NCBI GenBank assembly: GCA_963851265.1
Contig: CAWKNZ010000007.1
Coordinates: 1-64,000 of the forward strand
Direction: 5' to 3'
DNA: 64,000 bases
DNA from: an uncultured Gemmatimonadales bacterium
GTDB lineage: Bacteria; Gemmatimonadota; Gemmatimonadetes; Gemmatimonadales; Gemmatimonadaceae
This document shows, piece by piece, positions 1 through 64,000 of this stretch; positions within the stretch are counted from its first letter, which is position 1; each line of letters starts with the position of its first letter. A program made the translations under genes and the position numbers. The notes under the pieces were generated by a model, which saw nothing but the letters and a program-made list of their open reading frames with translations, ran no database searches and was not told the DNA's origin.

Positions 1-39
1 CAAAACCTCCATTCGTCGGTTCGATTCCGACCGGTGCCT
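1..39 (+). tRNA. 3' half of a tRNA, most likely tRNA-Cys(GCA), cut by the window edge; CCA not encoded
   Basis: Anticodon-loop remnant CAAA (anticodon xCA), 3' anticodon stem ACCTC, short variable loop, T-arm GTCGG-TTCGATT-CCGAC (15-31), 3' acceptor strand CGGTGCC (32-38), discriminator T39. U73 fits Cys; Trp has G73. Confidence 0.8.
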
Positions 40-177
40 CTGCGAGTCGTGGAGTGTGTTGCAGCGCGAAGCCGTTCCGCACTCGCGCGAGCCGCGCGTG
101 GTCCGAGCCCGCAATGCGCCGACACCCGGTACAGCATCGCCGGTGACCGGCGGGCGCAACGTCGACGGGCTTCGCGA

Positions 178-3273
<3,096 letters not shown>

Positions 3274-3766
3274 CCGGCAGCACCGACACGGATGGACGCC
3301 GCGGTCGGCCAGGGGTTGGCCGACCGCGGCGAAGGGTCCGAACGCGGGAACGTCCGCGTCCGTGTCGCAAGATACCCGTCGTGACCAGGAGTGGCGGGCT
3401 CTCCGGCGCGGCGGGGCCGCCGCACGTGGAATCCGCGTGTTCGGATCGGCGTGGTCACCGCCAGACCCCGGCGGGAACCCCGCCCGTACCGTCCACGAAC
3501 GCCGCCCTCAGCCACGCGGAGGCGACTGGGCCGTTCATGGACCTGATCGCCGCTGCGAGCGCGTGCCGGCATCGTCACGCCCCGAAGTCCGAGCCGTTCA
3601 CATCACCGCGCCGCAGAATCCCGTTTCGTCGCGCAACCGTCGCATCTGTTGCGCGCGCGCGGATGTCGCGTCCGCTCCACGGTTCCCGCTCGGCAGCGGC
3701 CTTTCTGCTGCCCTCCGCTATCCCGCCCGTGGCTCGCCCGCCGTGACGCTCCGTTCACCATCTGGT

Positions 3767-6700
3767 ATGCCCGCGCCGGATCCTTCCGATCTGACCAGCC
3801 CCGCCCGACTCGCCGCGGTGGAGGCAGTGGGAGTCGCGGGTGCCGACGCGGTGCTCGACAGACTGGCCCGTCTCACCGCCCGGGTGCTCGGCGCGCCGAC
3901 GGCGCTCGTGTCGCTCGTGGAGGCCGGCCGCCAGGTGTTCCCGGGTTGTGCCGGGCTCGCGGAGCCGTGGGCGACCGCGCGAGGCACGCCACTGTCGCAT
4001 TCGTTCTGCCGGCACGTGGTCACGACCGGAAAGCCGCTCGTCGTCGCCGACGCGCGCTGCGACGAGCGCGTGTGTGCGAACCTCGCCATCGCGGACCTCG
4101 GCGTGATCGCCTACGCCGGCGTGCCGCTCGTCACGCCGGACGGCGAGGTGCTCGGCAGCCTTTGCGTGATCGACCGTGCGCCACGGCAATGGACGCCCGC
4201 CGACGTCGCCACGCTCGAAGACCTCGCCCAGGGCACCGCGGCCGATCTCGCGCTACGCATCGTGACCCGGCGCCTCTCGGACGAACGGACGGCGCTCACG
4301 GCGCTGCTCGACCACACCGAGGAGTTGGCGTGCTGCACGGGTGCCGACGGCCGGTTCACGTTCGTCAACCGGGAATGGCAGCGGGCGCTCGGGTACTCGA
4401 TGGCCGATGCCGCCGGCCTGACGCCGCTCGACCTGGTCGCCCCCGAGGACGCGGGGCGCGTCCGCGCCGTCATTCGCCAGTTACTCGCGGGGGAGACCGT
4501 GCGCGAGTTCGAAGCGGTGCTGGTAGCCCGCGACGGCCGCCGACTGGCGTGCCGTGGATGGGCCGTCCCGCAGATGCGGGCGGGACCGGACGGCACGCCC
4601 GTGTGCGATGGCACGCGAATGGGCGTTCGGGACGTCACGGCCGAACGCGAGGCCGAGGCCGCGCGAGCCCGCCTCGCGGGCGCCCTCGATGCCTCGCCGG
4701 ACTTCGCCGCGCTCGTCGGGGCGGGCGGGCGGCTCCTCTACCTCAACCGAGCCGGGCGTCGGCTGATCGGCCTCCCCGAACACGCCGACCTCGCGTCGGT
4801 GTCGTTGGCCGATCTGCACCCCGACGACGCCTTCGCGCGCGTGCTCGCGGAGGCCATCCCGTCGGTGGAGCAGCACGGCGCGTGGTCGGGCGACTCCGTA
4901 CTGCTCGCGGCTGCGGGCACGCCCGTGCCGGTGGCGGTGACCATGGTGGGCCACGTTACCACCGACACCCTCGGGCCGCCGCTCGTCATCTCGGTCGTCG
5001 CGCGCGACTTGCGCGAGCGCGCGCGTGGCGAAGTCGCACTTCGAGCGAGCGAGAAACGAGCGCGCGAGGCCGAGGCGCGATTTCGCGCCGCGCTCGACGC
5101 ATCGCCCGACGCGTTCTACCTGCTCGAGGTGGTTCGCGACGGGGACGGTGCGGTCGCCGATTTCACGTTCGTCGAGGTCAACGCGGCCGCCGGGAGCCTG
5201 TATGGGCTGTCGCCGGACGATCTGATCGGGCACACGCTCGGCACCGTGTTTCCGCACGCCCGTGAGGCCGGCTCCGTGATCGAGTCGTTCCGGACGGCGG
5301 TCGACGGCGGCACGCCGTATCACGGGGAGTACCGCACGCGCGATCCGCGCGCGGTCGCGGGCTGGTTGTGGCTGCAGGTGGTGCCGATCCGGACCGGTGA
5401 CGGCCCGGTGACCGGGCTCGCGGTCACCGCCCGTGACGTGACGGCGCGGAAGCGCGCCGACGGCGAGGCCCGACTGGCGCTGACGGTCACGCGCGCACTC
5501 GCGGACGTGTCCGATGCCGATGGCGCGCTCGCGGCGGCCCTGGGCGCGATGTGCGAGGCGAGCGGAGTGCCGTACGCAGAGGCTTGGGTTCCTGAGGCGC
5601 GCGGGCCGGTGTTCGACCGCGGTACGGGCGCGGGCCTTCCCGAGGGCGATCTGGTGCTCGTGCGCGGGCCCGCCTGGTACGACCGCAACGATCAGCGGCT
5701 CGCGGACTTCGCTGCGGCGGCGGCTGCGTTTCGATTCTCAGCCGGCGAGGGGCTACCCGGACGCGCGGCGGCGAGCGGCACGGCCACGTGGCGCGCGGAC
5801 TCGTCGGCCGACGGGCAATCGCGGCACGCCACGTTGGCGCAGGAGGCCGGCCTTCGGAGTGCGCTCGCCGTTCCTCTCGTCGTCGACGGCGTCCTCGTCG
5901 CGGTGCTGGCCTTCCACACGGGCAACGCGGCCACCTTTGGCGATGCGGAGCGCGCGCTGCTCGCGGCCGTCGGGACGCAGGTCGGGACGGCCGTGCGGCA
6001 GCGGCTGGTGAAGGCGGCGCTCGCGCGCGAGCGAGCCTTCCTCGCCGCGACTCTCGAAAGCCTCTCGGACGGCGTGGTCGCCTGCGACGCGACCGGAAAC
6101 CTCGTGCTGTTCAACCGCGCCTCACGCGAGTTCCACGGGCTCCCCGAGGTGGCACTCCCGCCCGACGAGTGGACCGCGCACTACAACCTGTACCGCGCCG
6201 ACGGCGTCACCCCGCTCCCGATGGAGGAAATCCCGCTACAGCGGGCCTTCCGCGGCGAGGAGGTCCACGACGCCGAGATGGCGATCGCGCCCACGGGCCA
6301 GGCACCACGGTTGATTCGGGCGAGTGGGCGGCCGATCCACGCCGCGAACGGCGACGTGCTCGGCGCAGTAGCGGCGATGCGCGACGTCACGGAACACGTG
6401 CGAGTGGAAACCGCACTCCGCGAGCGCGAGGCCGAGCTACGTCTGACGCAGGACGCGGCCGGCATGCGCGGTTGGACGCTCGATCTTGCGACCAACCGAC
6501 TGACGCTCGCCCCGGGCGCGCACGACGTCGTCCACTTCGGCGACGAGGCGGTTGCGGACGATACCGCCGGTGCCGACGACGCGACGGCCGCCGCGGGCGC
6601 GCGCACGGCATCCGTGGTGCTCGGCGGCGCGAGGACGCGTGCGTCGATCCATCCCGAAGACCTCGCGCAGGCCGACGCGGACCTCGCCGCGGCGTTGACG

Positions 6701-7717
6701 GCCTCCGACGGTCGCTACGCGTCGACGTACCGCGCCGTCGGACCCACTGGCGCGTGGCGGTGGGTACGCGCGACCGGGCGCGTCGAGCGCGACCCGTCGG
6801 GCGTCCCGCGGCTGCTGCGCGGCGTGAGCATCGACGTCACCGACGAGCGCGAGGTGCGGCGCCGGGCGGAGGCCGCTGAAGGCGAGTTGCGCGCGCTGTT
6901 CGCCGCGATGCGCGACGTCGTGCTCGTGCTCGACGCGAACGGCATATATCGCCGCGTCGTCCCGACGGCGCCCGGGCTGCTGTATCGTCCGGTGCGCGAC
7001 ATGGAGGGGCGGCGCATGCACGACGTGCTGCCCGCCGCCGCCGCGGACGAGTTCGTGACGGTGGTGCGGGGCGTGCTCGCGACGGGCGCGCCGACGCAGC
7101 ACGACTACGCGCTCGACCGCGACTCGGGACGGACGTACTACACGGCAAGCGTGTCGCCGGTCGGCGACGGGACGGTGCTGTGGGTGGCGCGTGACGTGAC
7201 CGCCCAGAAGCGCGCGGAATCGGCGCTGCGTGAGCTGAGCACGCGCGACGAACTCACGGGCCTGTACAACCGCCGCGGGTTCCGCATGCTCGCCGAGCAG
7301 TCGCGCGTGCTCGGCCGCCGCGAGGGGCGGCGCGACGCGGTGCTCTACATCGACCTCGATCGCTTCAAGGCGATCAACGACACCCACGGCCACGCGGCGG
7401 GCGACGAAGCCATCCAGGCCGTCGCACGCGTGCTCCGCACCACCGTCCGCGAGGGTGACCTGGTCGCGCGGTTCGGCGGCGACGAGTTCGTCGTCTACGC
7501 CGTACGTCTCGCGCACCCGGGCGAGGCGCACGTGCTCGCCGCGCGGCTGAAGGCGGCGTGTGCCCGGTTCAACGCGACCGCATCCGATGGTGCGGAGCGA
7601 CCGTGGACCATCGACTTCAGCGTGGGGGTGGCCGAAACGGAGCCGAGCGACGACCTCGATGCGTTGCTGCAGCGCGCCGACGCCGCGCTGTACGCCGAGA
7701 AGCTGACACGCTGCTGA
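3767..7717 (+). CDS. Diguanylate cyclase with multiple GAF and PAS domains
   Basis: DELTGLYNRR, ARFGGDEF, I-site REGD, N-terminal GAF (PLSHSFC, YAGVPL). Start set at ATG 3767 inside ORF 3032..7717. Confidence 0.9.
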   Translation: MPAPDPSDLTSPARLAAVEAVGVAGADAVLDRLARLTARVLGAPTALVSLVEAGRQVFPGCAGLAEPWATARGTPLSHSFCRHVVTTGKPLVVADARCDERVCANLAIADLGVIAYAGVPLVTPDGEVLGSLCVIDRAPRQWTPADVATLEDLAQGTAADLALRIVTRRLSDERTALTALLDHTEELACCTGADGRFTFVNREWQRALGYSMADAAGLTPLDLVAPEDAGRVRAVIRQLLAGETVREFEAVLVARDGRRLACRGWAVPQMRAGPDGTPVCDGTRMGVRDVTAEREAEAARARLAGALDASPDFAALVGAGGRLLYLNRAGRRLIGLPEHADLASVSLADLHPDDAFARVLAEAIPSVEQHGAWSGDSVLLAAAGTPVPVAVTMVGHVTTDTLGPPLVISVVARDLRERARGEVALRASEKRAREAEARFRAALDASPDAFYLLEVVRDGDGAVADFTFVEVNAAAGSLYGLSPDDLIGHTLGTVFPHAREAGSVIESFRTAVDGGTPYHGEYRTRDPRAVAGWLWLQVVPIRTGDGPVTGLAVTARDVTARKRADGEARLALTVTRALADVSDADGALAAALGAMCEASGVPYAEAWVPEARGPVFDRGTGAGLPEGDLVLVRGPAWYDRNDQRLADFAAAAAAFRFSAGEGLPGRAAASGTATWRADSSADGQSRHATLAQEAGLRSALAVPLVVDGVLVAVLAFHTGNAATFGDAERALLAAVGTQVGTAVRQRLVKAALARERAFLAATLESLSDGVVACDATGNLVLFNRASREFHGLPEVALPPDEWTAHYNLYRADGVTPLPMEEIPLQRAFRGEEVHDAEMAIAPTGQAPRLIRASGRPIHAANGDVLGAVAAMRDVTEHVRVETALREREAELRLTQDAAGMRGWTLDLATNRLTLAPGAHDVVHFGDEAVADDTAGADDATAAAGARTASVVLGGARTRASIHPEDLAQADADLAAALTASDGRYASTYRAVGPTGAWRWVRATGRVERDPSGVPRLLRGVSIDVTDEREVRRRAEAAEGELRALFAAMRDVVLVLDANGIYRRVVPTAPGLLYRPVRDMEGRRMHDVLPAAAADEFVTVVRGVLATGAPTQHDYALDRDSGRTYYTASVSPVGDGTVLWVARDVTAQKRAESALRELSTRDELTGLYNRRGFRMLAEQSRVLGRREGRRDAVLYIDLDRFKAINDTHGHAAGDEAIQAVARVLRTTVREGDLVARFGGDEFVVYAVRLAHPGEAHVLAARLKAACARFNATASDGAERPWTIDFSVGVAETEPSDDLDALLQRADAALYAEKLTRC

Positions 7718-7804
7718 GCGCGCCGGCCGGGTGACGTCCGCTCGTGTCGGGACGTCCCGTGCGTGGTGACCAAGGCGTCACCGCGTGCCTCCCTCGCCCT
7801 CTCC

Positions 7805-10800
7805 ATGCCCGCACCTCACCCGGCCGCCGCCGCGTCGCTCCGCGACGAGGCGCGCCTCGCCGCCGTCCGGCGTACCGCGCTGCTCGACACCGCCGCGGAC
7901 GAGGCGTTCGACCGGTTCACGCGCCTCGCCGCGCGACTGTTAGGCACGCCCGCGACCCTGGTGACGCTGCTCGACGCGGACCGGCAGTTCTGCAAGAGCG
8001 CGGTCGGACTCGACATGCCCCCGGCGCCGGAGCCGGCGCCGTCGCTGCCGCTCTCGCATTCGTTCTGCCAGCACGTGGTCGCGTCGGGCGCGCCGCTCGT
8101 GCTCGACGACGTGCGGAACGACGCCGTGCACGGCGCGAACGGCGCGGTTCGCGATTTCGGCGCGGTGGCGTACGCCGGCGTGCCGCTGCGGACGGCCGAC
8201 GGGCACGTCGTCGGCACGTTCTGCGCGCTCGACCGCGTGCCGCGCGCGTGGGACCCGGCGGACGTGGCGGTGCTCGAAGACCTCGCGCGGGCGGTGGTCA
8301 CGGAGATCGAGCTGCGGATGGCGCTGCGCGCAGCGGAGACGGCGCGCGAAACCGCGCGCGTGCTCCTCGACGCGAGCCCGGACGCGTTCGTGGCGATCGA
8401 TGCCCAGGACCGCGTGACGTTCATGAGCGAGCTCGCCGGACGGATTCACGCCTGCGATCCGATCGCCGCCGTCGGGCGGTCGCTGCACGGGTTGCTTCCT
8501 GCGGGCGATCGTGCGGTCGCGACGGCGCTCCACGCGCGCGTCCGGTCCACGGGCGCGCCGGCCGATATCGAAATGCTCTCGCGCGGTGCGGACGCCTCGG
8601 GCGAGCGCTGGACGGCCATGCACGCAGTCCCGAGTGGGACGGGGGGCGTCGCAATCGCGCTCCGCGACGTCACCGAGCGCCGGAACGCGGAGAACGCGTT
8701 GCGCGAGCGCGAGGCCGTACTGCGGCAGTTCGTCGAGCACACGCCGGCGGCGGTGGCGATGTTCGACCGGGAGATGCGCTACCTGGTGGCGAGCCGGCGG
8801 TGGTGCACCGATTACGGGCTCGCCGCGTCCGGGTTCACGACGGAAACGCTCGTCGGGACCGCCCACCACCTCGCGTTCCCCTACGCGCCCACGGGGTGGC
8901 AGGCGAACTACGCCCGCGTCCTCGCGGGGGACGTGGTGCGCTGCGAGGACGACACGTTCACGCGCGGCGACGGCGCGGTGGAACACGTGCGGTACGAGAT
9001 CCGCCCGTGGACGACCGGCGACGGCGCGGTGGGCGGCGTCGTCATGTTCACCGAGCTGACGACCGCGCAGGTGCGGGCGCAGGCGGAACTGCGCACGAGC
9101 GAGGCGCGCTACCGCGCACTCACCGAGAGTTCACCCGAACCCATCTACCTGCACCGCGACGGCCGCGTGCTGTACGCGAACCCGGCGGGCGCACGGCTGC
9201 TCGGCGCGCCGAGCCCCGCAGCGCTCGTGGGGGCGTCGGTGCTCAACGTCTTCCACGCCGACGACGCCGCGGCGGCGCGCGAGCACCTGGACGCACTCAC
9301 GCGCGGCGAGCCGCAGGACGGACTGTACCGCTACCGCCTCCTACGGGCCGACGGGTCGGAAGTGGAGGTCGAGTCGGTTTCCGCCCTCGTCCAGCTCGAC
9401 GGCTCGCCGGCCCTGCAGACGCTCTTCCGCGACGTGACCGAGCGCAACGCGCTCGAGCGCGAACTCACCTACCAGGCGTTCCACGACCCGCTCACCGGGC
9501 TCGCCAACCGGGCGCTGTTCCGCGACCGACTCGGCCACGCGCTCGCGCGGCTCGCGTCGGGGCGCATCGACCCGGCGGCCCACCAGCTCGCGGTCATCTA
9601 CCTCGACCTCGACGATTTCAAGACGGTCAACGATTCGTTAGGCCACGCGCACGGCGACGCGCTGCTGCGCGAGGTCGCGGCGCGGCTGCTGCGCGCCACC
9701 CGCGGCTGCGACACGGTCGCGCGCCTCGGCGGTGACGAGTTCGCGGCGCTGCTCGAGGGGATGACCTCCGCGTCCGACGCGCTCACCGTGGTGGAGCGGA
9801 TCACCGCGTCGCTTGCCGCCCCCGTGTGGATGGACGGCCGCGAGCTGCCCGCGCGCGGGAGCGTGGGCGTCGCGTACGCCCGCGGCGACGAGAGCGCCGA
9901 CGACCTCCTCCGCAACGCGGACGTCGCCATGTACCGCGCGAAGTCGCTCGGCAGGGGCCGACACGCCGTGTTCGAGCCCGGCATGCACGCCGCGCTCGTC
10001 GCGCGGTTGGAGATGGAGGCGGACCTGCGCCACGCCGTCGACCGCCCGGCCGCGGGCGGGCTGTGGGTGGCGTACCAGCCGGTGATCGACATCGCGACCG
10101 GGTGCGTCGTCTCGTTCGAGGCGCTCGCGCGGTGGACGCGGCCGAACGGCGCCGTGGTCCCGCCGCTGGAGTTCGTGCCGCTCGCCGAATCGAGCGGCCT
10201 CATCGTCCCGCTCGGGCGCTGGGTGTTGGGCGAGGCGTGCGCGCAGGCGGCGCGCTGGCGTGCGGCGACGGGGTGCGACGTGCGCGTCGCCGTGAACGTG
10301 TCGGCCCGGCAGCTCGCGCAGTCGGCGGGACTCGCGGGCGACGTGGAGTGCGCGCTCGCCGCGGCCGGACTGCCGGCGGCCGCACTCACCCTCGAGATGA
10401 CCGAAAGCGTGCTGATGCAGCGGACCGACGAGACGTTAGTCCGCCTCGGCGCGCTCAAGGCGACGGGCGTGCAGCTCGCGATCGACGACTTCGGCACCGG
10501 CTACTCGTCGCTCGCGTACCTGCAGCGATTCCCCGTCGACGTGCTGAAGATCGACAAGGCGTTCGTCGACGGCGTGGCGGACGAGGAGGGCGACCGCGCG
10601 ATCGCGCGCACGGTGCTCGCGCTCGGCGAGTCGCTCGGGCTGCGCATCGTCGCGGAGGGGGTGGAACGGGTGGAGCAGCGCGACGCCCTCGCCGCGATGG
10701 GCTGCGCGCAGGGGCAGGGCTACCTCTTCGCGCGCCCGCTCGCCGCGGCCGAGGCGGGGGACGTGCTCCGCACCCTCGGCGCGCGCGACCTCACGCCCGC

Positions 10801-10807
10801 GGACTGA
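7805..10807 (+). CDS. GAF-PAS-GGDEF-EAL c-di-GMP cyclase/phosphodiesterase
   Basis: HDPLTGLANR, ARLGGDEF with RGCD I-site, FEALARW, IDDFGTGYSSL, LKIDKAF; start ATG 7805. Confidence 0.92.
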   Translation: MPAPHPAAAASLRDEARLAAVRRTALLDTAADEAFDRFTRLAARLLGTPATLVTLLDADRQFCKSAVGLDMPPAPEPAPSLPLSHSFCQHVVASGAPLVLDDVRNDAVHGANGAVRDFGAVAYAGVPLRTADGHVVGTFCALDRVPRAWDPADVAVLEDLARAVVTEIELRMALRAAETARETARVLLDASPDAFVAIDAQDRVTFMSELAGRIHACDPIAAVGRSLHGLLPAGDRAVATALHARVRSTGAPADIEMLSRGADASGERWTAMHAVPSGTGGVAIALRDVTERRNAENALREREAVLRQFVEHTPAAVAMFDREMRYLVASRRWCTDYGLAASGFTTETLVGTAHHLAFPYAPTGWQANYARVLAGDVVRCEDDTFTRGDGAVEHVRYEIRPWTTGDGAVGGVVMFTELTTAQVRAQAELRTSEARYRALTESSPEPIYLHRDGRVLYANPAGARLLGAPSPAALVGASVLNVFHADDAAAAREHLDALTRGEPQDGLYRYRLLRADGSEVEVESVSALVQLDGSPALQTLFRDVTERNALERELTYQAFHDPLTGLANRALFRDRLGHALARLASGRIDPAAHQLAVIYLDLDDFKTVNDSLGHAHGDALLREVAARLLRATRGCDTVARLGGDEFAALLEGMTSASDALTVVERITASLAAPVWMDGRELPARGSVGVAYARGDESADDLLRNADVAMYRAKSLGRGRHAVFEPGMHAALVARLEMEADLRHAVDRPAAGGLWVAYQPVIDIATGCVVSFEALARWTRPNGAVVPPLEFVPLAESSGLIVPLGRWVLGEACAQAARWRAATGCDVRVAVNVSARQLAQSAGLAGDVECALAAAGLPAAALTLEMTESVLMQRTDETLVRLGALKATGVQLAIDDFGTGYSSLAYLQRFPVDVLKIDKAFVDGVADEEGDRAIARTVLALGESLGLRIVAEGVERVEQRDALAAMGCAQGQGYLFARPLAAAEAGDVLRTLGARDLTPAD

Positions 10808-11423
10808 CCGGCGGGTCGAGATTGCGCCGCGCCCACCACACGCGCTGCGCGACGGTGACGTAGACGAGCGCGGCCATGAGGCCGAACAGCTCGGGCAGGC
10901 GCGCCGGGAGCGCGAGAAAGAGGGCGTAGAAGAGCACCGTTTCGGTGCCCGCGATGAGCCCTGGGGGCATCGTCACGGTCGTCAGCTCGCCGCGCGCCGC
11001 CGCGCCCGCGGCGCGCCGTTCGAGCACGGCCGAGAGGTACATCCACGACGCCGCGTTCACGAAGAACGAACCGACGAGCCCCACGCACGCGGCGAGCGCG
11101 GCGAACGTCGGACGGCCGAGCGCCAGGCCGGTCGGCACGGCGGCGTAGACGACGAAGTCGAGGAGGATGTCGAGATACCCGCCGAAGTCGGTCTGCCGCC
11201 CGTGCACGCGCGCGAGCGTGCCGTCGAGACCGTCGAGCAGGCGGTTGGCGGCCCAGAGCGCGAGCGCGGCGCCGTACTCCCGACGCCACGCCGCCGCGCC
11301 GCACGCGAGCCCGACGAGGCAGGCGAGGAACGTGACGCCGTCGGGCGCGACGCGCGGGCCGAGCAGGCGGGCGAGCGGCTCGAGGAGGCGGTCCTTGAGC
11401 GCGCGGAGGACGTCGTCGAACAC
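10791..11423 (-). CDS. CDP-alcohol phosphatidyltransferase family protein (YnjF-like)
   Basis: Signature DGLDGTLAR..GRQTDFGGYLDILLD, hydrophobic helices, GTET motif near the C-terminus; last gene of the ABC operon. Confidence 0.88.
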   Translation of the reverse strand: MFDDVLRALKDRLLEPLARLLGPRVAPDGVTFLACLVGLACGAAAWRREYGAALALWAANRLLDGLDGTLARVHGRQTDFGGYLDILLDFVVYAAVPTGLALGRPTFAALAACVGLVGSFFVNAASWMYLSAVLERRAAGAAARGELTTVTMPPGLIAGTETVLFYALFLALPARLPELFGLMAALVYVTVAQRVWWARRNLDPPVSPRA

Positions 11424-11439
11424 GACCGGCGGCGTTACG

Positions 11440-12528
11440 TCAGGCAGAGCCGGTCGCGAAGACCGGGATCCGGGGCGCGTCGGCGACGACGCCGACGGCG
11501 GCGCCGGGCGCGGGCGCGGCCCCAGGCGGAGCGGCCGCTTCGACGACCGCCGGCGCGAAGCCGTCGCGGACGACGCGGAGCCGCACCGTGGTCTGGCGCG
11601 CGCGGTGCCGCACGTCGACCACGGTCGCCGCCGCCGCGCCCGGGTGACCCGGGGGGACGAGGCGGAGCGCGTCGGGGCGGACGACCGCCGCCGCGGGGCC
11701 GGCGGCCGCGCCGACGGCCCAGCTGCCTAACGCACACGCGAAGCACCCGGCCCCGTCGACGGTGCCCGCGAGCTCCGCGCCGACGCCGAGGAATCGCGCC
11801 ACGGCGAGCGACGCGGGGCGCTCGAACAACTCGGCCGGCGGTGCGACCTGCAGCACGCGCCGTTCGGCGAGCACCGCGACGCGGTGGGCGAGCAGTCCGG
11901 CCTCGTCGAGGTCGTGCGTGACGAGCACGAGGGACGGGCGCGCGGAGGCCGGGGCCTGCGTCCCCTCCTGCGCGCGCACGATGGCCTCGCGCACGTCGTC
12001 GCGCAGCGACGGGTCGAGCGCGGCGAGCGGCTCGTCGAGCAGCAGCACCGCGGGGCGCGCGACGATGGCGCGCGCGAGCGCGACGCGGTGGCGCTGACCG
12101 CCACTCAGCGTGTGCGGCATCCGCGCGGCGTACTCGCCCATTCGCACGAGCTCGAGCGCGTCGCGCACGCGGCGGTCGACGTCGCCGCGCGGCACGCGGC
12201 GCACGCGCAGCGGGAAGGCGACGTTCTCGTACACACTCAGGTGCGCGAACGGCGTCGGCGTCTGGTGCAGGTAGACGGCGTCGCGTCGCTCGGGGGCGAG
12301 GGCGGTGACGTCGCGCGGCGCGGCGCCGGGTGCCGCGATCCAGATGCGGCCGGCGCGCACCGGCTCGAGGCCGGCTACCGCGCGCAGCAGCGTGGTCTTG
12401 CCAGCACCCGACGCGCCGAGGACGACGAGGCGCTCACCCGCGGCGACGTCGAGCGATACGGGCTGCAGGCCCGGGCCGCTCCCGAACCCGACCTCGACCC
12501 CGTCGAGCCGGAGCGCGGGGGCGTTCAC
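11440..12528 (-). CDS. ABC transporter ATP-binding subunit
   Basis: Walker A GASGAGKT, signature LSGGQ, Walker B LLLDEP, H-loop VTHD; GTG start overlaps the upstream TGA (GTGA). Confidence 0.9.
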   Translation of the reverse strand: MNAPALRLDGVEVGFGSGPGLQPVSLDVAAGERLVVLGASGAGKTTLLRAVAGLEPVRAGRIWIAAPGAAPRDVTALAPERRDAVYLHQTPTPFAHLSVYENVAFPLRVRRVPRGDVDRRVRDALELVRMGEYAARMPHTLSGGQRHRVALARAIVARPAVLLLDEPLAALDPSLRDDVREAIVRAQEGTQAPASARPSLVLVTHDLDEAGLLAHRVAVLAERRVLQVAPPAELFERPASLAVARFLGVGAELAGTVDGAGCFACALGSWAVGAAAGPAAAVVRPDALRLVPPGHPGAAAATVVDVRHRARQTTVRLRVVRDGFAPAVVEAAAPPGAAPAPGAAVGVVADAPRIPVFATGSA

Positions 12529-13319
12529 AGCGTCGGGACGGCGGTGCGCCGCGCGACGACGCGGGCCGCGGCGAGCGCGAGGAGCGGCGGCGCGCTCAGG
12601 AGCAGCGCGCCCGTCGCCGCGTACCGGTCCTGCCCCGAGCGCACATACGCGAACACCTCGGTCGCGAGCGTGCGTACCAGGCCGCCGCCGACGATCTGCG
12701 TGAGCGCGACCTGCGCCCAGCTCACGAGAAACGCCAGCGCGGCGGCCTCCGCGATCTGGCGGCGGAGCGCGGGGAAGGTGACGAGGCGGAGCGTCTGCCA
12801 CGGCGATGCGCCGAGCGTTCGCGCCTCCTCCTCCGGCCCGGCGTCGTACGCGGCGAACACGCCGAGGAAGTAGAGCGCGAGATAGCCGACCGCGGGCACC
12901 GCGTGGGCGAGCAGGACGCCGGCGGCGGTGCCGCCGAGGCCGAGGCGCAGGAAGTAGTACTGCACGCCGACGGCGACGGCGAGCGGCGGCGCCGCCACGG
13001 GGAGGAAGGCGAGTGCGGCGCCCAGGCCGCGCCGCCACCCGCCGAGGCCGGCGAGCGCGCGGCCGACGGGCAGGCCGAGCGCGACGCCCACCACCGCGGT
13101 GCCGGCGCCTAACGCCACGCTCCGTGCGGCGGCGACCCCGAGCGCACCGCCGGCGACCTGACGCCAACTCTCCGCGGTGAGCCCGGACGGCACGAGCGCG
13201 GGATAGAACCACGTCTCGCCGACGGACCAGGCCACGAGCAGGCCGAACGGCGTGAGGGCGGAAGTGGCGAGCAGCGTGACGAGGATTGCGCGCCCGGCGC
13301 GCGCGAGCGCGGGACTCAC
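12525..13319 (-). CDS. ABC transporter permease 2
   Basis: Hydrophobic, EAA loop EEEARTLGASPWQTLRLVTFP; GTGA coupling at both ends. Confidence 0.88.
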   Translation of the reverse strand: MSPALARAGRAILVTLLATSALTPFGLLVAWSVGETWFYPALVPSGLTAESWRQVAGGALGVAAARSVALGAGTAVVGVALGLPVGRALAGLGGWRRGLGAALAFLPVAAPPLAVAVGVQYYFLRLGLGGTAAGVLLAHAVPAVGYLALYFLGVFAAYDAGPEEEARTLGASPWQTLRLVTFPALRRQIAEAAALAFLVSWAQVALTQIVGGGLVRTLATEVFAYVRSGQDRYAATGALLLSAPPLLALAAARVVARRTAVPTL

Positions 13320-14185
13320 GCGCCGTCGCGTGCGGCGCCGCGCGTCGCCCACTCGTGCGCCGCGACGGCGGCCGCGGCGAGCAGCAGAGCGAGCAGCGTG
13401 AGCACGTACGCTCCGCCGCGTCGGCCGAGGTCGAGATCGGCGTGGCGCTCGCGGATGAGCGACTGGAGCGGGAGCGGGTCGCTCGGCCCGAGCAGCGCGG
13501 CGGCTTCGTAGCTTCCCGCGACGAATGCGAACACCGCGACGGCCGACGGGAGCAGCGCGCGCCAGAGCAGCGGCCACGTGACGCGCCGGAGTACGGCCCA
13601 CGGCGCGGCGCCGAGCGTGCGCGCGGCCTCCTCGGCGGCGGCACCGCGCGCGGCGAGCGCCGAGCCCGCGACGAGCGCGAGGAAGGGGCACTCCTTCCAC
13701 GCGAGGGCGGCGACGAGTCCCACGCCCCACCGGTCGTAGACGAGGGGCGGCATCGCCTGCGGCGCGGCGATGAGGCCGGCGGCGTGGCCGAGCCGTGCGA
13801 GCAACCCGCTCTGGCCCAGGATCAGCACGGCCGACGACGCCGCGACGACCTGCGGGATGGGCAGCGGCACGACCGCGAGCGCGCGCGCGACGCGGTCGAC
13901 GGCGCGCGTGCCGCGGAAGGTGGTCGCGACGACGGTCGCGGCGGCCGTGGCGAGTGCGGTGGCGAGCAGCGCGGTGCGCAGCGTCCACGCGACCGACGCC
14001 CACGTGCGCGGATCGCCGAGCACGCCGCCGAGCAAGGCCGTGGTGAAGCCGGCGGCGCCGACGCCCGCGAGGCCCACGGCGACCGCGGCCGAGTACGCGA
14101 TGCCGACGAGCACGGGGGTGGCGACGAGGAGCGCGGCGACGAGCGGAGCGCCGCTCGACCGCGCGTGGCGTTGGGCCGGGCTCAC
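13316..14185 (-). CDS. ABC transporter permease 1
   Basis: Hydrophobic, EAA loop EEAARTLGAAPWAVLRRVTWP, WKECPF motif; GTGA coupling. Confidence 0.88.
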   Translation of the reverse strand: MSPAQRHARSSGAPLVAALLVATPVLVGIAYSAAVAVGLAGVGAAGFTTALLGGVLGDPRTWASVAWTLRTALLATALATAAATVVATTFRGTRAVDRVARALAVVPLPIPQVVAASSAVLILGQSGLLARLGHAAGLIAAPQAMPPLVYDRWGVGLVAALAWKECPFLALVAGSALAARGAAAEEAARTLGAAPWAVLRRVTWPLLWRALLPSAVAVFAFVAGSYEAAALLGPSDPLPLQSLIRERHADLDLGRRGGAYVLTLLALLLAAAAVAAHEWATRGAARDGA

Positions 14186-15468
14186 CGGGCCCGCACGCGG
14201 GCGCGCCAGTCCGTCAGCAGCCGCTCGCTGTAGGCTGGCGCGACCTCGGGGCGCGCGTAGGCGGCGAGCGTGTCGGGCGGGATCGCGTCGGCCGCGCGCG
14301 CGACGGAGTCGAACCGCGCGCGCCACGCGGCCGGCAGTCGCGTGCGGGCGAGCACCGTGCCGTCGGCCCAGACCTCGGGGCGCTGCTTCTCGAACTGGGC
14401 TTCGGGCGACAGGAGGAAATCGGCGACGACCATACCGCCCGCCGCGTCGGGGGCGTTGTACGGGATGGCAAGGTAGTGGGCGTTCGCGATGGTGCCCTCA
14501 CGGAGCAGGACGGCGCGCGCGGTGCGCGGAAGCACCCCCTGGCGCACCTTCGTCACCACGTCGTTCTGGTTGTTGGACATGGTGAAGTCGACCTCGCCGT
14601 TGGCGAAGAGGCGGTGCAGGTCGGCGACGCCTTCGGGGTACGTCACGCCGCCGCGCCAGAACGCGGCGCGATTGGAGTCGATCCAGGCAAATACCGCCGC
14701 GCGGCCGGCGAGGTAGTCGGCCTCGCGGAAGCCGCCCGCGAATCGGCGCACCCCGCCCCCGCGCGCGTACATCAGCCCTTTCAGGAACGTGAGCCCGGTG
14801 AAGCTCTGGTCGTGCACGAAGCGCCCCGGGTGCGCGCGGACGTAGGCGCCGAGTTCCGCGTACGTGCGTGGCGGTCGCGGCGTGCGGACGGTGTCGTAGA
14901 TGAGCGCGAACTGCACCGTCCCCCACGGGCTCTCGAACCCCGCCGGGTCCTGCTCGAAGTCCCGGCTGATGATCGGCGACGCGCTGTCGACGTACACGCC
15001 GTTGGGCGCGCGCGCCGCCCACGGCCCGAACAGCAGCGCCGCGCGGCGCAGGTTGGCGAACGCCTCGCCGTTGACCCAGACGAGGCTCGAGGTGCCGACC
15101 GCGCGTCCGGCGTCGCGTTCGACCACGAGGTCGTTCACGAGTTCGGCGCCCTGCCCGTCGACCGGCCTGAGCGTGATACCGTAGCGCTGCTTCACGCGCG
15201 GCGCGACCCAGCCGTCGACGAACGCGTTGATGGACGGGTCGCCGCGCCACATCGTCCAGACGACGGTCGTCCCACGGGCGCGCGCCACGATCGAGTCCCA
15301 CGGCAACGTGGCGGCCTGCCGAGGCGACAGGCGCGCGGCGGGCGGCGCGTTCGGCCGGCTGCATGCGCCGGATGCAGCCGTCGCGGCCGCGAGCGCCGCG
15401 GCGATGATCCGCCGGCGCCACGGTACAGGAAGGGTCGGCCGGAGTTCCGTGGATGACGTCGACGTCAC
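14182..15468 (-). CDS. ABC transporter substrate-binding lipoprotein (YnjB-like)
   Basis: Lipobox-like ASGAC; WDSIVARARGTTV, ESPWG and GTIANAHYLAIPYNA..FLLSPEAQ motifs recalled from the YnjB family. Start uncertain (GTG 15468 or ATG 15543). Confidence 0.8.
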   Translation of the reverse strand: MTSTSSTELRPTLPVPWRRRIIAAALAAATAASGACSRPNAPPAARLSPRQAATLPWDSIVARARGTTVVWTMWRGDPSINAFVDGWVAPRVKQRYGITLRPVDGQGAELVNDLVVERDAGRAVGTSSLVWVNGEAFANLRRAALLFGPWAARAPNGVYVDSASPIISRDFEQDPAGFESPWGTVQFALIYDTVRTPRPPRTYAELGAYVRAHPGRFVHDQSFTGLTFLKGLMYARGGGVRRFAGGFREADYLAGRAAVFAWIDSNRAAFWRGGVTYPEGVADLHRLFANGEVDFTMSNNQNDVVTKVRQGVLPRTARAVLLREGTIANAHYLAIPYNAPDAAGGMVVADFLLSPEAQFEKQRPEVWADGTVLARTRLPAAWRARFDSVARAADAIPPDTLAAYARPEVAPAYSERLLTDWRARVRAR

Positions 15469-15651
15469 GAGGAGGTTCGGGAGGGTGAGCGCGGACGCGT
15501 CTAGCGAGATTCGTGCGACATCGCGTCCCGGTCCCGCTACCATCCGTTCTCCTGCGGCAATCGTAATCAAGCAGGTGCGCTCCGCGCCGACTGCCCTCCG
15601 CCCCACGCGCGCTTCTCCGTGCTCGTCACCCGTCCTCCCCGTCGCGGCTCC

Positions 15652-18519
15652 ATGCCGCCTTGTTCGCCCTCCGCGCGTCGCGCGCTTCATCCGCGCGCGC
15701 CGCGCGTCGCCGCCGTCTGCGCAGCGCTCGGCAGCGCGCTCGCGGTCCGCGCCGCGCACGCCCAGGCCTCGGTGGCGGGTACGGTGCGCGAGCCGAGCGG
15801 CTCGCCGGTGGCCGGCGCCGCCGTGGTCATCGACGGCCGGGGTGACACGACCCGCACCGACGCGCGCGGCCGCTTCCGGTTGCTGGTGCCGGCCGGCGCT
15901 TCCGGCACGCTGCGCGCGGCGCGCGAGGGATTCAGCGCCGCTTCGACGGCGTTCACCGCTGGGGCGGAGCGGACGACGCGCGAGGTCACGCTCGTACTGC
16001 CGCGCGTGGGGCAGCTCGCGGCCGTAACCGTGCGTGCGCCGTCGGCGGTGAGCCCGGCCGCGCTCCGCCCGCTCCTCGATTCGGTCGCCGCGACGACCGG
16101 CGGGTCGCTGTCGTACGCCGAGCTGCGCGTGCTGCCGACCGACAACCGCGACCCGCTCGCGCTGGCGTTCACGGTGCCGGGCGCGGCGCAGGCCAACGGC
16201 TTCTTCGACACCGCGCCCGAACTGACCCTCCTCGGGTCGAACTCGCTCTACACGCAGTACTACCTCGACGGCTTCGACAACAACGAGGGCGTGCTCGGCG
16301 GCCCGCGCATCGACCTGCCGCTCTCCGCGCTCCGCCGCCTCGACGTCCGCACGTCGAACTACGACGTCGTGCTGGGGCGCTCGTCGAACGGCGTCGTGAA
16401 CGAGGAGACGCTCGGCGGGACGGATGCGTGGCACGGCGAGGCGTTCGTCTACGGCCGCCCCGGCGGCAACTTCGACGCGCGCCAGGCCGTGCTCCCGCCC
16501 AACACGACGTCGGGGTTCCGGCGCGGGCAGGTCGGCGGATCGTTGGGCGGTCCGCTCGGCGCGGGTCGCACGCGGGTGTTCGCCGCGGCCGAGTACTCGG
16601 ACGAGAGCCAGGATCAGCCGATCGTGACCGGGTACGGGAACGCGACGGGCTCGGTCGAGCGGCGCCGCACGAAGGCGTTCGGCCGCCTCGACCAGCAGTG
16701 GAGCGCGACGCAGCAGACCACCGTGCACGCCGCCTTCAGCGACGGGCAGTTCATCGGTCGCGGTGCGGGCGTCACGACGCCCGAGGCCGATTACACCCAG
16801 AACCGGCTCGGCGCACTCCTCGGCGCGTCGCACACCAGCGACGTCGGCCCGAACACGCGTAACGTGCTGGGTGTGCAGCTGGCCGGCTATCACTGGACGT
16901 ATCCGCCGACGCAGACGTCGCTGACGACGCCGCAGGTCTCGATCCTCGACCCGAAGAACACCGACGTCACGCTCGCCGTCGTGGGCGCGAGCGGATTTCA
17001 GTACGACTCGCGCGAGCTGCAGGTCAACCTCAAGGACGAGTTCACGCACCGGTCGGGCGCGCACCTGCTCGCCGTCGGCGGCGACGTAATCCGCGGGCAG
17101 TTCCGGCTCGAAGGGGCGGGTACCAACCTCGCCGGCGCGTACGCGATCCTCGACACGGGGCAGATCAAGGTGCGAGGCCGGCTGCCGACGCTCGCCGACG
17201 TGCCGGCCAACTCGCCGGTGTTCGCCTACTCGGTCGACGCCGCCCCGCAGTACATCACCGGCTCGCAGAGCGTGTACGGCCTGTACGCCCAGGACCGCTG
17301 GGACCTCGCGCCGTCGGTGACGTTCACGTACGGGGTGCGGTGGGACTACGACGACCTCACCTCGCGCGGCGCGAGCAAGGCGGACCTGACCAACTTCCAG
17401 CCGCGCGCCGCGCTCAACTGGCGGCCGGACGGACGGACGGTGGTGCGCGGCGGCTTCGGCGTGTACTCCGGCAAGCTGCCCTACACGATCTACTCCGACG
17501 CCATCCAGTACGGGCCGAAGGGGACGGCGTACGTCACGTTCTACAACAGCCCGCAGACCCCGCTCACGTACGGCAGCCCGCCGGCCGCGAGCGCGCAGGG
17601 TGCCGCGGCGGCGGCGCTCCCCCCGCGCGAGATCCGCGCGTTCTTCGCCGACGGTCTCAAAAGTCCGCGCAGCTACCAGACGACCCTCGGCTTCGAGCGC
17701 GCGTTCGGGCGGGCGTGGGGCCTCTCGGTGGACGGGATCTGGGCCAACACGATCAACCTGCCGCGGCTCTACGACCTCAACGCGGTGAACCGCCTGATCG
17801 GGCCGGGCGACACGACGAACGCCGCGCCGACGGCCGGGGACGCGTACCGGCCGGTGGCGCCGGTCAACGGCGCCTACCGCGCGCTCACCACCACGCAGAC
17901 CGCCGGGCGCAGCACGTACATCGCGCTGAACGTCACCGGGCGGCACCAGTTCAGCGAGACGCTGACCGCCGACGTGACGTACGTGCTCTCGCGCGCGCGC
18001 AACAACACCGAAGACATCAACTTCGCATCGAGCAACGGCCGCAACGACTTCGCGGGCGAGTACGCCGACGCGGTGAACGACCGGCGCCACAAGCTCGACC
18101 TGCGCGGCTTCTACACGGCGGGCCGCGTGCGGCTGAGCGCGGTGGTGGACTACCAGTCGGGCACGCCGATCAACCGCGTGGCCGACCTCGACCTGCTGGG
18201 CACCGGCGGCAGCTACGGCGACGGGTTCATCCGCAACTCGCAGCGGTTCTACGGCGTGCCGCGCGACGGCGAGCGCCTGCCGGCCGCGTTCGAGGTCAAC
18301 CCCGGCGTGTCGTACATGCTGCCGACGGGCCGGGGCGCGTTGCTCGAGCTACGCGCCGAGGCGTTCAACCTCCTCAACCGCGCCAACTACTCCGGGTTTC
18401 CGAGCGGGCTGGCGTACCTGGATCCGCGCACCCAGACCGGCCGACCGGGGAACCCGGTCGCGTACGACGTCTCCGGGCGGCCGCGACAGCTGCAGTTCTC
18501 GGCGCGGTACGCCTTCTAA
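15652..18519 (+). CDS. TonB-dependent outer-membrane receptor with N-terminal carboxypeptidase-regulatory-like domain
   Basis: Signal peptide ending AHA-Q, VAGTVREPSGSPVAGAAV N-domain, plug YYLDGFDNN, YAQDRW..TYGVRWD, C-terminal beta-signal RQLQFSARYAF. Confidence 0.88.
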   Translation: MPPCSPSARRALHPRAPRVAAVCAALGSALAVRAAHAQASVAGTVREPSGSPVAGAAVVIDGRGDTTRTDARGRFRLLVPAGASGTLRAAREGFSAASTAFTAGAERTTREVTLVLPRVGQLAAVTVRAPSAVSPAALRPLLDSVAATTGGSLSYAELRVLPTDNRDPLALAFTVPGAAQANGFFDTAPELTLLGSNSLYTQYYLDGFDNNEGVLGGPRIDLPLSALRRLDVRTSNYDVVLGRSSNGVVNEETLGGTDAWHGEAFVYGRPGGNFDARQAVLPPNTTSGFRRGQVGGSLGGPLGAGRTRVFAAAEYSDESQDQPIVTGYGNATGSVERRRTKAFGRLDQQWSATQQTTVHAAFSDGQFIGRGAGVTTPEADYTQNRLGALLGASHTSDVGPNTRNVLGVQLAGYHWTYPPTQTSLTTPQVSILDPKNTDVTLAVVGASGFQYDSRELQVNLKDEFTHRSGAHLLAVGGDVIRGQFRLEGAGTNLAGAYAILDTGQIKVRGRLPTLADVPANSPVFAYSVDAAPQYITGSQSVYGLYAQDRWDLAPSVTFTYGVRWDYDDLTSRGASKADLTNFQPRAALNWRPDGRTVVRGGFGVYSGKLPYTIYSDAIQYGPKGTAYVTFYNSPQTPLTYGSPPAASAQGAAAAALPPREIRAFFADGLKSPRSYQTTLGFERAFGRAWGLSVDGIWANTINLPRLYDLNAVNRLIGPGDTTNAAPTAGDAYRPVAPVNGAYRALTTTQTAGRSTYIALNVTGRHQFSETLTADVTYVLSRARNNTEDINFASSNGRNDFAGEYADAVNDRRHKLDLRGFYTAGRVRLSAVVDYQSGTPINRVADLDLLGTGGSYGDGFIRNSQRFYGVPRDGERLPAAFEVNPGVSYMLPTGRGALLELRAEAFNLLNRANYSGFPSGLAYLDPRTQTGRPGNPVAYDVSGRPRQLQFSARYAF

Positions 18520-18577
18520 TGGCACCTCTCGTGTCTCGATCGACGCGCCGCGTGCTCCCGGATGGGGGCTCGCTCGC

Positions 18578-19045
18578 GTGACGGAGCGGGCGACCGTCAC
18601 GGCGCGCTTCGCCGCGGGCGCGGTCGGCGTCCTCACGGCGCACCAGGCTGCCGTATGGGCGCTGCACCGCGCGGGCGTGGTGCCGTGGCCCGCGTACTCG
18701 GTGGTGCCGACGCGGCCGTTCGGCGTCCCGCAGGTGCTGTCGGCGGCCTTCTGGGGGGGCGTGTGGTGGGTCGCGCTCGGGCCGGTCGTCGAGCGTGCCG
18801 AATCGCGCGCGGGCTACGCGGCGCGCGCGGCCGTGTTTGGCGCGGTGCTGCCGACGGCCGTGGGGGCGGTGCTCGTGGCGGCCGGGCGCGGGGCCCCGCG
18901 GGGCGACGCGCGCCCGGCGACGCTGCTCGCCGCCGGGCTGGCCGTGAACGCGGCCTGGGGGCTTGCCGCCGCGGCCGTGGTCTGGTTCACGCGCGCGCGA
19001 CCGCCTGGTAGCGGCGCACGAAGCGCGCGTCGATCGCGCGCTTGA
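18578..19045 (+). CDS. Hypothetical membrane protein (about 4 TM helices)
   Basis: Hydrophobic 155-aa ORF with PTRPFGVPQVLSAAFWGGVW, directly after the receptor. Confidence 0.65.
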   Translation: MTERATVTARFAAGAVGVLTAHQAAVWALHRAGVVPWPAYSVVPTRPFGVPQVLSAAFWGGVWWVALGPVVERAESRAGYAARAAVFGAVLPTAVGAVLVAAGRGAPRGDARPATLLAAGLAVNAAWGLAAAAVVWFTRARPPGSGARSARRSRA

Positions 19046-20123
19046 GCGCGAGGGCGGCGCGCGAGTGACTCGCGACGCCGCGCCAGCGGGCGAAGGCGCG
19101 CCCGTCCGCGGTGTCGAGTGCGGCCAGGAAGTGTCGCTGCGGGACGTACGCCCGCGGCGTTAGGCGCCCCCCGTCGGCGGCCGCGCGCAGGTTGTGCGCG
19201 AGCACCGGCGCCTCGCGCACCGCGTACACGCCGGCCTTGGGCACCCACGGCGCCCCGTCGAGCGCGGCGCAGTCGCCTGCGCCCCACACGCGCACGCCGC
19301 CGACCGCGCGCAGCGTGGCGTCCACGCGCAGGTACCCGCCCGCGTCGACGGGGAGCCCGGCCTCGCGCGCGAGCGGGAGCGCGGCGGCGCCTGGCACCCA
19401 CACGGTCAGGTCGGACGCGAGTCGCAAGCCGTCGGCGAGCGTGACGGCGTCGGCGTCGACGCGCACCACCGCGTGCCCGGTCAACAGCCGCACCCCGCGC
19501 CGCCCCAGCAGCCGCTGCACGCGCGCCGCCTGCCGTCCCCAACTCGGGAGCAGCGCGGGCCCCCCCTCGACGACGGTGACCTGAGCGTCGCGCCCTGCCG
19601 CGCCCGCGCGCGCGACGACGGCGAGCGAGAGCTCCACCCCGGCCGCGCCGCCGCCCACGACGACGCAGGCGAACGGGCCGACGTCCGGCTCCGTGGCGAG
19701 TGCGTCGAGCCGGGCGACGAGCGCGCGCCAGGCGGCGAGCGGGCGCACGGTGTGGGCGTGCGCGCGGGCACCGGGGACGTCGAGTGCCGCGGGAATCGAG
19801 CCGACGTCGAGCGAGAGCAGGTCGCCGGTGACGACCTCGCCGGCCGCGTGCACCGCGACCGCGTCGGGCGCGACCTCGAGGCGCGACGCCGCGGCCTCGA
19901 CGAAGCGCGCGCCGGCGGCGCGGCAGAGCGCGGGCAGGTCGACGGCGAGGGCGGACTCGACCCACGCTCCGCGGAGCTGCGCGGGCATCATCCCCGAGTA
20001 CACCTGGCGCGCGTACGGCGACACGAGCACCAACTCCGCCGCGAACGGGCGCAGCGCTGCCGCGCGGAGGACCTCGAGGTGCGCGTGCCCGCCTCCCACG
20101 AGCACGAGCCGTCGGCGCGCCAC
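18987..20123 (-). CDS. FAD/NAD(P)-dependent oxidoreductase resembling the domain found N-terminal to SelD (TIGR03169-like)
   Basis: LVLVGGGHAH, YSGMMP, VVGGGAAGVE, WGAGDCA, PKAGVYAVR, YVPQRHFL, LKRAIDARFV; start approximate. Confidence 0.82.
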   Translation of the reverse strand: MARRRLVLVGGGHAHLEVLRAAALRPFAAELVLVSPYARQVYSGMMPAQLRGAWVESALAVDLPALCRAAGARFVEAAASRLEVAPDAVAVHAAGEVVTGDLLSLDVGSIPAALDVPGARAHAHTVRPLAAWRALVARLDALATEPDVGPFACVVVGGGAAGVELSLAVVARAGAAGRDAQVTVVEGGPALLPSWGRQAARVQRLLGRRGVRLLTGHAVVRVDADAVTLADGLRLASDLTVWVPGAAALPLAREAGLPVDAGGYLRVDATLRAVGGVRVWGAGDCAALDGAPWVPKAGVYAVREAPVLAHNLRAAADGGRLTPRAYVPQRHFLAALDTADGRAFARWRGVASHSRAALALKRAIDARFVRRYQAVARA

Positions 20124-20152
20124 GTCGTTAGGCAGGGCCGGGGCGCCGCACG

Positions 20153-21706
20153 TCAGCGCACCACGCGAAAGTAGCCCGCCAACAACCCCTTGACGCGCGG
20201 CGTGAGCTTGCGCCGCCGCCACGCGTCGGCCGCCTTGCGCAGCGCCTCGCTCTGGGTGGGGTACGGGTGCATCGTGCGACCGATGGCCGAGAGGCCGAGC
20301 TTGTTGGTCATTGCGAGGGTGAGCTCGCCGATCGTCTCGCCCGCGTGTGCTCCGACGAGCGTCGCCCCGACGAGGCGGTCGGTGCCGCGGGCCACGAGCA
20401 CGCGGCAGAACCCTTCGGTCTCGTCGTCGATCACCGCACGGTCCACTTCGGCCAGGGGAACGGTGATGACGTCGACCGCGACGCCCCGGGCCGCGGCCTC
20501 CTGCTGCGTGAGGCCGACCTGGGCCACCTCGGGACTCGTGTAGGTCACCCAGGGCGTGACCAGCGCGCTCGCGCGACCGCGGCCGAAGAAGAGCGCGTTC
20601 TGCACGACGAGCCGCGCCTGGAAGTCGGCCGCGTGCGTGAACTTGAGCGGCGAGCAGACGTCGCCGACCGCGTAGACGCGCGGGTTGCTGGTGCACAGGC
20701 GGTCGTCGACGGTGACGCCGCCGCGCGCGTCGTAGTGCACCCGGGCCGCCTCGAGCCCGAGTCCGTCCACGTTCGGCGTCCGCCCAACGGCGACAAGCAG
20801 CGCGTCGGCGTCGAGCGTCAGGTCGTGTCCGGCGTGCCGCACGTGCAGACTCGCGTCGCCCCCGCGCGTGTGGACGCGCGTGACCTCGGCCCCGTGCAGC
20901 ACGTGCACGCCGTCGCGCGCGAGCGCGCGCTCCACGACTGCCGCCGCCTCCGCGTCGTCGCGCTCGAGCAGGCGTGCGCCGCGGTCGAGCAGCGTCACAC
21001 GCGCGCCGAGTCGCGCGAACGCCTGGGCGAGTTCGCAGCCGATCGGGCCCGCGCCGAGGACGACGAGGTGTGCGGGGCGGCGCGTGAGCGAGAAGATCGT
21101 CTCGTTGGTGTAGTACGGCGCATCGCGCAGGCCGGGGACGTCGGGGACGGCGGCGCGGGCGCCGGCCGCGATCACCGCGCGGCGGAACGTCAGGCGCGCG
21201 CCGTCGACCTCGACCGCGTCGGGCGCGACGAAGCGTGCGTCACCGAGGAACACGTCCACGCCGAGTTCGCGGAAGCGCGGGGCGCCGTCGACGGGGGCGA
21301 GACCGGCGCGGACGTCGCGAAGCCGCTCCATGGCCGCGACGAAGTCGCCGTCACCGTCCGCGCGCGGCCCCCCGAAGCGCTCGGCCGCGCGGCGCGCGTC
21401 GTGCCAGGCGCGCGCCGCGCGGATCACGCTCTTGGACGGGACGCACCCCACGTTGAGGCAGTCGCCGCCCATGAGGGAGCGCTCGACGAGGGCGACGCGG
21501 GCGCCGAGTCCGGCGGCGGCGGCGGCGGTGACGAGGCCACCCGTGCCCGCGCCGACGACGACGAGGTGGTAGCGGCCGGCGGGGGCCGGGTTCCGCCAAT
21601 CGCGCGGGTGCACCTGCGCGACCAGGCGCTCGTCGGCGGCGTCGCCCGCGAGGAGCGTGGGGTGGGCCGCGCCCGGGCGGCCCCCGATCGGCGGGGCCGC
21701 GCTCAT
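20153..21706 (-). CDS. Class I pyridine nucleotide-disulfide oxidoreductase (MerA/LpdA-like)
   Basis: GAGTGG, redox pair GGDCLNVGCVPSK, GAGPIGCE, HPYPTQSE; no C-terminal Cys-Cys. Confidence 0.88.
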   Translation of the reverse strand: MSAAPPIGGRPGAAHPTLLAGDAADERLVAQVHPRDWRNPAPAGRYHLVVVGAGTGGLVTAAAAAGLGARVALVERSLMGGDCLNVGCVPSKSVIRAARAWHDARRAAERFGGPRADGDGDFVAAMERLRDVRAGLAPVDGAPRFRELGVDVFLGDARFVAPDAVEVDGARLTFRRAVIAAGARAAVPDVPGLRDAPYYTNETIFSLTRRPAHLVVLGAGPIGCELAQAFARLGARVTLLDRGARLLERDDAEAAAVVERALARDGVHVLHGAEVTRVHTRGGDASLHVRHAGHDLTLDADALLVAVGRTPNVDGLGLEAARVHYDARGGVTVDDRLCTSNPRVYAVGDVCSPLKFTHAADFQARLVVQNALFFGRGRASALVTPWVTYTSPEVAQVGLTQQEAAARGVAVDVITVPLAEVDRAVIDDETEGFCRVLVARGTDRLVGATLVGAHAGETIGELTLAMTNKLGLSAIGRTMHPYPTQSEALRKAADAWRRRKLTPRVKGLLAGYFRVVR

Positions 21707-21757
21707 CGGCCGGCCCTCATGCCGCGGGCCTCGCCGGGCACTTCTGCGGCGCGCGCT

Positions 21758-22456
21758 TCACGGGGCGATGCCGGTCGGGTCGGCCGCCGTGCCTAACGCG
21801 TGGCGCGCGAGCCGCGTGATGCGCGCCGTCACGGCCGCGGTCGCGGCGAGGCCGAGCGCGAGCACGGCGTAGTACGCGGCGCCGCGCGGGGGCGTGCCGC
21901 CGCCCGCGGCGGCGGCGACGTCGCCGGCGAGCTTGCCGTAGTACACGTAGAGGAGCGTACCGGGAAGCATCCCGACCGAAGCGACGGCGAAGTCGGCGAA
22001 GCGCACGCGCGTGAGGCCGAGCACGTAGTTGAGCAGGGTGAACGGGACGGCCGGGGAGAGGCGGAGCAGGAAGACGATGCGCCGCCCGTCGCCCGCGATC
22101 GCGCGGTCGATCGCGGCGAAGCGCGCGTTGCCGGCGATGCGGCGCTCCACGAATCCGCGCGCGACGTAGCGCCCGACGAGGAACGCCGCGGACGACCCGA
22201 GAGTTGCCCCGACGAACACCCAGAGCGTGCCGGCCGCGAGCCCGAAGATTGCTCCGGCCGCGAGGGTGAGCAGCGAACCCGGGATGCCGGCGACGGTGGC
22301 GACCACGTAGCCGACGACGAACGCGATCGGCCCCCACGCCCCCATGGCGTGCACGCGCTCGGCGAAGCCCGGCACGTAGTGGCCGCCCCAGCGGCCGAGC
22401 AGGAGCAGCCCGGCAACGGCGGCGACACCGAGAAGAATGCGGAAGGGTTTGGCCAT
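21758..22456 (-). CDS. TVP38/TMEM64 (VTT/DedA superfamily) membrane protein
   Basis: IPGSLLTLAAGAIFG, AFLVGRY, LLRLSPAVPFTLLNY, GMLPGT. Confidence 0.9.
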   Translation of the reverse strand: MAKPFRILLGVAAVAGLLLLGRWGGHYVPGFAERVHAMGAWGPIAFVVGYVVATVAGIPGSLLTLAAGAIFGLAAGTLWVFVGATLGSSAAFLVGRYVARGFVERRIAGNARFAAIDRAIAGDGRRIVFLLRLSPAVPFTLLNYVLGLTRVRFADFAVASVGMLPGTLLYVYYGKLAGDVAAAAGGGTPPRGAAYYAVLALGLAATAAVTARITRLARHALGTAADPTGIAP

Positions 22457-22632
22457 GCCCGTAGATGCCCGGTTCACAATCCAACAGATTGCAGCACACG
22501 TATACCAGCACAGACGTCTCCGTCGCCAGGCGTGACGGGACCGTCACCCCTGGCGACGCTCGGAACATCCGCCCGCCGCCCGCACCTTCATCTAGCGTCC
22601 GGCACGCGCCGGCGTATTCGACGAGGCACGAC

Positions 22633-23487
22633 ATGCGCCACCCCGCCGTTCGCCGACCCGCCGCCCGATCGCGCGTGCGCGCCCGCCTGCTGGCCGTCGC
22701 GCTGCTGACCGTCGGCATCCTTCGTCCCGCCGCGCCCGTGCACGCGCAGGATCGCACTTTCGACCACGGCGCGTTCGACGCGCTCCTCAAGGCGCACGTG
22801 CGCAACGGGCTCGTCGACTACGACGCGTTCGCCGCCTCAGCGGAGTTCAAGCGCTACCTGGGCCGGCTCGCCGCCACGGACCCGGCCACGCTCGGGCGCG
22901 ACGATCAGCTCGCGTTCTGGATCGACGCGTACAACGCGTACACGATCGCGCTCATCAACGAGCACCACGAGCGCGAGTCGATTCGCAACATCAACAAGAC
23001 GCTCGGGTTCGTGAAGGCGTACGGGCCCTGGAAGGAGAAGCTCGCGACGGTCGGAGGAAGGAGCTACGGGCTGGACGAGATCGAGCAGGACATCATCCGC
23101 CCGCGCTACCACGAGCCGCGCGTGCACTTCGCGCTCGTCTGCGCCGCGATGGGGTGCCCGCCGCTGCGCAGTGAGGCGTACACGGGGGCGCAGCTCGACG
23201 CGCAACTCGACGACCAGGCCCGCCGGTTCCTGCTCCACTCGCCGACCAAGAACCGCGTCGACGTCGCGAGCAAGACGGTGTACCTGAGCCCGATCTTCGT
23301 CGAATTTCGCGACTACATCAAGGACTTCGGCGGGTCCGAGGGCGCGGTGGGCCGGTACATCGCGCGCTTCTACCCGGCGGGCCCGGAGCGGACGCTGCTC
23401 GAGGGCGGCGACTTCAAGGTCGTGAAGACCCACTACGACTGGACGCTGAACAGCCAGTCCAACGGCGCGCGCGTCGCGGCGCGGTAG
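22633..23487 (+). CDS. DUF547 domain exported protein
   Basis: Signal peptide (VHA-Q), GLVDY, LAFWIDAYNA, PRVHFALVCAAMGCPPL, YDWTLN. Confidence 0.85.
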   Translation: MRHPAVRRPAARSRVRARLLAVALLTVGILRPAAPVHAQDRTFDHGAFDALLKAHVRNGLVDYDAFAASAEFKRYLGRLAATDPATLGRDDQLAFWIDAYNAYTIALINEHHERESIRNINKTLGFVKAYGPWKEKLATVGGRSYGLDEIEQDIIRPRYHEPRVHFALVCAAMGCPPLRSEAYTGAQLDAQLDDQARRFLLHSPTKNRVDVASKTVYLSPIFVEFRDYIKDFGGSEGAVGRYIARFYPAGPERTLLEGGDFKVVKTHYDWTLNSQSNGARVAAR

Positions 23488-23489
23488 CC

Positions 23490-24923
23490 GTGGCGACCGC
23501 GAAGTCACTGCTCGACACCGTCCGCCGGCCGGTGGGCGACGAGGCCCGCGCGTTGCTCGCCCGCAACTGGGGCGGGCTCGCGCCCGAGATGCGCGTGCCG
23601 CAGCAGATGTTCGGCCGGCAGGGCAACGGCTGCGGCGCGACCATCGGCGCGATGCCGCGCTGCGACTTCGCGTGCCGCGGCTGCTACCTGAACGCCGACG
23701 CGAACCGCGCCCCGGCCGAGTCGGTCGAGGCGATCAAGGGGCAGATGCGGCTGCTGCGCCCGGTGTTGGGCCACGCCGGCAACCTGCAGATCACCGACGG
23801 CGAGGTCACGCTCCGCCCCGCCGAGGAGGTCGTCGAGCTGCTGCGCTACGCGCGGTCGCTCGACCTCATCCCGATGCTGATGACGCACGGCGACTCGTTC
23901 CGCCGGCGCCCGGGGCTGCTGGAACGGCTCATGGTCGAGGGCGGGCTCACCGAGGTGAGCATCCACGTCGACACGACGCAGCGCGGGCGGCAGGGCGAGC
24001 GGTGGCGCGCGGCGCGCACCGAGGCCGAGCTGAACCCGCTCCGCGCCGAGTTCGCCGAGATGATCCGCGCGGCGGAGCGCGCGACCGGGCGCGTCTTGCG
24101 GGCGGCGACTACGATGACCGTGACGCGCGACAACCTCGACGGGGTGACCGACGTGGTGCGCTGGGTGACGGCGCACGCCGACGCGTTCCGACTCGTCAGC
24201 TTCCAGCCGATCGCGCAGGTCGGGCGCACCGAGGAGGCCTACGGCGGCGGCGTCGACGTCGAGGCCCTGTGGGACCGGGTGGCCGTGGGGCTCGGCGTCG
24301 ACGGCGGGTCGGCGCGCATGGCCGAGCTGGGCGTGTGGTTCGGCCACCAGGCGTGCAACCGGATGGTGAACGGCGTCGTGGTGCGCGGCCCCGCCGGCGG
24401 GACGGCGTTTCACGCGCTGCGTGACGCGCGCAGCGACGTCGACACCCGCATCGTGGACGGGTTCCTGGCGCGGTTCGGCGGGATCTCGTTCCGACTCGAT
24501 ACGGCGCGCGAGCGTACGGCGCGGCTCGCGGGCGTGGCGCGCGCGGCGCCGGGCTTCGTCTTCGGCAACCTCGTGCCCTACGCGGCGCACTGGCTGCGGC
24601 GCGTGGGGCGGGGGAGCGCCGTGCGCGGCGCGTGGCACCTCGCGACGCGGCGCGCGACCGCGCAGCCGCTCGTGCTCGTGAGCCACCACTTCATGAGCCG
24701 CGAGGAGATCGAGACCCCGTTAGGCCGCGAGCGGCTGGCGCACTGCGTGTTCCAGGTGCCCGTCGACGGCGAGCTCGTGTCGATGTGCGAGGTGAACGCG
24801 CTCGGCATCCGCGAGCGGTACTACGCGCAGCTCGGGCGGACGCGGGCCGGGCGCGGGCCGGGCGGGACGGCGGCGTCCCCCGCGAACGCGGCCGCCGCGG
24901 AGGGGTTGCCGGGGACGGCGTGA
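23490..24923 (+). CDS. Radical SAM protein of unknown function
   Basis: CxxxCxxC motif CDFACRGC; additional Cys in HQAC and C-x13-C near the C-terminus. Confidence 0.85.
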   Translation: MATAKSLLDTVRRPVGDEARALLARNWGGLAPEMRVPQQMFGRQGNGCGATIGAMPRCDFACRGCYLNADANRAPAESVEAIKGQMRLLRPVLGHAGNLQITDGEVTLRPAEEVVELLRYARSLDLIPMLMTHGDSFRRRPGLLERLMVEGGLTEVSIHVDTTQRGRQGERWRAARTEAELNPLRAEFAEMIRAAERATGRVLRAATTMTVTRDNLDGVTDVVRWVTAHADAFRLVSFQPIAQVGRTEEAYGGGVDVEALWDRVAVGLGVDGGSARMAELGVWFGHQACNRMVNGVVVRGPAGGTAFHALRDARSDVDTRIVDGFLARFGGISFRLDTARERTARLAGVARAAPGFVFGNLVPYAAHWLRRVGRGSAVRGAWHLATRRATAQPLVLVSHHFMSREEIETPLGRERLAHCVFQVPVDGELVSMCEVNALGIRERYYAQLGRTRAGRGPGGTAASPANAAAAEGLPGTA

Positions 24924-24987
24924 GGGGGCGTAGTTTCGCTCCCGCCGTCGACTCCCGGCGTAGACCCCCGCCCCTCGCCCGCGTTCC

Positions 24988-25209
24988 GTGGCTCGCCCCG
25001 TCGGTCTCCGCAACACGATCGTCTTCGCGATCGGCGTCGTCATGATGGCGCTCGGCGCGTACGTCGTGGCGCACCCGCTCTGGTCGGGCGGGCACACCGT
25101 GACCGAGTCGCGACTCCTGGACGCGATGCTCGCGCTGTTCTTCCTCGTGCGCGGGTGGATGAACGTGCGCACGTCGACGGGCCGCCCGCTGTTCGGGGTG
25201 CGGCCGTGA
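24988..25209 (+). CDS. Small two-helix membrane protein
   Basis: 73 aa, two hydrophobic segments, stop overlaps the next GTG. Confidence 0.55.
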
Positions 25210-25694
25210 GCGATCGCCTGCGCATCGCGAGCGGCACGCCCTGGGAGGCGGAGGTCGGCTACAGTCGTGCCGTGCGCGTGGGGCCGTTCGTGCACGTCTC
25301 CGGCACCACCGCGACCGGGCCCGACGGGGCGATCGTCGGGGCGGGTGACATGTACGCGCAGGCGCGACAGGCGCTCGCCAACGTCGTTCGCGCACTCGCG
25401 GCCGCGGGGGCGACGCCGGCCGACGTGGTCCGCACGCGGATGTTCGTCACCGACATCGCGCAGTGGGAGGCCGCCGGACGCGCGCACGGCGAGGTGTTCG
25501 GCGCGGTCCGCCCCGCGACGGCGATGTACGGCATCACGGCCCTCGTCGACCCCCTGATGCTGATCGAGATCGAGGCGGACGCGTACGTGGACGCGTCCGC
25601 GGACGCGTCCGTGGACGCGTCCGTGGACACGCGTGCGGATACGCCCGCGGACGTGCCCGGGGACGCGCCCGCGGAGACGCCGGACGTGGCGTGA
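25206..25694 (+). CDS. RidA/YjgF/UK114 family protein
   Basis: [45 protein letters not shown]. Confidence 0.88.
25575..25682 (+). repeat. About nine degenerate 12-bp tandem repeats (G[CT]GGACGCGTCC-like) encoding the Rid C-terminal tail
   Basis: gcggacgcgtac gtggacgcgtcc gcggacgcgtcc gtggacgcgtcc gtggacacgcgt ... Confidence 0.8.
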
Positions 25695-25786
25695 CGCGGC
25701 TCGGCGCGCGCTAGCGCGGTTGGTCGGGCGCGATTCTTCCTGGGGGCAGCGGGCGCATCCGTGGCTTCCCTCACCCGACCCTCCCG

Positions 25787-26410
25787 ATGAGCCTCCTCGA
25801 CCTCGTACAACAGCAACTCGGCGCCGGTGGCACCGAGCAGATCGCCAGCCAGATCGGCGCGGACCCCGCGACCACACAGAACGCGATTCAGGCCGCCGTT
25901 CCGATGATCCTCGGCGGCATGGCGAGCAACGCGCGCCAGCCGGAAGGGGCCAGCGCGATCGCCAACATGGTCGGCCAGAGTGGCGGGCTCGGTGGGATCG
26001 CTAACATGCTCGGCGGCGCGGGCGGTGGCGGCATCGGCGGCATGCTCGGCGGACTGTTCGGCGGCGGCGGTGGCGGCGGCATCGGCGGTATGCTCGGGAG
26101 TCTGCTCGGCCAGCATCAGGACACCGTGCAGTCAGGTGTGCAGCAGGCGTCGGGTCTGGACAGCGGTCAAACGACCAAGTTGCTGGCGATCCTCGCGCCG
26201 ATGGCGCTCGCGGCGATCGCGCACCAGCGGTCGCAGGCCTCGACCGGCGCGGTGGCCGGCGCCGAATCGGGTGGCGCGGCGGATCTGGATGGGAACGGGA
26301 TTCCCGACGTGCTGGAGCAGCATGCGCGCGAGGCCCAGGCGGAGTCGAATTCGCACGTCGGCGGGCTGATCGGGAAGATTCTCGATCTCGGAGCGCGCCC
26401 GGCACGCTGA
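25787..26410 (+). CDS. DUF937 domain protein
   Basis: MSLLDL..QIASQIGAD..AVPMILGGMA, Gly-rich middle, KLLAILAPM, DLDGNG motif. Confidence 0.75.
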   Translation: MSLLDLVQQQLGAGGTEQIASQIGADPATTQNAIQAAVPMILGGMASNARQPEGASAIANMVGQSGGLGGIANMLGGAGGGGIGGMLGGLFGGGGGGGIGGMLGSLLGQHQDTVQSGVQQASGLDSGQTTKLLAILAPMALAAIAHQRSQASTGAVAGAESGGAADLDGNGIPDVLEQHAREAQAESNSHVGGLIGKILDLGARPAR

Positions 26411-26601
26411 TTCCGGCGGCCACCGCGGCCGCACCATGCGCACGGAACCCCGCGCGGCACGAACTGCCGTGCGGGCTTCGGCGTTGGTGACACCAGAAGG
26501 ACCCAGAACCGCGTAGGATACGGCAGCGTTCGGCCGCGCCCTCCCGTGGTGCCTCTTGGCACGCACGGCGCGGATCGGTCCGCGGCACCCGACCCTCGCA
26601 C

Positions 26602-29600
26602 ATGTTCATCTCCGATTTCGCCATCAAACGGCCGATCGTCACGATCGTCACGATGATCGCGCTCGTCGTGTTCGGAATCGTCGCCCTCTGGCGACTCGAC
26701 ACCGACGAGTTCCCAGACATCAACGCGCCGATCGTGTTCGTCGGCGTCGCGTACCCGGGCGCCTCGCCCGACCAGGTCGAGCGCGAAGTGGTCGACCGGC
26801 TCGAAGACCAGTTCTCGAGCATCTCGGGGCTCGACCAGCTGAACTCGACGAGCACCGACGGCTTCGCGCAGATCGTCGTCACGTTCCACTTCGACAAGCC
26901 CGTCGATCAGGCGACGCAGGACGTGCGCGACGCCATCTCCGTGGTGCGCGGGCAGCTGCCGGCCGAGATCCTGGAGCCGATCATCCAGCGGTTCGACCCG
27001 AACCAGCTGCCCATCGTCTCGCTCGCGCTGACGTCGCCCACGCTCACGCCTCCGCAGCTCACGACGATCGCCGACCAGACGATCGGCGCCGACCTGCGGG
27101 GCATCGGCGGCGTGGCGCAGGTGAACATCTCGGGCGCCGACTCCGCCACGCTCAACGTCACCCTCGACCCGACCAAGCTGGCCGCGGTGGGGGTGGGCGT
27201 CGATCAGGTGGTGGCCGCGCTCCGGGCGCAGAACCTCGCCGCGCCCGTGGGGCAGGTGACGAGCGCGACCACCGAGCGCACGATCCGCCTCACCGGGCGC
27301 GTCGAGAACCCGCAGGACTTCCTCAAGCTCGCCGTCGCGACGCGCAACGGCACGCCGATCCCCCTGTCCGCCGTGGCGACCGCCGCGGCGGGCAGCGCGG
27401 AGCGACGCTCGTCCGCGTTCTTCAACGGGCGCGAGGCGATCGGCGTCGACATCGTGAAGAGCAAGGGGTACAGCACGACCGCGGTGAGCGACAAGGTGCG
27501 CGACCACGTCGCGGCACTGCAGAAGCAGCTGCCCGCGGGCGCGAAGCTCGAGATCGTGCGCGACTCGGGCGTGCGCGTGCGCAACTCGGTCGACGACGTG
27601 ATCCGCGCGCTCGTCGAGGGCGCGGCGCTCACGGTGCTCGTGGTGTTCGTGTTCCTGAACTCGTGGCGGTCGACCGTGATCACCGGGCTCGCGCTGCCGG
27701 TGAGCGCGCTCGCGTCGTTCGTGCCGCTCTGGGCGATGGGCTTCACGCTGAACACGATGAGCCTGCTCGGCCTCTCGCTCGCGATCGGCATCCTGATCGA
27801 CGACGCCATCGTGGTGCGCGAGAACATCGTGCGCCACGTCGAGATGGGGAAGGACCATTTCGAGGCCGCGCACGAGGGCACCGACGAGATCGGGCTCGCC
27901 GTGGCCGCGACCACGTTCTCGATCGTCGCGGTGTTCGCGCCGGTGGCCTTCATGAGCGGGCTCGCCGGGCAGTGGTTCAAGCCCTTCGCGCTCACGATCG
28001 CGTTCGCGGTGCTCGTCTCGCTGTTCGTCAGCTTCTCGCTCGACCCGATGCTCTCGGCGTACTGGCCGGACCCCGAGATCGAGTCGCACGAGCACCGCAG
28101 CGCGATCAGCCGCGCGCTGGTGCGCTTCAACACGTGGTTCGACCGGCAGGCCGAGCGCTACAAGGGCGGCATCTCGTGGGCGCTCGACCATCCGAAGTCG
28201 ATGGTACTCGTCGCGATCCTGTCGCTCGTCGGCGCGGTGGTGCTGCAGGGGGCGTTCGGCGGTGTCGGCTTCATCGCCGACAGCGACCGCTCCGAGATCA
28301 CGGTGAGCATCGAGGCCCCGCCGGGGTCGTCGCTCGAATACACCCGGTTCGCGTCGGAGAACGTGGCGCGCGCGATCCGCAGGCACAAGGAAGTCGCCTA
28401 CACGTACACCACCGTCGGGAGCAGCGCCGGGACCGGCGCGGTCGACGCGGCGAGCGTGTACGTGCGCCTCGTGCCGAAGGCCGACCGCGGCCTGTCGCAA
28501 CAGGCGCTCGCGGCGATGCTGCGCCCCGAGCTGCGGCGGATCGGTGGCGTGACGGCGTACCTGCTCGAGTCGGGCGGTCCGGGCGGGGGGATGAAACAGC
28601 TCCAGTTGCAGGTGCAGGGCGTCGAGTCGGGTACGCTCGCCAAGCTGGCCGACCAGGTGGAGGGGATCATGAAGCGGACGCCGGGGGCGGTCGACGTCGG
28701 GCTGTCGAGCAAGGGCGACAAGCCCGAGCTGCGCGTCGACGTGAACCGCGGACTCGCCGGCTCGCTCGGCCTCTCGGTGGGGCAGATCGCGCAGGCGCTC
28801 CGCCCGGCGTTCGCCGGCGTCGACGCCGGCAACTGGGTGGACCCGAACGGGCTCACCGACTACGTGCGCGTGCGCCTGCCACCCGCGGCGCGCGAGAACG
28901 CGGCCGACCTCGCGCAGCTGCCGCTCGTGCTGCCGGGCGGCACGGCGGGACCGTCGGTGGTGCCGTTGGGCCAGGTCGCCGCGATCACGCCGACCACCGG
29001 CCCGGCGCAGATCGAGCACCTCAACCGCAAGCGCGTCGTGACCGTCGGCGCCAACGTGCAGGGCCGGCCGCTCGGTACCGTGCTCGCGGACGTTCAGGCC
29101 GCGATCAAGCGCGACGTGCGATTCCCGCAGGGGTACCAGATCGTGCAGGGCGGGCAGGCCAAGGACCAGGCCGAGGTGTTCGGCAGCATCGGCACCGCGC
29201 TCGGCGTGGCGGTGATGCTGATGTACCTCATCCTCGTCGTGCAGTTCGGCTCGTTCCTCGACCCGCTCGCGATCCTCGTGTCGCTGCCGCTGTCGCTCAT
29301 CGGCGTCGTGCTCGCGCTGATCCTCACGCACGACACGCTCAACATCATGTCGCTCATCGGCGTGATCCTGCTGATGGGGATCGTGGCCAAGAACGCGATC
29401 CTGCTGATCGACTTCGCGAAGTGGGGCAAGGAGCAGCGCGGGCTGTCGACGCGCGACGCGCTCATCGAGGCGGGGCGCACGCGCCTCCGCCCGATTCTGA
29501 TGACCACGCTCGCGCTCATCGCCGGCATGATCCCGGTGGCGCTCGGCCTCGGCGAGGGCGCCGACTTCCGCGCGCCGTTGGGCCGCGCGGTGATCGGCGG

Positions 29601-29781
29601 GACGATCACGAGCACCGTGCTCACGCTGTTCGTGATCCCGACGATTTACGAGATCTTCGACGGCTGGCGCACGCGCCTCGGCGCGCGATTCCGTGCGCGC
29701 GAGGGCGCGCCGGCGCGGCGGCCCGCCGCGCCGGTCGGCGCCGGGGTGGGCGGACTGGTCCCGGAGCCCGCGGGGGACTAA
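26602..29781 (+). CDS. RND efflux transporter permease (AcrB/AcrD/AcrF family)
   Basis: MFISDFAIKRP, GILIDDAIVVREN, GIVAKNAILL, RLRPILMT. Confidence 0.93.
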   Translation: MFISDFAIKRPIVTIVTMIALVVFGIVALWRLDTDEFPDINAPIVFVGVAYPGASPDQVEREVVDRLEDQFSSISGLDQLNSTSTDGFAQIVVTFHFDKPVDQATQDVRDAISVVRGQLPAEILEPIIQRFDPNQLPIVSLALTSPTLTPPQLTTIADQTIGADLRGIGGVAQVNISGADSATLNVTLDPTKLAAVGVGVDQVVAALRAQNLAAPVGQVTSATTERTIRLTGRVENPQDFLKLAVATRNGTPIPLSAVATAAAGSAERRSSAFFNGREAIGVDIVKSKGYSTTAVSDKVRDHVAALQKQLPAGAKLEIVRDSGVRVRNSVDDVIRALVEGAALTVLVVFVFLNSWRSTVITGLALPVSALASFVPLWAMGFTLNTMSLLGLSLAIGILIDDAIVVRENIVRHVEMGKDHFEAAHEGTDEIGLAVAATTFSIVAVFAPVAFMSGLAGQWFKPFALTIAFAVLVSLFVSFSLDPMLSAYWPDPEIESHEHRSAISRALVRFNTWFDRQAERYKGGISWALDHPKSMVLVAILSLVGAVVLQGAFGGVGFIADSDRSEITVSIEAPPGSSLEYTRFASENVARAIRRHKEVAYTYTTVGSSAGTGAVDAASVYVRLVPKADRGLSQQALAAMLRPELRRIGGVTAYLLESGGPGGGMKQLQLQVQGVESGTLAKLADQVEGIMKRTPGAVDVGLSSKGDKPELRVDVNRGLAGSLGLSVGQIAQALRPAFAGVDAGNWVDPNGLTDYVRVRLPPAARENAADLAQLPLVLPGGTAGPSVVPLGQVAAITPTTGPAQIEHLNRKRVVTVGANVQGRPLGTVLADVQAAIKRDVRFPQGYQIVQGGQAKDQAEVFGSIGTALGVAVMLMYLILVVQFGSFLDPLAILVSLPLSLIGVVLALILTHDTLNIMSLIGVILLMGIVAKNAILLIDFAKWGKEQRGLSTRDALIEAGRTRLRPILMTTLALIAGMIPVALGLGEGADFRAPLGRAVIGGTITSTVLTLFVIPTIYEIFDGWRTRLGARFRAREGAPARRPAAPVGAGVGGLVPEPAGD

Positions 29782-29793
29782 CACCCCCCGCGG

Positions 29794-29826
29794 CCCCCGC
29801 GCGCGGGCTCAGCCCGCGCGCGGGGG
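29794..29826. terminator. Perfect 15-bp GC inverted repeat between convergent genes (possible terminator, no U-tract)
   Basis: cccccgcgcgcgggc-tca-gcccgcgcgcggggg; the loop is the TGA stop of the minus-strand gene. Confidence 0.5.
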
Positions 29827-30367
29827 GAGCAGGGCGCCGAGGATCTCGGTGGTGGCCGCCATCGCCCGCCAGGGGTGGCGGCGGACGCCGAGCGGGCCGA
29901 ACGTCGAGCCCACCGCGTCGTGGTAGACGACGAGCGCGCTGCGCAGCGCGTCGACCGCGCCCCAGGTGATCTTCCGCGGGTGGTCGTCCGGGAGCGCGTG
30001 GTTGGCGAGCGCGAGGGCGGCCCGCAGGTGCTCGGTCGCGTCCTCGGGAGGCAGCGCGGCCGCGGCCTGCACGTGCTGCTCGATGAGCGCGGGCACGGCC
30101 TCGGGCGAGCCGAGGGCCTGGTCCCACTCGGCGGCGTCGAGCGCCGGGGCGACCGCATCGGCGGCTCGCCGCATCGGGGCTCGCCGCATCGCGGCTCGTC
30201 GCCCGGGAGGGGGCCGAAGCCGACGTCTCCCGGCCGGCCAGCGCGATCACGTTGGGCGTGACGGCCGCGCTGGCCGCGGAGGGAGCGGCCGCGAGTTCGG
30301 CGGCGGTGGCGAGCCGGATCGTGCCCGGCGGATGGTAGACGGTTTCGGTCGGGTGCTGCGTACTCAT
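29809..30367 (-). pseudogene. Hypothetical gene (185 aa if repaired) split by a 1-bp insertion near 30160
   Basis: ATG 30367 with GGAG upstream; removing one base in a 15-bp tandem repeat joins MSTQHP... to ...AVAPALDAAEW...PPRAG in 186 codons. Confidence 0.65.
30153..30198 (+). repeat. Three tandem ~15-bp repeats (16, 15 and 15 nt)
   Basis: ccgcatcggcggctcg / ccgcatcggggctcg / ccgcatcgcggctcg. Confidence 0.85.
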
Positions 30368-30490
30368 GGTCGACTCCGGAAGGCTGGCCCGTCGAGCAGC
30401 GGTTCGTTCGACGGTGGCCGGTTCGTTGCTGGCCGGTTTGGCGCTCGTGTTGTCACGACGAGAGCTACGGTCGCTTGGGCGCCCTGTCCA

Positions 30491-30526
30491 ATACATCTTC
30501 CGTGCGGCCCGATACCGAGGAGGTAT
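30491..30526. promoter_or_regulatory. LysR operator: perfect ATAC-N7-GTAT (30512-30526) plus imperfect ATAC-N7-GTGC (30491-30505)
   Basis: Matches the BenM/CatM recognition consensus; sites are 21 bp apart in the divergent region; the perfect site overlaps the lysR GAGGAGG. Confidence 0.7.
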
Positions 30527-30532
30527 AGTCGC

Positions 30533-31456
30533 GTGGAGCTGCGCCACCTGCGGTATTTCGTCGCGGTCGCCGAGGACCTGCATTTCGGCCGCGCCGCGGC
30601 GCGGCTCAACATCGCGCAGCCGCCACTCAGCCGGCAGATCCGCGATCTCGAGAACGAGCTCGGCGCGGAGCTGTTCTCGCGCGTGAAGGGGCGCGTCTCG
30701 CTCACCCACGCGGGGCAGGCGCTGCTTGTGGAGGCGCGGCGCACGCTGGAGCAGGCGGAGCGCGCGCGCGCCGTCGTGGGCCGCGCGGCGCGTGGCGAGG
30801 TGGGGCGCCTGCGCGTGGGGTTCGTCGAGGCGGCGACGTACAGCGGCGTGCTGGCCGAGGTGCTGGAGCGCTTCCGCGCGCAGGCGCCGGACGTCGGGCT
30901 CGAACTGTTCGAACTGAGCTCGCTGCAGCAGACGCAGGCGCTGCGCGACGGGCGCATCGAGGTGGGGGTGATGCACAGCCCGCCGTACGACGCGGCCGAG
31001 TGGCTCGGGGTGGAGCGGGTGGTGCACGACGTGATGATCGTCGCGCTACCGCGCGGGCACCGGCTCGCGCGGCGGCCGAGCGTGCCGCTGCAGGCGCTGG
31101 CGGCGGAGCCGTTCCTGATGCTGCGGCGCCCCGACGGCGGCGGGCTGCACGACCGGATCATCGCCGCGTGCCAGACCGCGGGGTTCAGCCCGGCGGTGGC
31201 GCAGCAGGCCGGTCAGCTGCAAACGTTGGTCGGGCTCGTGGCCGCGGGGGCGGGGGTCGCGCTCGTGCCGGGCGCGCTGGAGGAGTTGCGCCGGCCGGGC
31301 GTCGTGTATCGCCCCGTCACGGGGCTGGACGTCGAAATGGGCACGTGGGCGGTGTGGCGCCTGGGCGACGACTCGCCGGTGCGGGCGCGCTTCCTGGACG
31401 CGCTGCGCGCCGTGGTGAGCGCGCGGCCGCCGCTCTCGCACCTGTACGCGGGGTGA
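30533..31456 (+). CDS. LysR-family transcriptional regulator (BenM/CatR/HcaR-like)
   Basis: ELRHLRYFVAVAEDLHFGRAAARLNIAQPPLSRQI HTH; LVAAGAGVALVP. Confidence 0.93.
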   Translation: MELRHLRYFVAVAEDLHFGRAAARLNIAQPPLSRQIRDLENELGAELFSRVKGRVSLTHAGQALLVEARRTLEQAERARAVVGRAARGEVGRLRVGFVEAATYSGVLAEVLERFRAQAPDVGLELFELSSLQQTQALRDGRIEVGVMHSPPYDAAEWLGVERVVHDVMIVALPRGHRLARRPSVPLQALAAEPFLMLRRPDGGGLHDRIIAACQTAGFSPAVAQQAGQLQTLVGLVAAGAGVALVPGALEELRRPGVVYRPVTGLDVEMGTWAVWRLGDDSPVRARFLDALRAVVSARPPLSHLYAG

Positions 31457-31570
31457 CGCCGCGCGTGACGTCCGCGGCGCGGCGGGCCCGACGCTAGTTT
31501 GTGTCGCACCCAGCCCCGCGCATCGTCTCGCGCCCTCGTTCGTCCGCCCCGGTGTGTCAGGAGCTCTCGC

Positions 31571-32407
31571 GTGACCGTCCGCAGTCAGTTGCCCGCCGTC
31601 CTCGCCGAGCACGAGGCGGCGTTGCTGGACCAGTGGCTGCGCGCGCAGGCCGGCGGCGGCGGCGCGCTCGACGCCGGGTCGCGGGCGCAGAGCGCCGAGT
31701 TCCTCGCGCTGCTGCGCGACGCCGCGCAGACGGCCGGCGTCGAGAACACGCGCGGGCCCGGGTACGCGCCGGTGCAGACGTTCCTCGCGCAGATGGTGCG
31801 CACCCGGATGCAGCAGGGTGAGACGCCGAGCCAGGTGGCGACGTTCGTGTTCTCGCTGAAGGAGCCGCTGTTCGCCTTGCTCCGCGAGCGCCACGCCGAC
31901 GACGCGGCCGCACTCGGCGACGAGACGTGGGCGGCGACGCTGCTGCTCGACGCGCTCGGCCTCTACACCACCGAGGTGTACCAGCGCACGCGCGAGGAGG
32001 TGATCGCGCGGCAGCAGCAGGACATGTTGGAGCTGTCGACCCCCGTCGTGAAGCTGTGGGACGGCATCCTCGCGCTGCCGATGATCGGCACGCTCGACAG
32101 CGCGCGTACGCAGGTGGTGATGGAGACGCTGCTGCAGCGCATCGTGGAGACGGGCGCCGCGGTCGCGGTCATCGACATCACCGGCGTGCCCACGGTGGAC
32201 ACGCTCACCGCACAGCACCTGCTCAAGACCGTCACCGCGGCGCGGCTGATGGGCGCGGACTGCATCATCAGCGGCATCCGCCCGCAGATCGCGCAGACCA
32301 TCGTGCACCTGGGCGTCGACCTCGCCGGCGTGACGACGAAGGCCACGCTCGCCGACGCATTCCGCGCGGCGCTCGTGCGAACCGGGCAGACGGTCCTCCG
32401 CGGCTGA
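31571..32407 (+). CDS. rsbR: Stressosome RsbR (N-terminal sensor plus STAS)
   Basis: ELSTPVVKLWDGILALPMIGTLDSAR, IDITGVPTVDT, SGIRPQIAQTIV; CAGGAG RBS. Confidence 0.9.
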   Translation: MTVRSQLPAVLAEHEAALLDQWLRAQAGGGGALDAGSRAQSAEFLALLRDAAQTAGVENTRGPGYAPVQTFLAQMVRTRMQQGETPSQVATFVFSLKEPLFALLRERHADDAAALGDETWAATLLLDALGLYTTEVYQRTREEVIARQQQDMLELSTPVVKLWDGILALPMIGTLDSARTQVVMETLLQRIVETGAAVAVIDITGVPTVDTLTAQHLLKTVTAARLMGADCIISGIRPQIAQTIVHLGVDLAGVTTKATLADAFRAALVRTGQTVLRG

Positions 32408-32417
32408 GGGCGACGAC

Positions 32418-32837
32418 GTGGAGCGAATTCCGGTGCTCCGGATGGGCGCGCTGCTGCTGGTGACGATCCAGGGGGACATGCACGACCGCCTCGCGCTCGC
32501 CCTGCAGGACGACCTCACGACGATGATCGTGCGCACCGGCGCGCGCGGCGTGCTGATCGACATCTCGGCGCTCGACGTCGTCGACAGCTTCATCGGGCGG
32601 ATGCTCGCCAACACCGCCGCGATGTCGCGCGTGCTCGACGCGGCGACGGTGGTCGTGGGCATGCAGCCGGCGGTCGCGATCACGCTCGTCGAACTCGGGC
32701 TGTCGCTGCCCGGCGTGCGCACCGCGCTGGACGTCGAGCGCGGGATGGCGCTGCTGCGCGCGGCGGACCCCTCCCTCGATCGGCCCGACGCGGCGGGCGG
32801 CGCGGGCGGGGGCTGGGGTGCCGACGTACGAGCCTAG
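32418..32837 (+). CDS. rsbS: Stressosome RsbS (STAS)
   Basis: IDISALDVVDSFIG (phospho-Ser motif), GMQPAVAITLVELG. Confidence 0.9.
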   Translation: MERIPVLRMGALLLVTIQGDMHDRLALALQDDLTTMIVRTGARGVLIDISALDVVDSFIGRMLANTAAMSRVLDAATVVVGMQPAVAITLVELGLSLPGVRTALDVERGMALLRAADPSLDRPDAAGGAGGGWGADVRA

Positions 32838-33294
32838 CCGGCCGCGCGGCGTCACCGGCGCGGACGCTGGCGTCGGCGCCCCAGCCCCGGCATCACCCGG
32901 CTCGCCCGACGTCGTGCCCTGCCGCACCGAAGCCGACATCGTGGCCGTGCGCCACCTCGTGCGGCGGCGCGCGGCCGAACTCGGCTTCTCGCTCGTCAAC
33001 CAGACCAAGCTGGTGACGGCGGCGAGCGAGCTCGCCCGCAACACGGTGCAGTACGGCGGTGGGGGCACGCTGCACCTGGAGGTGGTGGGCGACGGGCTGC
33101 GTCGCGGGCTCCGCCTCGTCTTCGAGGACCGAGGCCCGGGCATTCCGGACGTCGCCCTCGCGCTGACCGACGGGTACACCACGGGGCAGGGGCTCGGGCT
33201 CGGCATGAGCGGGTCGAAGCGACTCGTGAGCGAGTTCCACGTCGCGACCGTGGTGGGGCAGGGGACCCGCGTGACCGCGGTGATGTGGAAGTGA
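32818..33294 (+). CDS. rsbT: Stressosome Ser/Thr kinase RsbT
   Basis: TAASELARN, DRGPGIPDV..ALTDGYTTG.GLGLG; start uncertain. Confidence 0.88.
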   Translation: MPTYEPSRPRGVTGADAGVGAPAPASPGSPDVVPCRTEADIVAVRHLVRRRAAELGFSLVNQTKLVTAASELARNTVQYGGGGTLHLEVVGDGLRRGLRLVFEDRGPGIPDVALALTDGYTTGQGLGLGMSGSKRLVSEFHVATVVGQGTRVTAVMWK

Positions 33295-34409
33295 ACGCCC
33301 TCGAACCGTTAGGCGCGGGCGGGTGGCCGCCGGGGCAGGTCGTTCCGGTGGACGAGGCGTCGCGCGTGGGCGAGGCGCGGCGCGCGGCCGCGGGGCTCGC
33401 CTACGCGCTCGGCTTCGCGGACACCGACGCCGCGCGCGTGGCCCTGGTCGCGACCGAACTGGCGACCAACCTGGTCCGGCACGCCGTGGGCGGGCAACTC
33501 GTGGTGCAGGCGGCCGAGGGCCCCGCGGTCGAGCTGCTGGCCGTGGATCGCGGGCCGGGCATCGCCGACGTGCGCCGTGCGATGCGCGACGGCTACTCCA
33601 GCGGCGGCACGTCGGGAACGGGGCTCGGCGCGGTCCGGCGTCAGGCCGACGCCGTCGACCTCTACACGCGGCCGTCGGTGTTCGGTGCCGCGCCCGTCGA
33701 CGGCGAGGGGACGGTGGCGTGGGCGCGGTGCGCGCGTCACAGGCGCGCCGGGGAGCCCGGCCCGGGGGCGGCGGTCGAGGCGACGGCGGCAGTGGCCAAC
33801 GTCGCGGGCGTGTGCCTGCCGGTCGAGGGGGAGCAGGCGTGCGGCGACGCCTGGGCCGCAGCGGTCGCGGGGGCGACGCGCATGCAGCTGCTCGTGGTCG
33901 ACGGCCTCGGGCACGGCCCGGCGGCGGCGGCCGCCGCCGCCGCCGCGGTCGAGACGTTCCGTGCGCACGCGGCCGCGCTCGCGCCGGCGGCGCTCGTCGA
34001 GCAGCTGCACGGCGCGCTGCGGGCGACGCGGGGGGCCGCGCTCGCGGTCGCCCTGTTCGACGGGGCGCGCCGTGAGATACGCTTCGCGGGTATCGGCAAC
34101 GTCGCCGGCGCGGTGTACACGCGCGAGGCGGCGGACCTCGGCCGATGGGGCGCCGCCCACATGATGTCGCACAACGGCACCGTCGGCCACCAGATGCGCA
34201 AGGTGCAGGAACTCGTGTACGCGTGGCCCGTGGACTCGTTCGTCATCTTCCACACCGACGGTGTGCGGTCGCGCTGGCAGCTGGACGCGTACCCGGGCAT
34301 CGGCGCGCGCTGTCCGGCGGTGGTCGCGGGCGTGTTGTGGCGCGACCAGCGCCGCGGGCGCGACGACGCGACGGTGGTCGTCGTGGGCGACGCCGCTCCC
34401 GCCCGGTGA
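33291..34409 (+). CDS. HATPase-like plus PP2C/SpoIIE phosphatase (RsbX-like)
   Basis: ATELATNLVRH, DRGPGI; CGDAW, VVDGLGHG, HTDG, RDDATV. Confidence 0.85.
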   Translation: MNALEPLGAGGWPPGQVVPVDEASRVGEARRAAAGLAYALGFADTDAARVALVATELATNLVRHAVGGQLVVQAAEGPAVELLAVDRGPGIADVRRAMRDGYSSGGTSGTGLGAVRRQADAVDLYTRPSVFGAAPVDGEGTVAWARCARHRRAGEPGPGAAVEATAAVANVAGVCLPVEGEQACGDAWAAAVAGATRMQLLVVDGLGHGPAAAAAAAAAVETFRAHAAALAPAALVEQLHGALRATRGAALAVALFDGARREIRFAGIGNVAGAVYTREAADLGRWGAAHMMSHNGTVGHQMRKVQELVYAWPVDSFVIFHTDGVRSRWQLDAYPGIGARCPAVVAGVLWRDQRRGRDDATVVVVGDAAPAR

Positions 34410-35946
34410 CGCGGGTGAGCACCGCGACGCGGCCGGCGCGCCCGGCCGACGGCAGCGCGACGATCCTCAGCGTCGACCTGCGTTATGCGGAAGACGTCGT
34501 GCTCGCGCGTCAGCGGGCGCGGCAGATCGCCGCGCTGCTCGGGTTCGAGGGGCAGGACCAGACGCGACTCGCGACCGCGGTGTCCGAGATCGCGCGCAAC
34601 GCGTTCCAGTACGCGGGCGGCGGCCGCGTGTCGTTCGCCCTCGCCCCATCCGCGGCCGCGGCCGGCGGCACGGCGGAGAGCGCGGCGGCGAGTCTCGTCC
34701 TTCGCGTCGAGGACTCCGGGCCGGGCATCGCCGAGCTCGACGCGATCCTCGCCGGGCGCTACCGATCGAGCACCGGGATGGGCGCGGGAATCCGCGGCGC
34801 GCGGCGCCTGACGGACACGTTCGCCGTCGAGACCGCGCCGGGGGCGGGGACGCGCGTCGTGATGACGCGGCGCGTGCCGGCGCGCGCGGGCGTGGCGACC
34901 GCCGCGACGCCCGAGACCGCGGCGCGGCTGGCGGAGGCGCTCGCCCGGCAGGTGCCGCGTGGGCCGCTCGAGGAGGTGCAGGCGCAGAACTCCGAGCTGC
35001 TGGCCACGCTCGACGCGCTCCGCGAACGGCAGGCCGACGTCGAGCGCCTCAACGCGGCGCTCGCGGAGGCCAACGTGGACCTCGCGCGCACCAACCAGGA
35101 GCTCGCCGAGACCAACCGCGGCGTGCTCGCGCTCTACGCCGAGCTCGACGACCGGGCCGAGGCGCTCCGGCGCGGGTCGGAGCTCAAATCGCGCTTTCTG
35201 TCGGACGTGAGTCACGAGCTGCGCACGCCGCTCAGCTCGATCGTGAACCTGACGCGCATCCTGGTCGACGACCCCGGCGCGGCGTTCGGCGCGGAGCAGC
35301 GGCGCGCCGTCCAGTTCATCCGGAAGTCGGCACTCGGCCTCACGGAGCTCGTCAACGACCTGCTCGACCTCGCGAAGATCGAGGCGGGGCGGGTCGAGTT
35401 GCGCATCGCGGAGTTCACCGTCGCCGACCTGCTCGCCGCGCTCCGCGGCGTGTGCCGGCCACTCGTGACGAGCGACGCGGTCGCGCTGCGCATAGACGAG
35501 CCCGCGCCGCTGACGCTGCTCACCGACGAGGGGCGGCTGTCGCAGGTGCTGCGCAACCTCGTCGGCAACGCGCTCAAGTACACCGACGCGGGCGAGGTGC
35601 GCGTGACGACGACGCGCGAACCGGACGACGCCGTGTGCTTCGCGGTGCGCGACACCGGAGTCGGCATCCGGCCCGAAGACCTCGAGCGCGTGTTCGACGA
35701 ATTCGTGCAGGTCGAGGGCGCGCACCAGCGGCGTGTGAAGGGGACCGGCCTCGGGCTGCCGCTCTCGCGCAAGCTCGCCGGACTGCTCGGCGGCACCGTG
35801 TCGCTGGCGAGCCACCCCGGGCGGGGCTCGGAGTTCTCGCTGCGCGTGCCGCGCGTGCACCCGTCGTTAGACCCGACGCGCGAGCCGCCGGCGGTCGTGC
35901 GGGAGCTGTCGGAAGCGCGCGGGCAGCTGCGCCGGGAGGCCCAGGC

Positions 35947-35950
<4 letters not shown>
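34406..35950 (+). CDS. Histidine kinase with N-terminal RsbT-like domain and coiled coil
   Basis: DVVLARQRAR..TAVSEIARN; SHELRTPL, NLVGNALKY, DTGVGI, GTGLGL. Confidence 0.88.
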
Positions 35951-37245
<1,295 letters not shown>

Positions 37246-37333
37246 CGCCCGCGCGCGGCGCACGGGGCCCGGGTGCCTAACGTGTCGTCCGGCGCGCGGG
37301 CCGTCCACGCTCCGTTCCTCCCTGACCTCCCCC

Positions 37334-39823
37334 ATGCAGCTCGACCGCCTCTCCCCCGACCTCGCCCTCGCGCTGGAGGACGCCCGTCGCCGGGCCGAGC
37401 GACGCGGCGCGGGCTACATCCAGCCGAAGCACCTCCTCCTCGCGCTGCTCGACGACGGCGGCCCGCTGGAGCGCGAGCTCGGGCCGTTAGGCGTCCGCGC
37501 CGCACTCGCCTACGACGCGGTCTCGCACGTGGCCGACCCGCCGGGCGCGCGCCTCGAGCCCGGCCGCCAGCCGCTCGAGGGGCGCGCGCTCCGCGACCTG
37601 CTCGACGCGGCCGAGCGGCTCGCGACCAAGCGCGGCGAGGCGGACGTCGGGCCGGCCGCCGTGCTCGTCGCGGCCGCGCGCGGCACGGGCGGCGAGGTTG
37701 TCATCGGGCACGCGCTGCGGGATGCGGGATTCACCCCCGACCGACTCACGACGGCGCTCGACGGGGCCGCCGCGCGCGCCGCATCGGCCGCGCACGCCGA
37801 CGCGACGCCCGCGCCGACCGCGCCGGGGAGCGGCGGGCGCGCGGCCGCGATCCCGGCGCCCTCCGCGCCGACCATCCGCGCGACGGCGGGCGCCACGCCT
37901 GCCCGGGGCGCGCCCGCCGGCCGCGCGCCCGACGGGCGCGTGCCCGACGGGCGCGTGCCCGACGGCGGGCAGAGCGGGCTCGCCGCCTACAGCCGCGACC
38001 TCACCGCGCTCGCCCGCGCGGGAGAGCTCTCCCCCGTGATCGGCCGCGATGACGAGACGCAGCAGGTCATCCAGACCCTCCTCCGCCGCACGAAGAACAA
38101 CCCCGTGCTCGTCGGCGACCCGGGCGTGGGCAAGACCGCTGTCGTCGAAGGGCTCGCGCAGCGCATCGCCGCGGGGCGCGTGCCGGAGTCGCTGAAGCAC
38201 GCGCGCCTGCTCGCGCTCGACCTCACCGCGCTCGTGGCCGGCGCCAAGTACCGCGGCGAGTTCGAGGAGCGCCTGAAGGGCGTCGTGGACGAGGTGCGTA
38301 CCGCGCGGGACGTGGTGCTCTTTCTCGACGAGGTGCACACGCTCGTGGGCGCCGGGGCCAACGAGGGCGGGATGGACGCGGCCAACCTGCTCAAGCCCGC
38401 GCTCGCGCGCGGCGAGCTGCGGGCGATCGGCGCGACGACGCACGACGAGTACCGCGAGCGCATCGAGAAGGACGGCGCGCTCGCGCGACGGTTCGAGCCC
38501 GTGGTCGTCGCGGAGCCCGACGACGCAACGGTGCTGCGCATGTTGGAGGGCGCCGCCTCGCGCTACACCGCGCACCACGGCGTCGAGGTCGACGGGGCCG
38601 CGCTCGCGGCCGTGGTCAAGCTCGCGCGCCGCCATCTGCGGGACCGCGCGTTCCCCGACAAGGCCTTCGACGTGCTCGACGAGGCCTGCGCGCGCGTGCG
38701 ACTCGCCGCCGAAGCGCTCGGCACCGCCGCGACCGCGCCCGACCGGGTCGTTCGGCAGGCCGACGTCGCGGCGGTGGTGGCGCGCCGCGCGCGCGTGCCG
38801 GTCTCGCGCCTGCTCCAGAGCGAGCGCGAGCGGTTGCTCACACTCGAGGCGCGCCTCGGCGAGCGGCTCTTCGGGCAGGACGCCGCGGTCGACGCGACGG
38901 CCGACGCGGCGCGGCGCATGCGCGCCGACCTCCGGCGCGTGCGCAAGCCGGCGTCGTTCCTTTTCGTCGGACCCACGGGCGTGGGCAAGACCGAGCTGGC
39001 GAAGGCGCTGGCCGAGGCGCTGTTCGACGACGAGCAGGCACTCGTGCGCATCGACATGGCCGAGTACAAGGAGTCGCACTCGGTGTCGGGGCTCATCGGG
39101 TCGAGGCCCGGGCTCGTCGGCTCGGACCGCGGCGGCTTCCTCACCGAGCAGGTGCGCCGGAATCCCAACTCCGTCGTGCTGTTCGACGAGGTGGAGAAGG
39201 CGCACCCGGAGGTGATGGACCTGCTGTTAGGCGTGCTCGACGAGGGGCGCCTCACCGACGCGCAGGGGCGGCGCGTCGACTTCACGAACACGCTCATCAT
39301 CCTCACCTCCAACCTCGGCGTGCGCGAGGCGGCGCAGGCCGCGCCCGACGACCCGGAGTTGGCGCGCGAGATCATCCTCGGCGTCGTGCAGGCCTCGCTG
39401 CGCCCCGAACTGTTCAACCGCATCGGCGCGGTGGTGCCCTTCCGTTCTCTCGACACGGCGGTGCTGCGGCGCATCGTGCGCAAGCACCTCAAGGGCGTGG
39501 GCGAGCGGCTCGAGGAGGAGTACGACGCGGGGTTGGTGGCCGACGACGACGCGGTCGCGCGCCTCGCGGAGTTGGCCTACGACCCCGCGTACGGGGCGCG
39601 GCCCGTGGAGCGGACGCTCGAGCGCCTCGTGTTGGGCGACCTGGCGCGCGCGGTGCTCGCGGGCCACGTGCAGCCGGGCCACGTCGTGCGCATCGTCCGC
39701 GAGAGTGACGGCGTCCTCGTGCTGGCCGGGCCGCCGGACGAGGTCACCGAGCGAGCCGCGCGCATCCTCGCCGCAGCCGCCGGAACCCCGCCCGGCACGT
39801 CGGCCGGCACCTCGCCGCGGTAG
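37334..39823 (+). CDS. Clp/Hsp100 AAA+ ATPase with two nucleotide-binding domains (atypical)
   Basis: Clp N-domain, [55 protein letters not shown]. Confidence 0.9.
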
Positions 39824-39831
39824 CGGTTTGG

Positions 39832-40317
39832 CTAGCCGCCCAACTCGGTGACGATGGCGTCGACGCCCGGCCAGCCGTCGCGGCTGTAGCGGGCGAGCGT
39901 GCGGAGGTAGCGCACGCCCTCGTCGCCGTGCGCGGCGCGAACGGCGTCCGCGCCGCGGCGTACCGCGTCGGCGTCGGCGTACGGCGGCGTGAGGTGTTCG
40001 GCCATCACGCCGTTCGCGTGCGGCACCCCGGCGGCGTCGAGGAAGGTGATCTGCGTGGCCGGCTCGAGCTCGACGTAGAGCAGGTGCAGGAGGTCGAGTT
40101 CGTCCTGCGCGGTCTCGGCGTTGAGGCGGACGACCTCGCGCGCGAGCCGGTCGACGGGCCAGGACTGGACCGTCACGGCGCGAAAGCCACCGCCGCGCGC
40201 GACGACGCGCTGCGTGTAGAGTGCGCGCGCGGCGCGCCCGCCGGTGCTCAGGGCGTGGCCGACGAGCGCGACGCGCCGCGCCGCGGGCAGGGTGCGGTAG
40301 GGGGAGGGGAGTGCCAT
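39832..40317 (-). CDS. Hypothetical protein
   Basis: 161-aa ORF with GC-typical codon use that fills the gap between two real genes. Confidence 0.65.
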   Translation of the reverse strand: MALPSPYRTLPAARRVALVGHALSTGGRAARALYTQRVVARGGGFRAVTVQSWPVDRLAREVVRLNAETAQDELDLLHLLYVELEPATQITFLDAAGVPHANGVMAEHLTPPYADADAVRRGADAVRAAHGDEGVRYLRTLARYSRDGWPGVDAIVTELGG

Positions 40318-40432
40318 TGCTACAAGGTAACGCGACCCGTAGCGAGCTCATGGCCCGTGGCGTGCTTGCCGTGCGCGCCGGCAGACGCGCGATCGCGCGC
40401 GCCGCGCTCCCGCTCTCCCACCGCCGCTCACG

Positions 40433-41263
40433 ATGCCCTATCTCAAGACGACCGCCGCCCCGACGACCGACATCTACTTCGAAGACGGCGGCGGCTCCGG
40501 CCAGCCGGTCGTGCTCATCCACGGGTGGCCGCTCTCACTGCGCTCGTGGGAGAGCCAGGCCAATGCCCTCATGGCGGCCGGCTACCGCGTGGTCGCGTAC
40601 GACCGCCGCGGTTTCGGGCAGTCGGGGCACGCCACGGGCGGCTACGACTACGACACGTTCGCGTCGGACCTGAACGACGTGCTGAACGAGCTGAATCTGA
40701 CGAACGCGGTCATCGTCGGGTTCTCGATGGGCGGCGGCGAGGTCGCGCGCTACATCGGGCGCTACGGCGAGAACCGGATCGGCAAGGCGGTCCTCGTGTC
40801 GGCCGTGACGCCCTACCTGCTCAAGACGGCGGACAACCCGGACGGCGTCGATCAGGCGACGTTCGACCAGATGGTCGCCGGCGTGACGAAGGACCGCGTC
40901 AACTTCCTCGCCGACTTCATGCCGGCGTTCTACAAGGGCGGGTTGCTGGCGCCCAAGGCGAGCGACGACGTGATCGCGTTCTCCAAGTCGCTCGCGTGGG
41001 TGGCCTCGCCGCTCGGCACGCAGCGCTGCGTCGTGGCGTTCAGCGCGACGGACTTCCGGGGCGACCTGGCCAAGTTCACGGTGCCGACGCTCGTCGTGCA
41101 CGGCGACGGCGACCACACCGTGCCGATCCAGTTCTCCGGCGAACGCGCGGCCAAGCTGGTCAAGGGCAGCCGGTTCGAGGTGATCAGCGGCGCCCCGCAC
41201 GGCCTGACCGCGACGCACGCCGAGGAATTCAACCGGATCCTGCTCGACTTTCTCGCGAGCTGA
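40433..41263 (+). CDS. Alpha/beta hydrolase (non-heme haloperoxidase/arylesterase family)
   Basis: LIHGWPLS, YDRRGFGQS, GFSMGG, HGDGD, GAPHG. Confidence 0.92.
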   Translation: MPYLKTTAAPTTDIYFEDGGGSGQPVVLIHGWPLSLRSWESQANALMAAGYRVVAYDRRGFGQSGHATGGYDYDTFASDLNDVLNELNLTNAVIVGFSMGGGEVARYIGRYGENRIGKAVLVSAVTPYLLKTADNPDGVDQATFDQMVAGVTKDRVNFLADFMPAFYKGGLLAPKASDDVIAFSKSLAWVASPLGTQRCVVAFSATDFRGDLAKFTVPTLVVHGDGDHTVPIQFSGERAAKLVKGSRFEVISGAPHGLTATHAEEFNRILLDFLAS

Positions 41264-41405
41264 CCGGTTGGGCGTGGGCGTGTGACGCCTCCGGCACGCG
41301 CGCCGGCGTGCGCGTCGTTAACGTGTCTGGAGGACGGCGCGGCGCGCCCGATTGGGGGCGCCGCCGCCGGTGACCGTCACTGCCGAGCGAACCGCGAGGA
41401 TCAGG

Positions 41406-43112
41406 GTGCAACCAGTCGTGCAGCCGCCGGGGCGCGAGCCCCTCGAGTATGACGCCATCGTTGTCGGGTCGGGGATTTCAGGTGGTTGGGCCGCAAAGGA
41501 GTTGACCGAGAAGGGGCTCAACGTGCTCATGCTCGAGCGCGGCAAGAACATCGAGCACATCAAGGACTACATCAGCGCGACCAAGGCGCCCTGGGCGTTC
41601 CCCCACCGCGGCGGCCGTACGGTCGCGATGGAGGACGCGTACCCGGTCCTGAAGCGTGATTACCCGCTGAACGAGAAGAACCTCGACTGGTGGGCGAGCG
41701 ACAAGGATTCGCCGTACACCGAGGTCAAGCGCTTCGATTGGTACCGCGGCTACCACGTCGGCGGCCGCTCGCTCATGTGGGGACGCCAGAGCTACCGGCA
41801 CGGCGACCTGGACTTCGAGGCCAACGCGAAACAGGGCGTCGGCACCGACTGGCCCATCCGCTACGCCGACATCGCGCCGTGGTACGACTACGTCGAACGC
41901 TTCTCGGGCATCTCGGGGACGCGTGACGGGCTCGCGCAGCTCCCCGACGGGCAGTTCCAGCCGCCCATCCCGCTCAACTGCGTGGAGGAGGCCGCGGCGG
42001 ACAAGGTGAAGGCCAAGTTCGGTGGCGCGCGGCGCATCATCCATTCGCGCACGGCGAACGCGACGCTCAAGCTGCCAAACCGCTACCCCTGCCAGTACCG
42101 CGACGCCTGCTGGCTCGGCTGCCCGTACGGCGGCTACTTCAGCACGCAGTCGTCGACGCTGCCGGCGGCCGCGGCCACCAAGCGGCTCACGCTCAAGCCG
42201 TTCGCGATCGTCACCGAAGTGCTGTACGACAAGGACCGCAAGCGCGCGACGGGCGTGCGCGTGCTGGACGCGGTGTCGAATCAGACGACGGACTACAAGG
42301 CCAAGATCGTCTTCCTCTGCGCGTCGACCATCAACTCGACGTGGCTGCTCCTCCGCTCTGCGACCGACGTGTGGCCCGATGGGCTGGGCAGCAGTTCGGG
42401 CGAGCTCGGGCACAACCTGATGGACCACCACTTCCGCGTGGGCGCGTCGGGGCGGATCGAGGGGTCCGACGACAAGACCACCTACGGGCGTCGTCCGTGC
42501 GGGTTCTACATCCCGCGCTTCCGCAACGTGGGGCACGACAAGCGCCCATACCTGCGCGGCTTCGGCTACCAGGGCAGCGCGAGCCGCGACGGTTGGTCGC
42601 GCGCGGTGGCGGAGCTCGGCATCGGCGGGGAGTTCAAGGACATGGCGGCCGAGCCGGGCGCGTGGCGGATGGGCGCGACCGCGTTCGGCGAGATGCTCCC
42701 GGACCATCGGAACACGGTCACGCTCGACAAGACGAAGACCGACAAGTGGGGGCTGCCGGTGGTCGCCCTCGACTGTCAGATCCGCGAGAACGAGCAGTTG
42801 ATGCGCAAGGACATGGGCCCCGACATGGCCGAGATGCTCGAGGCGGCCGGCGCGAAGGACATCCACGTCTACAGCGGCGATTACGCGCCCGGGATGGGCA
42901 TCCACGAGATGGGCAGCGCCCGCATGGGCACGAGTCCGAAGAATTCGGTGCTCAACAAGCACAACCAGGTGTGGGACGCGCCTAACGTGTTCGTCACCGA
43001 CGGCTCGTGCATGGCGAGCACCTCGTGCGTGAACCCGTCGCTCACCTACATGGCGCTCACGGCCCGCGCGGCCGACTTCGCGGTGAACGAGCTCAAGGCC
43101 CGCAATCTCTGA
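41406..43112 (+). CDS. GMC-family flavoprotein (glycoside 3-dehydrogenase-like large subunit)
   Basis: DAIVVGSGISGGWAAKEL, VGGRSLMWGRQ, CQYRDACWLGC Fe-S motif, HEMGSARMG, NPSLTYMA; GAGGA RBS. Confidence 0.9.
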   Translation: MQPVVQPPGREPLEYDAIVVGSGISGGWAAKELTEKGLNVLMLERGKNIEHIKDYISATKAPWAFPHRGGRTVAMEDAYPVLKRDYPLNEKNLDWWASDKDSPYTEVKRFDWYRGYHVGGRSLMWGRQSYRHGDLDFEANAKQGVGTDWPIRYADIAPWYDYVERFSGISGTRDGLAQLPDGQFQPPIPLNCVEEAAADKVKAKFGGARRIIHSRTANATLKLPNRYPCQYRDACWLGCPYGGYFSTQSSTLPAAAATKRLTLKPFAIVTEVLYDKDRKRATGVRVLDAVSNQTTDYKAKIVFLCASTINSTWLLLRSATDVWPDGLGSSSGELGHNLMDHHFRVGASGRIEGSDDKTTYGRRPCGFYIPRFRNVGHDKRPYLRGFGYQGSASRDGWSRAVAELGIGGEFKDMAAEPGAWRMGATAFGEMLPDHRNTVTLDKTKTDKWGLPVVALDCQIRENEQLMRKDMGPDMAEMLEAAGAKDIHVYSGDYAPGMGIHEMGSARMGTSPKNSVLNKHNQVWDAPNVFVTDGSCMASTSCVNPSLTYMALTARAADFAVNELKARNL

Positions 43113-43128
43113 CCCGAGGCTGATCCCC

Positions 43129-44004
43129 ATGCCGAACGAATTCGAACAGTCGGCCGGCGAGTCGCCGGCCGTCATCTCGCGCCGCGAGGCGATCCAGCGG
43201 GTGAGCGCCCTCCTCGGCGGCGCCGCGCTCGTCGGCGGCAGCTCGCTGCTCGCCGCGTGCGAACGCGGCGAGCGCCCGGCCGCGGTCGCCAACGGCGCCT
43301 ACAAGCCGGTGGGCGCGTTCAGCGCGGACGACGTCGCGATGCTCGACGAGATCGCCGACACGATCCTGCCGACCACCGCGAAGAGCCCGGGCGCCAAGGC
43401 GGCCGCGACGGGGCCGTTCATGGCCCTCATGGTCACCGACACCTACCGCGCGCCCAAGCAGCAGGTGTTCCGCGACGGCCTGCGCAAGATCGACGACGCC
43501 ACGCGCAAGGCGGCGAACGTCGGCTTCATGCAGGCCACGCCCGCCCAGCGCCTCGCCGTGCTCACGGAGCTCGACCGCGAGCAGAAGACGTACATGGACG
43601 CGCTCGGCAAGGCGCAGGAGGAGGCGGCCAAGCACGGCAAGCAGACGGCGACCGGTCCCGGCGCGCCCCCCGAAGGCACGTCCCAGACGCAGGGTCCCGC
43701 CGCCGTCGCCGCCGGGAAGAAGGCCCAGGGCGACTCCGCCGACCAGCACCTCGCGGATCAGCGCCAGGAAAACGCCGGCACCGGCGACGTCGCGAGCGGC
43801 GCCATGGCCGCCGACGCCCCGCCGCACTACTTCCGCATGATGAAGGAGCTGGCCCTGCTCGGCTATTTCACCTCGGAAACCGTGGGACGCCTCAAGACGA
43901 ACGTCAGCGGAGCGCCGACGGACCGTTACGTCGACACGCCCGGGCGGTTCGACCCGTGCCTGCCGTACGTGAAGGGCACGCCCGCCCTGCTCCCGCACGC
44001 GTGA
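43129..44004 (+). CDS. Gluconate 2-dehydrogenase subunit 3 family protein with Tat-like signal
   Basis: ISRREAI, IADTILP..SPGAK, YFRMMKELALLGYFTSE. Confidence 0.85.
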   Translation: MPNEFEQSAGESPAVISRREAIQRVSALLGGAALVGGSSLLAACERGERPAAVANGAYKPVGAFSADDVAMLDEIADTILPTTAKSPGAKAAATGPFMALMVTDTYRAPKQQVFRDGLRKIDDATRKAANVGFMQATPAQRLAVLTELDREQKTYMDALGKAQEEAAKHGKQTATGPGAPPEGTSQTQGPAAVAAGKKAQGDSADQHLADQRQENAGTGDVASGAMAADAPPHYFRMMKELALLGYFTSETVGRLKTNVSGAPTDRYVDTPGRFDPCLPYVKGTPALLPHA

Positions 44005-44014
44005 CCCCGCCCAC

Positions 44015-44043
44015 TTGACGCGCGCGCCGGGCAGCGTTAACCG
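44015..44043 (+). promoter_or_regulatory. Candidate sigma70 promoter of the met operon
   Basis: TTGACG, 17-bp spacer, TAACCG, just upstream of the riboswitch. Confidence 0.45.
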
Positions 44044-44061
44044 TTACTTCACAACTGAAAC

Positions 44062-46845
<2,784 letters not shown>

Positions 46846-46858
<13 letters not shown>

Positions 46859-47763
46859 CGAACGGGGTCGGGCGGGACGGCGCAGGGGATCACGAGGCGG
46901 CTCGCCCGCGGAAGGTGACCACGGCCACCCTCACCGCGCTCAAGGCGCGCGGCACGCCGGCGGTGTTCGTGACCTCGTACGACTATCCGACCGCGGTCTA
47001 CGCGGACCGGGCGGGGGCCGACATGATTCTCGTGGGCGACTCGGCCGCCAACACCATGCTCGGGCTGCCGAGCACGACGGCGATCGGGATGCCCGAGATG
47101 CTCGTCTTCGCCGCGGCGGTGTGCCGCGGGGCGCGGCGCGCGTTCGTCATCGGCGACCTGCCGTTCCTGTCGTACCAGGCCTCGGACGCGAGCGCGATCC
47201 GCAACGCGGGCGCGTTCGTCCGCGTCGGGTGCGACGCGGTCAAGTGCGAGGGGGGGCGCCGCGTCGCACGGCGCGTGCGCGCGATGGCCGACGCGGGGAT
47301 CGCGGTGATGGGACACCTCGGCCTCACGCCGCAGAACCTCGCGCAGTTAGGCGGCTACCGCGTGCAGGGGCGGACGCGGGCGGGGGTCGACGCGCTCGTC
47401 GACGACGCGCGCGCGCTGGAAGAGGCGGGAGCGTACGCGCTCCTGCTCGAGGCGATGCCCCCCGAGGCGGCGGCTCGGGTGCGCGAGGCGCTCACGATCC
47501 CGGTGTACGGGATCGGCGCGGGGCCGCACGTCGACGGGCAACTCCTCATCGCGCACGATCTGCTCGGCAGCTTCGTCGGCGACATCCGGCCGCGGTTCGT
47601 GAAGCGGTACGCGGAGGTCGGGGCGGCGATCGAGGGGGCGTTCCGGGCGTACGCGGACGACGTGCGCGCGGGCAGGTTCCCGGCGGAGGAGCACTGCTAC
47701 GCGCGGGGCGAGGCGAGCGACGGCGCCGCCGTGGTCCCGGACCCGGCGAGGGCGAGCACGTAG
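46846..47763 (+). CDS. panB: 3-methyl-2-oxobutanoate hydroxymethyltransferase
   Basis: TSYDYP, ILVGDS, GDLPFLSY, AVKCEGG, MGHLGLTPQ, GIGAG..DGQ. Confidence 0.93.
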
Positions 47764-47828
47764 GCAACGGGGCAGGCGGATGGGTCCAGACGCGTCCGGC
47801 GGGACGAACGCGCCGGCCGTCCGGGGCG

Positions 47829-49166
47829 CTACCGCCTCCCGTCCCACGCCACCACCGGCTCGTCCTCGATGGCCGCGCCCACCGCGTCGGCCACCTCCCG
47901 CCGGAGCCTGGTGTACCGCGCGCCCCCTTCACCGACCGCCCGCGTCCGGTTCATCAGCAGCACCACGAACAGCCCCCGCTCCGGGTCGACCCAGAGCGAG
48001 GTCCCCGTGAACCCCGTGTGGCCGAAGGCGCGCGGGGCCATGTAGCGTCCCCCACTCGACCCCGGCGACGGAGTGTCCCACCCGAGCGCCCGGCTCACGT
48101 CGGGCAGCTGCCGCGCCGTCCAGCGCGCGATCGTCTGCGCGCCGAGGATCTCGCGCCGCGCGTACGTCCCGCCGTTCAGCAGCATCTGCGCGAACACCGC
48201 CAGGTCGCGCGCCGACGCGAACAGGCCGGCGTGCCCCGAGACCCCGCCTAACGCCCAGGCGTTGCCGTCGTGGACGACCCCGCGCAGCAACCCGCCCCGC
48301 GTGCTGTCGACCGCGGTGGGCGCGATGCGCGCGCGGAGCGCGTGGTCGGCGGTGTCGGGCACGAAGCGCGTGTCGCGCATGCCGAGCGGGCGGAAGACGC
48401 GCTCGGCGACGAACGCGTCGAGCGTGCGCCCCGTGATCCGCTCGATCACCGCCTGCAGGAGCACCATGTCCCAGTCGCTGTAGACGACCTTGGTGCCTGG
48501 CGTGGCGCGGAGCGGGCGTGCGTTGATCGCCGCCAGGTACGCGGCCCGCCCCCGGAGTGCGCCGTAGTGCTCCTCGTAGAGCGGCGCGTACGCCTCCAGC
48601 CCGCCGGAGTGCGTGAGGAGCATGCGCACCGTGATCGCCGCCTTGTCGGGCGCGTCGAACTCGGGGAGGTACGTGTGGACGGGGCGGGTGATGTCGAGCT
48701 TCCCGTCCTCCTCGAGCAGCATCGCGGCCGTCGTCGTCGCGACCACCTTCGTCACCGACGCGAGGTCGTAGAGCGTGTGCGCGTCGGGACGGGCCGACAC
48801 GCGTGGGCGGTCGAGCGTGCCGTAGCCCTTCATGTGTACGAGCCGGCCGTAGCGCCCCACCACGAGCACCGCGCCCGGCGCCGCACCCGCGGCGAGCCCG
48901 GCATCGACGAGCGAATCGAGCCGCCCCGGGAGCGCGCTGTCGAGCCCGACCGCGGACGGCTCGGCGGTAACGAGCGTGTCGACCGCCGTCACGCGCTGGC
49001 GGGCGACCGCGGCCGACGCGGGAGTGGGACGCGGCTCTGCGGGACGAACGTCGACCGGCTCGGGACGCGACGCGCATGCGGCGCCGAGCGCGGCCGCTCC
49101 GGCGAACAGGAGAGCGGCCGCGCGTCGGGAAGTGCGAAAACTCACGTCGTGATCGGGGCTCGGCAC
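47829..49166 (-). CDS. Beta-lactamase-like serine hydrolase, probable lipoprotein
   Basis: LGAAC lipobox, YDLASVTK, LLTHSGG, YSD, GVVHDGNA, GHTGFTG. Confidence 0.88.
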   Translation of the reverse strand: MPSPDHDVSFRTSRRAAALLFAGAAALGAACASRPEPVDVRPAEPRPTPASAAVARQRVTAVDTLVTAEPSAVGLDSALPGRLDSLVDAGLAAGAAPGAVLVVGRYGRLVHMKGYGTLDRPRVSARPDAHTLYDLASVTKVVATTTAAMLLEEDGKLDITRPVHTYLPEFDAPDKAAITVRMLLTHSGGLEAYAPLYEEHYGALRGRAAYLAAINARPLRATPGTKVVYSDWDMVLLQAVIERITGRTLDAFVAERVFRPLGMRDTRFVPDTADHALRARIAPTAVDSTRGGLLRGVVHDGNAWALGGVSGHAGLFASARDLAVFAQMLLNGGTYARREILGAQTIARWTARQLPDVSRALGWDTPSPGSSGGRYMAPRAFGHTGFTGTSLWVDPERGLFVVLLMNRTRAVGEGGARYTRLRREVADAVGAAIEDEPVVAWDGRR

Positions 49167-49225
49167 GGGCCGCGCGCCGCCGCCCGTGGGGCGGCGATCG
49201 CGCGGTAGGAATCAGGCAGCAGAAA

Positions 49226-50269
49226 TCAGGCGGCGACGGGGTCGGTGCGCCGCGCCTGCGTCGAGCGACGGACGATCAGTTCGGCGTCGAGCGTCACGCG
49301 CTCGGTCGCCGCCGCGACGCCCTCCTCGACGTGGCGCAGCAGCAGCTCGGCCGCGACGCGTCCCATCTCGACGGTCGGCACCCGCACCGTCGTGAGCGGC
49401 ACCGGCAGGTAGGCGAGCAGCGGGATGTCGTCGTAGCCGATGACGCTCACGTCCTCCGGGACCCGCATGCCCAGCTCGGCCAGCGCGCGGCACACGCCGA
49501 TCGCGATGAGGTCGTTGAAGCAGGTGACGGCGGTCGGCATCTGCTCGGCGGTGCGGTCGGCGAAGTAGGTGCGCGCGGCCTGGTAGCCGTCGTCGAGGTG
49601 CGCGCCGGCGGGGATCACGTCGTCGGCCGTGAACCGCAGCCCCGCGGCGGCGCACGCGCTCTGCACGCCGGCGGCACGCTCGCCGGCCTGGGTGCTGCTG
49701 GGCGGGCCCGTGAAGTGGACGATGCGCTCGTGCCCGAGCCCGATGAGGTGTTCGGCCGCGTGGCGCGACGCCGCGTGGTTGTCGACGCCGACGAGGCTGG
49801 CGGGCACGCCGCGGATTCCGCCCAGGAGCACGAACGGAATGTTGCGCCGGCGCAGGTCGAACAGGTGCGAGAGGTCAGAGTCCTCGTCGAGCACCGGCGT
49901 GACGATGAGCCCCGAGATGTCGGCCGCGGTGAGCAGGCCGATCGCGCGCCGCTCGGCGGCCGCCTCGCGTTCGGAGCTGGCGAGGAGCAGCGCGTAGCCG
50001 TGCGCCTCCGCGTGCTCGCGCGCCCCGGCGATCACGCCCGCGAAGTACGGGTTGTCCAGCTCCTTCACCAGCACGCCGAGGCTGCGGCCGGCGCCGGCGC
50101 GGGCGGTGCCGCGGGCGGGGCGGAAGTTGAGCGTCTCGACCGCACGGAGCACGCGCGCGCGCGTATCGGGCGCGACCGGCCCGCTGTCGTTGAGCACGGC
50201 CGACACCGTGGCCTTGGACACGGCGGCGGCCTGGGCGACGTCGGCGATCGTCGGACGGGTTCTCGGCAT
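49226..50269 (-). CDS. LacI-family transcriptional regulator
   Basis: TIADVAQAAAVSKATVSAVLN HTH; VPEDVSVIGYDD, PLTTV. Confidence 0.92.
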   Translation of the reverse strand: MPRTRPTIADVAQAAAVSKATVSAVLNDSGPVAPDTRARVLRAVETLNFRPARGTARAGAGRSLGVLVKELDNPYFAGVIAGAREHAEAHGYALLLASSEREAAAERRAIGLLTAADISGLIVTPVLDEDSDLSHLFDLRRRNIPFVLLGGIRGVPASLVGVDNHAASRHAAEHLIGLGHERIVHFTGPPSSTQAGERAAGVQSACAAAGLRFTADDVIPAGAHLDDGYQAARTYFADRTAEQMPTAVTCFNDLIAIGVCRALAELGMRVPEDVSVIGYDDIPLLAYLPVPLTTVRVPTVEMGRVAAELLLRHVEEGVAAATERVTLDAELIVRRSTQARRTDPVAA

Positions 50270-50439
50270 GATCGGCCTGTGCACCCGCGAGCGGGGCGCC
50301 GGAGGACAGGAAAGGGCAGGGCCGCGCGCGCCGGGACGGCCGCGCGCGCCCACAATGTATGACACGGGGGCGCCCGTCCGTCGAGCCCGGACGCAAAACA
50401 AGTCGCCGCCGCGGGCCCCGGCGCGCCTAACGAGGAGCC

Positions 50440-52512
50440 CTAGCGCCGCGCCGGTGCGGCGCCCGCCCCCGCGCCCACCACGGGCGTCCCGCCGTCGGCC
50501 TGCCACACGTTGTTCGACCGGTCGACGTCGACGAGCCGGTGGTCGGGGTCGAGCTCGATGCGCGCGAGGCGCCGGCCGACGAACTGGTACCGCCGCCCGT
50601 AGTGCGTCGTGTTCGTCGTCCACACCTCGGCGGGGTAGTCGACCGCCTGCGTCGAGCCGTCGGTGAAGGTGAAGCGCGCGCGGATGGGCAGCACGCCGCG
50701 CGCGCGGTTGCCGTAGAGCACGGCGACGTTGCTGGTGTCGCCCCGCTGCGCGACCACCACCGAGTCGATCGCCTGGTCGAACGTCGGGTTGTCGATGAAC
50801 CACTCGCGCCAGAACCAGTCGAGCCGCCGCCCGCTCACGTCCTCCATCGTGCGGTAGAAATCCGCGGGCGTGGGGTGCTTGAACGCCCAGCGGCGGATGT
50901 AGGTGCGGAACGCGTCGTCGAACGCGGCCGGGCCGAGGATCTCCTGGCGGAGCGTCTGGAGCGCCACCGACGGCTTCGTGTAGGCGACGAGGCCGAGCAG
51001 CTGCGGGTTGATGCGGTCGGGCGGCACGTCGACCGGTCGGTCGAAGCCGGCCGCCATCGCGCCCTGGACCTCGGTGCGCTCCTGCGCTGCGCGGCGCAGC
51101 TCGTCGCCGCGCTCCGGGAAGCGTCGCGCCTCGCTGAACAGGTTGATGAACGTGTTGAAGCCCTCGTCCTGCCACATGTGGACCCGCTCGTTGGAGCCCA
51201 CGATCATCGGGAACCAGTTGTGCCCGATCTCGTGCGTCACGACGTTGTACAGGTCGTACTTGTCGCCGCTGTGGGCCTCCATCGCGAGCATCGGATACTC
51301 CATCCCGCTCACCGGCCCTTCGACGGCCGAGATCTGCGGGTACGGGTAGCGGAACCACCGCTCCGAGTACTCCTGGATCGACATGCGGCTCTGGTCGGCC
51401 GCGTCGCGCCACAGGTCGGCCGCGCTCGGCCGGTAGTAGGCCTGCGCGAGGATGCCCTCCCACGACGACGCGTCCCACAGGTACTCGGGGCTCGCCGTCC
51501 ACGCGACGTCGCGCACGTTGCGCGCGGCGAAGCGCCAGGTGAGCGTGCCCGTGGTGCGCGGGCGCGCGGCGCCGCTCCGCAGCTCGTCGAGTGTGGTGAT
51601 CGCGACCGGGGTGGCCGACGCGCGCGCGCGTGCGAGCCGCGCGATCTCGGCGCTCGTGAGCACCTCGCGCGGGTTCTCGAGCGTGCCCGTGCCCGCGACC
51701 ACGTAGCCCGCGGGGAGCGTGACGGCGTAGGTGAAGTCGCCGTACTCGAGGTAGAACTCCCCCTGGCCGAGGTAGGGCTCGATGTTCCAGCCGCGGACGT
51801 CGTCGTAGACGCACACGCGCGGGTACCACTGCGCGAGTTCGTACAGCGAGCCCTCGCGCCCCATGCGGTCGGCGCCGTGCTCGGGGATGCGGAAGTGCCA
51901 CGCGACGTCGAAGGTGGTCTGCCGCCCCGGCGCGAGCGGCTCGGCGAGGTCGACCTTCATCACGGTGCCGGTCACGCGCGTGGCGAGGGCGCGGCGCGCG
52001 CCGCCGGCGGTGACCTGGTCGAAGCGCGTGACGACGTCGCCGCCGGCGAAGCCGCGCGCGCCGAAGCGCGACGTCTGCGGGTAGACGTACGCGTTGAGCG
52101 AGCTGTCGGTGAACGCATTCTGCTCGACCTGCATCCAGACGAAGCGGAGCGTGTCGGGCGAGCGGTTGGTGTAGCGCAGCCGCAGCTCGCCGGCGAGCGT
52201 CTTGGCTGCGGTGTCGAGGCTGGCGCGGATGTCGTAGTCGGCGCGGTTCTGCCAGTAGCGCGCGCCCGGCGCGCCCGACGCGGAGCGCACGTCGTTGCCC
52301 GGTGCGATCTCGGTGAGCGGCGCGAAGATCGAGGTGTCGCCGACCCCGCGGCGCTGCACGTCGGTGAGCGCTGGGCGCGCCACACCCGGCTGTGCGACAG
52401 GCCCCTGCGCGGCGGCCGGGCGCGCGAGCGCGGCAGCCGCGGTGAGCAGGATCGCCGCGCCGCGGACGGCGGAGGTGGTGGCCGTTCGGCGCAGGATGGA
52501 GAAGGTCGGCAT
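50440..52512 (-). CDS. Exported M1-family metallopeptidase
   Basis: Signal peptide, YWQNRADY, GMEYP, HEIGH-x18-E. Confidence 0.9.
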   Translation of the reverse strand: MPTFSILRRTATTSAVRGAAILLTAAAALARPAAAQGPVAQPGVARPALTDVQRRGVGDTSIFAPLTEIAPGNDVRSASGAPGARYWQNRADYDIRASLDTAAKTLAGELRLRYTNRSPDTLRFVWMQVEQNAFTDSSLNAYVYPQTSRFGARGFAGGDVVTRFDQVTAGGARRALATRVTGTVMKVDLAEPLAPGRQTTFDVAWHFRIPEHGADRMGREGSLYELAQWYPRVCVYDDVRGWNIEPYLGQGEFYLEYGDFTYAVTLPAGYVVAGTGTLENPREVLTSAEIARLARARASATPVAITTLDELRSGAARPRTTGTLTWRFAARNVRDVAWTASPEYLWDASSWEGILAQAYYRPSAADLWRDAADQSRMSIQEYSERWFRYPYPQISAVEGPVSGMEYPMLAMEAHSGDKYDLYNVVTHEIGHNWFPMIVGSNERVHMWQDEGFNTFINLFSEARRFPERGDELRRAAQERTEVQGAMAAGFDRPVDVPPDRINPQLLGLVAYTKPSVALQTLRQEILGPAAFDDAFRTYIRRWAFKHPTPADFYRTMEDVSGRRLDWFWREWFIDNPTFDQAIDSVVVAQRGDTSNVAVLYGNRARGVLPIRARFTFTDGSTQAVDYPAEVWTTNTTHYGRRYQFVGRRLARIELDPDHRLVDVDRSNNVWQADGGTPVVGAGAGAAPARR

Positions 52513-52635
52513 GAATTCGGAGCGAAGCGGCGCGGCGTCGCGCCAGACGAGTGTGGGGCGTGCGTGAAACGCGCCGTGGGACCGCACGGGCGGCACGCGT
52601 GGCGGCGCACCGGGACGCCGCTGCATCTTGCCCGC

Positions 52636-55482
52636 ATGCGTACCCGCCATGCCGACCTCGCGTGCCGTGCGCTCGGCGCACTGCTCGCGGCCGCTGGTGC
52701 AGCAACCGCGCCCGCGCAGCCGGCGCGCCCGCCGTCGCCGCCCCGGCGCGCGCCCGCGACGTCCGCGCGCCCGGCTGCGCGCGACCTCGACGACTTCGAC
52801 GCGCCGGGCGACATGGACGATCTGTCGCGCCAGCTGTGGACGGGGGGGCGCCGCGCGCTGCCGTACGACGCGGCCGTGCGCTACGCGCGGCGCATGCAGC
52901 GGCGCACGGCGGCCCGCGCGACGGCCGATGCGCGCGCCGGCGCGGCAGAGCTGCCGACGGGATGGGCCATCGCGCCCGCCGGCGACCAGGTGGCCACGGG
53001 ACGGTTGCCGTTCGAGGCCGTCGCGTTCGCCGGGCGCGTGGTCGTGCTCAACACCGGCTACTACCCGGGCGAGCCGCAGCCGCTGACGGTGATCGACGCG
53101 CGGCGCGGGGGCGTGCGGGGCGGCGCGACCGCGGTCCGCACGGTACCGTTAGGCGCGCTCTACCCCGCCGCGCGCGTCGGCGGCGACGGCGCGCTCTACG
53201 TGAGCGGTGGCGACGATCGCGCCGTGTGGCGCGTCGACAGCACGTTCACGGCGCGCAAGCTCCCGGTGGGCGGCTACGCGGCCGGGCTCGCGCCGCTCGA
53301 CGCCGCCGCGTTCGGGGCGGGGCGGTTCGCGGTCGCCTACCTCGTCGCCGCCGACTCGACCGGCCCGGCGGGCGCGGGGCGCGTCGGCGTGTTGAACACG
53401 GCGACCGGCCGCGTGGAGCAGGAACTCCCCGCCGGGCACTACCCGACCGCGGTGGAGAGCGTCGGCGACCGCGTGTACGTGGTCGCCACCGGCGAGGCGA
53501 GCGTGCGCGTGTTCGCGCGCGACACGGCGCGCCCGGCCGCGGGGAGCGTGGCGCCGCTCGCGCTCCGCCGCACGCTCGCGGTCGGACGCACCCCGGTCGC
53601 GACCTGCCGCTGGGGCGATGGGCCCGGCGCGCGGCTGCTCGTCGTCAACTCGGGCTCCGACGACCTGTCGATCATCGACGTCGCGCGCGACACGGTGGTG
53701 GGCACGATCCCGGTGCGCTTCCGCGACCCCGGCGCGACCGGCGAGCCGCCCGGGTTCGGGCGCGCCGCGCCGGGCGCGCCGGTCCACGCGGGCGGCGCGC
53801 CCACGTCGTGCGCCGTCGCGGGCGGCCGTCTATTCGTGACCCTCGCCACGGCCAACGCGGTCGCGGTGTTCGACACGGCGCGCGTGGCGGCGGGCGACCC
53901 GGCACCGGTCGGCTACATCCCGACCGGCTGGTATCCGACGCGGGTGCTGGCCGTCGGCGACTCGCTCTGGACCCTGAGCGCGAAGGGCGTGCGGCCGCGC
54001 CGCCCCAACCCCGACGGCCCGCAGCCCGACTCGCTGCACCCCGGCGGGCCGGGCTACGTGCTCACGCAGCTGCAGGGCGCGGCGGGCGTGCTCCCGCTCG
54101 CGGCCGTCGACACGGGGCTCTCGGCGTGGACGCGCGCGGTGCGCGCCGGGTCGCCGCTCGCCGCGCCGGCGGCGGGCGTGGCGCTCCCGATCGCCCACGT
54201 CTTCTACGTGGTGCGCGAGAACCGCAGCTTCGACCAGGTGTTGGGCGACCTCGGGCGCGGCGACGGCGACCCGTCGCTCACGCTGTTCGGCCGCGACGTC
54301 ACCCCCGCCGGCCACGCCCTCGCCCGCGACTTCGTCACGCTCGATCATTTTTACGCGGATGGCGAAATATCCGTCCTCGGACACAGCTACGCGACGAGCG
54401 GTTACGCCAGCCCGCTGCTGCAGTGGCTCGGCAACGCCGCCTACAGCGGCCGCTTCGCGGGGTACCCGTTCGGGACCGCGCCCGCGGTGTTCTCGCCCGC
54501 GTACCTCTGGGACGCGCTCGACGCGCGCGGCACCGACTACCGCGTGTACGGCGAGCCGTACTACGCGGCCACCGCGTTCTGGCGCCTCGTGACGGCACGC
54601 TACGGCGACGCGCACCCGCTGGCGCGCGCGTTCGTCGTCCAGAGTGGGCGTCTCACGACCGCGCGGGACCGCGGCGCGGCGCTGCACCGCGTGCTCGCCC
54701 CCGTCGCCGCGCGCGGCCGCACGCGCGCGGGCGCGCTCGCGCTGCTGGCCGACACCGCCTTCGCCGCCGGGCTCTCGCGCGCCCTCGTCGGCGGCGACGC
54801 GCTCGCGCGGGCCCTCGCCGCCGACCCGGCCCTCCGGCTGGACGTCGCGGCGTTCCTCGCGCGCTACGCGTTCGCGTATCCCACCTGGGACCTGGCCTAC
54901 TCCGACCTCCAGCGCGTCGCCGATTGGAAGGCGGAGTTCGATGCCGACGTGGCGGCCGGCCGGGTTCCGGCGTTCACGTATCTCTGGCTGCCCAACGACC
55001 ACACGGCCGGCGTCACGCGCGGCGCGCTCACGCCGCGCCAGCTCGTCGCGCAGAACGACGCCGCGCTCGCGCGCCTCGTCGAGACCATCGCGGCGAGCCC
55101 CGTGTGGGGCACCAGCCTCATCCTCGTCGAGGAGGACGACGCGCAGAACGGCCCCGACCACGTGGACGCGACGCGCACGGTCGCGCTCGCGGCGGGGCCG
55201 TTCGTGCGGCGCGGCGCGGTCGTGTCGGACCGCTACGACCAGCTGTCGATGCTGCGAACGGCCGAGGTGCTGCTCGGGCTCGATCCGTTAGGCGTCGGCG
55301 ACGCGCTCGCGGTGCCGATGCTCGGGGCGCTGACCCCCGCGGTCGACGCGCGGCCGTGGCGCGCGCCCGCGCCGTCGCGCTGGCTGACCGCCGCCGACCG
55401 CGCCCGGTTCGACGCGCTCGCGGCGCGGCCCGCGAGCCGCCCCGCGCCGCGCCGGCTCAGGGCCGCCCGGACCCCGAGCTAG
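52636..55482 (+). CDS. YncE/YVTN beta-propeller plus phosphoesterase (alkaline-phosphatase-like) protein
   Basis: VVNSGSDDLSIID, IPTGWYPT, HVFYVVRENRSFDQVLGD, LPNDHT, EDDAQNGPDHVD. Confidence 0.82.
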   Translation: MRTRHADLACRALGALLAAAGAATAPAQPARPPSPPRRAPATSARPAARDLDDFDAPGDMDDLSRQLWTGGRRALPYDAAVRYARRMQRRTAARATADARAGAAELPTGWAIAPAGDQVATGRLPFEAVAFAGRVVVLNTGYYPGEPQPLTVIDARRGGVRGGATAVRTVPLGALYPAARVGGDGALYVSGGDDRAVWRVDSTFTARKLPVGGYAAGLAPLDAAAFGAGRFAVAYLVAADSTGPAGAGRVGVLNTATGRVEQELPAGHYPTAVESVGDRVYVVATGEASVRVFARDTARPAAGSVAPLALRRTLAVGRTPVATCRWGDGPGARLLVVNSGSDDLSIIDVARDTVVGTIPVRFRDPGATGEPPGFGRAAPGAPVHAGGAPTSCAVAGGRLFVTLATANAVAVFDTARVAAGDPAPVGYIPTGWYPTRVLAVGDSLWTLSAKGVRPRRPNPDGPQPDSLHPGGPGYVLTQLQGAAGVLPLAAVDTGLSAWTRAVRAGSPLAAPAAGVALPIAHVFYVVRENRSFDQVLGDLGRGDGDPSLTLFGRDVTPAGHALARDFVTLDHFYADGEISVLGHSYATSGYASPLLQWLGNAAYSGRFAGYPFGTAPAVFSPAYLWDALDARGTDYRVYGEPYYAATAFWRLVTARYGDAHPLARAFVVQSGRLTTARDRGAALHRVLAPVAARGRTRAGALALLADTAFAAGLSRALVGGDALARALAADPALRLDVAAFLARYAFAYPTWDLAYSDLQRVADWKAEFDADVAAGRVPAFTYLWLPNDHTAGVTRGALTPRQLVAQNDAALARLVETIAASPVWGTSLILVEEDDAQNGPDHVDATRTVALAAGPFVRRGAVVSDRYDQLSMLRTAEVLLGLDPLGVGDALAVPMLGALTPAVDARPWRAPAPSRWLTAADRARFDALAARPASRPAPRRLRAARTPS

Positions 55483-57571
55483 CGCCCGAACCCGACGGGC
55501 GGCCGGGCGCGCCAAGGCGGACGACCGGCGGCTGCTGCGCCCCCGGCTGCTGGCCGCCCTGCCCACCTCCTCCCTGCCCGCCACCACCGGAGCCGCCGCC
55601 TCCCTGCTGGCTGCCCTGGCCGCCTCCACCGCCGCCGCCGCCGGAGCCCGACGTTCCCCCGCCGCCCCCGCCGCCCGTGCCCTGGCCGCCACTCTTGGCG
55701 CCGCCCTGGCCGCCGCCGCCCTGGCCGCCGCCGCCCGACCCCGACTTCCCTCCCTGGTCGCCTTCGCCCGACTTCATCGGCGGTGGGTTGGCCGGCCGTC
55801 CGCCGGGCGTGTTGCCGCCCGCGGCGTCCTCGTCGCTCCCGCCGCGCGGGCGCACGCGCTGCCCGTTGCGCAACTCGTCCGTCGGGTTCACCACCACGAG
55901 ATCGCCCGGCTTGAGCCCCGTCAGCACCTCCATGCCCGACCCGTAGTCGCGGCCGATGGTGACCGCGCGAATCTGGAGCACCGAGTCGCGCCCGACCACG
56001 GCGACCTGCGCGCCCTGCTGCCGCACGAGCAGCGCGCCGGCCGGGATCATCACCGGGGCGTTGGCCCGCGTCAGTCGAAAGCTCACCGTCGCGAACATCC
56101 CCGGCAGCAGGCGGCGGTCGAGGTTGGCCAGGTCCACTTCGGTGAGCAGCGTGCGCGTGGCCGCGTCGAGCGCGCCCGCCGTGCGCACGACCTTGCCGGT
56201 GAACGTGCGCTGCGGCATGTCGGGCACGTGCACCGTCGCGTGCAGCCCGGTGCGCACGTCGGCGGCGTAGCTCTGCGGCACGCCCACGTAGAGGCGCACC
56301 GTGTCGGCCTGCGCGACGCGGAACAGACTCCCCGATCCGCCCACGCCGCTCGCGCCCGCCGACCCGGACGAGCCGCCCGACGCGCCGGAGCTGCCCGACC
56401 CGCCTAACGCACTCCCCGAGCTTCCGCCCACGCCGGACGTCGTGCCGCCCGCGCTCGTCGCCTGGCCGGGGTTGGAGGTGAGGATGGTGTTGCCGCCCAG
56501 GCTGGCCGGGTTGGTGCTCGTCGACGAGCCGCCGCCCGAAACGAGCACGCCCTCGTCCACGTTGCGCGACGTGACGATGCCCGAGAACGGCGCGGTCACG
56601 GTCGCGTAGCCGACGAGCTCCGCGTTCCGCCGCACGTTCGCTTCGGCGGCCGCGACGCTCGCCACCGCCGCGTCGTAGTTCGCCTGCCGCTGGTCGAGCT
56701 CCTCGCGCGTGATCACCGAGTCGCGGTACAGGATGCGCCAGCGCGCGAGCTCGACGCGCGCGAGGCGGAGCGCGGCCGCGGCCTGGCTGGCGTTGGCGCG
56801 CGCCTCGCGCAGCTGCTCTTCCACGTCGGGCACGTCGAGCACGGCGAGCGGCTGCCCCGCCCGCACGCGCTGCCCGATGTCGACGAGGAAGCGCCGCACG
56901 TACCCCGTCGCGCGCGCGTACACCGCGGCCTCGCGCTGCGCCTGCACGTTGCCCGGCAGGTTGAACTCCGCCACGCTGTCGCCCGAGGCGACCTTGGTCA
57001 CGGTCACGGCCGGAATGCTGTCGTTGTGCGCGCTCTGCTGGGCCTGCTGCTGCAACTTCTTGTCGCGGTTGCGGCGCGGCAGGATGCCGATCAGCAGAAA
57101 GAGCGCGAGCACGACGACGACCACGATCGCGCCGATGATGATGACGCGCCGCCGCACGGGCTTCGGGTGATCGCCTTTCTTGTCGTCCTGTCCGTCCTTC
57201 CGCGCGCCCGGGCCCGGCGGGGGTGGCGGGCGCGGTGGCGCCGGTGCGGGCGGCGGCGCCGCCGCCGCCGGGATCTGGACGTCGACGACGACGTGCGTTC
57301 CCGCACCCGGGGCGGCGCCGGGCGCCGCACCCTGGCCCTGCGGGGCGGCACCCGGCGGCGGGCCGCCCGGCCCCGGCGGCGCACCCTGCGGCGGTGCGCC
57401 CGCGCCGGGTGAGACGTCGATGTGCACCTGCACCGGCGACGGTGCAGGCTGCCCGGCCGGCGGCGGCGCGGCCGGGGGCGGGCCGGGGGGCAGCGACCCA
57501 GGCGGGCCGGCCGATTGCGGGCCGGGCTGTCCCCCGGGGGCGGACCGACTCGGGGTCCGGTCGTCAGACAT
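55457..57571 (-). CDS. RND periplasmic adaptor (MFP) with long low-complexity extensions
   Basis: TM anchor, VYARATGYV..VDIGQRV, APFSGIVT, LLPGMFA. Confidence 0.88.
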   Translation of the reverse strand: MSDDRTPSRSAPGGQPGPQSAGPPGSLPPGPPPAAPPPAGQPAPSPVQVHIDVSPGAGAPPQGAPPGPGGPPPGAAPQGQGAAPGAAPGAGTHVVVDVQIPAAAAPPPAPAPPRPPPPPGPGARKDGQDDKKGDHPKPVRRRVIIIGAIVVVVVLALFLLIGILPRRNRDKKLQQQAQQSAHNDSIPAVTVTKVASGDSVAEFNLPGNVQAQREAAVYARATGYVRRFLVDIGQRVRAGQPLAVLDVPDVEEQLREARANASQAAAALRLARVELARWRILYRDSVITREELDQRQANYDAAVASVAAAEANVRRNAELVGYATVTAPFSGIVTSRNVDEGVLVSGGGSSTSTNPASLGGNTILTSNPGQATSAGGTTSGVGGSSGSALGGSGSSGASGGSSGSAGASGVGGSGSLFRVAQADTVRLYVGVPQSYAADVRTGLHATVHVPDMPQRTFTGKVVRTAGALDAATRTLLTEVDLANLDRRLLPGMFATVSFRLTRANAPVMIPAGALLVRQQGAQVAVVGRDSVLQIRAVTIGRDYGSGMEVLTGLKPGDLVVVNPTDELRNGQRVRPRGGSDEDAAGGNTPGGRPANPPPMKSGEGDQGGKSGSGGGGQGGGGQGGAKSGGQGTGGGGGGGTSGSGGGGGGGGQGSQQGGGGSGGGGQGGGGQGGQQPGAQQPPVVRLGAPGRPSGSGASSGSGRP

Positions 57572-60500
57572 GGGCAGGCACGGAGCGTGGGGAAGTCGTC
57601 GTGGGCTGGCGACGGTCGCCGACGCGGCGGTCGCCGTCCGGGTGCCGCCAGGGCGCGTCCGCGCCGTCGTGATCACCGTCGTGGCCGTCGCCGTCGTGGT
57701 CGTGGCCATCGCCGTTCGAGCCGTTCCCGTCGGAACCGTTCCGGCGCTCGCCCTGCCGGCGCTCCGGCGGCGTGTCGGCGGCGTCGGCCGCGGGCGCGGC
57801 CGGCTGGCCGTTGGGCCGGCCGCCGTTTCGCTTGAGGTCCTCACGCTGCTTCTCGCGGCCCGTGAGGGCGGGCTCGGGCAGCTCCTCGTCCGGCGCGGGC
57901 GCCTTCTTCCGCATCAGCGAGTACAGGGTCGGCAGCACGAACAGCGTGTACAGGCTCGCGACGAGCAACCCGCCGATCACCGCGCGGCCGAGCGGGGCGT
58001 TCTGCTCGCCACCCTCGCCGATGCCTAACGCCATCGGCAGCATGCCGAGGATCATCGCGAGCGCGGTCATGATCACGGGGCGCAGGCGCGTCACGCCGGC
58101 GCTGACCGCCGCGTCGTGCGCGTCCTTGCCTTCGGCCCGCTCGTCTTCCGCGAACGTCAGCAGCAGCACCGAGTTGGACGTGGCCACGCCGAGCGCCATG
58201 ATCGTCCCCATGAGCGACGGCACGTTCCACGTCGTGTGCGACGTGAACAGCCCCCACATCGTCCCCGCCAGCGCGCCCGGCAGCGCGAGCACGATGATGA
58301 GCGGGTCGACCCACGACTGGAAGTTGACGACGAGCAGCACGTACACGAGCAGCATCGCCGCGAGGATGCCGAGCACGAGCCCCTTGATCGACGTCCGCAT
58401 GCTCTCGACCTGCCCGCGGACGTGCAGTTCGGAGCCCTTCGGCAGCTTCTCCGACTGCGTGATCTTCTCGATGTCGGAGGCGACGCCGCCGAGGTCGCGG
58501 TCGGTCGCGCTCGCGTAGACGTCGAACGAGGGCTGCACGTCGTAGTGCGTGACGATGGCCGGCGCGAGATCGCGCGACTCGGTGACGAGGTTGGCGAGCA
58601 GCTGCGGCTGCGCACTGCCCCCCGGGGGCGCGACCGGCGTGCGCGCGAGCGCGTCGATCGACGACAGCTGGTAGGGCGGCACCTGCACGGCCACCTGGTA
58701 CTGCACGCCATTGCTCGGGTCGAGCCAGAAGTTGGGCGCGCTCTGGAACGATCCGCTCAGCGCGATGAGCATCGAGCTGGCGACGTCGCGCGTGCTCACG
58801 CCCGCCTGTTCGGCGCGCAGGCGGTCGATCGAGAAGAAGAGCTCGGGCGCCGTGGTCACCTGCTGCACGCGCACGTCGCTCGCGCCGGGCACGCGTTTGG
58901 CGCGGTCGGCGATGCGCGTCGCGATCGCGTAGTTCGCCTGCGCGTTGCGCCCGGTGATCTGCACGTCGATGGGCGACGGCAGGCCGAGGTTGAGGATGCG
59001 CGTGACGATGTCGGCCGGCTGGAAGTAGAACTCGACGTCCGGGTACTCGGCGCGCAGCGTGTCGCGCAGCTCCGCCTGGTACGCGGCCACCTTGCCCGTG
59101 TGCTTCTCTGCGAGCGACACGAGGATCTCGCCGTCGAACCCGCCGATCGTCGCCTGGTCGCCGGTCGCGAGCGTGACGCCGCCGCCGGCAAGCCCGACGT
59201 CGTCGAGGATCAGGCCGATCTCGCTCGGCGCGATCACGCGGCGGATGGTGCGCTCGACCGAGCCGAACACGAGTTCGGTCTCTTCGAGACGCGTGCCCGG
59301 ACGCGCGCGCAGATGCAGGCGCAGCTGGCCGGCGTCGACGCTGGGGAAGAAGTCCTGCCCGATCTGCGGCATCAGGGCCAGGCTGCCGAGCGCGAACACG
59401 GCCGCGATCGCGAGCGTCCAGACCGGCACGCCGATCGCGCCGGCGAGCAGGCGGTGGTAGCCACCCCGCAGCTTCTCGAACTGTCGGTCGATGTGCACGT
59501 TGAGCCGCCACGTCCACCCGGCCTTCATCTTCTTCTGTTCCTGGTCGGCGCCGTGGTGCAGGTCGGCCTCCTTCTTCAGGAGATACCGGGCCATCGTCGG
59601 CACGAGCGTGCGCGACAGGATGTACGACGCGAGCACCGCGAAGATCACGGACATCGCGAGCGGGCGGAACAGCGACGCCGCCGGCCCGCTCAGGAAGAAG
59701 ATCGGGACGAAGACGATCGAGATCGACAGCGACGACACGAACGCCGGCACCGCGATCTGCGCCGCGCCGTCGAGGATCGCCTGGAGGAGATCCTTACCCT
59801 CGGCCAGGTTGCGGTGCATGTTCTCGATCTCGACCGTCGCGTCGTCGACCAGGATGCCGATGGCGAGCGCGAGGCCGCCGAGCGTCATGATGTTGAGCGA
59901 CTGCCGGAGCGCCCACAGGCAGACGACCGACGTGAGGATCGACAGCGGGATCGACGTCACGACGATGAGCGTGCTGCGCCACGAGCCGAGGAACAGCAGG
60001 ATCATCGTCGCCGTGAGGCACGCCGCGATGAGCCCCTCGCGGATGACCCCCTGGATCGACGCGCGCACGTACGTCGACTGGTCCGAGATCACCGAGAGAC
60101 TGATGCCGGCGGGGATCGACGCCTGGGCGCGGCCGAGCAGCTCGCGCACCTGCTTCACCACCTTGAGCGTCGACGCGCTGCCCGTCTTGAGCACTTCGAG
60201 GTAGGCGCCGCGGCGGCCGTTCACGCGCACGATGTTGGTCTGCACGCCGGCGCCGAGCCGCACCTGCGCGACGTCGCGGATGTAGACCATCTGCCCGTTC
60301 ACCTGCTTGATGGGCAGGTCGTTGAGGCGGTCGGCCACGGTCGGGCTCGCGTCGAGGCGCACGCGGTACTCGCGGTCGCCGAGCCGCGCCGTGCCCGTCG
60401 GGAGCACCACGTTCTGCGTGTTGATCGCCGACGAGACGTCGCTCGGTGTGAGGCCGAGCGCGTACAGCCGGTTGAGGTCGATGTCGACGTTCACCTGCTT

Positions 60501-61044
60501 GGGCGCGCCGCCGAACACCGGCGGGATGTTGGTGCCCTGCGCGGTCACGAGCTGATTGCGGACGAACTGGTTGCCCGCGTCGTTCAGCTCCTGCTCCCCC
60601 ACGTCGCCGGCGATGCCGATCTGCATCACCGGGACGTCGGTCGCGTTGAAGCGGATGATGTAGGGCGGCGTGATCCCCGGCGGCATGGTGCCGCACCGCG
60701 GACTGCGACGAAGCGGTGATCTGCGCGACGGCGTTCTCGACGCTCGTGCCCGGCTGCAGGAAGACGCGCACGACCGCGAGGCCGTCGAGCGCCTCGCTCT
60801 CGACGTGCTCGATGTCGGTGACGCCGATCGTGTACGACCGTTCGGCGACGGTCATCACGCGCCCTTCCATCTCCTTGGCCGGCAGCCCGTTGTACACCCA
60901 CACGGCCGAGACCACCGGCAGGTTGATGGCCGGGAAGATGTCGGTCTGCATCGAGAGCGCCGCGTACGCGCCCACGAGGATCATGAGGATCGCGAGGCAC
61001 GCCGTCGTGAACGGCCGCCGCAGCGAGAGTTTGACGATCCACAT
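57564..61044 (-). pseudogene. RND efflux permease with a 1-bp insertion frameshift near 60691 (1159 aa if repaired)
   Basis: N-terminal MWIVKLSLRRPFT...SSQSAVR is in one frame and MPPGITPP...GILVDDATVEIEN...RLRPVIMT in another; span 3481 nt = 3x1160+1. Confidence 0.85.
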
Positions 61045-61076
61045 CGGTCAGCGCCTCGCCGTGAGAAACGGGACGG

Positions 61077-62891
61077 TCACAGCTCGCGCCCGACGAACGC
61101 GTTGAGGCTCGTGCGGGCGAGGGCGTAGTCGTACGTGGCGTTCACGAGCTGCTGCTCGGCCTGCGTGAGCTGCTGCTCGGCGTTGCTGAGGTCGAGTACG
61201 GTGGCAACGCCCGCGCCGTACCGCACGTTCTGCACGCGATAACTCTCGCGAGCCACCTGCACCGCCGTTTGCGACAGGCGCACCTGCTGTGCCGTGAGCG
61301 CGATGTTGCCGAGCCGCCTTTCGACTTCCGACCGCGCCTCACGCTCGGCGTCGGATGCCGACACCTGCGCCACCTGCGACGCGGCCGCGGCGCGGTCCAC
61401 CTGGTACTCGCGCACGTTGCCGTTGAAGATCGGGTAGCTCGTCGTGAGCGCGACGGCCCACCCCTGCCGCGCGCCGGCGAGGGCGAGCCCGCTCGGCGCC
61501 ATCGTGTAGCTCGTGCCGAGCCGGACGGTCGGGAGGTACTGCGCGCGTGCGGCCCCGACGCCCGCCTCGGCCGCGCGCGCGGAGTCGCGGGCCGCGACGA
61601 GCGTGGGCGCCGCGCGCAGGGCGAGCGCGAGGATCGCCGTGTCGGCGAGGGCGAGCGGGCGCGGGACGATCGCGGTGTCGAGCCGCGCCTCGACCGCGCC
61701 CGGCACGCCGGTCAGGCGGCCTAACGCGTAGGCCGACGCGCGGCGCTGGATCGCGGCCTGGGCGTAGGCGACGCGCGCGTTGTTGAGCAGCAGCTCGAAC
61801 TGCAGCACGTCGGCCGGGGTCGCGGTGCCCACCGCGCGCCGGCGCCCCGCCTGGCGGGCGTCCTCCGCCGCGCGACGCACCTGCGCGAGCGCGACCGCCT
61901 CGAGGTCCTCGGACCGTCGCACGTCGTAGAAGACGGTTTCCACCTGTTCGACGACGAGGAAGCGCTGCGAGACGGAGATCGCCTCGGCCGCCCGCGTCTC
62001 GGCGCGCGCACGGCGCGTGTCCGCCGCGCGCCGTCCGCCGGTGAACACGTCGTAGCCGGCCACCAGCGTCATGTACGCGGTGTTCCCGATCGAGGCGGGC
62101 GTGCCGGGCGTCGTGGTCCCACCACCCGCACCCGTCTGCGCGACCGGTGCCGACGGCACGGCGATCCCGCGCGAGAGCGTCGGCGTGCTCGATGCCCGGT
62201 TGGACGAGCTACCCGAGCCGAACGTGCCCCCGAATCCGCCCGCCGCGGTGCCCGAGCTGTCGCTGCCGCCGGTGGTGGTCGTGCCCGTGCCCCCGATGCC
62301 GGTGGGACCGATCACGCCCGCGAGCGACTGCCCCGCGAGCGTAGGCGTGCCGTTGCGTAGCACGCTCGAGTTCACGGTGAGGGACGGCAGGTACTCGCCA
62401 TACGCGACGCGCTCGGCCGCGTGCGCCAGGCGCACGACCGCGCCCGCCCGCGCGGTCGTCGGACTGAGTTCGATGGCGCGCGCCACGGCCTCCGTGCGGC
62501 GCAGCGTGGCGCTCACCCGGAACGGCGGCAGGTTGGCGACGACGTCGGAGGTGTCGGCGGGAGGGCCCGACGGCACGTTACGCAGGCCGAGTCCGCCGGT
62601 CGCGCCGCTTGCCGCGCCGCCCGGCGCAGCGCCCGCCCCGCGTCCGCCGGCCGCGCCGGCCGCGCCGCCAGCCGCGCCGCCGCCCGACCCGGAGCCAGAG
62701 CCGGCACCGCCAGAGCCGGCACCACCCGAGCCGGCTCCGCCGCCACCCGCCCCCCCGCCGCCCGACCCTCCTCCACCGCCGCCTCCGCCTCCGCCCCCGC
62801 CACCCTGCGCGTGCGCCGCCGCGCCGCACACCGCGACGCACGCCAGTGCGCCCAGCGCTCGTCGAAGCGCTCCGGCCGTATGCCCCCGCAT
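61077..62891 (-). CDS. TolC-family outer-membrane efflux protein with poly-Gly N-terminus
   Basis: Signal peptide AHA-Q, GEYLPSLT, AQYLPTV, RYGAGVATVLD; first gene of the RND operon. Confidence 0.85.
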   Translation of the reverse strand: MRGHTAGALRRALGALACVAVCGAAAHAQGGGGGGGGGGGGGSGGGGAGGGGAGSGGAGSGGAGSGSGSGGGAAGGAAGAAGGRGAGAAPGGAASGATGGLGLRNVPSGPPADTSDVVANLPPFRVSATLRRTEAVARAIELSPTTARAGAVVRLAHAAERVAYGEYLPSLTVNSSVLRNGTPTLAGQSLAGVIGPTGIGGTGTTTTGGSDSSGTAAGGFGGTFGSGSSSNRASSTPTLSRGIAVPSAPVAQTGAGGGTTTPGTPASIGNTAYMTLVAGYDVFTGGRRAADTRRARAETRAAEAISVSQRFLVVEQVETVFYDVRRSEDLEAVALAQVRRAAEDARQAGRRRAVGTATPADVLQFELLLNNARVAYAQAAIQRRASAYALGRLTGVPGAVEARLDTAIVPRPLALADTAILALALRAAPTLVAARDSARAAEAGVGAARAQYLPTVRLGTSYTMAPSGLALAGARQGWAVALTTSYPIFNGNVREYQVDRAAAASQVAQVSASDAEREARSEVERRLGNIALTAQQVRLSQTAVQVARESYRVQNVRYGAGVATVLDLSNAEQQLTQAEQQLVNATYDYALARTSLNAFVGREL

Positions 62892-63049
62892 CTGCCCTCG
62901 CTCACTGATCCGGCACCGCCACGCGACTCGGCACCAGACTGCCGCCTCGCGTGGAACCCCAGGCCGCGCGCCATCGCACGACTCGCACCGTCTCGGGGAA
63001 TACGCCCCGGCCCGTCGACGCGTTGCCTGCGGGTCGCGTCCGCGCTCCT

Positions 63050-63090
63050 CCGACGCGCCCCCGACGCGCCCCCGACGCGCCCCCGACGCG
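63050..63090 (+). repeat. Intergenic 11-bp tandem repeat CCGACGCGCCC (three full units plus a partial one)
   Basis: Direct reading of the tolC-ppc divergent region. Confidence 0.8.
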
Positions 63091-63209
63091 TTCCTCGCCC
63101 GTCGCCCACGCGACCCCGGCGCCGCCCGGCCGCACGCCGACCGGGCGTGCCGTTTGCGGAACACGCGCAGGCGAGCAGGCCGGAGCGCCCCGTCCCGTTG
63201 GAGACCGTC

Positions 63210-64000
63210 GTGCTGAAGTCCGCTGTCGATCCGTCCCCGGGCCCCGCGGCCCCGGCGCCCCTGCCTAACGCAACCGCCGGTCCGGCCCACGACGCCGCCC
63301 GCGACGCGACGCGCGCCGAGGATCAGCCCCTCCACGAGGACGTGCGGTGGCTCGCCGGCGCCCTGGGGCGCGTCATTCGGCGGCTCGAAGGGGACGACGC
63401 GTTCCACACGGTCGAAGGGCTCCGCCGCGCCTGTCGGGCCCGGCGGCACGGCGACCCGGGCGCGCCCGCGCTGCCGGCGCTCCTCGCGCAGGTCGAGGCG
63501 CTCACGCCCGAGGCGTCCGCGATCGCGGCGCGCGCGTTCACGCTCTTCTTCCTGCTCATCAACACGGCGGAGCAGGTGCACCGCGTCCGACGCCGTGCCG
63601 ACTACCTCGGCGCGGACGGCGTGGAGCGGGCACCCCAGCCAGCGTCCGCGCGGTGGACGATGCGCCGCCTGCGCGACGAGGGCCGTAGCGCGGCCGAGGT
63701 GGCCGACGCGCTCGGGCGGCTCGCGATCCGCCCCGTGCTCACCGCGCACCCGACCGAGTCCACCCGCCGCACGCTCCTCGCGCTGCAGGCGCGCGTGGCC
63801 GACCTGCTGCTGCGCCGCGAGGCGAGCGCGGCCGCCGAGCGCGTCGCCGTCGAGGAGGCACTCGACGGCGAGGTCGAGTTGCTCTGGCTCACGGCCGAGG
63901 TGCGCCACGACCGGCCGACCGTGATGGACGAGGTGAGCACCGTGCTCTGGTACCTCGAGACGCGGCTCCTCGACGCCGGCGCGCACGCGCACGACGCCCT
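63210..64000 (+). CDS. ppc: Phosphoenolpyruvate carboxylase, N-terminal part (runs off the window)
   Basis: Not in the ORF track. Reads LHEDVRWLAGALG, ARAFTLFFLLINTAEQVHR, PVLTAHPTE, LWLT.EVR..RPTVMDEV; GGAG upstream of GTG 63210. Confidence 0.9.
   Translation, partial: MLKSAVDPSPGPAAPAPLPNATAGPAHDAARDATRAEDQPLHEDVRWLAGALGRVIRRLEGDDAFHTVEGLRRACRARRHGDPGAPALPALLAQVEALTPEASAIAARAFTLFFLLINTAEQVHRVRRRADYLGADGVERAPQPASARWTMRRLRDEGRSAAEVADALGRLAIRPVLTAHPTESTRRTLLALQARVADLLLRREASAAAERVAVEEALDGEVELLWLTAEVRHDRPTVMDEVSTVLWYLETRLLDAGAHAHDA

Follow-up and report, generated by a model that had tools for sequence, protein, structure and literature searches.

An octamer dispersed over the window

The stretch of DNA studied here (the window, 64,000 nucleotides from an uncultured Gemmatimonadales bacterium) raises the question of why one short non-palindromic word recurs in it on both strands. 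The window belongs to the genome of a Gemmatimonadaceae bacterium, called G000; other G numbers denote compared genomes. All 24 GTTAGGC/GCCTAAC heptamers located in the initial annotation were found again at the same coordinates, 13 on the + and 11 on the − strand; 100 dinucleotide shuffles averaged 2.05 and never exceeded 7. A recount gave the full octamer CGTTAGGC in 21 of the 24. In our own gene calls, 18 copies supply the TTA of a Leu-Gly pair, the copy at 42980 reads as Pro-Asn and that at 19159 as Arg-Leu-Thr, and the copies at 37275 and 50425 lie between genes, all as initially described; copy 20127 is likewise intergenic. The Pro-Asn reading proposed for 63263 is possible on the + strand, but no gene was called there and Leu-Gly can be read on the − strand. 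The features are:

7939..7945, +, GTTAGGC preceded by T; TTA-GGC, Leu-Gly, GGDEF/EAL gene
9637..9643, +, CGTTAGGC; Leu-Gly, same GGDEF/EAL gene as 7939
11725..11731, −, CGTTAGGC; Leu-Gly, ABC ATPase gene
13107..13113, −, CGTTAGGC; Leu-Gly
19159..19165, +, CGTTAGGC; antisense frame, CTA in Arg-Leu-Thr
20127..20133, +, CGTTAGGC; intergenic (20105-20153)
21791..21797, −, CGTTAGGC; Leu-Gly
24719..24725, +, CGTTAGGC; Leu-Gly, radical-SAM gene
33308..33314, +, CGTTAGGC; Leu-Gly
37275..37281, −, CGTTAGGC; intergenic
37486..37492, +, CGTTAGGC; Leu-Gly, Clp ATPase gene
39226..39232, +, GTTAGGC preceded by T; Leu-Gly, same Clp ATPase gene as 37486
42980..42986, −, CGTTAGGC; gene reads CCT-AAC, Pro-Asn
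44303..44309, +, CGTTAGGC; Leu-Gly
46117..46123, +, CGTTAGGC; Leu-Gly, metX
47346..47352, +, GTTAGGC preceded by A; Leu-Gly, panB
48246..48252, −, CGTTAGGC; Leu-Gly
50425..50431, −, CGTTAGGC; intergenic
53148..53154, +, CGTTAGGC; Leu-Gly
55287..55293, +, CGTTAGGC; Leu-Gly
56402..56408, −, CGTTAGGC; Leu-Gly, RND adaptor gene
58023..58029, −, CGTTAGGC; Leu-Gly, RND permease gene
61719..61725, −, CGTTAGGC; Leu-Gly, TolC-like gene
63263..63269, −, CGTTAGGC; no called gene, Pro-Asn on + or Leu-Gly on −
7639..63570, no strand, GC-biased halo at four-fold A/T, about 300 bp each side of every copy

The heptamer core of the word first written as (C)GTTAGGC held up, whereas its first base is not C alone, since C or T is preferred. 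Genome-wide, the base before GTTAGGC is C in 79% and T in 14% of cases, and over an order-2 Markov model CGTTAGGC is enriched 28-fold and TGTTAGGC 26-fold. The word is therefore given as YGTTAGGC.

Abundance, reading frames and spacing in the genome

GTTAGGC occurs 1,762 times in G000, about 20-fold above a synonymous-codon null, and extends well beyond the window, with 33-55 copies per 100 kb on all 12 contigs. Genes contain 1,295 of the copies, whereas 10 permutations of synonymous codons yielded 49-82; the enrichment thus persists under the codon-aware null that the initial annotation had set as a check, and its other refuting condition, absence from the rest of the genome, is contradicted by the 12 contigs.

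The word supplies 997 of the 1,291 TTA codons of G000, and these TTA-GGC pairs make up 997 of the 1,762 copies, as would suit a translation-level effect of the codon pair (bldA-like control) or a compositional artefact. On the other hand, copies also occupy the two antisense frames (203 and 72) and the third frame (23), 208 overlap stop codons, and spacers carry the word as well (50 versus 32 per 100 kb). TTA-GGC moreover depends on a G before it (3/2,338 after codons ending in C versus 784/2,872 after NCG), and lower-GC genomes use the reading frames of the word more evenly. The non-coding and antisense copies refute this explanation, to which we attach next to no probability. Together with the synonymous null, the antisense, stop-codon and spacer copies agree on a genome-wide signature at the DNA level.

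Close copies are rare: only 114 of 1,714 gaps measure 30-400 bp, against 219 ± 12, so copies avoid one another at distances under about 400 bp. With replichores set by a dif-like site at C2:1368949, 188 of 1,170 opportunities are used on the leading and 109 of 648 on the lagging strand (p = 0.69), in line with the initial argument against a polar signal. Chi and KOPS are over-represented non-palindromic octamers tied to recombination or DNA handling; unlike them, the word shows no leading/lagging bias and its halo (see below) is two-sided. Polarity of this type was dropped, the strand skew along C2 tracking gene orientation. Terminator-type inverted pairs are few and an extended flanking consensus is absent. 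Uptake sequences are under-represented in newly acquired DNA and rRNA genes; in G000, genes of low GC3 are depleted in the word, a comparison in which the halo itself alters GC3. The neighbours of clustered copies, repair genes and competence genes that we examined showed nothing distinctive.

A GC-biased halo at silent sites

Four-fold sites of the window have an A/T share of 2.8% at 12-150 bp from a copy and 4.3-5.4% beyond; across G000 this share rises from 3.2-3.3% at 10-50 bp to 6.5% at 1-1.5 kb and 7-8% past 2 kb. This halo is symmetric, extends a few hundred bases and is also visible at two-fold and intergenic sites. Its odds ratio is 1.55-3.0 across 15 amino acids and, within genes, 1.63 (1.48-1.79; 406 genes) versus 0.96-1.18 for four controls, and around near-match words it is absent or slight. 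Our literature search returned no description of a motif-centred GC halo and no paper describing the word.

At loci where G004 alone bears a copy, the A/T ratio was 0.40 against a baseline of 0.83, and where G000 alone bears it, 0.86 against 1.20. The halo tracks the lineage bearing the copy, with silent A/T roughly halved there. Orthologous DNA without the copy is somewhat GC-shifted too, which points to a contribution from lost copies or from a regional effect. The halo repeats in G001, G004, G008 and G210 and is almost gone in the densest genomes. The gain and loss of copies among congeners, with the halo following them, offers a base-resolution natural experiment on why silent sites in bacteria are GC-rich.

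G/C-to-G/C divergence is slightly higher within 100 bp of copies (normalised identity 0.29 versus 0.345), and A/T states are less shared near them. With no rise in G/C-to-G/C identity and less-shared A/T, conversion fits better than lower mutation. In G000 the halo is limited to transition-linked pairs (odds ratio 2.01, versus 1.02 (0.86-1.21) for transversions), a specificity that was not reproduced in four relatives pooled (1.73 versus 1.85). The copies themselves resist the strong GC codon bias and arise by substitution in every reading frame, their use rising from 1/51 opportunities where the GC push is weakest to 104/290 where it is strongest. That an AT-containing word is densest under the strongest GC push suggests that one process makes both word and halo.

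Distribution among genomes

Congeners hold orthologous copies whose place is retained, which excludes an assembly artefact; the copies originated by base substitution, without insertions. Compared by position with G004, 46 copies are in both genomes, 16 and 34 in a single genome and 176 in neither. Density climbs with protein conservation, from 0.6 to 1.6 per 1,000 codons, and correlates with amino-acid identity to G004 (rho 0.26, 282 genes).

Close relatives differ in density more than 100-fold, with all intermediates present, and the densest genomes hold one copy per 700-800 bp (G012, 6,360 copies in 5.1 Mb; G273, 4,562 in 3.2 Mb). Among 185,579 genomes scanned, dense dispersed copies occur only in Gemmatimonadota and in Chthoniobacterales-type Verrucomicrobiota, patchily in both; in the latter the word is TCGTTAGGC. 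Specificity is sharp, graded and alike in the two phyla. Some phage contigs also bear the word, their genes at host-like density. A search of 62 panB loci from motif-poor relatives, 810 kb in all, revealed no substitute word particular to lineages. In other phyla, closely spaced triplets of the word proved to be hexamer microsatellites rather than dispersed copies (flanks for 80 of 120 loci, 10 of 64 parts scanned), and a match at locus L443 was local, its genome holding 1,056 copies against 1,003 in the control and thus not enriched overall. The named records of Gemmatimonas and Roseisolibacter that were tested are motif-poor, with 32-80 copies.

The sharp specificity shared by two phyla, the even spacing, the retention of position and the copies in phage genes could mean that the copies are under selection as binding sites for an abundant intracellular protein that organises the chromosome or protects the genome by self-marking, with the halo as a side effect of the binding. 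A 45-kb gap in the parAB/parS region of G000, where 0 of 65 opportunities are used, pointed the same way, but it is absent in G004 and G012 and only partial in G001, and a parS exclusion zone was rejected. Unlike SBS, NBS, matS and parS, the word shows no conserved regional confinement or exclusion. Its wide density range with intermediates also resembles a drive toggled on and off more than a required architecture, and binding alone does not predict conversion of silent A/T that follows the lineage. We consider this explanation quite improbable.

Correspondence with integron attC sites

YGTTAGGC equals the R'/R'' core of the attC sites of this order, the pyrimidine before GTT included, and is letter for letter the commonest core in the arrays of G000, G025 and G027, the latter two being motif-poor. 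The attC core consensus is presented as GTTRRRY/RYYYAAC in PMC12901181. In contrast to attC sites, 1,726 of the 1,762 copies are single and dispersed, mostly in ordinary genes, and lack a partner box or hairpin; cassette arrays hold the other 36. The attC architecture (R''/R' inverted, 45-150 bp apart, with a hairpin, after a cassette gene) was true only in arrays, and 5 of the 8 adjacent perfect-word pairs in attC order genome-wide lie inside them.

IntI, or mobile elements targeting attC, might have spread the word as attG-like secondary sites or decoys, given that the core is shared even by motif-poor G025 and G027 and that IntI is mobile and occurs in both phyla. However, so few copies lie in arrays, the remaining GTTRRRY words are enriched 2.2-fold at most, and site-specific recombination does not yield synonymous substitution without insertions, as seen here. 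Many motif-poor genomes encode a full-length IntI; motif-rich G008, G018 and G273 yielded none, the IntI of G000 is split and that of G012 fragmented. This profile does not track the word, so IntI was rejected as its reader, and it already weakens the integron explanation, which we regard as very unlikely.

Candidate reader proteins

G000 carries comEC, dprA, comEA adjoining pilB/pilT, and comM, as well as an orphan FimT-like pilin with the GRxR ending described for such pilins in PMC8897410. As readers of the word, comEC (in 40 of 41 relatives), dprA (38/41), the FimT-like pilin (37/41) and a polA-linked pilin (40/41) were rejected, being present in motif-poor relatives too, and so were ComEA-type domains, whose distribution is unlinked to the word. 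No residue in comEC, dprA or two orphan pilins clearly separates motif-rich from motif-poor genomes. The FimT-like query had no match in 5 motif-rich Verrucomicrobiota genomes, and the ComP_DUS profile matched weakly and below cut-off (E=0.025; two stand-alone pilins tested).

The suggestion of a methyltransferase site is so far unsupported: the sole intact adenine methyltransferase candidate, an Eco57I-like enzyme (G000 C7:582086-585511), is found in 40 of 41 relatives regardless of density, and its alignment groups by taxonomy. A PF02384 search gave no shared enzyme besides this one, a PF01555 methyltransferase was found in 2 of 5 motif-rich genomes and not in G000, and C5 methyltransferases were screened by short-motif regex only. 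Searching about 0.8 Mb of Verrucomicrobiota DNA (several genomes, a minority of each) with G000 proteins by tblastn gave mostly housekeeping matches. None of the candidates examined thus emerged as reader protein; G000 is 94% complete, and a reader gene may be missing from it.

In the main rival account, local mismatch repair would read the word, possibly methylated, as a MutH/GATC-like signal for loading or for the choice of strand. G:T mispairs up to a few hundred bases away would then be resolved to G:C with the word-bearing strand preferred, and copies would be gained and retained without DNA exchange. The presence of mutS and mutL in G000, the transition specificity of its halo, the even spacing with a symmetric distance effect, the denser conserved genes and the phage copies all suit such a ratchet. 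Elhai's HIP1 model, as outlined in PMC4390886, predicts saturation at about one site per 1,000 nt, close to the density of the densest genomes. On the other hand, the transition specificity failed to recur in relatives, G/C-to-G/C divergence near copies is slightly higher rather than lower, and strand-blind repair of G:T to G:C would, we infer, erode a T/A-rich word unless some further bias shielded it. None of the methyltransferases examined follows the word, the search for Vsr was positive in 1 of 5 genomes and that for NucS in 0 of 5, and TIGR03916, a repair radical-SAM protein rejected as reader, is in 10 of 41 relatives and not in G012. We judge this account unlikely, if worth keeping in view; were it correct, a system of strand choice or G:T repair not yet described would be at work.

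A proposed uptake-like recombination anchor

From sequence comparison, we give a probability of roughly 0.5 to the word being an uptake-sequence-like recombination anchor that accumulates through molecular drive and is flanked by GC-biased conversion. Each copy is likely a place where DNA uptake and recombination concentrate, recognised by some protein. A putative protein would favour incoming DNA bearing YGTTAGGC, homologous recombination would as a result centre on each copy, and the biased uptake and recombination would push the word upward. Heteroduplex repair in short tracts may turn A/T into G/C and leave the halo by GC-biased gene conversion. More weakly, the preference may be tuned to the attC core, which would explain why two unrelated phyla share one word.

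The HIP1-like or uptake-like genome signature of the initial annotation is supported by these DNA-level, non-polar, genome-wide properties. For the USS of Pasteurellaceae the predicted receptor is PpdA/ComN, and for the DUS of Neisseriaceae the receptor is ComP (bioRxiv 10.1101/2025.06.16.659825). Like USS and DUS, the word is non-palindromic and lies on both strands at about 0.4-1.4 per kb without replichore polarity; it also originates by point substitution, is evenly spread, is less frequent in low-GC3 genes (subject to the halo's own effect on GC3) and has a host with type IV pilus competence genes, a FimT-like pilin among them. The known USS and DUS words differ from YGTTAGGC. Unlike these, the word is patchy over two unrelated phyla rather than family-wide, rarely forms terminator-type inverted pairs, lacks an extended consensus in its flanks and is surrounded by a GC halo. 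With short fragments, uptake peaks symmetrically on USS, and the peaks are lost once fragments exceed the spacing (passages of PMC7811141); the near-loss of the halo in the densest genomes is a parallel that speaks for uptake. Conversely, the word is denser rather than sparser in conserved genes, which counts against uptake, as USS and DUS are reportedly under-represented in strongly constrained genes (PMC7811141, in part). The lack of a reader among the candidates and the competence genes and pilins of motif-poor relatives also count against it. The transition-only halo of G000 suits G:T-specific repair at least as well, and uptake explains phage copies only for prophage-forming phages.

HIP1 of cyanobacteria, GCGATCGC, has been linked to transformation or a repair ratchet in passages of PMC13756078 and PMC4390886. 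Both words are hyper-abundant octamers that entered coding and non-coding sequence alike by substitution, keep their positions, are polyphyletic and saturate at about one per kb. In contrast to HIP1, YGTTAGGC is not palindromic, no co-distributed methyltransferase was found, and motif-poor relatives lack a substitute word at the 62 loci.

If the uptake reading holds, the word would join the systems of Neisseriaceae and Pasteurellaceae as a third type of sequence-specific recognition of self DNA, one spanning two phyla, and would offer a practical tag for the transformation of recalcitrant lineages. A further step, which we regard as doubtful, is that an attC-tuned uptake receptor in two phyla harvests cassettes from environmental DNA, its bias having written the word into thousands of sites in chromosomes and phages. 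The copies would there be GC-conversion hot spots and, as a bacterial counterpart of recombination-hotspot motifs, would build up rather than erode. The attC-core match would then link competence directly to integron cassette capture.

In the window, a SAM riboswitch was the sole Rfam match.

Abundance, reading frame and spacing of the word

All 24 copies of the word (GTTAGGC/GCCTAAC, best form YGTTAGGC) that the initial annotation had counted in the window were recovered at their positions, against a mean of 2.05 and a maximum of 7 in 100 dinucleotide shuffles. As it had reported, the full octamer is present at 21 of them, and 18 supply the TTA of Leu-Gly. The window lies at the start of contig C7 of the source genome, G000 (4.6 Mb, 12 contigs, 94% complete); the closest matches of its PanB were Gemmatirosa sp. 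and Gemmatimonadaceae sequences. At 44055-44129 of the window, a SAM_alpha riboswitch (RF00521, 39.2 bits) lies upstream of genes leading to metX, and its conserved words dominate related panB loci.

The enrichment extends to the whole genome. GTTAGGC occurs 1,762 times and CGTTAGGC 1,396 times, against 96 and 50 expected (order-2 Markov), and no other 7- or 8-mer ranks higher under Markov orders 1 to 3. Density is 33-55 copies per 100 kb on each of the 12 contigs. The preceding base is C in 79% and T in 14% of copies, and no wider flanking consensus was found around the G000 copies apart from codon periodicity. Avoidance was also seen in this genome, strongly for AGCGCT (2,466 vs. 4,470, order-4 Markov) and likewise for GGCGCC and GAGCTC (order-3 Markov).

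Genes were called with a Markov model built for this analysis (3,758 genes, 88% coding) and the frame counts therefore carry gene-calling error: the 1,762 copies read as TTA-GGC (997), CCT-AAC (203), CTA-AC (72) or GTT-AGG (23), while 274 lie between genes and 193 run across a gene end. Copies supply 127 TAA and 81 TAG stop codons. The suggestion that the word is favored at the DNA level withstood a codon-aware null, with 1,295 coding copies compared to 49-82 in 10 synonymous permutations. The word holds 997 of the 1,291 TTA codons. Following an NCG codon, leucine is encoded by TTA in 27% of cases before GGC but in 0.3% before other G-starting codons; in the same NCG-Leu-GGC context TTG is raised about 4.5-fold and CTA is not raised.

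The absence of replichore polarity, first argued from strand balance in the window, was also apparent on contig C2, where the word fills 188 of 1,170 leading and 109 of 648 lagging sites at which a synonymous choice could give it (p=0.69). A dif-like site is present at C2:1368949, where gene orientation flips. With integron arrays left out, gaps of 30-400 bp between copies number 114 of 1,714, half of the null expectation (219±12).

Conservation and the GC halo

In 293 orthologue alignments with the congener G004, 54 of 94 Leu-Gly copies of G000 are common to both. Conserved [APST]-L-G sites carry the word in both genomes (46), in G000 only (16), in G004 only (34) or in neither (176), and copies are kept despite a four-fold site identity of only about 0.5-0.7. 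Unshared copies align with ordinary codons (such as CTC, TTG and CTG), without insertions.

Each copy is surrounded by a GC-rich halo. Four-fold A/T in G000 climbs with distance from a copy, from 3.2-3.3% (10-50 bp) through 4.2% (100-200 bp) and 6.5% (1-1.5 kb) to 7-8% (past 2 kb), alike on both sides, whereas a control word gave 5.2 to about 6%. From near to far, A/T rises from 2.9 to 9.8% and from 6 to 14% at two-fold sites and from 21 to 28% in spacers, with far/near odds ratios of 1.55-3.0 over 15 amino acids. Near-matches distant from perfect copies have a slight halo or none. Foreign genes do not explain the halo, since it persists within single long genes (ratio 1.63 [1.48-1.79] in 406 genes; controls 0.96-1.18).

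Where only one congener has a copy, A/T in the bearer falls short of the baseline expectation (0.40 vs. 0.83; 0.86 vs. 1.20), and the copy-less congener is somewhat shifted too. Near copies, G/C-to-G/C identity is slightly lower and A/T states are shared less, which points to added A/T-to-G/C conversion rather than reduced mutation. The response in G000 is confined to transition-linked pairs (2.01 vs. 1.02); four pooled relatives gave 1.73 for transitions and 1.85 for transversions, on small counts. A halo is also found in G004 (2.3 to 7.7%), in the relatives G001 and G008, and in G210, which belongs to a different family (about 8 to 11.7%). In G012 and the Verrucomicrobiota, whose copies are spaced some 700-800 bp from each other, there is almost no gradient.

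A 45-kb zone of G000 around parAB (C1:182877-227963) is without the word; its silent A/T is high (about 6-10%), and its synonymous sites agree poorly with those of G004. On the uptake and recombination reading discussed below, it would be a recombination-cold zone. The 16-bp perfect palindrome TGTGGCACGTGCCACA occurs at C1:192709 and 195715, flanking mnmG upstream of parA. It is kept in G001 and G004, G012 carrying the canonical parS form instead, and is likely a variant parS.

Distribution among bacteria and phages

Among 41 relatives, CGTTAGGC has at least 300 copies in 11 (up to 6,360), 173-240 in 4 and at most 65 in 26. In the phylum sample, YGTTAGGC reaches at least 500 copies in 9 of 251 genomes, namely 6 of the 54 from the same family, 3 of the 113 from a second one (all in one genus) and none of the 84 from elsewhere. 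The unpublished genomes G011, G084, G123, G202 and G414 entered only the distribution tallies of this section, G011 also one alignment set.

A scan of 185,579 genomes for triplets of copies that differ in orientation and are spaced 200-230 bp matched 33 loci, 17 in Gemmatimonadota and 16 in Verrucomicrobiota, most of the latter recorded as Chthoniobacterales; this pattern detects very dense genomes only, and moderately rich lineages may exist elsewhere. The Verrucomicrobiota form is TCGTTAGGC, with 386 octamers against 7 expected and a similar mismatch profile. Within Chthoniobacterales, 150 copies or more occur in 16 of 151 genomes, and 900 or more in 6. The enrichment is real and large, and the word is common to two phyla. 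Hexamer microsatellites (GCGTTA)n, mostly apparently intergenic, were seen at L293, L298, L315, L329, L336, L362, L368, L370 and other loci of Planctomycetota, Bacteroidota, Thioalkalivibrio and other phyla.

Of 110 viral loci selected by having two or three copies, 61 have fewer than 5. A few have dispersed coding copies: L547 (35 in 17 kb), L566 (25 in 20 kb), L533, L525 and L500; phage genes (portal, terminase, integrase, tail or other) are present in L547, L566, L533/L535 and L500. In L566, a temperate-looking phage, many copies lie at gene junctions, giving stop codons or Met-Pro-Asn starts. In the viral contig L521 (118 kb, 42% GC), CCGTTAGGCGATGGGA occurs 14 times on a single strand at 132-3998, in the gaps separating small genes, a layout resembling a cassette array or promoter repeat.

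Agreement with integron attC sites

The relevant integron features of G000 are:

C10:186000-215025 (C10 from about 188 kb), cassette array
C6:1-3500, cassette array
C6:3005-6044 (L082, L119, L122), IntI gene interrupted close to the C-terminal catalytic region; the intervening element is about 2.1 kb long

The attC sites mostly read GCCTAAC ... YGTTAGGC. According to PMC12901181, attC boxes follow the consensus RYYYAAC and GTTRRRY, and the aadB cassette has GCCTAAC as its R''. An identical core in the motif-poor genomes G025 and G027 indicates that the attC spelling is not derived from the genome-wide word. Chance agreement seems unlikely, and we infer convergent specificity for a common target. 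Integron machinery might itself have spread the word, which we consider very improbable: the arrays hold 36 of the 1,762 copies, and neither presence nor distribution of IntI tracks the word in the genomes compared.

The arrays are long, with small genes and two IS110-like transposase gene copies flanked by attC R'' words; many of their genes presumably resemble bacterial toxin-antitoxin pairs. The element splitting IntI encodes a large serine recombinase, antisense to the integrase, and the two junctions share an 11-bp word; the element may be a switch for integron activity that works by excision.

Mechanism and relation to known systems

A single process has to establish a T/A-bearing word in the face of GC pressure and turn flanking A/T into G/C; it must also act on both sides and yield less once copies are closer than about 400 bp. 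GC-biased gene conversion occurs in bacteria. We give a probability of about 0.5 to biased uptake of word-bearing DNA, which would then recombine homologously at the copies; one new part would suffice for both word and halo. According to PMC7811141, drive by itself can produce uptake-sequence distributions, and the symmetric peaks obtained with short fragments disappear where sites are dense. Competence genes are present in G000. Against uptake, no receptor among the tested candidates follows the word in its distribution, the word is denser in conserved genes, and phages bear it. An orphan FimT-like pilin with a C-terminal GRxR DNA-binding motif (C7:452372-452776, L167) is matched in 37 of 41 relatives, a spread that suggests natural competence throughout the order.

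A repair ratchet of the kind proposed for HIP1 is a less probable source, roughly a one-in-five prospect. It makes uptake unnecessary and, in the form given in PMC4390886, predicts saturation near 1 per kb, but it requires two biases and no candidate enzyme emerged from the genomes screened here. More doubtful still is a protein that binds the word inside the cell.

The initial description as uptake-sequence-like or HIP1-like holds in that the word works like USS/DUS and HIP1, but it is a member of neither: it lacks one feature reported for USS/DUS, and HIP1 is a palindrome whereas the word is not. HIP1 has been linked to transformation (PMC13756078), and the USS receptor is predicted to be FimT-like (10.1101/2025.06.16.659825). 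The word is apparently undescribed so far; no published description was found for it alone or with Gemmatimonad, gene conversion, attC plus transformation, or Chthoniobacterales, in searches whose scope excluded supplementary k-mer/methylome tables and most subscription journals. The uptake and recombination mechanism is what we infer for it.

Two further loci were noted in G000. An Eco57I-like adenine methyltransferase adjoining an SNF2 helicase (C7:579717-585511, L081) has matches in 40 of the 41 Gemmatimonadales compared, unusually constant for a restriction-modification-type gene. At C10:154750-157879, small genes that we take to be like light-harvesting pufA/pufB lie beside a bacteriochlorophyll-type gene, and the organism may be a phototroph.

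Follow-up and report, generated by a model that had tools for sequence, protein, structure and literature searches.

Twelve adjacent genes at positions 10791..24923 of the window (the whole 64,000-nucleotide stretch of DNA analysed, from an uncultured Gemmatimonadales bacterium) make up a conserved module for import, lipid-headgroup transfer and redox chemistry, akin to the ynj genes of E. coli. Judged from the protein families encoded, the TonB receptor, the YnjBCD importer and the YnjF-type transferase may scavenge a glycerol arsenosugar made by other organisms and join it to CDP-diacylglycerol, giving an arsenosugar phospholipid; this reading is given somewhat less than an even chance, with the arsenic assigned through family annotation. 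If true, the cluster would represent a salvage pathway yielding an arsenic-containing membrane lipid.

Organization of the cluster

Gene calls, profile searches and comparison with E. coli located every gene named in a preliminary description of this region. The TonB-dependent receptor (15652..18519, plus strand; PF25183, PF13620, PF00593), which has an N-terminal carboxypeptidase-regulatory-like domain, is divergent from a minus-strand unit of solute-binding protein (SBP), two permeases, ATPase and YnjF. The SBP (14182..15468) belongs to the YnjB family (NF008633/PRK11622, 365 bits, cut-off 203; 35% to E. coli YnjB) and is likely a lipoprotein. Permease 1 (13316..14185; PF00528) corresponds to the N-terminal half of YnjC (29% to residues 96-238) and permease 2 (12525..13319; PF00528), with an EAA-like loop, to the C-terminal half (28% to residues 368-501), while the ATPase (11440..12528; PF00005), the counterpart of YnjD (33%), carries Walker A, LSGGQ and Walker B motifs. 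Translational coupling had been proposed for this operon and fits the genes from the SBP to the ATPase, which are joined by three 4-nt GTGA overlaps, but the CDP-alcohol transferase follows after a 16-nt gap with no overlap.

The YnjF-type CDP-alcohol phosphotransferase (10791..11423, 210 aa; PF01066, 47 bits; 38% to E. coli YnjF) retains an intact catalytic DG-x2-AR-x8-G-x3-D-x3-D motif, with D64, D67, G68, A71, R72, G81, D85 and D89 invariant in a YnjF alignment of 17 rows. It falls below all NCBIfam cut-offs (best 75 versus 180 bits). The family profile lies nearest to DIPP synthase 4MND, AF2299 and the PI(P) synthases and is closest to polyol-accepting enzymes. As the top matches were 4MND (E 4e-14) and AF2299, ahead of the PI(P) synthases (E 5e-10), YnjF could be imagined to act like DIPP synthase and make a soluble phosphodiester (e.g., phosphate arsenosugar from CDP-glycerol) and no lipid. 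This is improbable, given that no cytidylyltransferase was found in the window's cluster or among the recurrent families of radical SAM loci, and that the partners of YnjF are a VTT protein, an enzyme with a lipid-synthase fold and, in relatives, fatty acid hydroxylases.

In the second half, the genes for a TVP38 protein, a disulfide reductase and a SelD-N-like flavoprotein (minus strand) diverge from those for a DUF547 protein and a radical SAM enzyme (plus strand), the latter two being separated by 2 nt. The TVP38/VTT (DedA superfamily) membrane protein (21758..22456; PF09335, 99.5 bits) is of the YdjX/YdjZ type (31% to YdjX, 30% to YdjZ). The flavoprotein disulfide reductase (20153..21706) is of the MerA-like PRK06370 type (NF004991, 724 bits > 620; TIGR02053, 404 bits, below the cut-off of 454), with GGDCLNVGCVP at residue 80 and no C-terminal Cys pair. 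The FAD-dependent oxidoreductase (18987..20123; TIGR03169, 298 bits, cut-off 310) resembles the domain found at the N-terminus of SelD fusions and has no SelD domain. The DUF547 protein (22633..23487; PF04784, 95 bits) has a signal-peptide-like N-terminus and a CxxxxC motif (CAAMGC at 170). A twelfth gene (18578..19045, plus strand), absent from the preliminary description, encodes a 155-aa hydrophobic membrane protein of no known family, with no Pfam or NCBIfam match (unnamed Atlas clusters, 0.95; low recognition score). It is conserved in both syntenic relatives (71-74% identity in G004 and G001), and its homologs adjoin the radical SAM module at L083 and L088. It should be noted that the start codons of the SBP, receptor and SelD-N genes are uncertain by some codons.

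The cluster was syntenic in two of four same-genus genomes, G001 and G004, which retain the entire gene order, so the arrangement is not a chance one. An ArsR-ArsM pair lies inside the corresponding cluster of G004; the ArsM there is of the resistance type and perhaps only a passenger. An ArsR-family gene precedes the receptor at three loci (L039, L041, L044). The earlier statement that the window contains no ArsM or glycosyltransferase holds for the profile matches obtained. Elsewhere in the genome (contig C9) an ArsR-ArsM-ArsN2-ArsN1 locus is present, and genome profile searches found no ArsS, TIGR04283, DUF2064 or SelD.

The radical SAM enzyme and the linkage of the two halves

The radical SAM gene (23490..24923, plus strand; PF04055) encodes an unnamed enzyme with a tetraether-lipid-synthase-like fold. 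Its CX3CX2C motif comprises C58, C62 and C65, and C48, C289, C419 and C433 are also invariant (alignment A1). A profile search against 7TOL gave an E value of 1e-23. The structure model (pLDDT 92.7; Foldseek E 6.5e-15, TM 0.56) matched the tetraether lipid synthase with a VIA Z of 29.0 (rmsd 3.6, 347 aligned), the next-best fold reaching 17.2. GDGT-MAS/Tes (PDB 7TOL, 7TOM; NF045702) is therefore far ahead of any other fold match; the C-terminal Cys residues and the HFM motif align, and amphipathic helices are found in the C-terminal part. However, the enzyme lacks the N-terminal rubredoxin and the C73/C77/C80 cluster motif, has His in place of the labile Met439, does not retain Tyr459, and is bacterial and linked with arsenosugar-annotated genes. 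Identity with Tes itself was rejected (56 bits versus a cut-off of 450, 18-19% identity).

Of 80 loci, 65 have a DUF547 gene next to the radical SAM gene (33 of 34 when only loci of at least 15 kb are counted), and nine have a SelD-N-like gene. The suggestion that both halves form one system was borne out: the receptor-YnjF pair lies immediately 5' of the radical SAM gene in 9/80 loci, and YnjF occurs in 32/52 radical-SAM genomes versus 0/28 relatives without that gene. The receptor, divergent here, is elsewhere the first gene of the importer operon, and the order receptor-SBP-permease-permease-ATPase-YnjF was found in 15 of 20 fetched regions. In relatives the transporter may be an ABC system or a sodium symporter, whereas the receptor and YnjF are kept, which points to a single imported solute for YnjF. 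The 32/52 versus 0/28 count and the co-directional receptor-YnjF-radical SAM order in nine loci, which have another transporter type, weigh against two unrelated neighbours, namely an importer of a common solute (polyamine, thiamine, iron or sugar phosphate) beside a separate redox and radical SAM set. The same joining is seen in Gammaproteobacteria (L149, L150) and E. coli, and no riboswitch was found. Such an accidental pairing is thus quite unlikely, although the ATPase and permeases score best on PhnT/PotA/ThiP-type models (all under cut-off), Foldseek matches of the SBP include AfuA, FutA and PotD, and the halves lie 2.5 Mb apart in G045. The fold matches of the SBP model (pLDDT 93.8) tie between glycoside, sugar-phosphate, polyamine and iron SBPs (Z 28.2-26.5).

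Alternative gene sets and a proposed salvage route

A core of DUF547, MerA-like reductase and TVP38 recurs in two settings. One, as here, has the receptor, YnjBCD (or a sodium symporter) and the YnjF-type transferase; the other has the TIGR04283/TIGR04282 'arsenosugar' transferases and frequently ArsS. In radical-SAM-negative YnjF regions, MerA-like (6/7), TVP38 (5/7) and DUF547 (3/7) genes stood beside receptor, transporter and YnjF, and MerA-like, TVP38, DUF547, TIGR04283 and DUF2064 occurred together in 5/11 regions fetched from 44 GT (TIGR04283) genomes. The link with arsenosugar-annotated genes given in the preliminary description is real, the radical SAM gene adjoining ArsS (438 bits > 300), TIGR04169 (183 > 120) and TIGR04283 (197 > 182) in L072, L078, L091 and others; a TIGR04283-radical SAM fusion was also found (P0247, 230 bits > 182).

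YnjF and its importer mostly occur where ArsS and TIGR04283 do not. Among 52 radical-SAM genomes, 30 had YnjF only, 16 TIGR04283 only, two both (11.1 expected) and four neither; YnjF and ArsS coincided in one (6.2 expected). In evenly drawn samples of Pseudomonadota (251 genomes) and Gemmatimonadota (150), ArsS was present in 0/35 YnjF genomes. Within Pseudomonadota, YnjF was found in 18/20 YnjB genomes versus 9/231 others, ArsS in 0/27 YnjF genomes versus 103/224 remaining, and GT in 4/27 versus 124/224; with ArsS genomes, which may represent a few clades, set aside, YnjF and GT were independent (4 versus 5.3 expected). Around YnjB (n=20), YnjF was near in 11 neighbourhoods, GT with DUF2064 in four and both in none. 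Neither GT nor ArsS occurred in the eight Gemmatimonadota YnjF genomes, an exclusion that was not significant (p 0.11 for GT, 1.0 for ArsS), nor was the either/or pattern after phylogenetic control (sign test p 0.25; four independent pairs on supported branches, mean 2.7 opposite and 0.0 same). Exceptions carrying both sides are G001, G050, G114, G169, G278 and G333, and many of the genomes compared are incomplete MAGs.

Since bacteria with the module mostly lack genes annotated for arsenosugar synthesis, salvage of such a sugar is the favoured reading. The receptor and ABC system (a sodium symporter in relatives) would import 2,3-dihydroxypropyl 5-deoxy-5-dimethylarsinoyl-riboside, the glycerol arsenosugar made by other microbes, whose free primary alcohol would attack CDP-diacylglycerol via YnjF with release of CMP. 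Transfer of this lipid to the other face of the inner membrane would fall to TVP38. Control of the As(V)/As(III) balance or of thiol redox state could be the task of the PRK06370 reductase, the DUF547 protein and the SelD-N flavoprotein, and the optional Tes-like radical SAM enzyme might modify one of the lipid's acyl chains or its reduced arsenic. In producers, ArsM, ArsS, a nucleoside phosphorylase or hydrolase plus a kinase, DUF2064 and TIGR04283 would lead to that lipid as well, the steps from TVP38 onward being common to both. This chemistry fits, because arsenosugar phospholipid, in the portion of PMC11626214 available, is a phosphate arsenosugar acylated on its end glycerol that degrades to glycerol arsenosugar. 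The same portion describes arsenosugars as seldom reported in terrestrial foods, which counts against salvage. Of the preliminary description's reading, the single system, the arsenosugar-gene link and salvage over de novo synthesis (ArsS, TIGR04283 and DUF2064 being absent from this genome) were retained; an obligate radical SAM step was abandoned, as 7/8 YnjF genomes in the Gemmatimonadota sample lack the enzyme, and the selenophosphate route is unlikely, SelD being found neither here nor in 7/10 other YnjF genomes.

The same logic could apply to another atom. The imported compound would then be a non-arsenic 5-substituted riboside or polyol formed from SAM by-products (a 5-methylthio-, 5-deoxy-, seleno- or sulfur analogue), and TIGR04283/TIGR04282 would be general 5-X-ribosyl transferases with arsenosugar as one product. 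GT occurs without ArsS in 31/44 Gemmatimonadota genomes, so TIGR04283 owes its 'arsenosugar' label to association, and likewise in 29/128 Pseudomonadota genomes; module loci repeatedly contain nucleoside hydrolase, MTAP and APH-family kinase genes, an in-frame TGA was present in 7/7 checked PrdB-like proteins, and the SelD-N-like gene and rhodaneses are close by. This reading is nevertheless rather doubtful, as GT accompanies ArsS in 99/103 (Pseudomonadota) and 13/15 genomes, ArsM and ArsR genes recur in module loci, and the SelD result also speaks against a selenophosphate route. Breakdown or detoxification, with organoarsenical uptake, reduction, radical SAM C-As cleavage and export, and YnjF reversed or a carrier step, would suit the neighbouring reductases, ArsR, ArsM and PrdB-like reductase, and the separate ArsR-ArsM-ArsN locus. 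It has little probability, as the same core occurs in producer clusters with ArsS, the radical SAM gene is so often missing, and no arsenite efflux family was among the recurrent locus neighbours.

Comparison with known systems

A close counterpart in gene content is E. coli K-12 ydjX-ydjY-ydjZ-ynjA-ynjB-ynjC-ynjD-ynjE / ynjF, which shares homologs of TVP38 (YdjX/Z), YnjB, YnjC (here as two halves), YnjD and YnjF at 28-38%. The present cluster adds the TonB receptor, MerA-like reductase, SelD-N flavoprotein, DUF547 and radical SAM enzyme; its genome has no YdjY or YnjA match, and a YnjE-like rhodanese lies 380 kb away. In the sections of the reports available, the E. coli genes are FNR-activated (PMC3688515) and weakly BaeR-induced (PMC2731931).

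The DIPP synthase/AF2299/PI(P) synthase branch (PDB 4MND, 4O6M, 6H53, 5D92) shares the signature motif and gives the best YnjF profile matches, whereas the cluster's YnjF misses all of the NCBIfam cut-offs. Uptake plus a CDP-alcohol transferase as an alternative to de novo synthesis has a precedent in ChoXWV choline uptake with Pcs (alternative to PmtA), where, in the part of PMC8371380 available, a ready head-group alcohol is imported by an ABC system and linked directly to CDP-diacylglycerol. However, the YnjF-type protein scores 21 bits on the Pcs model (cut-off 440) and is nearer to inositol/polyol enzymes, and the SBP is of the YnjB type. The arsenosugar set (ArsM, ArsS = TIGR04167, TIGR04169, TIGR04282/DUF2064, TIGR04283), in which ArsS converts DMA(III) to DDMAA (PMC13598754, as far as available) and the steps downstream of ArsS are annotations, has the same neighbours, DUF547, TVP38, MerA-like reductase and sometimes the radical SAM enzyme; the present genome carries the importer and YnjF in place of ArsS, TIGR04283 and DUF2064.

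Cluster layout and conservation

The cluster at 10791-24923 comprises 12 genes, with a GC content of 70-78% in the surrounding window. Family scans of this region upheld all gene assignments made in the preliminary description and added a 155-aa protein that belongs to no family (18578-19045), with ESM Atlas giving only unnamed clusters. The genes for the solute-binding protein (SBP; 14182-15468), both permeases and the ATPase are connected by GTGA overlaps, the YnjF-type CDP-alcohol transferase gene lies 16 nt beyond the ATPase gene, and DUF547 is spaced 2 nt from the radical SAM gene (23490-24923). No riboswitch or other RNA family reached its gathering score between positions 9000 and 27000, a sigma-70 promoter search returned nothing, and five terminators were predicted against 3.0 expected. 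On the YnjF side, two large GAF/PAS GGDEF(-EAL)-like proteins were recognized by motif reading at 3032-10807; a 17-nt overlap joins the second gene to the YnjF stop, and this gene also adjoins YnjF in the same-genus genome G004. Downstream of the cluster, 25155-26410 and 26602-29781 hold genes for a Rid-family protein, a DUF937 protein and an RND-type efflux protein, the DUF937 gene being found after the cluster in G004 and not in G001, a second same-genus relative.

The whole gene order is conserved in G001 and G004, and the cluster is real and conserved. The genome belongs to Gemmatimonadota, judging by the names of homologs. The radical SAM gene was present in two of four same-genus genomes and in six of 40 relatives (one of the six weakly). 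The position between the flavoprotein genes is empty in the window, but is occupied by ArsR-ArsM in G004 (L012:13357-14705) and by an alpha/beta hydrolase in G001 (L014:13661-14740). GTDB was scanned with the radical SAM alignment and the best 80 loci of 332 relatives were taken, mostly from Gemmatimonadota, with some from Acidobacteriota, Alphaproteobacteria and Planctomycetota and one from Methylococcaceae. Among these best 80 of 332, DUF547 was found at 65 loci (33 of the 34 loci that span 15 kb or more), TVP38 at 33 (22 of 34) and a MerA-like reductase at 28 (22 of 34). A TonB receptor and YnjF-type gene run straight into the radical SAM gene at nine of the same 80, seven of which have a sodium:solute symporter replacing the ABC system of the window.

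A YnjF survey covered 52 genomes with the radical SAM enzyme (50 of the 80 source genomes, chosen for long contigs and diversity, with G001 and G004) and, as controls, 28 relatives at least 90% complete and free of the enzyme, one of which (G011) is an unpublished genome. A YnjF-type gene was found in 32 of the 52 and in none of the 28, the query being a single protein that may miss distant homologs outside Gemmatimonadota. The order receptor-SBP-permease-permease-ATPase-YnjF in a single direction was seen in 15 of 20 regions fetched around YnjF matches, with a MerA-like gene within range in nine and TVP38 in eight. The distance from YnjF to the radical SAM gene was about 15 kb in G063 and G064 and 2.5 Mb in G045, three of the carrier genomes. 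Two genes, for the radical SAM enzyme at L074:10001-11246 and for the SBP at L119:8935-10153, are each split over two frames in one MAG, reflecting sequencing error or a pseudogene.

In 150 Gemmatimonadota genomes drawn evenly across the phylum, the radical SAM gene was detected in three, YnjF in eight and both in one, and an obligate coupling of the radical SAM enzyme to the importer was rejected. All seven YnjF regions lacking the radical SAM gene carry a TonB receptor and a transporter (ABC in three, symporter in four), together with a MerA-like gene in six, TVP38 in five, DUF547 in three and a fatty acid hydroxylase in two. The core is therefore formed by the importer, YnjF, the reductase, TVP38 and DUF547, to which the radical SAM enzyme is an optional addition. 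The association of YnjF with the radical SAM genomes and the shared synteny support the two halves as one system, with the radical SAM step not an obligate part of it. That the halves are unrelated modules is very unlikely.

The transferase, the importer and arsenosugar genes

The window transferase scores 47 bits with PF01066, above the required 22. The motif DG-x2-AR-x8-G-x3-D-x3-D of CDP-alcohol phosphotransferases is complete, and its residues are invariant alignment columns. The profile is nearest to DIPP synthase, AF2299 and PI(P) synthases, that is, to enzymes with polyol acceptors; a phosphatidylcholine synthase (Pcs) was rejected, with NF045886 giving 21 bits against 440. The alternative that YnjF yields a soluble product is given little credence. 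The SBP lies above the cut-off of the YnjB family (NF008633, 365 bits against 203), had no sequence relative in the PDB and gave one weak iron-SBP profile match. Its model (pLDDT 93.8) matches binders of glycosides, glycerophosphodiesters, sugar phosphates, polyamines and iron in a tie, and a sulfoquinovosyl-glycerol binder (Z 27.4) falls within this tie across ligand classes. An imported compound that is a non-arsenic 5-substituted riboside is unlikely, and a module serving catabolism is harder still to credit.

The distribution of YnjF was compared with that of the arsenosugar-annotated genes ArsS (TIGR04167) and the TIGR04283 transferase (GT), in counts that include kin and hence are not independent. 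Among the 52 radical SAM genomes, 30 have YnjF only, 16 GT only, two both and four neither (one of these with an incomplete GT where a contig ends), and YnjF occurs with ArsS in one. Within the 40 Gemmatimonadota rows of this survey, YnjF and GT were found together in two against 5.6 expected. In 251 Pseudomonadota genomes (YnjB in 20, YnjF in 27, GT in 128, ArsS in 103), YnjB occurs with YnjF in 18 and ArsS with GT in 99; YnjF was never found with ArsS (11.1 expected) and was found with GT in four (13.8 expected), although in ArsS-negative Pseudomonadota YnjF and GT are independent (four against 5.3 expected). Neither GT (44 genomes, 31 of them without ArsS) nor ArsS (15 genomes) was present in the eight YnjF genomes of the 150 Gemmatimonadota, an exclusion that is not significant in this sample by itself. 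A quick radical SAM tree of 53 rows held four independent pairs, too few for a tree test of complementarity, of which on average 2.7 were opposite and 0.0 the same (p 0.25). Among 20 YnjB regions, YnjF was found no more than 9.5 kb from YnjB in 11, GT with DUF2064 in four and both in none; all four GT regions carry a gene of a kinase-like cluster, confirmed as APH family in two of three scanned. At L132, L133, L143/L092 and L145, YnjBCD is accompanied by TIGR04283, DUF2064 and an APH-like kinase in the place of YnjF. Such loci possibly represent a third route, in which free 5-substituted ribose is imported and fed to the transferases.

At the best 80 of 332 loci the radical SAM gene adjoins ArsS at three, TIGR04283 at nine, DUF2064 at six, TIGR04169 at four and a nucleoside hydrolase at seven. 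In protein P0247, TIGR04283 (230 bits) is joined to a distant radical SAM family member, and the radical SAM relatives P0164 and P0217 bear DUF547. The nucleoside hydrolase gene immediately follows the radical SAM gene at L083:11382-14282, L088, L094, L096, L098 and L100; in L083 and L088 another DUF547 gene comes next, together with an APH-family kinase that resembles methylthioribose kinase. Genome G001 has a separate cluster with ArsS, TIGR04169, an ArsM-like gene, MTAP, GT and DUF2064. In the genome of the window (G000, 94% complete), no ArsS, TIGR04283, DUF2064 or SelD (selenophosphate synthetase) was detected at family cut-offs, the best matches being 31.6 bits against 300 for ArsS, 77 against 182 for TIGR04283 and 59 against 125 for SelD, and the window radical SAM enzyme gave no TIGR04167 match and was not placed in ArsS by family score or DUF3641 domain. 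SelD was present in three of ten other YnjF genomes. A resistance-type ArsR-ArsM-ArsN2-ArsN1a locus lies on contig C9 of G000 (L130:8608-11153), with ArsM identified as an arsenite methyltransferase (NF008823, 354 bits, above 263).

All seven of seven PrdB-like reductase genes checked, located beside YnjF or TIGR04283 (L039:9050-9790, L041, L044, L063, L036, L156 and L160; minus strand), have an in-frame TGA, which lies within the context VPV-U-P-x-C. The product is a likely selenoprotein; no SelD was detected in G053, the source genome of the L039 gene.

A proposed salvage route

An arsenosugar phospholipid is described in PMC11626214 as a phosphate arsenosugar whose end glycerol is acylated and that degrades to glycerol arsenosugar, and CDP-diacylglycerol with glycerol arsenosugar would give exactly this phospholipid and CMP. 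It is tentatively proposed that G000 salvages glycerol arsenosugar to arsenosugar phospholipid through the receptor, YnjBCD and YnjF. Producers would employ ArsM, ArsS (its product is DDMAA; PMC13598754, PMC8552651), a phosphorylase or a hydrolase plus kinase, DUF2064 and TIGR04283. Scavengers, G000 included, would employ the receptor, YnjBCD and YnjF, a division paralleling choline uptake with Pcs as the alternative to PmtA (PMC8371380). Downstream, TVP38, reductases, DUF547 and optionally the radical SAM enzyme would act in both.

The open literature, subscription papers aside, yielded no link of YnjB or YnjF to arsenosugars and no paper naming both ynjB and ynjF. The salvage proposal offers a concrete and cheap test for nine E. 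coli genes that are unassigned, and for relatives of these genes across several phyla. If it is true, the step that forms the lipid would be provided for arsenosugar phospholipids; ocean lipidomics has suggested that these have a bacterial source (bioRxiv 10.1101/2021.03.22.436501). It would also mean deliberate organoarsenic uptake by bacteria, with communities dividing into producers with ArsS and TIGR04283 and scavengers with the receptor, YnjBCD and YnjF.

The radical SAM enzyme and known systems

The radical SAM enzyme has its CX3CX2C motif at C58/C62/C65, and its model (pLDDT 92.7) matches the tetraether lipid synthase Tes (GDGT-MAS, PDB 7TOL) far above every other fold (Z 29.0, rmsd 3.6, 347 aligned). 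A lipid substrate is therefore likely for this enzyme, as judged from the model. Beyond the overall fold and the CX3CX2C motif, the invariant C-terminal C289, C419 and C433 align with 7TOL cysteines and are predicted to be auxiliary-cluster ligands. Unlike Tes, it scores only 55.7 bits against 450 with NF045702 and has a single cysteine (C48) before the SAM motif, without the N-terminal rubredoxin (C9/C12/C33/H36) or [Fe4S4]N (C73/C77/C80/His) motifs of Tes as given in PMC9433317. The same paper describes a labile Met439 and Tyr459 as conserved; with an inferred 20-residue numbering offset, His399 occupies the Met439 column, and no Tyr stands at the Tyr459 column. The identification as a true Tes was dropped on these differences, and the enzyme belongs to the bacterial relatives of Tes, for which that source leaves the reaction open.

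As a main reading, a substitute for ArsS was rejected, because the radical SAM gene is adjacent to ArsS in L072, L078, L091 and L159, and because G000 lacks a GT that could act on its product; the enzyme may play this role in GT-positive, ArsS-negative genomes such as G078 and G084. A different radical SAM family with a weak Rv1681-like match (101 against 380 bits) was seen with a metallophosphoesterase in GT loci without ArsS (L036:4306-5286, L076:13647-14534, L049, L160 and L168), and is itself a candidate ArsS substitute. A fatty acid hydroxylase (PF04116) recurs beside YnjF or the TVP38/DUF547 core (L149:13605-14435, L150, L051:2583-3440, L123:8372-9061, L154 and L155), in most cases with no radical SAM gene close by; L051 has both. 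It is possibly an oxygen-dependent counterpart of the radical SAM enzyme.

In a rather improbable extension, the ynj module, that of E. coli included, would be a widespread cross-feeding system turning scavenged arsenosugar into arsenosugar phospholipid. The Tes-like enzyme would then activate the terminal carbon of an acyl chain, hold it at an auxiliary cluster bound by His/Cys and couple it to reduced arsenic or a second chain. This would make the enzyme the source so far missing for arsenic fatty acids and hydrocarbons, or for a cross-linked arsenolipid.

The disulfide reductase is of the PRK06370 type, scoring above the NF004991 cut-off. MerA is defined by a C-terminal Cys pair, and assignment as MerA was rejected (TIGR02053, 404 against 454 bits; last Cys at 434 of 517). 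The TVP38 gene has a PF09335 domain; lipid transport by DedA/VTT proteins is shown for other family members only (PMC10193950), and Slr0305 clusters with YdjX/YdjZ (PMC3836016). Further related sources are PMC13188914, bioRxiv 2024.02.01.577332, PMC2731931, PMC3688515 and PMC7345539.

Homologs of TVP38, YnjB, YnjC, YnjD and YnjF occur together both here and in the ydjX-ynjF module of E. coli K-12, with identities of 35% for YnjB, 28-29% for the two halves of YnjC, 33% for YnjD, 38% for YnjF and 30-31% for YdjX/YdjZ. In contrast to that module, E. coli queries gave no YdjY or YnjA match in G000, and the YnjE-like match lies far away. The cluster is an extended variant of the E. coli ydjX-ynjF module.

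Follow-up and report, generated by a model that had tools for sequence, protein, structure and literature searches.

The window, i.e., the whole stretch of 64,000 nucleotides that was analysed, encodes a radical SAM enzyme of a real and uncharacterised protein family, which is derived from Tes yet is not Tes, and which is linked to the open question of arsenolipids. Tes (MJ0619 of M. jannaschii, GDGT-MAS; PDB 7TOL/7TOM; NF045702) is the closest solved relative of the enzyme. The leading reading, put forward tentatively, is that the enzyme represents a shortened, unnamed branch of Tes/GDGT-MAS and may couple a radical on a lipid tail to methylarsenic(III) in arsenosugar or arsenolipid metabolism. 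A role in organoarsenic metabolism as such, with the lipid-tail and arsenosugar readings taken jointly, is given a little over an even chance. A 5'-deoxyadenosyl radical is implied by the conserved SAM site, a second cluster and a probably lipid-like substrate are suggested by the retention of the Tes C-terminal domain, and the organoarsenic role is suggested by the gene context. Through this family, which comprises a named candidate enzyme, algal homologues, and a compact operon of the cultured Cupriavidus sp. KK10, the arsenolipid question becomes directly testable.

The gene, its surroundings, and the extent of the family

The ORF of the enzyme, as read from the sequence, begins with GTG 2 nt past the TAG codon of the DUF547 gene (Table 1), and its G+C content at codon position 3 is 0.98. 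These two genes are co-oriented, and those of the VTT protein, the PRK06370-type reductase, and the second flavoprotein run divergently from them. The reductase has its redox CxxxxC motif and no Cys among its last 25 residues, while the binding protein of the ABC importer probably starts further upstream than called. The lipid-related neighbours noted in the sequence-only reading are real, as family matches in the window identify a CDP-alcohol phosphatidyltransferase and a VTT/DedA protein. An open frame upstream of the enzyme was considered as the source of a hidden N-terminal domain and rejected, as it overlaps the DUF547 gene and contains no Cys. The host genome is 94% complete and carries ArsM above the cut-off on another contig, and it has no ArsS, TIGR04283, or TIGR04282. 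That the genome contains another Tes-like gene was considered and rejected, as the match with the better NF045702 score (L091), located beside molybdopterin/molybdate genes, is tentatively interpreted as a MoaA-type protein.

Table 1. Features of the enzyme gene and of its neighbours, in positions of the window
Feature	Position	Strand	Basis and remarks
Tes-clade radical SAM enzyme, 477 aa, without N-terminal metal domains	23490..24923	+	ORF, motif and profile comparison
CX3CX2C radical SAM cluster motif (C58, C62, C65)	23661..23684	+	conserved C48 ten residues before the motif
FQPxAxxGR loop	24201..24227	+	Q239/A242/R246 align with Tes Gln268/Ser271/Arg275, 5'-deoxyadenosine-binding loop
C289, predicted auxiliary-cluster ligand	24354..24356	+	235/235 members; aligned to Tes C-terminal Cys
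H399, at the place of Tes labile ligand Met439	24684..24686	+	232/235 and 119/119 members; profile alignment
C419 and C433, predicted auxiliary-cluster ligands	24744..24788	+	233/235 and 231/235 members, respectively; profile alignment
DUF547 protein, signal-peptide-like N-terminus, invariant CxxxxCP	22633..23487	+	constant partner of the enzyme; co-oriented, 2-nt gap
VTT (TVP38/DedA-like) membrane protein	21758..22456	-	divergent from the DUF547 gene
FAD disulfide oxidoreductase	20153..21706	-	NF004991 (PRK06370) above cut-off
Pyridine nucleotide-disulfide oxidoreductase, TIGR03169-like	18987..20123	-	294.5 bits, below the cut-off of 310; start codon uncertain
TonB-dependent-type outer-membrane receptor	15619..18519	+	same family in 10/80 related genome loci
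ABC importer: binding protein, two permeases, ATPase	11440..15306	-	binding protein NF008633/PRK11622 above cut-off
CDP-alcohol phosphatidyltransferase	10791..11423	-	labelled in 9/80 related genome loci

The close homologues of the enzyme are named as Gemmatimonadota proteins. At E≤1e-5 the search returned 1410 homologues among 7999 scored candidates, reduced to 622 representatives at 50% identity, unrelated radical SAM cores included, and a search made with the actinobacterial/algal branch returned 1690 of 7999. Of 416 collected proteins 277 are full-length, and from these the 235 non-redundant members used for residue counts were drawn; a second, actinobacterial/algal set comprises 119. The plasmid-borne members, from Cupriavidus, Burkholderia, and Roseomonas, are only ca. 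28% identical to the query enzyme. The named eukaryotic members come from Rhodosorus, Porphyridium, Chondrus, Gracilariopsis, Agarophyton, Mesostigma, and Cyanophora, and those aligned keep the radical SAM motif together with C289, H399, C419, and C433. Six of these seven carry acid-poor N-terminal extensions of 35–119 residues, the Chondrus model being truncated; by these features, the extensions may be plastid transit peptides. No named brown alga or chlorophyte is found among the best 120 matches of either search, in which many matches are nameless.

Kinship with Tes and departure from it

All the motif strings on which the first proposal of a Tes likeness was based are found in the ORF, namely, CDFACRGC (C58/C62/C65), QITDGEVTLR, TMTVTRDNLDGVTDVVRW, VSFQPIAQVGR, GHQAC (C289), HHFM (H399), and RLAHCVFQVPVDGELVSMCEVN (C419, C433). 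They are far beyond chance, since the Pfam Radical_SAM match of the enzyme is above the cut-off, homologues are many, and C289, C419, C433, and H399 are conserved, in the 235 members at the frequencies given in Table 1 and in all 119 proteins of the second set. The kinship with Tes/GDGT-MAS is borne out by a profile of 35 family sequences, which aligns to residues 110–503 of the 7TOL chain, i.e., to both the radical SAM core and the C-terminal domain, with E=1e-23; the next match, SkfB, has E=3e-5 and comprises the core only. The enzyme sequence on its own matches 7TOL across the core with E=9e-8.

In the profile alignment the FQP..GR, HxxC, RxxC, and C..N motifs land on their Tes counterparts, and the radical SAM cluster motif and the residues of Tes binding 5'-deoxyadenosine/Met are retained in the enzyme. 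The SAM/5'-deoxyadenosine contacts of Tes correspond to those of the enzyme as follows: Phe106/Y66, Gly145/G104, Asp199/D161, Thr238/T210, Gln268/Q239, Ser271/A242, and Arg275/R246, the residue numbers given in PMC9433317 falling in register with an offset of 20 residues. The Tes Cys with which C289, C419, and C433 are aligned have, by count from the alignment, the native positions 338, 455, and 470. As described in PMC9433317, the C-terminal auxiliary cluster of Tes is held by three Cys and Met439; Cys 338, 455, and 470 are presumably these ligands. In the covariation analysis (437 rows, effective number 223) the top pair is A288–L411 (z 11.2), and N290–V420 (z 6.1) is also among the pairs, which puts C289 near the R415–C419 stretch, with no strong link to C433.

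The enzyme departs from Tes in several respects. Tes has a rubredoxin site, C9X2C12X20C33X2H36, according to PMC9433317, and an N-terminal auxiliary [4Fe-4S] site (C73, C77, C80, His), whereas only 57 residues precede the CX3CX2C motif of the enzyme, with C48 as the sole Cys. The apparent absence of the rubredoxin domain had been noted from the sequence, and it holds for the whole set, as no rubredoxin-like pattern is found in the ORF or in the N-termini of the 235 members. C48 as a family-specific arsenic ligand is unsupported, as it is also present in two of four ordinary bacterial Tes homologues. Met439 of Tes is replaced in the enzyme family by His399, and in the enzyme Tyr459 is replaced by Val and the strand-4 residues Tyr195/Gln197 by Ser/His; a 23-residue Tes segment is absent, and the gene context differs from that of Tes. 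The replacement of GGEP by DGEV, likewise pointed out earlier, is present here, but it is clade-specific: G104 is invariant, while position 103 is occupied by D, S, A, and G in 186, 20, 17, and 12 of the 235 members, respectively, and by G in all 119 of the actinobacterial/algal set, so DGEV was discarded as a family hallmark. H159 (234/235 members) is family-specific, with Gln in its place in Tes-like proteins. Residues 330–395 are basic and rich in aromatic residues, and they show a weak alignment with helices in the C-terminal domain of Tes; a lipid pocket could not be derived from their hydrophobic moments, which, at 0.3–0.39, are no higher than those of the barrel helices.

The NF045702 (Tes) score of the enzyme is 55.7 bits against the curated cut-off of 450, and even the most Tes-like members of the family score only 71.5–81.1. 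In a quick tree of 64 rows, built with long-branch outgroups and without archaeal Tes, from which no claim on rooting is drawn, the family is separate from the four ordinary bacterial Tes homologues, in which GGEP and the N-terminal sites are retained. Profile kinship, combined with the loss of the N-terminal sites, the Met439 to His change, and the separate placement in the tree, assigns the enzyme by sequence to the Tes clade and not to the Tes family. In the prediction of branched GDGT producers from genomes it is a weak look-alike, which should not be counted as Tes; bacterial Tes homologues have been discussed as possible brGDGT enzymes by Zeng et al. (PMC8941075).

Gene neighbourhoods and arsenic genes

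The neighbourhoods were compared in three samples: from genomes, the best 80 of 207 loci (64 from Gemmatimonadota); from metagenomes, the best 80 of 490; and, out of 49 plasmid records, including 47 from Burkholderia, four. Adjacency was counted with tblastn, as ORF calling missed the enzyme in ca. 9 of 80 loci per set. A DUF547 gene lies within 600 bp of the enzyme in 53/80 genome, 40/80 metagenome, and 4/4 plasmid loci, and, where each flank measures 5 kb or more, it is present in 32/34 genome and 11/13 metagenome loci. P0164 and P0217 are fusions of DUF547 with the enzyme. A hydrophobic N-terminus in 63 of 87 DUF547 proteins makes the protein look exported; DUF547 is common also without the enzyme (81/251 genomes of the phylum sample), and no arsenic role for it was found in the literature consulted. 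The VTT gene and the reductase gene occur in 32/80 and 25/80 genome loci, respectively, and in 1/80 and 2/80 metagenome loci. Rhodanese-like genes are present in 10/80 genome loci and 1/80 metagenome loci, a nucleoside hydrolase gene in 4/80 and 10/80, a methylthioribose kinase gene in 2, and an MTA phosphorylase gene in 2/4 plasmid loci. All seven loci with a PrdB-like gene have in it an in-frame TGA in a UxxC motif. No gene of fatty-acid or ether-lipid synthesis recurs among the common neighbours of the enzyme.

Genes of the arsenosugar set (ArsM, ArsS, TIGR04282, TIGR04283, TIGR04169) are located in 7/80 genome, 3/80 metagenome, and 4/4 plasmid loci, by conservative thresholds and with many contigs being short. 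The arsenic link reappears in distant branches of the family. A plasmid of Cupriavidus sp. KK10 has a same-strand run comprising, in this order, genes for an ArsM-like and a YciW-related protein, ArsS, an FAD reductase, VTT, TIGR04283, TIGR04282, MTA phosphorylase, the enzyme, and DUF547, with an ArsI-family gene ca. 6 kb away. In Burkholderia plasmids arsS is located three genes upstream of the enzyme gene, and in B. glumae the phosphorylase and both transferases lie ca. 10 kb away, while the Roseomonas plasmid shows the order TIGR04282–DUF547–enzyme. Outside the plasmids, ArsS is found in the loci L054, L058, L064, and L158, and an arsenosugar-type ArsM (512.7 bits vs the cut-off of 400) adjoins the enzyme in L118. 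The L059 locus comprises TIGR04283, TIGR04282, VTT–reductase, DUF547, the enzyme, a hydrolase, and a kinase, and its genome gave no ArsS match. TIGR04283 is fused to the N-terminus of the enzyme in P0247 and to the C-terminus in Streptomyces P0361, members of different subfamilies, in which the fusions arose independently.

ArsS is present in 4 of 7 Gemmatimonadota carriers of the enzyme vs 21 of the 251 genomes of the phylum sample (p=0.001, the related genomes being not independent); this sample includes an unpublished genome (G153) used for tallies only. In 50 of the 79 distinct carrier genomes, MAGs of unstated completeness among them, ArsS was found in 14 and TIGR04283 in 18, which speaks against a strict dependence of the enzyme on them. 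ArsM is not enriched (33/50 carriers vs 182/251 genomes of the sample), and its presence was dropped as support for an arsenic role, as it reflects the baseline frequency.

Candidate reactions and known systems

In the preferred reading, SAM would be cleaved at the radical SAM cluster, and the resulting 5'-deoxyadenosyl radical would take a hydrogen from the end of an acyl chain, as in Tes; the chain would presumably sit in the C-terminal helical domain. An auxiliary [4Fe-4S] cluster with 3Cys+His ligation would serve to hold the radical or to accept the surplus electron, and addition of the alkyl radical to dimethylarsenic(III) would give a C–As bond on the lipid tail. ArsM would supply the dimethylarsenic(III) and the FAD disulfide reductase encoded nearby would keep it reduced; in the envelope, the product would be taken care of by the VTT protein and the exported DUF547. 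Such coupling needs ArsM and a reductase, not ArsS, which fits the host genome; in this genome, devoid of ArsS and both arsenosugar glycosyltransferases, the receptor, the ABC importer, and the CDP-alcohol phosphatidyltransferase would supply scavenged organoarsenic. This reading is favoured by the Tes kinship over both domains, the residue conservation, the covariation pairs, the basic and aromatic stretch of residues 330–395, the arsenic loci, the TIGR04283 fusions, the frequency of ArsS among the Gemmatimonadota carriers, and ArsM in the host genome. Its boldest form, in which the whole family would be an arsenolipid synthase with a 3Cys+His auxiliary cluster, welding dimethylarsenic to the terminal carbon of a lipid chain and common to bacteria of soil and water, to actinomycetes, and to plastids of red algae, of glaucophytes, and of Mesostigma, is doubtful. 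Counting against coupling to a lipid tail, the host genome and 36 of 50 carriers have no ArsS match, and arsenic genes are missing from the surroundings of most loci; AsHC are reported from brown algae and Dunaliella (according to PMC11009773), yet no named brown alga or chlorophyte is among the best 120 matches; and a free acyl chain accords less well with a glycosyltransferase fusion than a substrate linked to an arsenosugar would. A Cys for arsenic binding could not be pointed out in the enzyme.

In another proposal, the enzyme would act in the same arsenosugar system on the sugar end, making, remodelling, or breaking the As–C5' bond of a 5'-substituted adenosine, an arsenoriboside, or an arsenosugar phospholipid, as a partner of or a stand-in for ArsS. 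Though rather unlikely, it accounts for the transferase fusions and the recurrent adenine-releasing neighbours (nucleoside hydrolase, methylthioribose kinase, and MTA phosphorylase) better than the coupling of a lipid tail to arsenic does, and it agrees with L059, where both transferases, the hydrolase, and the kinase occur in a genome without an ArsS match. A precedent is provided by HpnH/HpnG, in which adenosylation is followed by the loss of adenine (as outlined in PMC13459092). A simple replacement of ArsS is, however, weakened by the co-occurrence of both enzymes in four loci named above and in three plasmid loci, and the C-terminal domain of Tes would be needless for a small polar substrate. 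A further proposal, Tes-like C–C coupling of two lipid tails to membrane-spanning or macrocyclic lipids, with the arsenic genes as fellow travellers, is quite unlikely. The closest solved relative is GDGT-MAS and the auxiliary-cluster Cys are kept; the M439A and Y459 variants of Tes stay active (PMC9433317), so that the His and Val changes need not abolish coupling; Gms performs related C–C chemistry without a rubredoxin domain (PMC13459092); and the CDP-alcohol phosphatidyltransferase and the VTT protein are close by. Nevertheless, the enzyme is far under the Tes cut-off and apart from the four bacterial Tes homologues in the quick tree, two independent TIGR04283 fusions and the Cupriavidus run are left unexplained, and no lipid synthesis gene of the kinds named above recurs nearby. 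Members also occur in red algae, from which tail-linked lipids are not known. Nothing in the analysis supports the C–C coupling or membrane-spanning lipids suggested by the sequence-only reading.

The thiolated lipid intermediate formed by Tes (PMC9433317) suggests another reaction, the insertion of S or Se into a lipid or other hydrophobic substrate by release of the C–S intermediate formed on the auxiliary cluster of Tes, with the neighbours recycling thiols or selenols. The rhodanese-like genes of the genome loci, the PrdB-like UxxC gene, and the two flavin disulfide reductases are in line with it, but these redox genes would be expected equally if arsenic has to stay in the trivalent state, rhodanese is nearly missing from the metagenome loci, and neither the TIGR04283 fusions nor the ArsM/ArsS context is explained, which leaves it improbable. 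Finally, the Tes fold may have been repurposed for a non-lipid substrate, e.g., for a modification tied to the exported DUF547, without relation to arsenic in most lineages. DUF547 is the sole near-constant partner in loci with sufficient flanks and is fused to the enzyme in two proteins, and His159 in the barrel is family-specific; on the other hand, DUF547 looks exported while an Fe–S enzyme should be cytoplasmic, and the basic and aromatic character of the C-terminal helices hints at contact with the membrane. This option is judged unlikely.

If coupling to arsenic is true, the Tes scaffold is used for chemistry besides tail joining. AsFA and AsHC are described in PMC4950057 as having a biosynthetic origin apart from that of arsenosugar lipids, and PMC11009773, which reports AsHC from brown algae and Dunaliella, invokes pathways of arsenolipids still to be found and partly under genetic control. 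No description of the family was found in the literature consulted on DUF547, tetraether synthase homologues, and arsenosugars/arsenolipids; members may be listed in the supplementary data of Lloyd et al. and in those of Zeng et al. No word beginning with "arsen" occurs in the main text of a 2026 review of lipid-modifying radical SAM enzymes (PMC13459092).

Among known systems, the TrsS radical SAM (seleno)protein (NF045646) belongs to the same superfamily branch, with the enzyme scoring 50.3 bits against the cut-off of 490. The ordinary bacterial Tes homologues (L175–L179) belong to this branch as well; hhalign of the enzyme family against the four gives a probability of 98.6 over 232 columns, and they retain the N-terminal CxxC..CxxH, GGEP, and the Met before the F-x-D motif. 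No SPASM/twitch Cys-rich C-terminal domain was detected, as Pfam gives Radical_SAM only and SkfB matches the core only. The enzyme is not ArsS, as had been suggested from its sequence: it has no TIGR04167 match at E≤0.1 (NCBIfam) and no DUF3641 match at E≤0.01 (Pfam). ArsS (TIGR04167, DUF3641) shares with it the gene set of DUF547, VTT, PRK06370 reductase, TIGR04282/04283, TIGR04169, and ArsM, but the enzyme is ca. 130 aa longer, has a Tes-type C-terminal domain, and co-exists with ArsS in several loci. ArsS adds an adenosyl radical to DMA(III), and the arsenic radical gives an electron back to a cluster (as described in PMC13598754); in chemical terms, the addition of this radical to As(III) serves as the precedent for the reaction proposed here. 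Radical C–As bond formation on As(III) is also ascribed to ArsL of arsinothricin synthesis (bioRxiv 2024.02.01.577332), where it proceeds by ACP radical transfer in a protein with an RCCLKC arsenic-binding tail, whereas the enzyme is without such a tail and keeps the 5'-deoxyadenosine-binding loop of Tes.

Plasmid-borne clusters

The compact arsenosugar-type run on plasmid p1 of Cupriavidus sp. KK10 carries no annotation in the plasmid table and is well suited to studying the later stages of arsenosugar synthesis. An ArsI-family gene lies close to it; three further genes nearby read, by sequence, as two of ArsC-like type and one aquaporin-like. Matches to the enzyme, the Tes-clade radical SAM protein of the window, are found in 47 Burkholderia plasmid records; on the Burkholderia glumae plasmid (L182, L184) thioredoxin and CcdA genes, a DUF692/DUF2282/DoxX cluster, and genes for an ECF sigma factor and its anti-sigma partner adjoin the block of arsS, the enzyme and its apparently exported partner DUF547.

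Features discussed, with location and strand
Feature	Location	Strand	Basis
Compact arsenosugar-type run, Cupriavidus sp. KK10 plasmid p1	L183:319-18623
PrdB/GrdB-like gene, example	L018:9311-9790	-
Unnamed radical SAM gene	L015:4309-5286
Unnamed radical SAM gene	L181:11242-12189
Unnamed radical SAM gene	L037:16818-18626
Unnamed radical SAM gene	L161
73-aa membrane protein and Rid-family hydrolase, both 3' of the enzyme and on its strand	window 24988-25694	+
Run including phosphatase-like protein and histidine kinases	window 31571-37245	+	translations
ABC importer, then CDP-alcohol phosphatidyltransferase	window 10791-15306	-
TonB-type receptor facing these genes	window 15619-18519	+

Recurrent genes at chromosomal and other loci

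Additional unnamed radical SAM genes occur repeatedly in clusters carrying the enzyme, one type adjoined by a metallophosphoesterase gene and another by a phosphate-transporter family gene. The Acidobacteriota genome G253 encodes two ordinary Tes-like homologues (L175, L179; about 301 bits) together with a member of the enzyme family. A PrdB/GrdB-like gene lies near the enzyme at loci L015, L018, L020, L029, L030, L037, and L060, and in all seven it is interrupted by an in-frame TGA within V-P-V-stop-P-x-C; the split gene reads as encoding a UxxC selenoprotein. In some Gemmatimonadales (L013, L017, L035, L044) genes for a phytoene desaturase-like protein, phytoene synthase, and an acyltransferase precede the DUF547-enzyme-rhodanese block and share its strand.

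Neighbouring genes in the window

Neither the 73-aa membrane protein nor the Rid-family hydrolase recurs among the related genome loci, and the run further downstream is what we take to be an RsbR/RsbS/RsbT-like signalling module. At L028, L034, and L073 the genes for a TonB-type receptor, a CDP-alcohol phosphatidyltransferase, and the enzyme are consecutive. The receptor, importer, and phosphatidyltransferase could constitute a salvage route to phosphatidyl-arsenosugar; the importer and phosphatidyltransferase genes of the window resemble the ynjBCD/ynjF module of E. coli.
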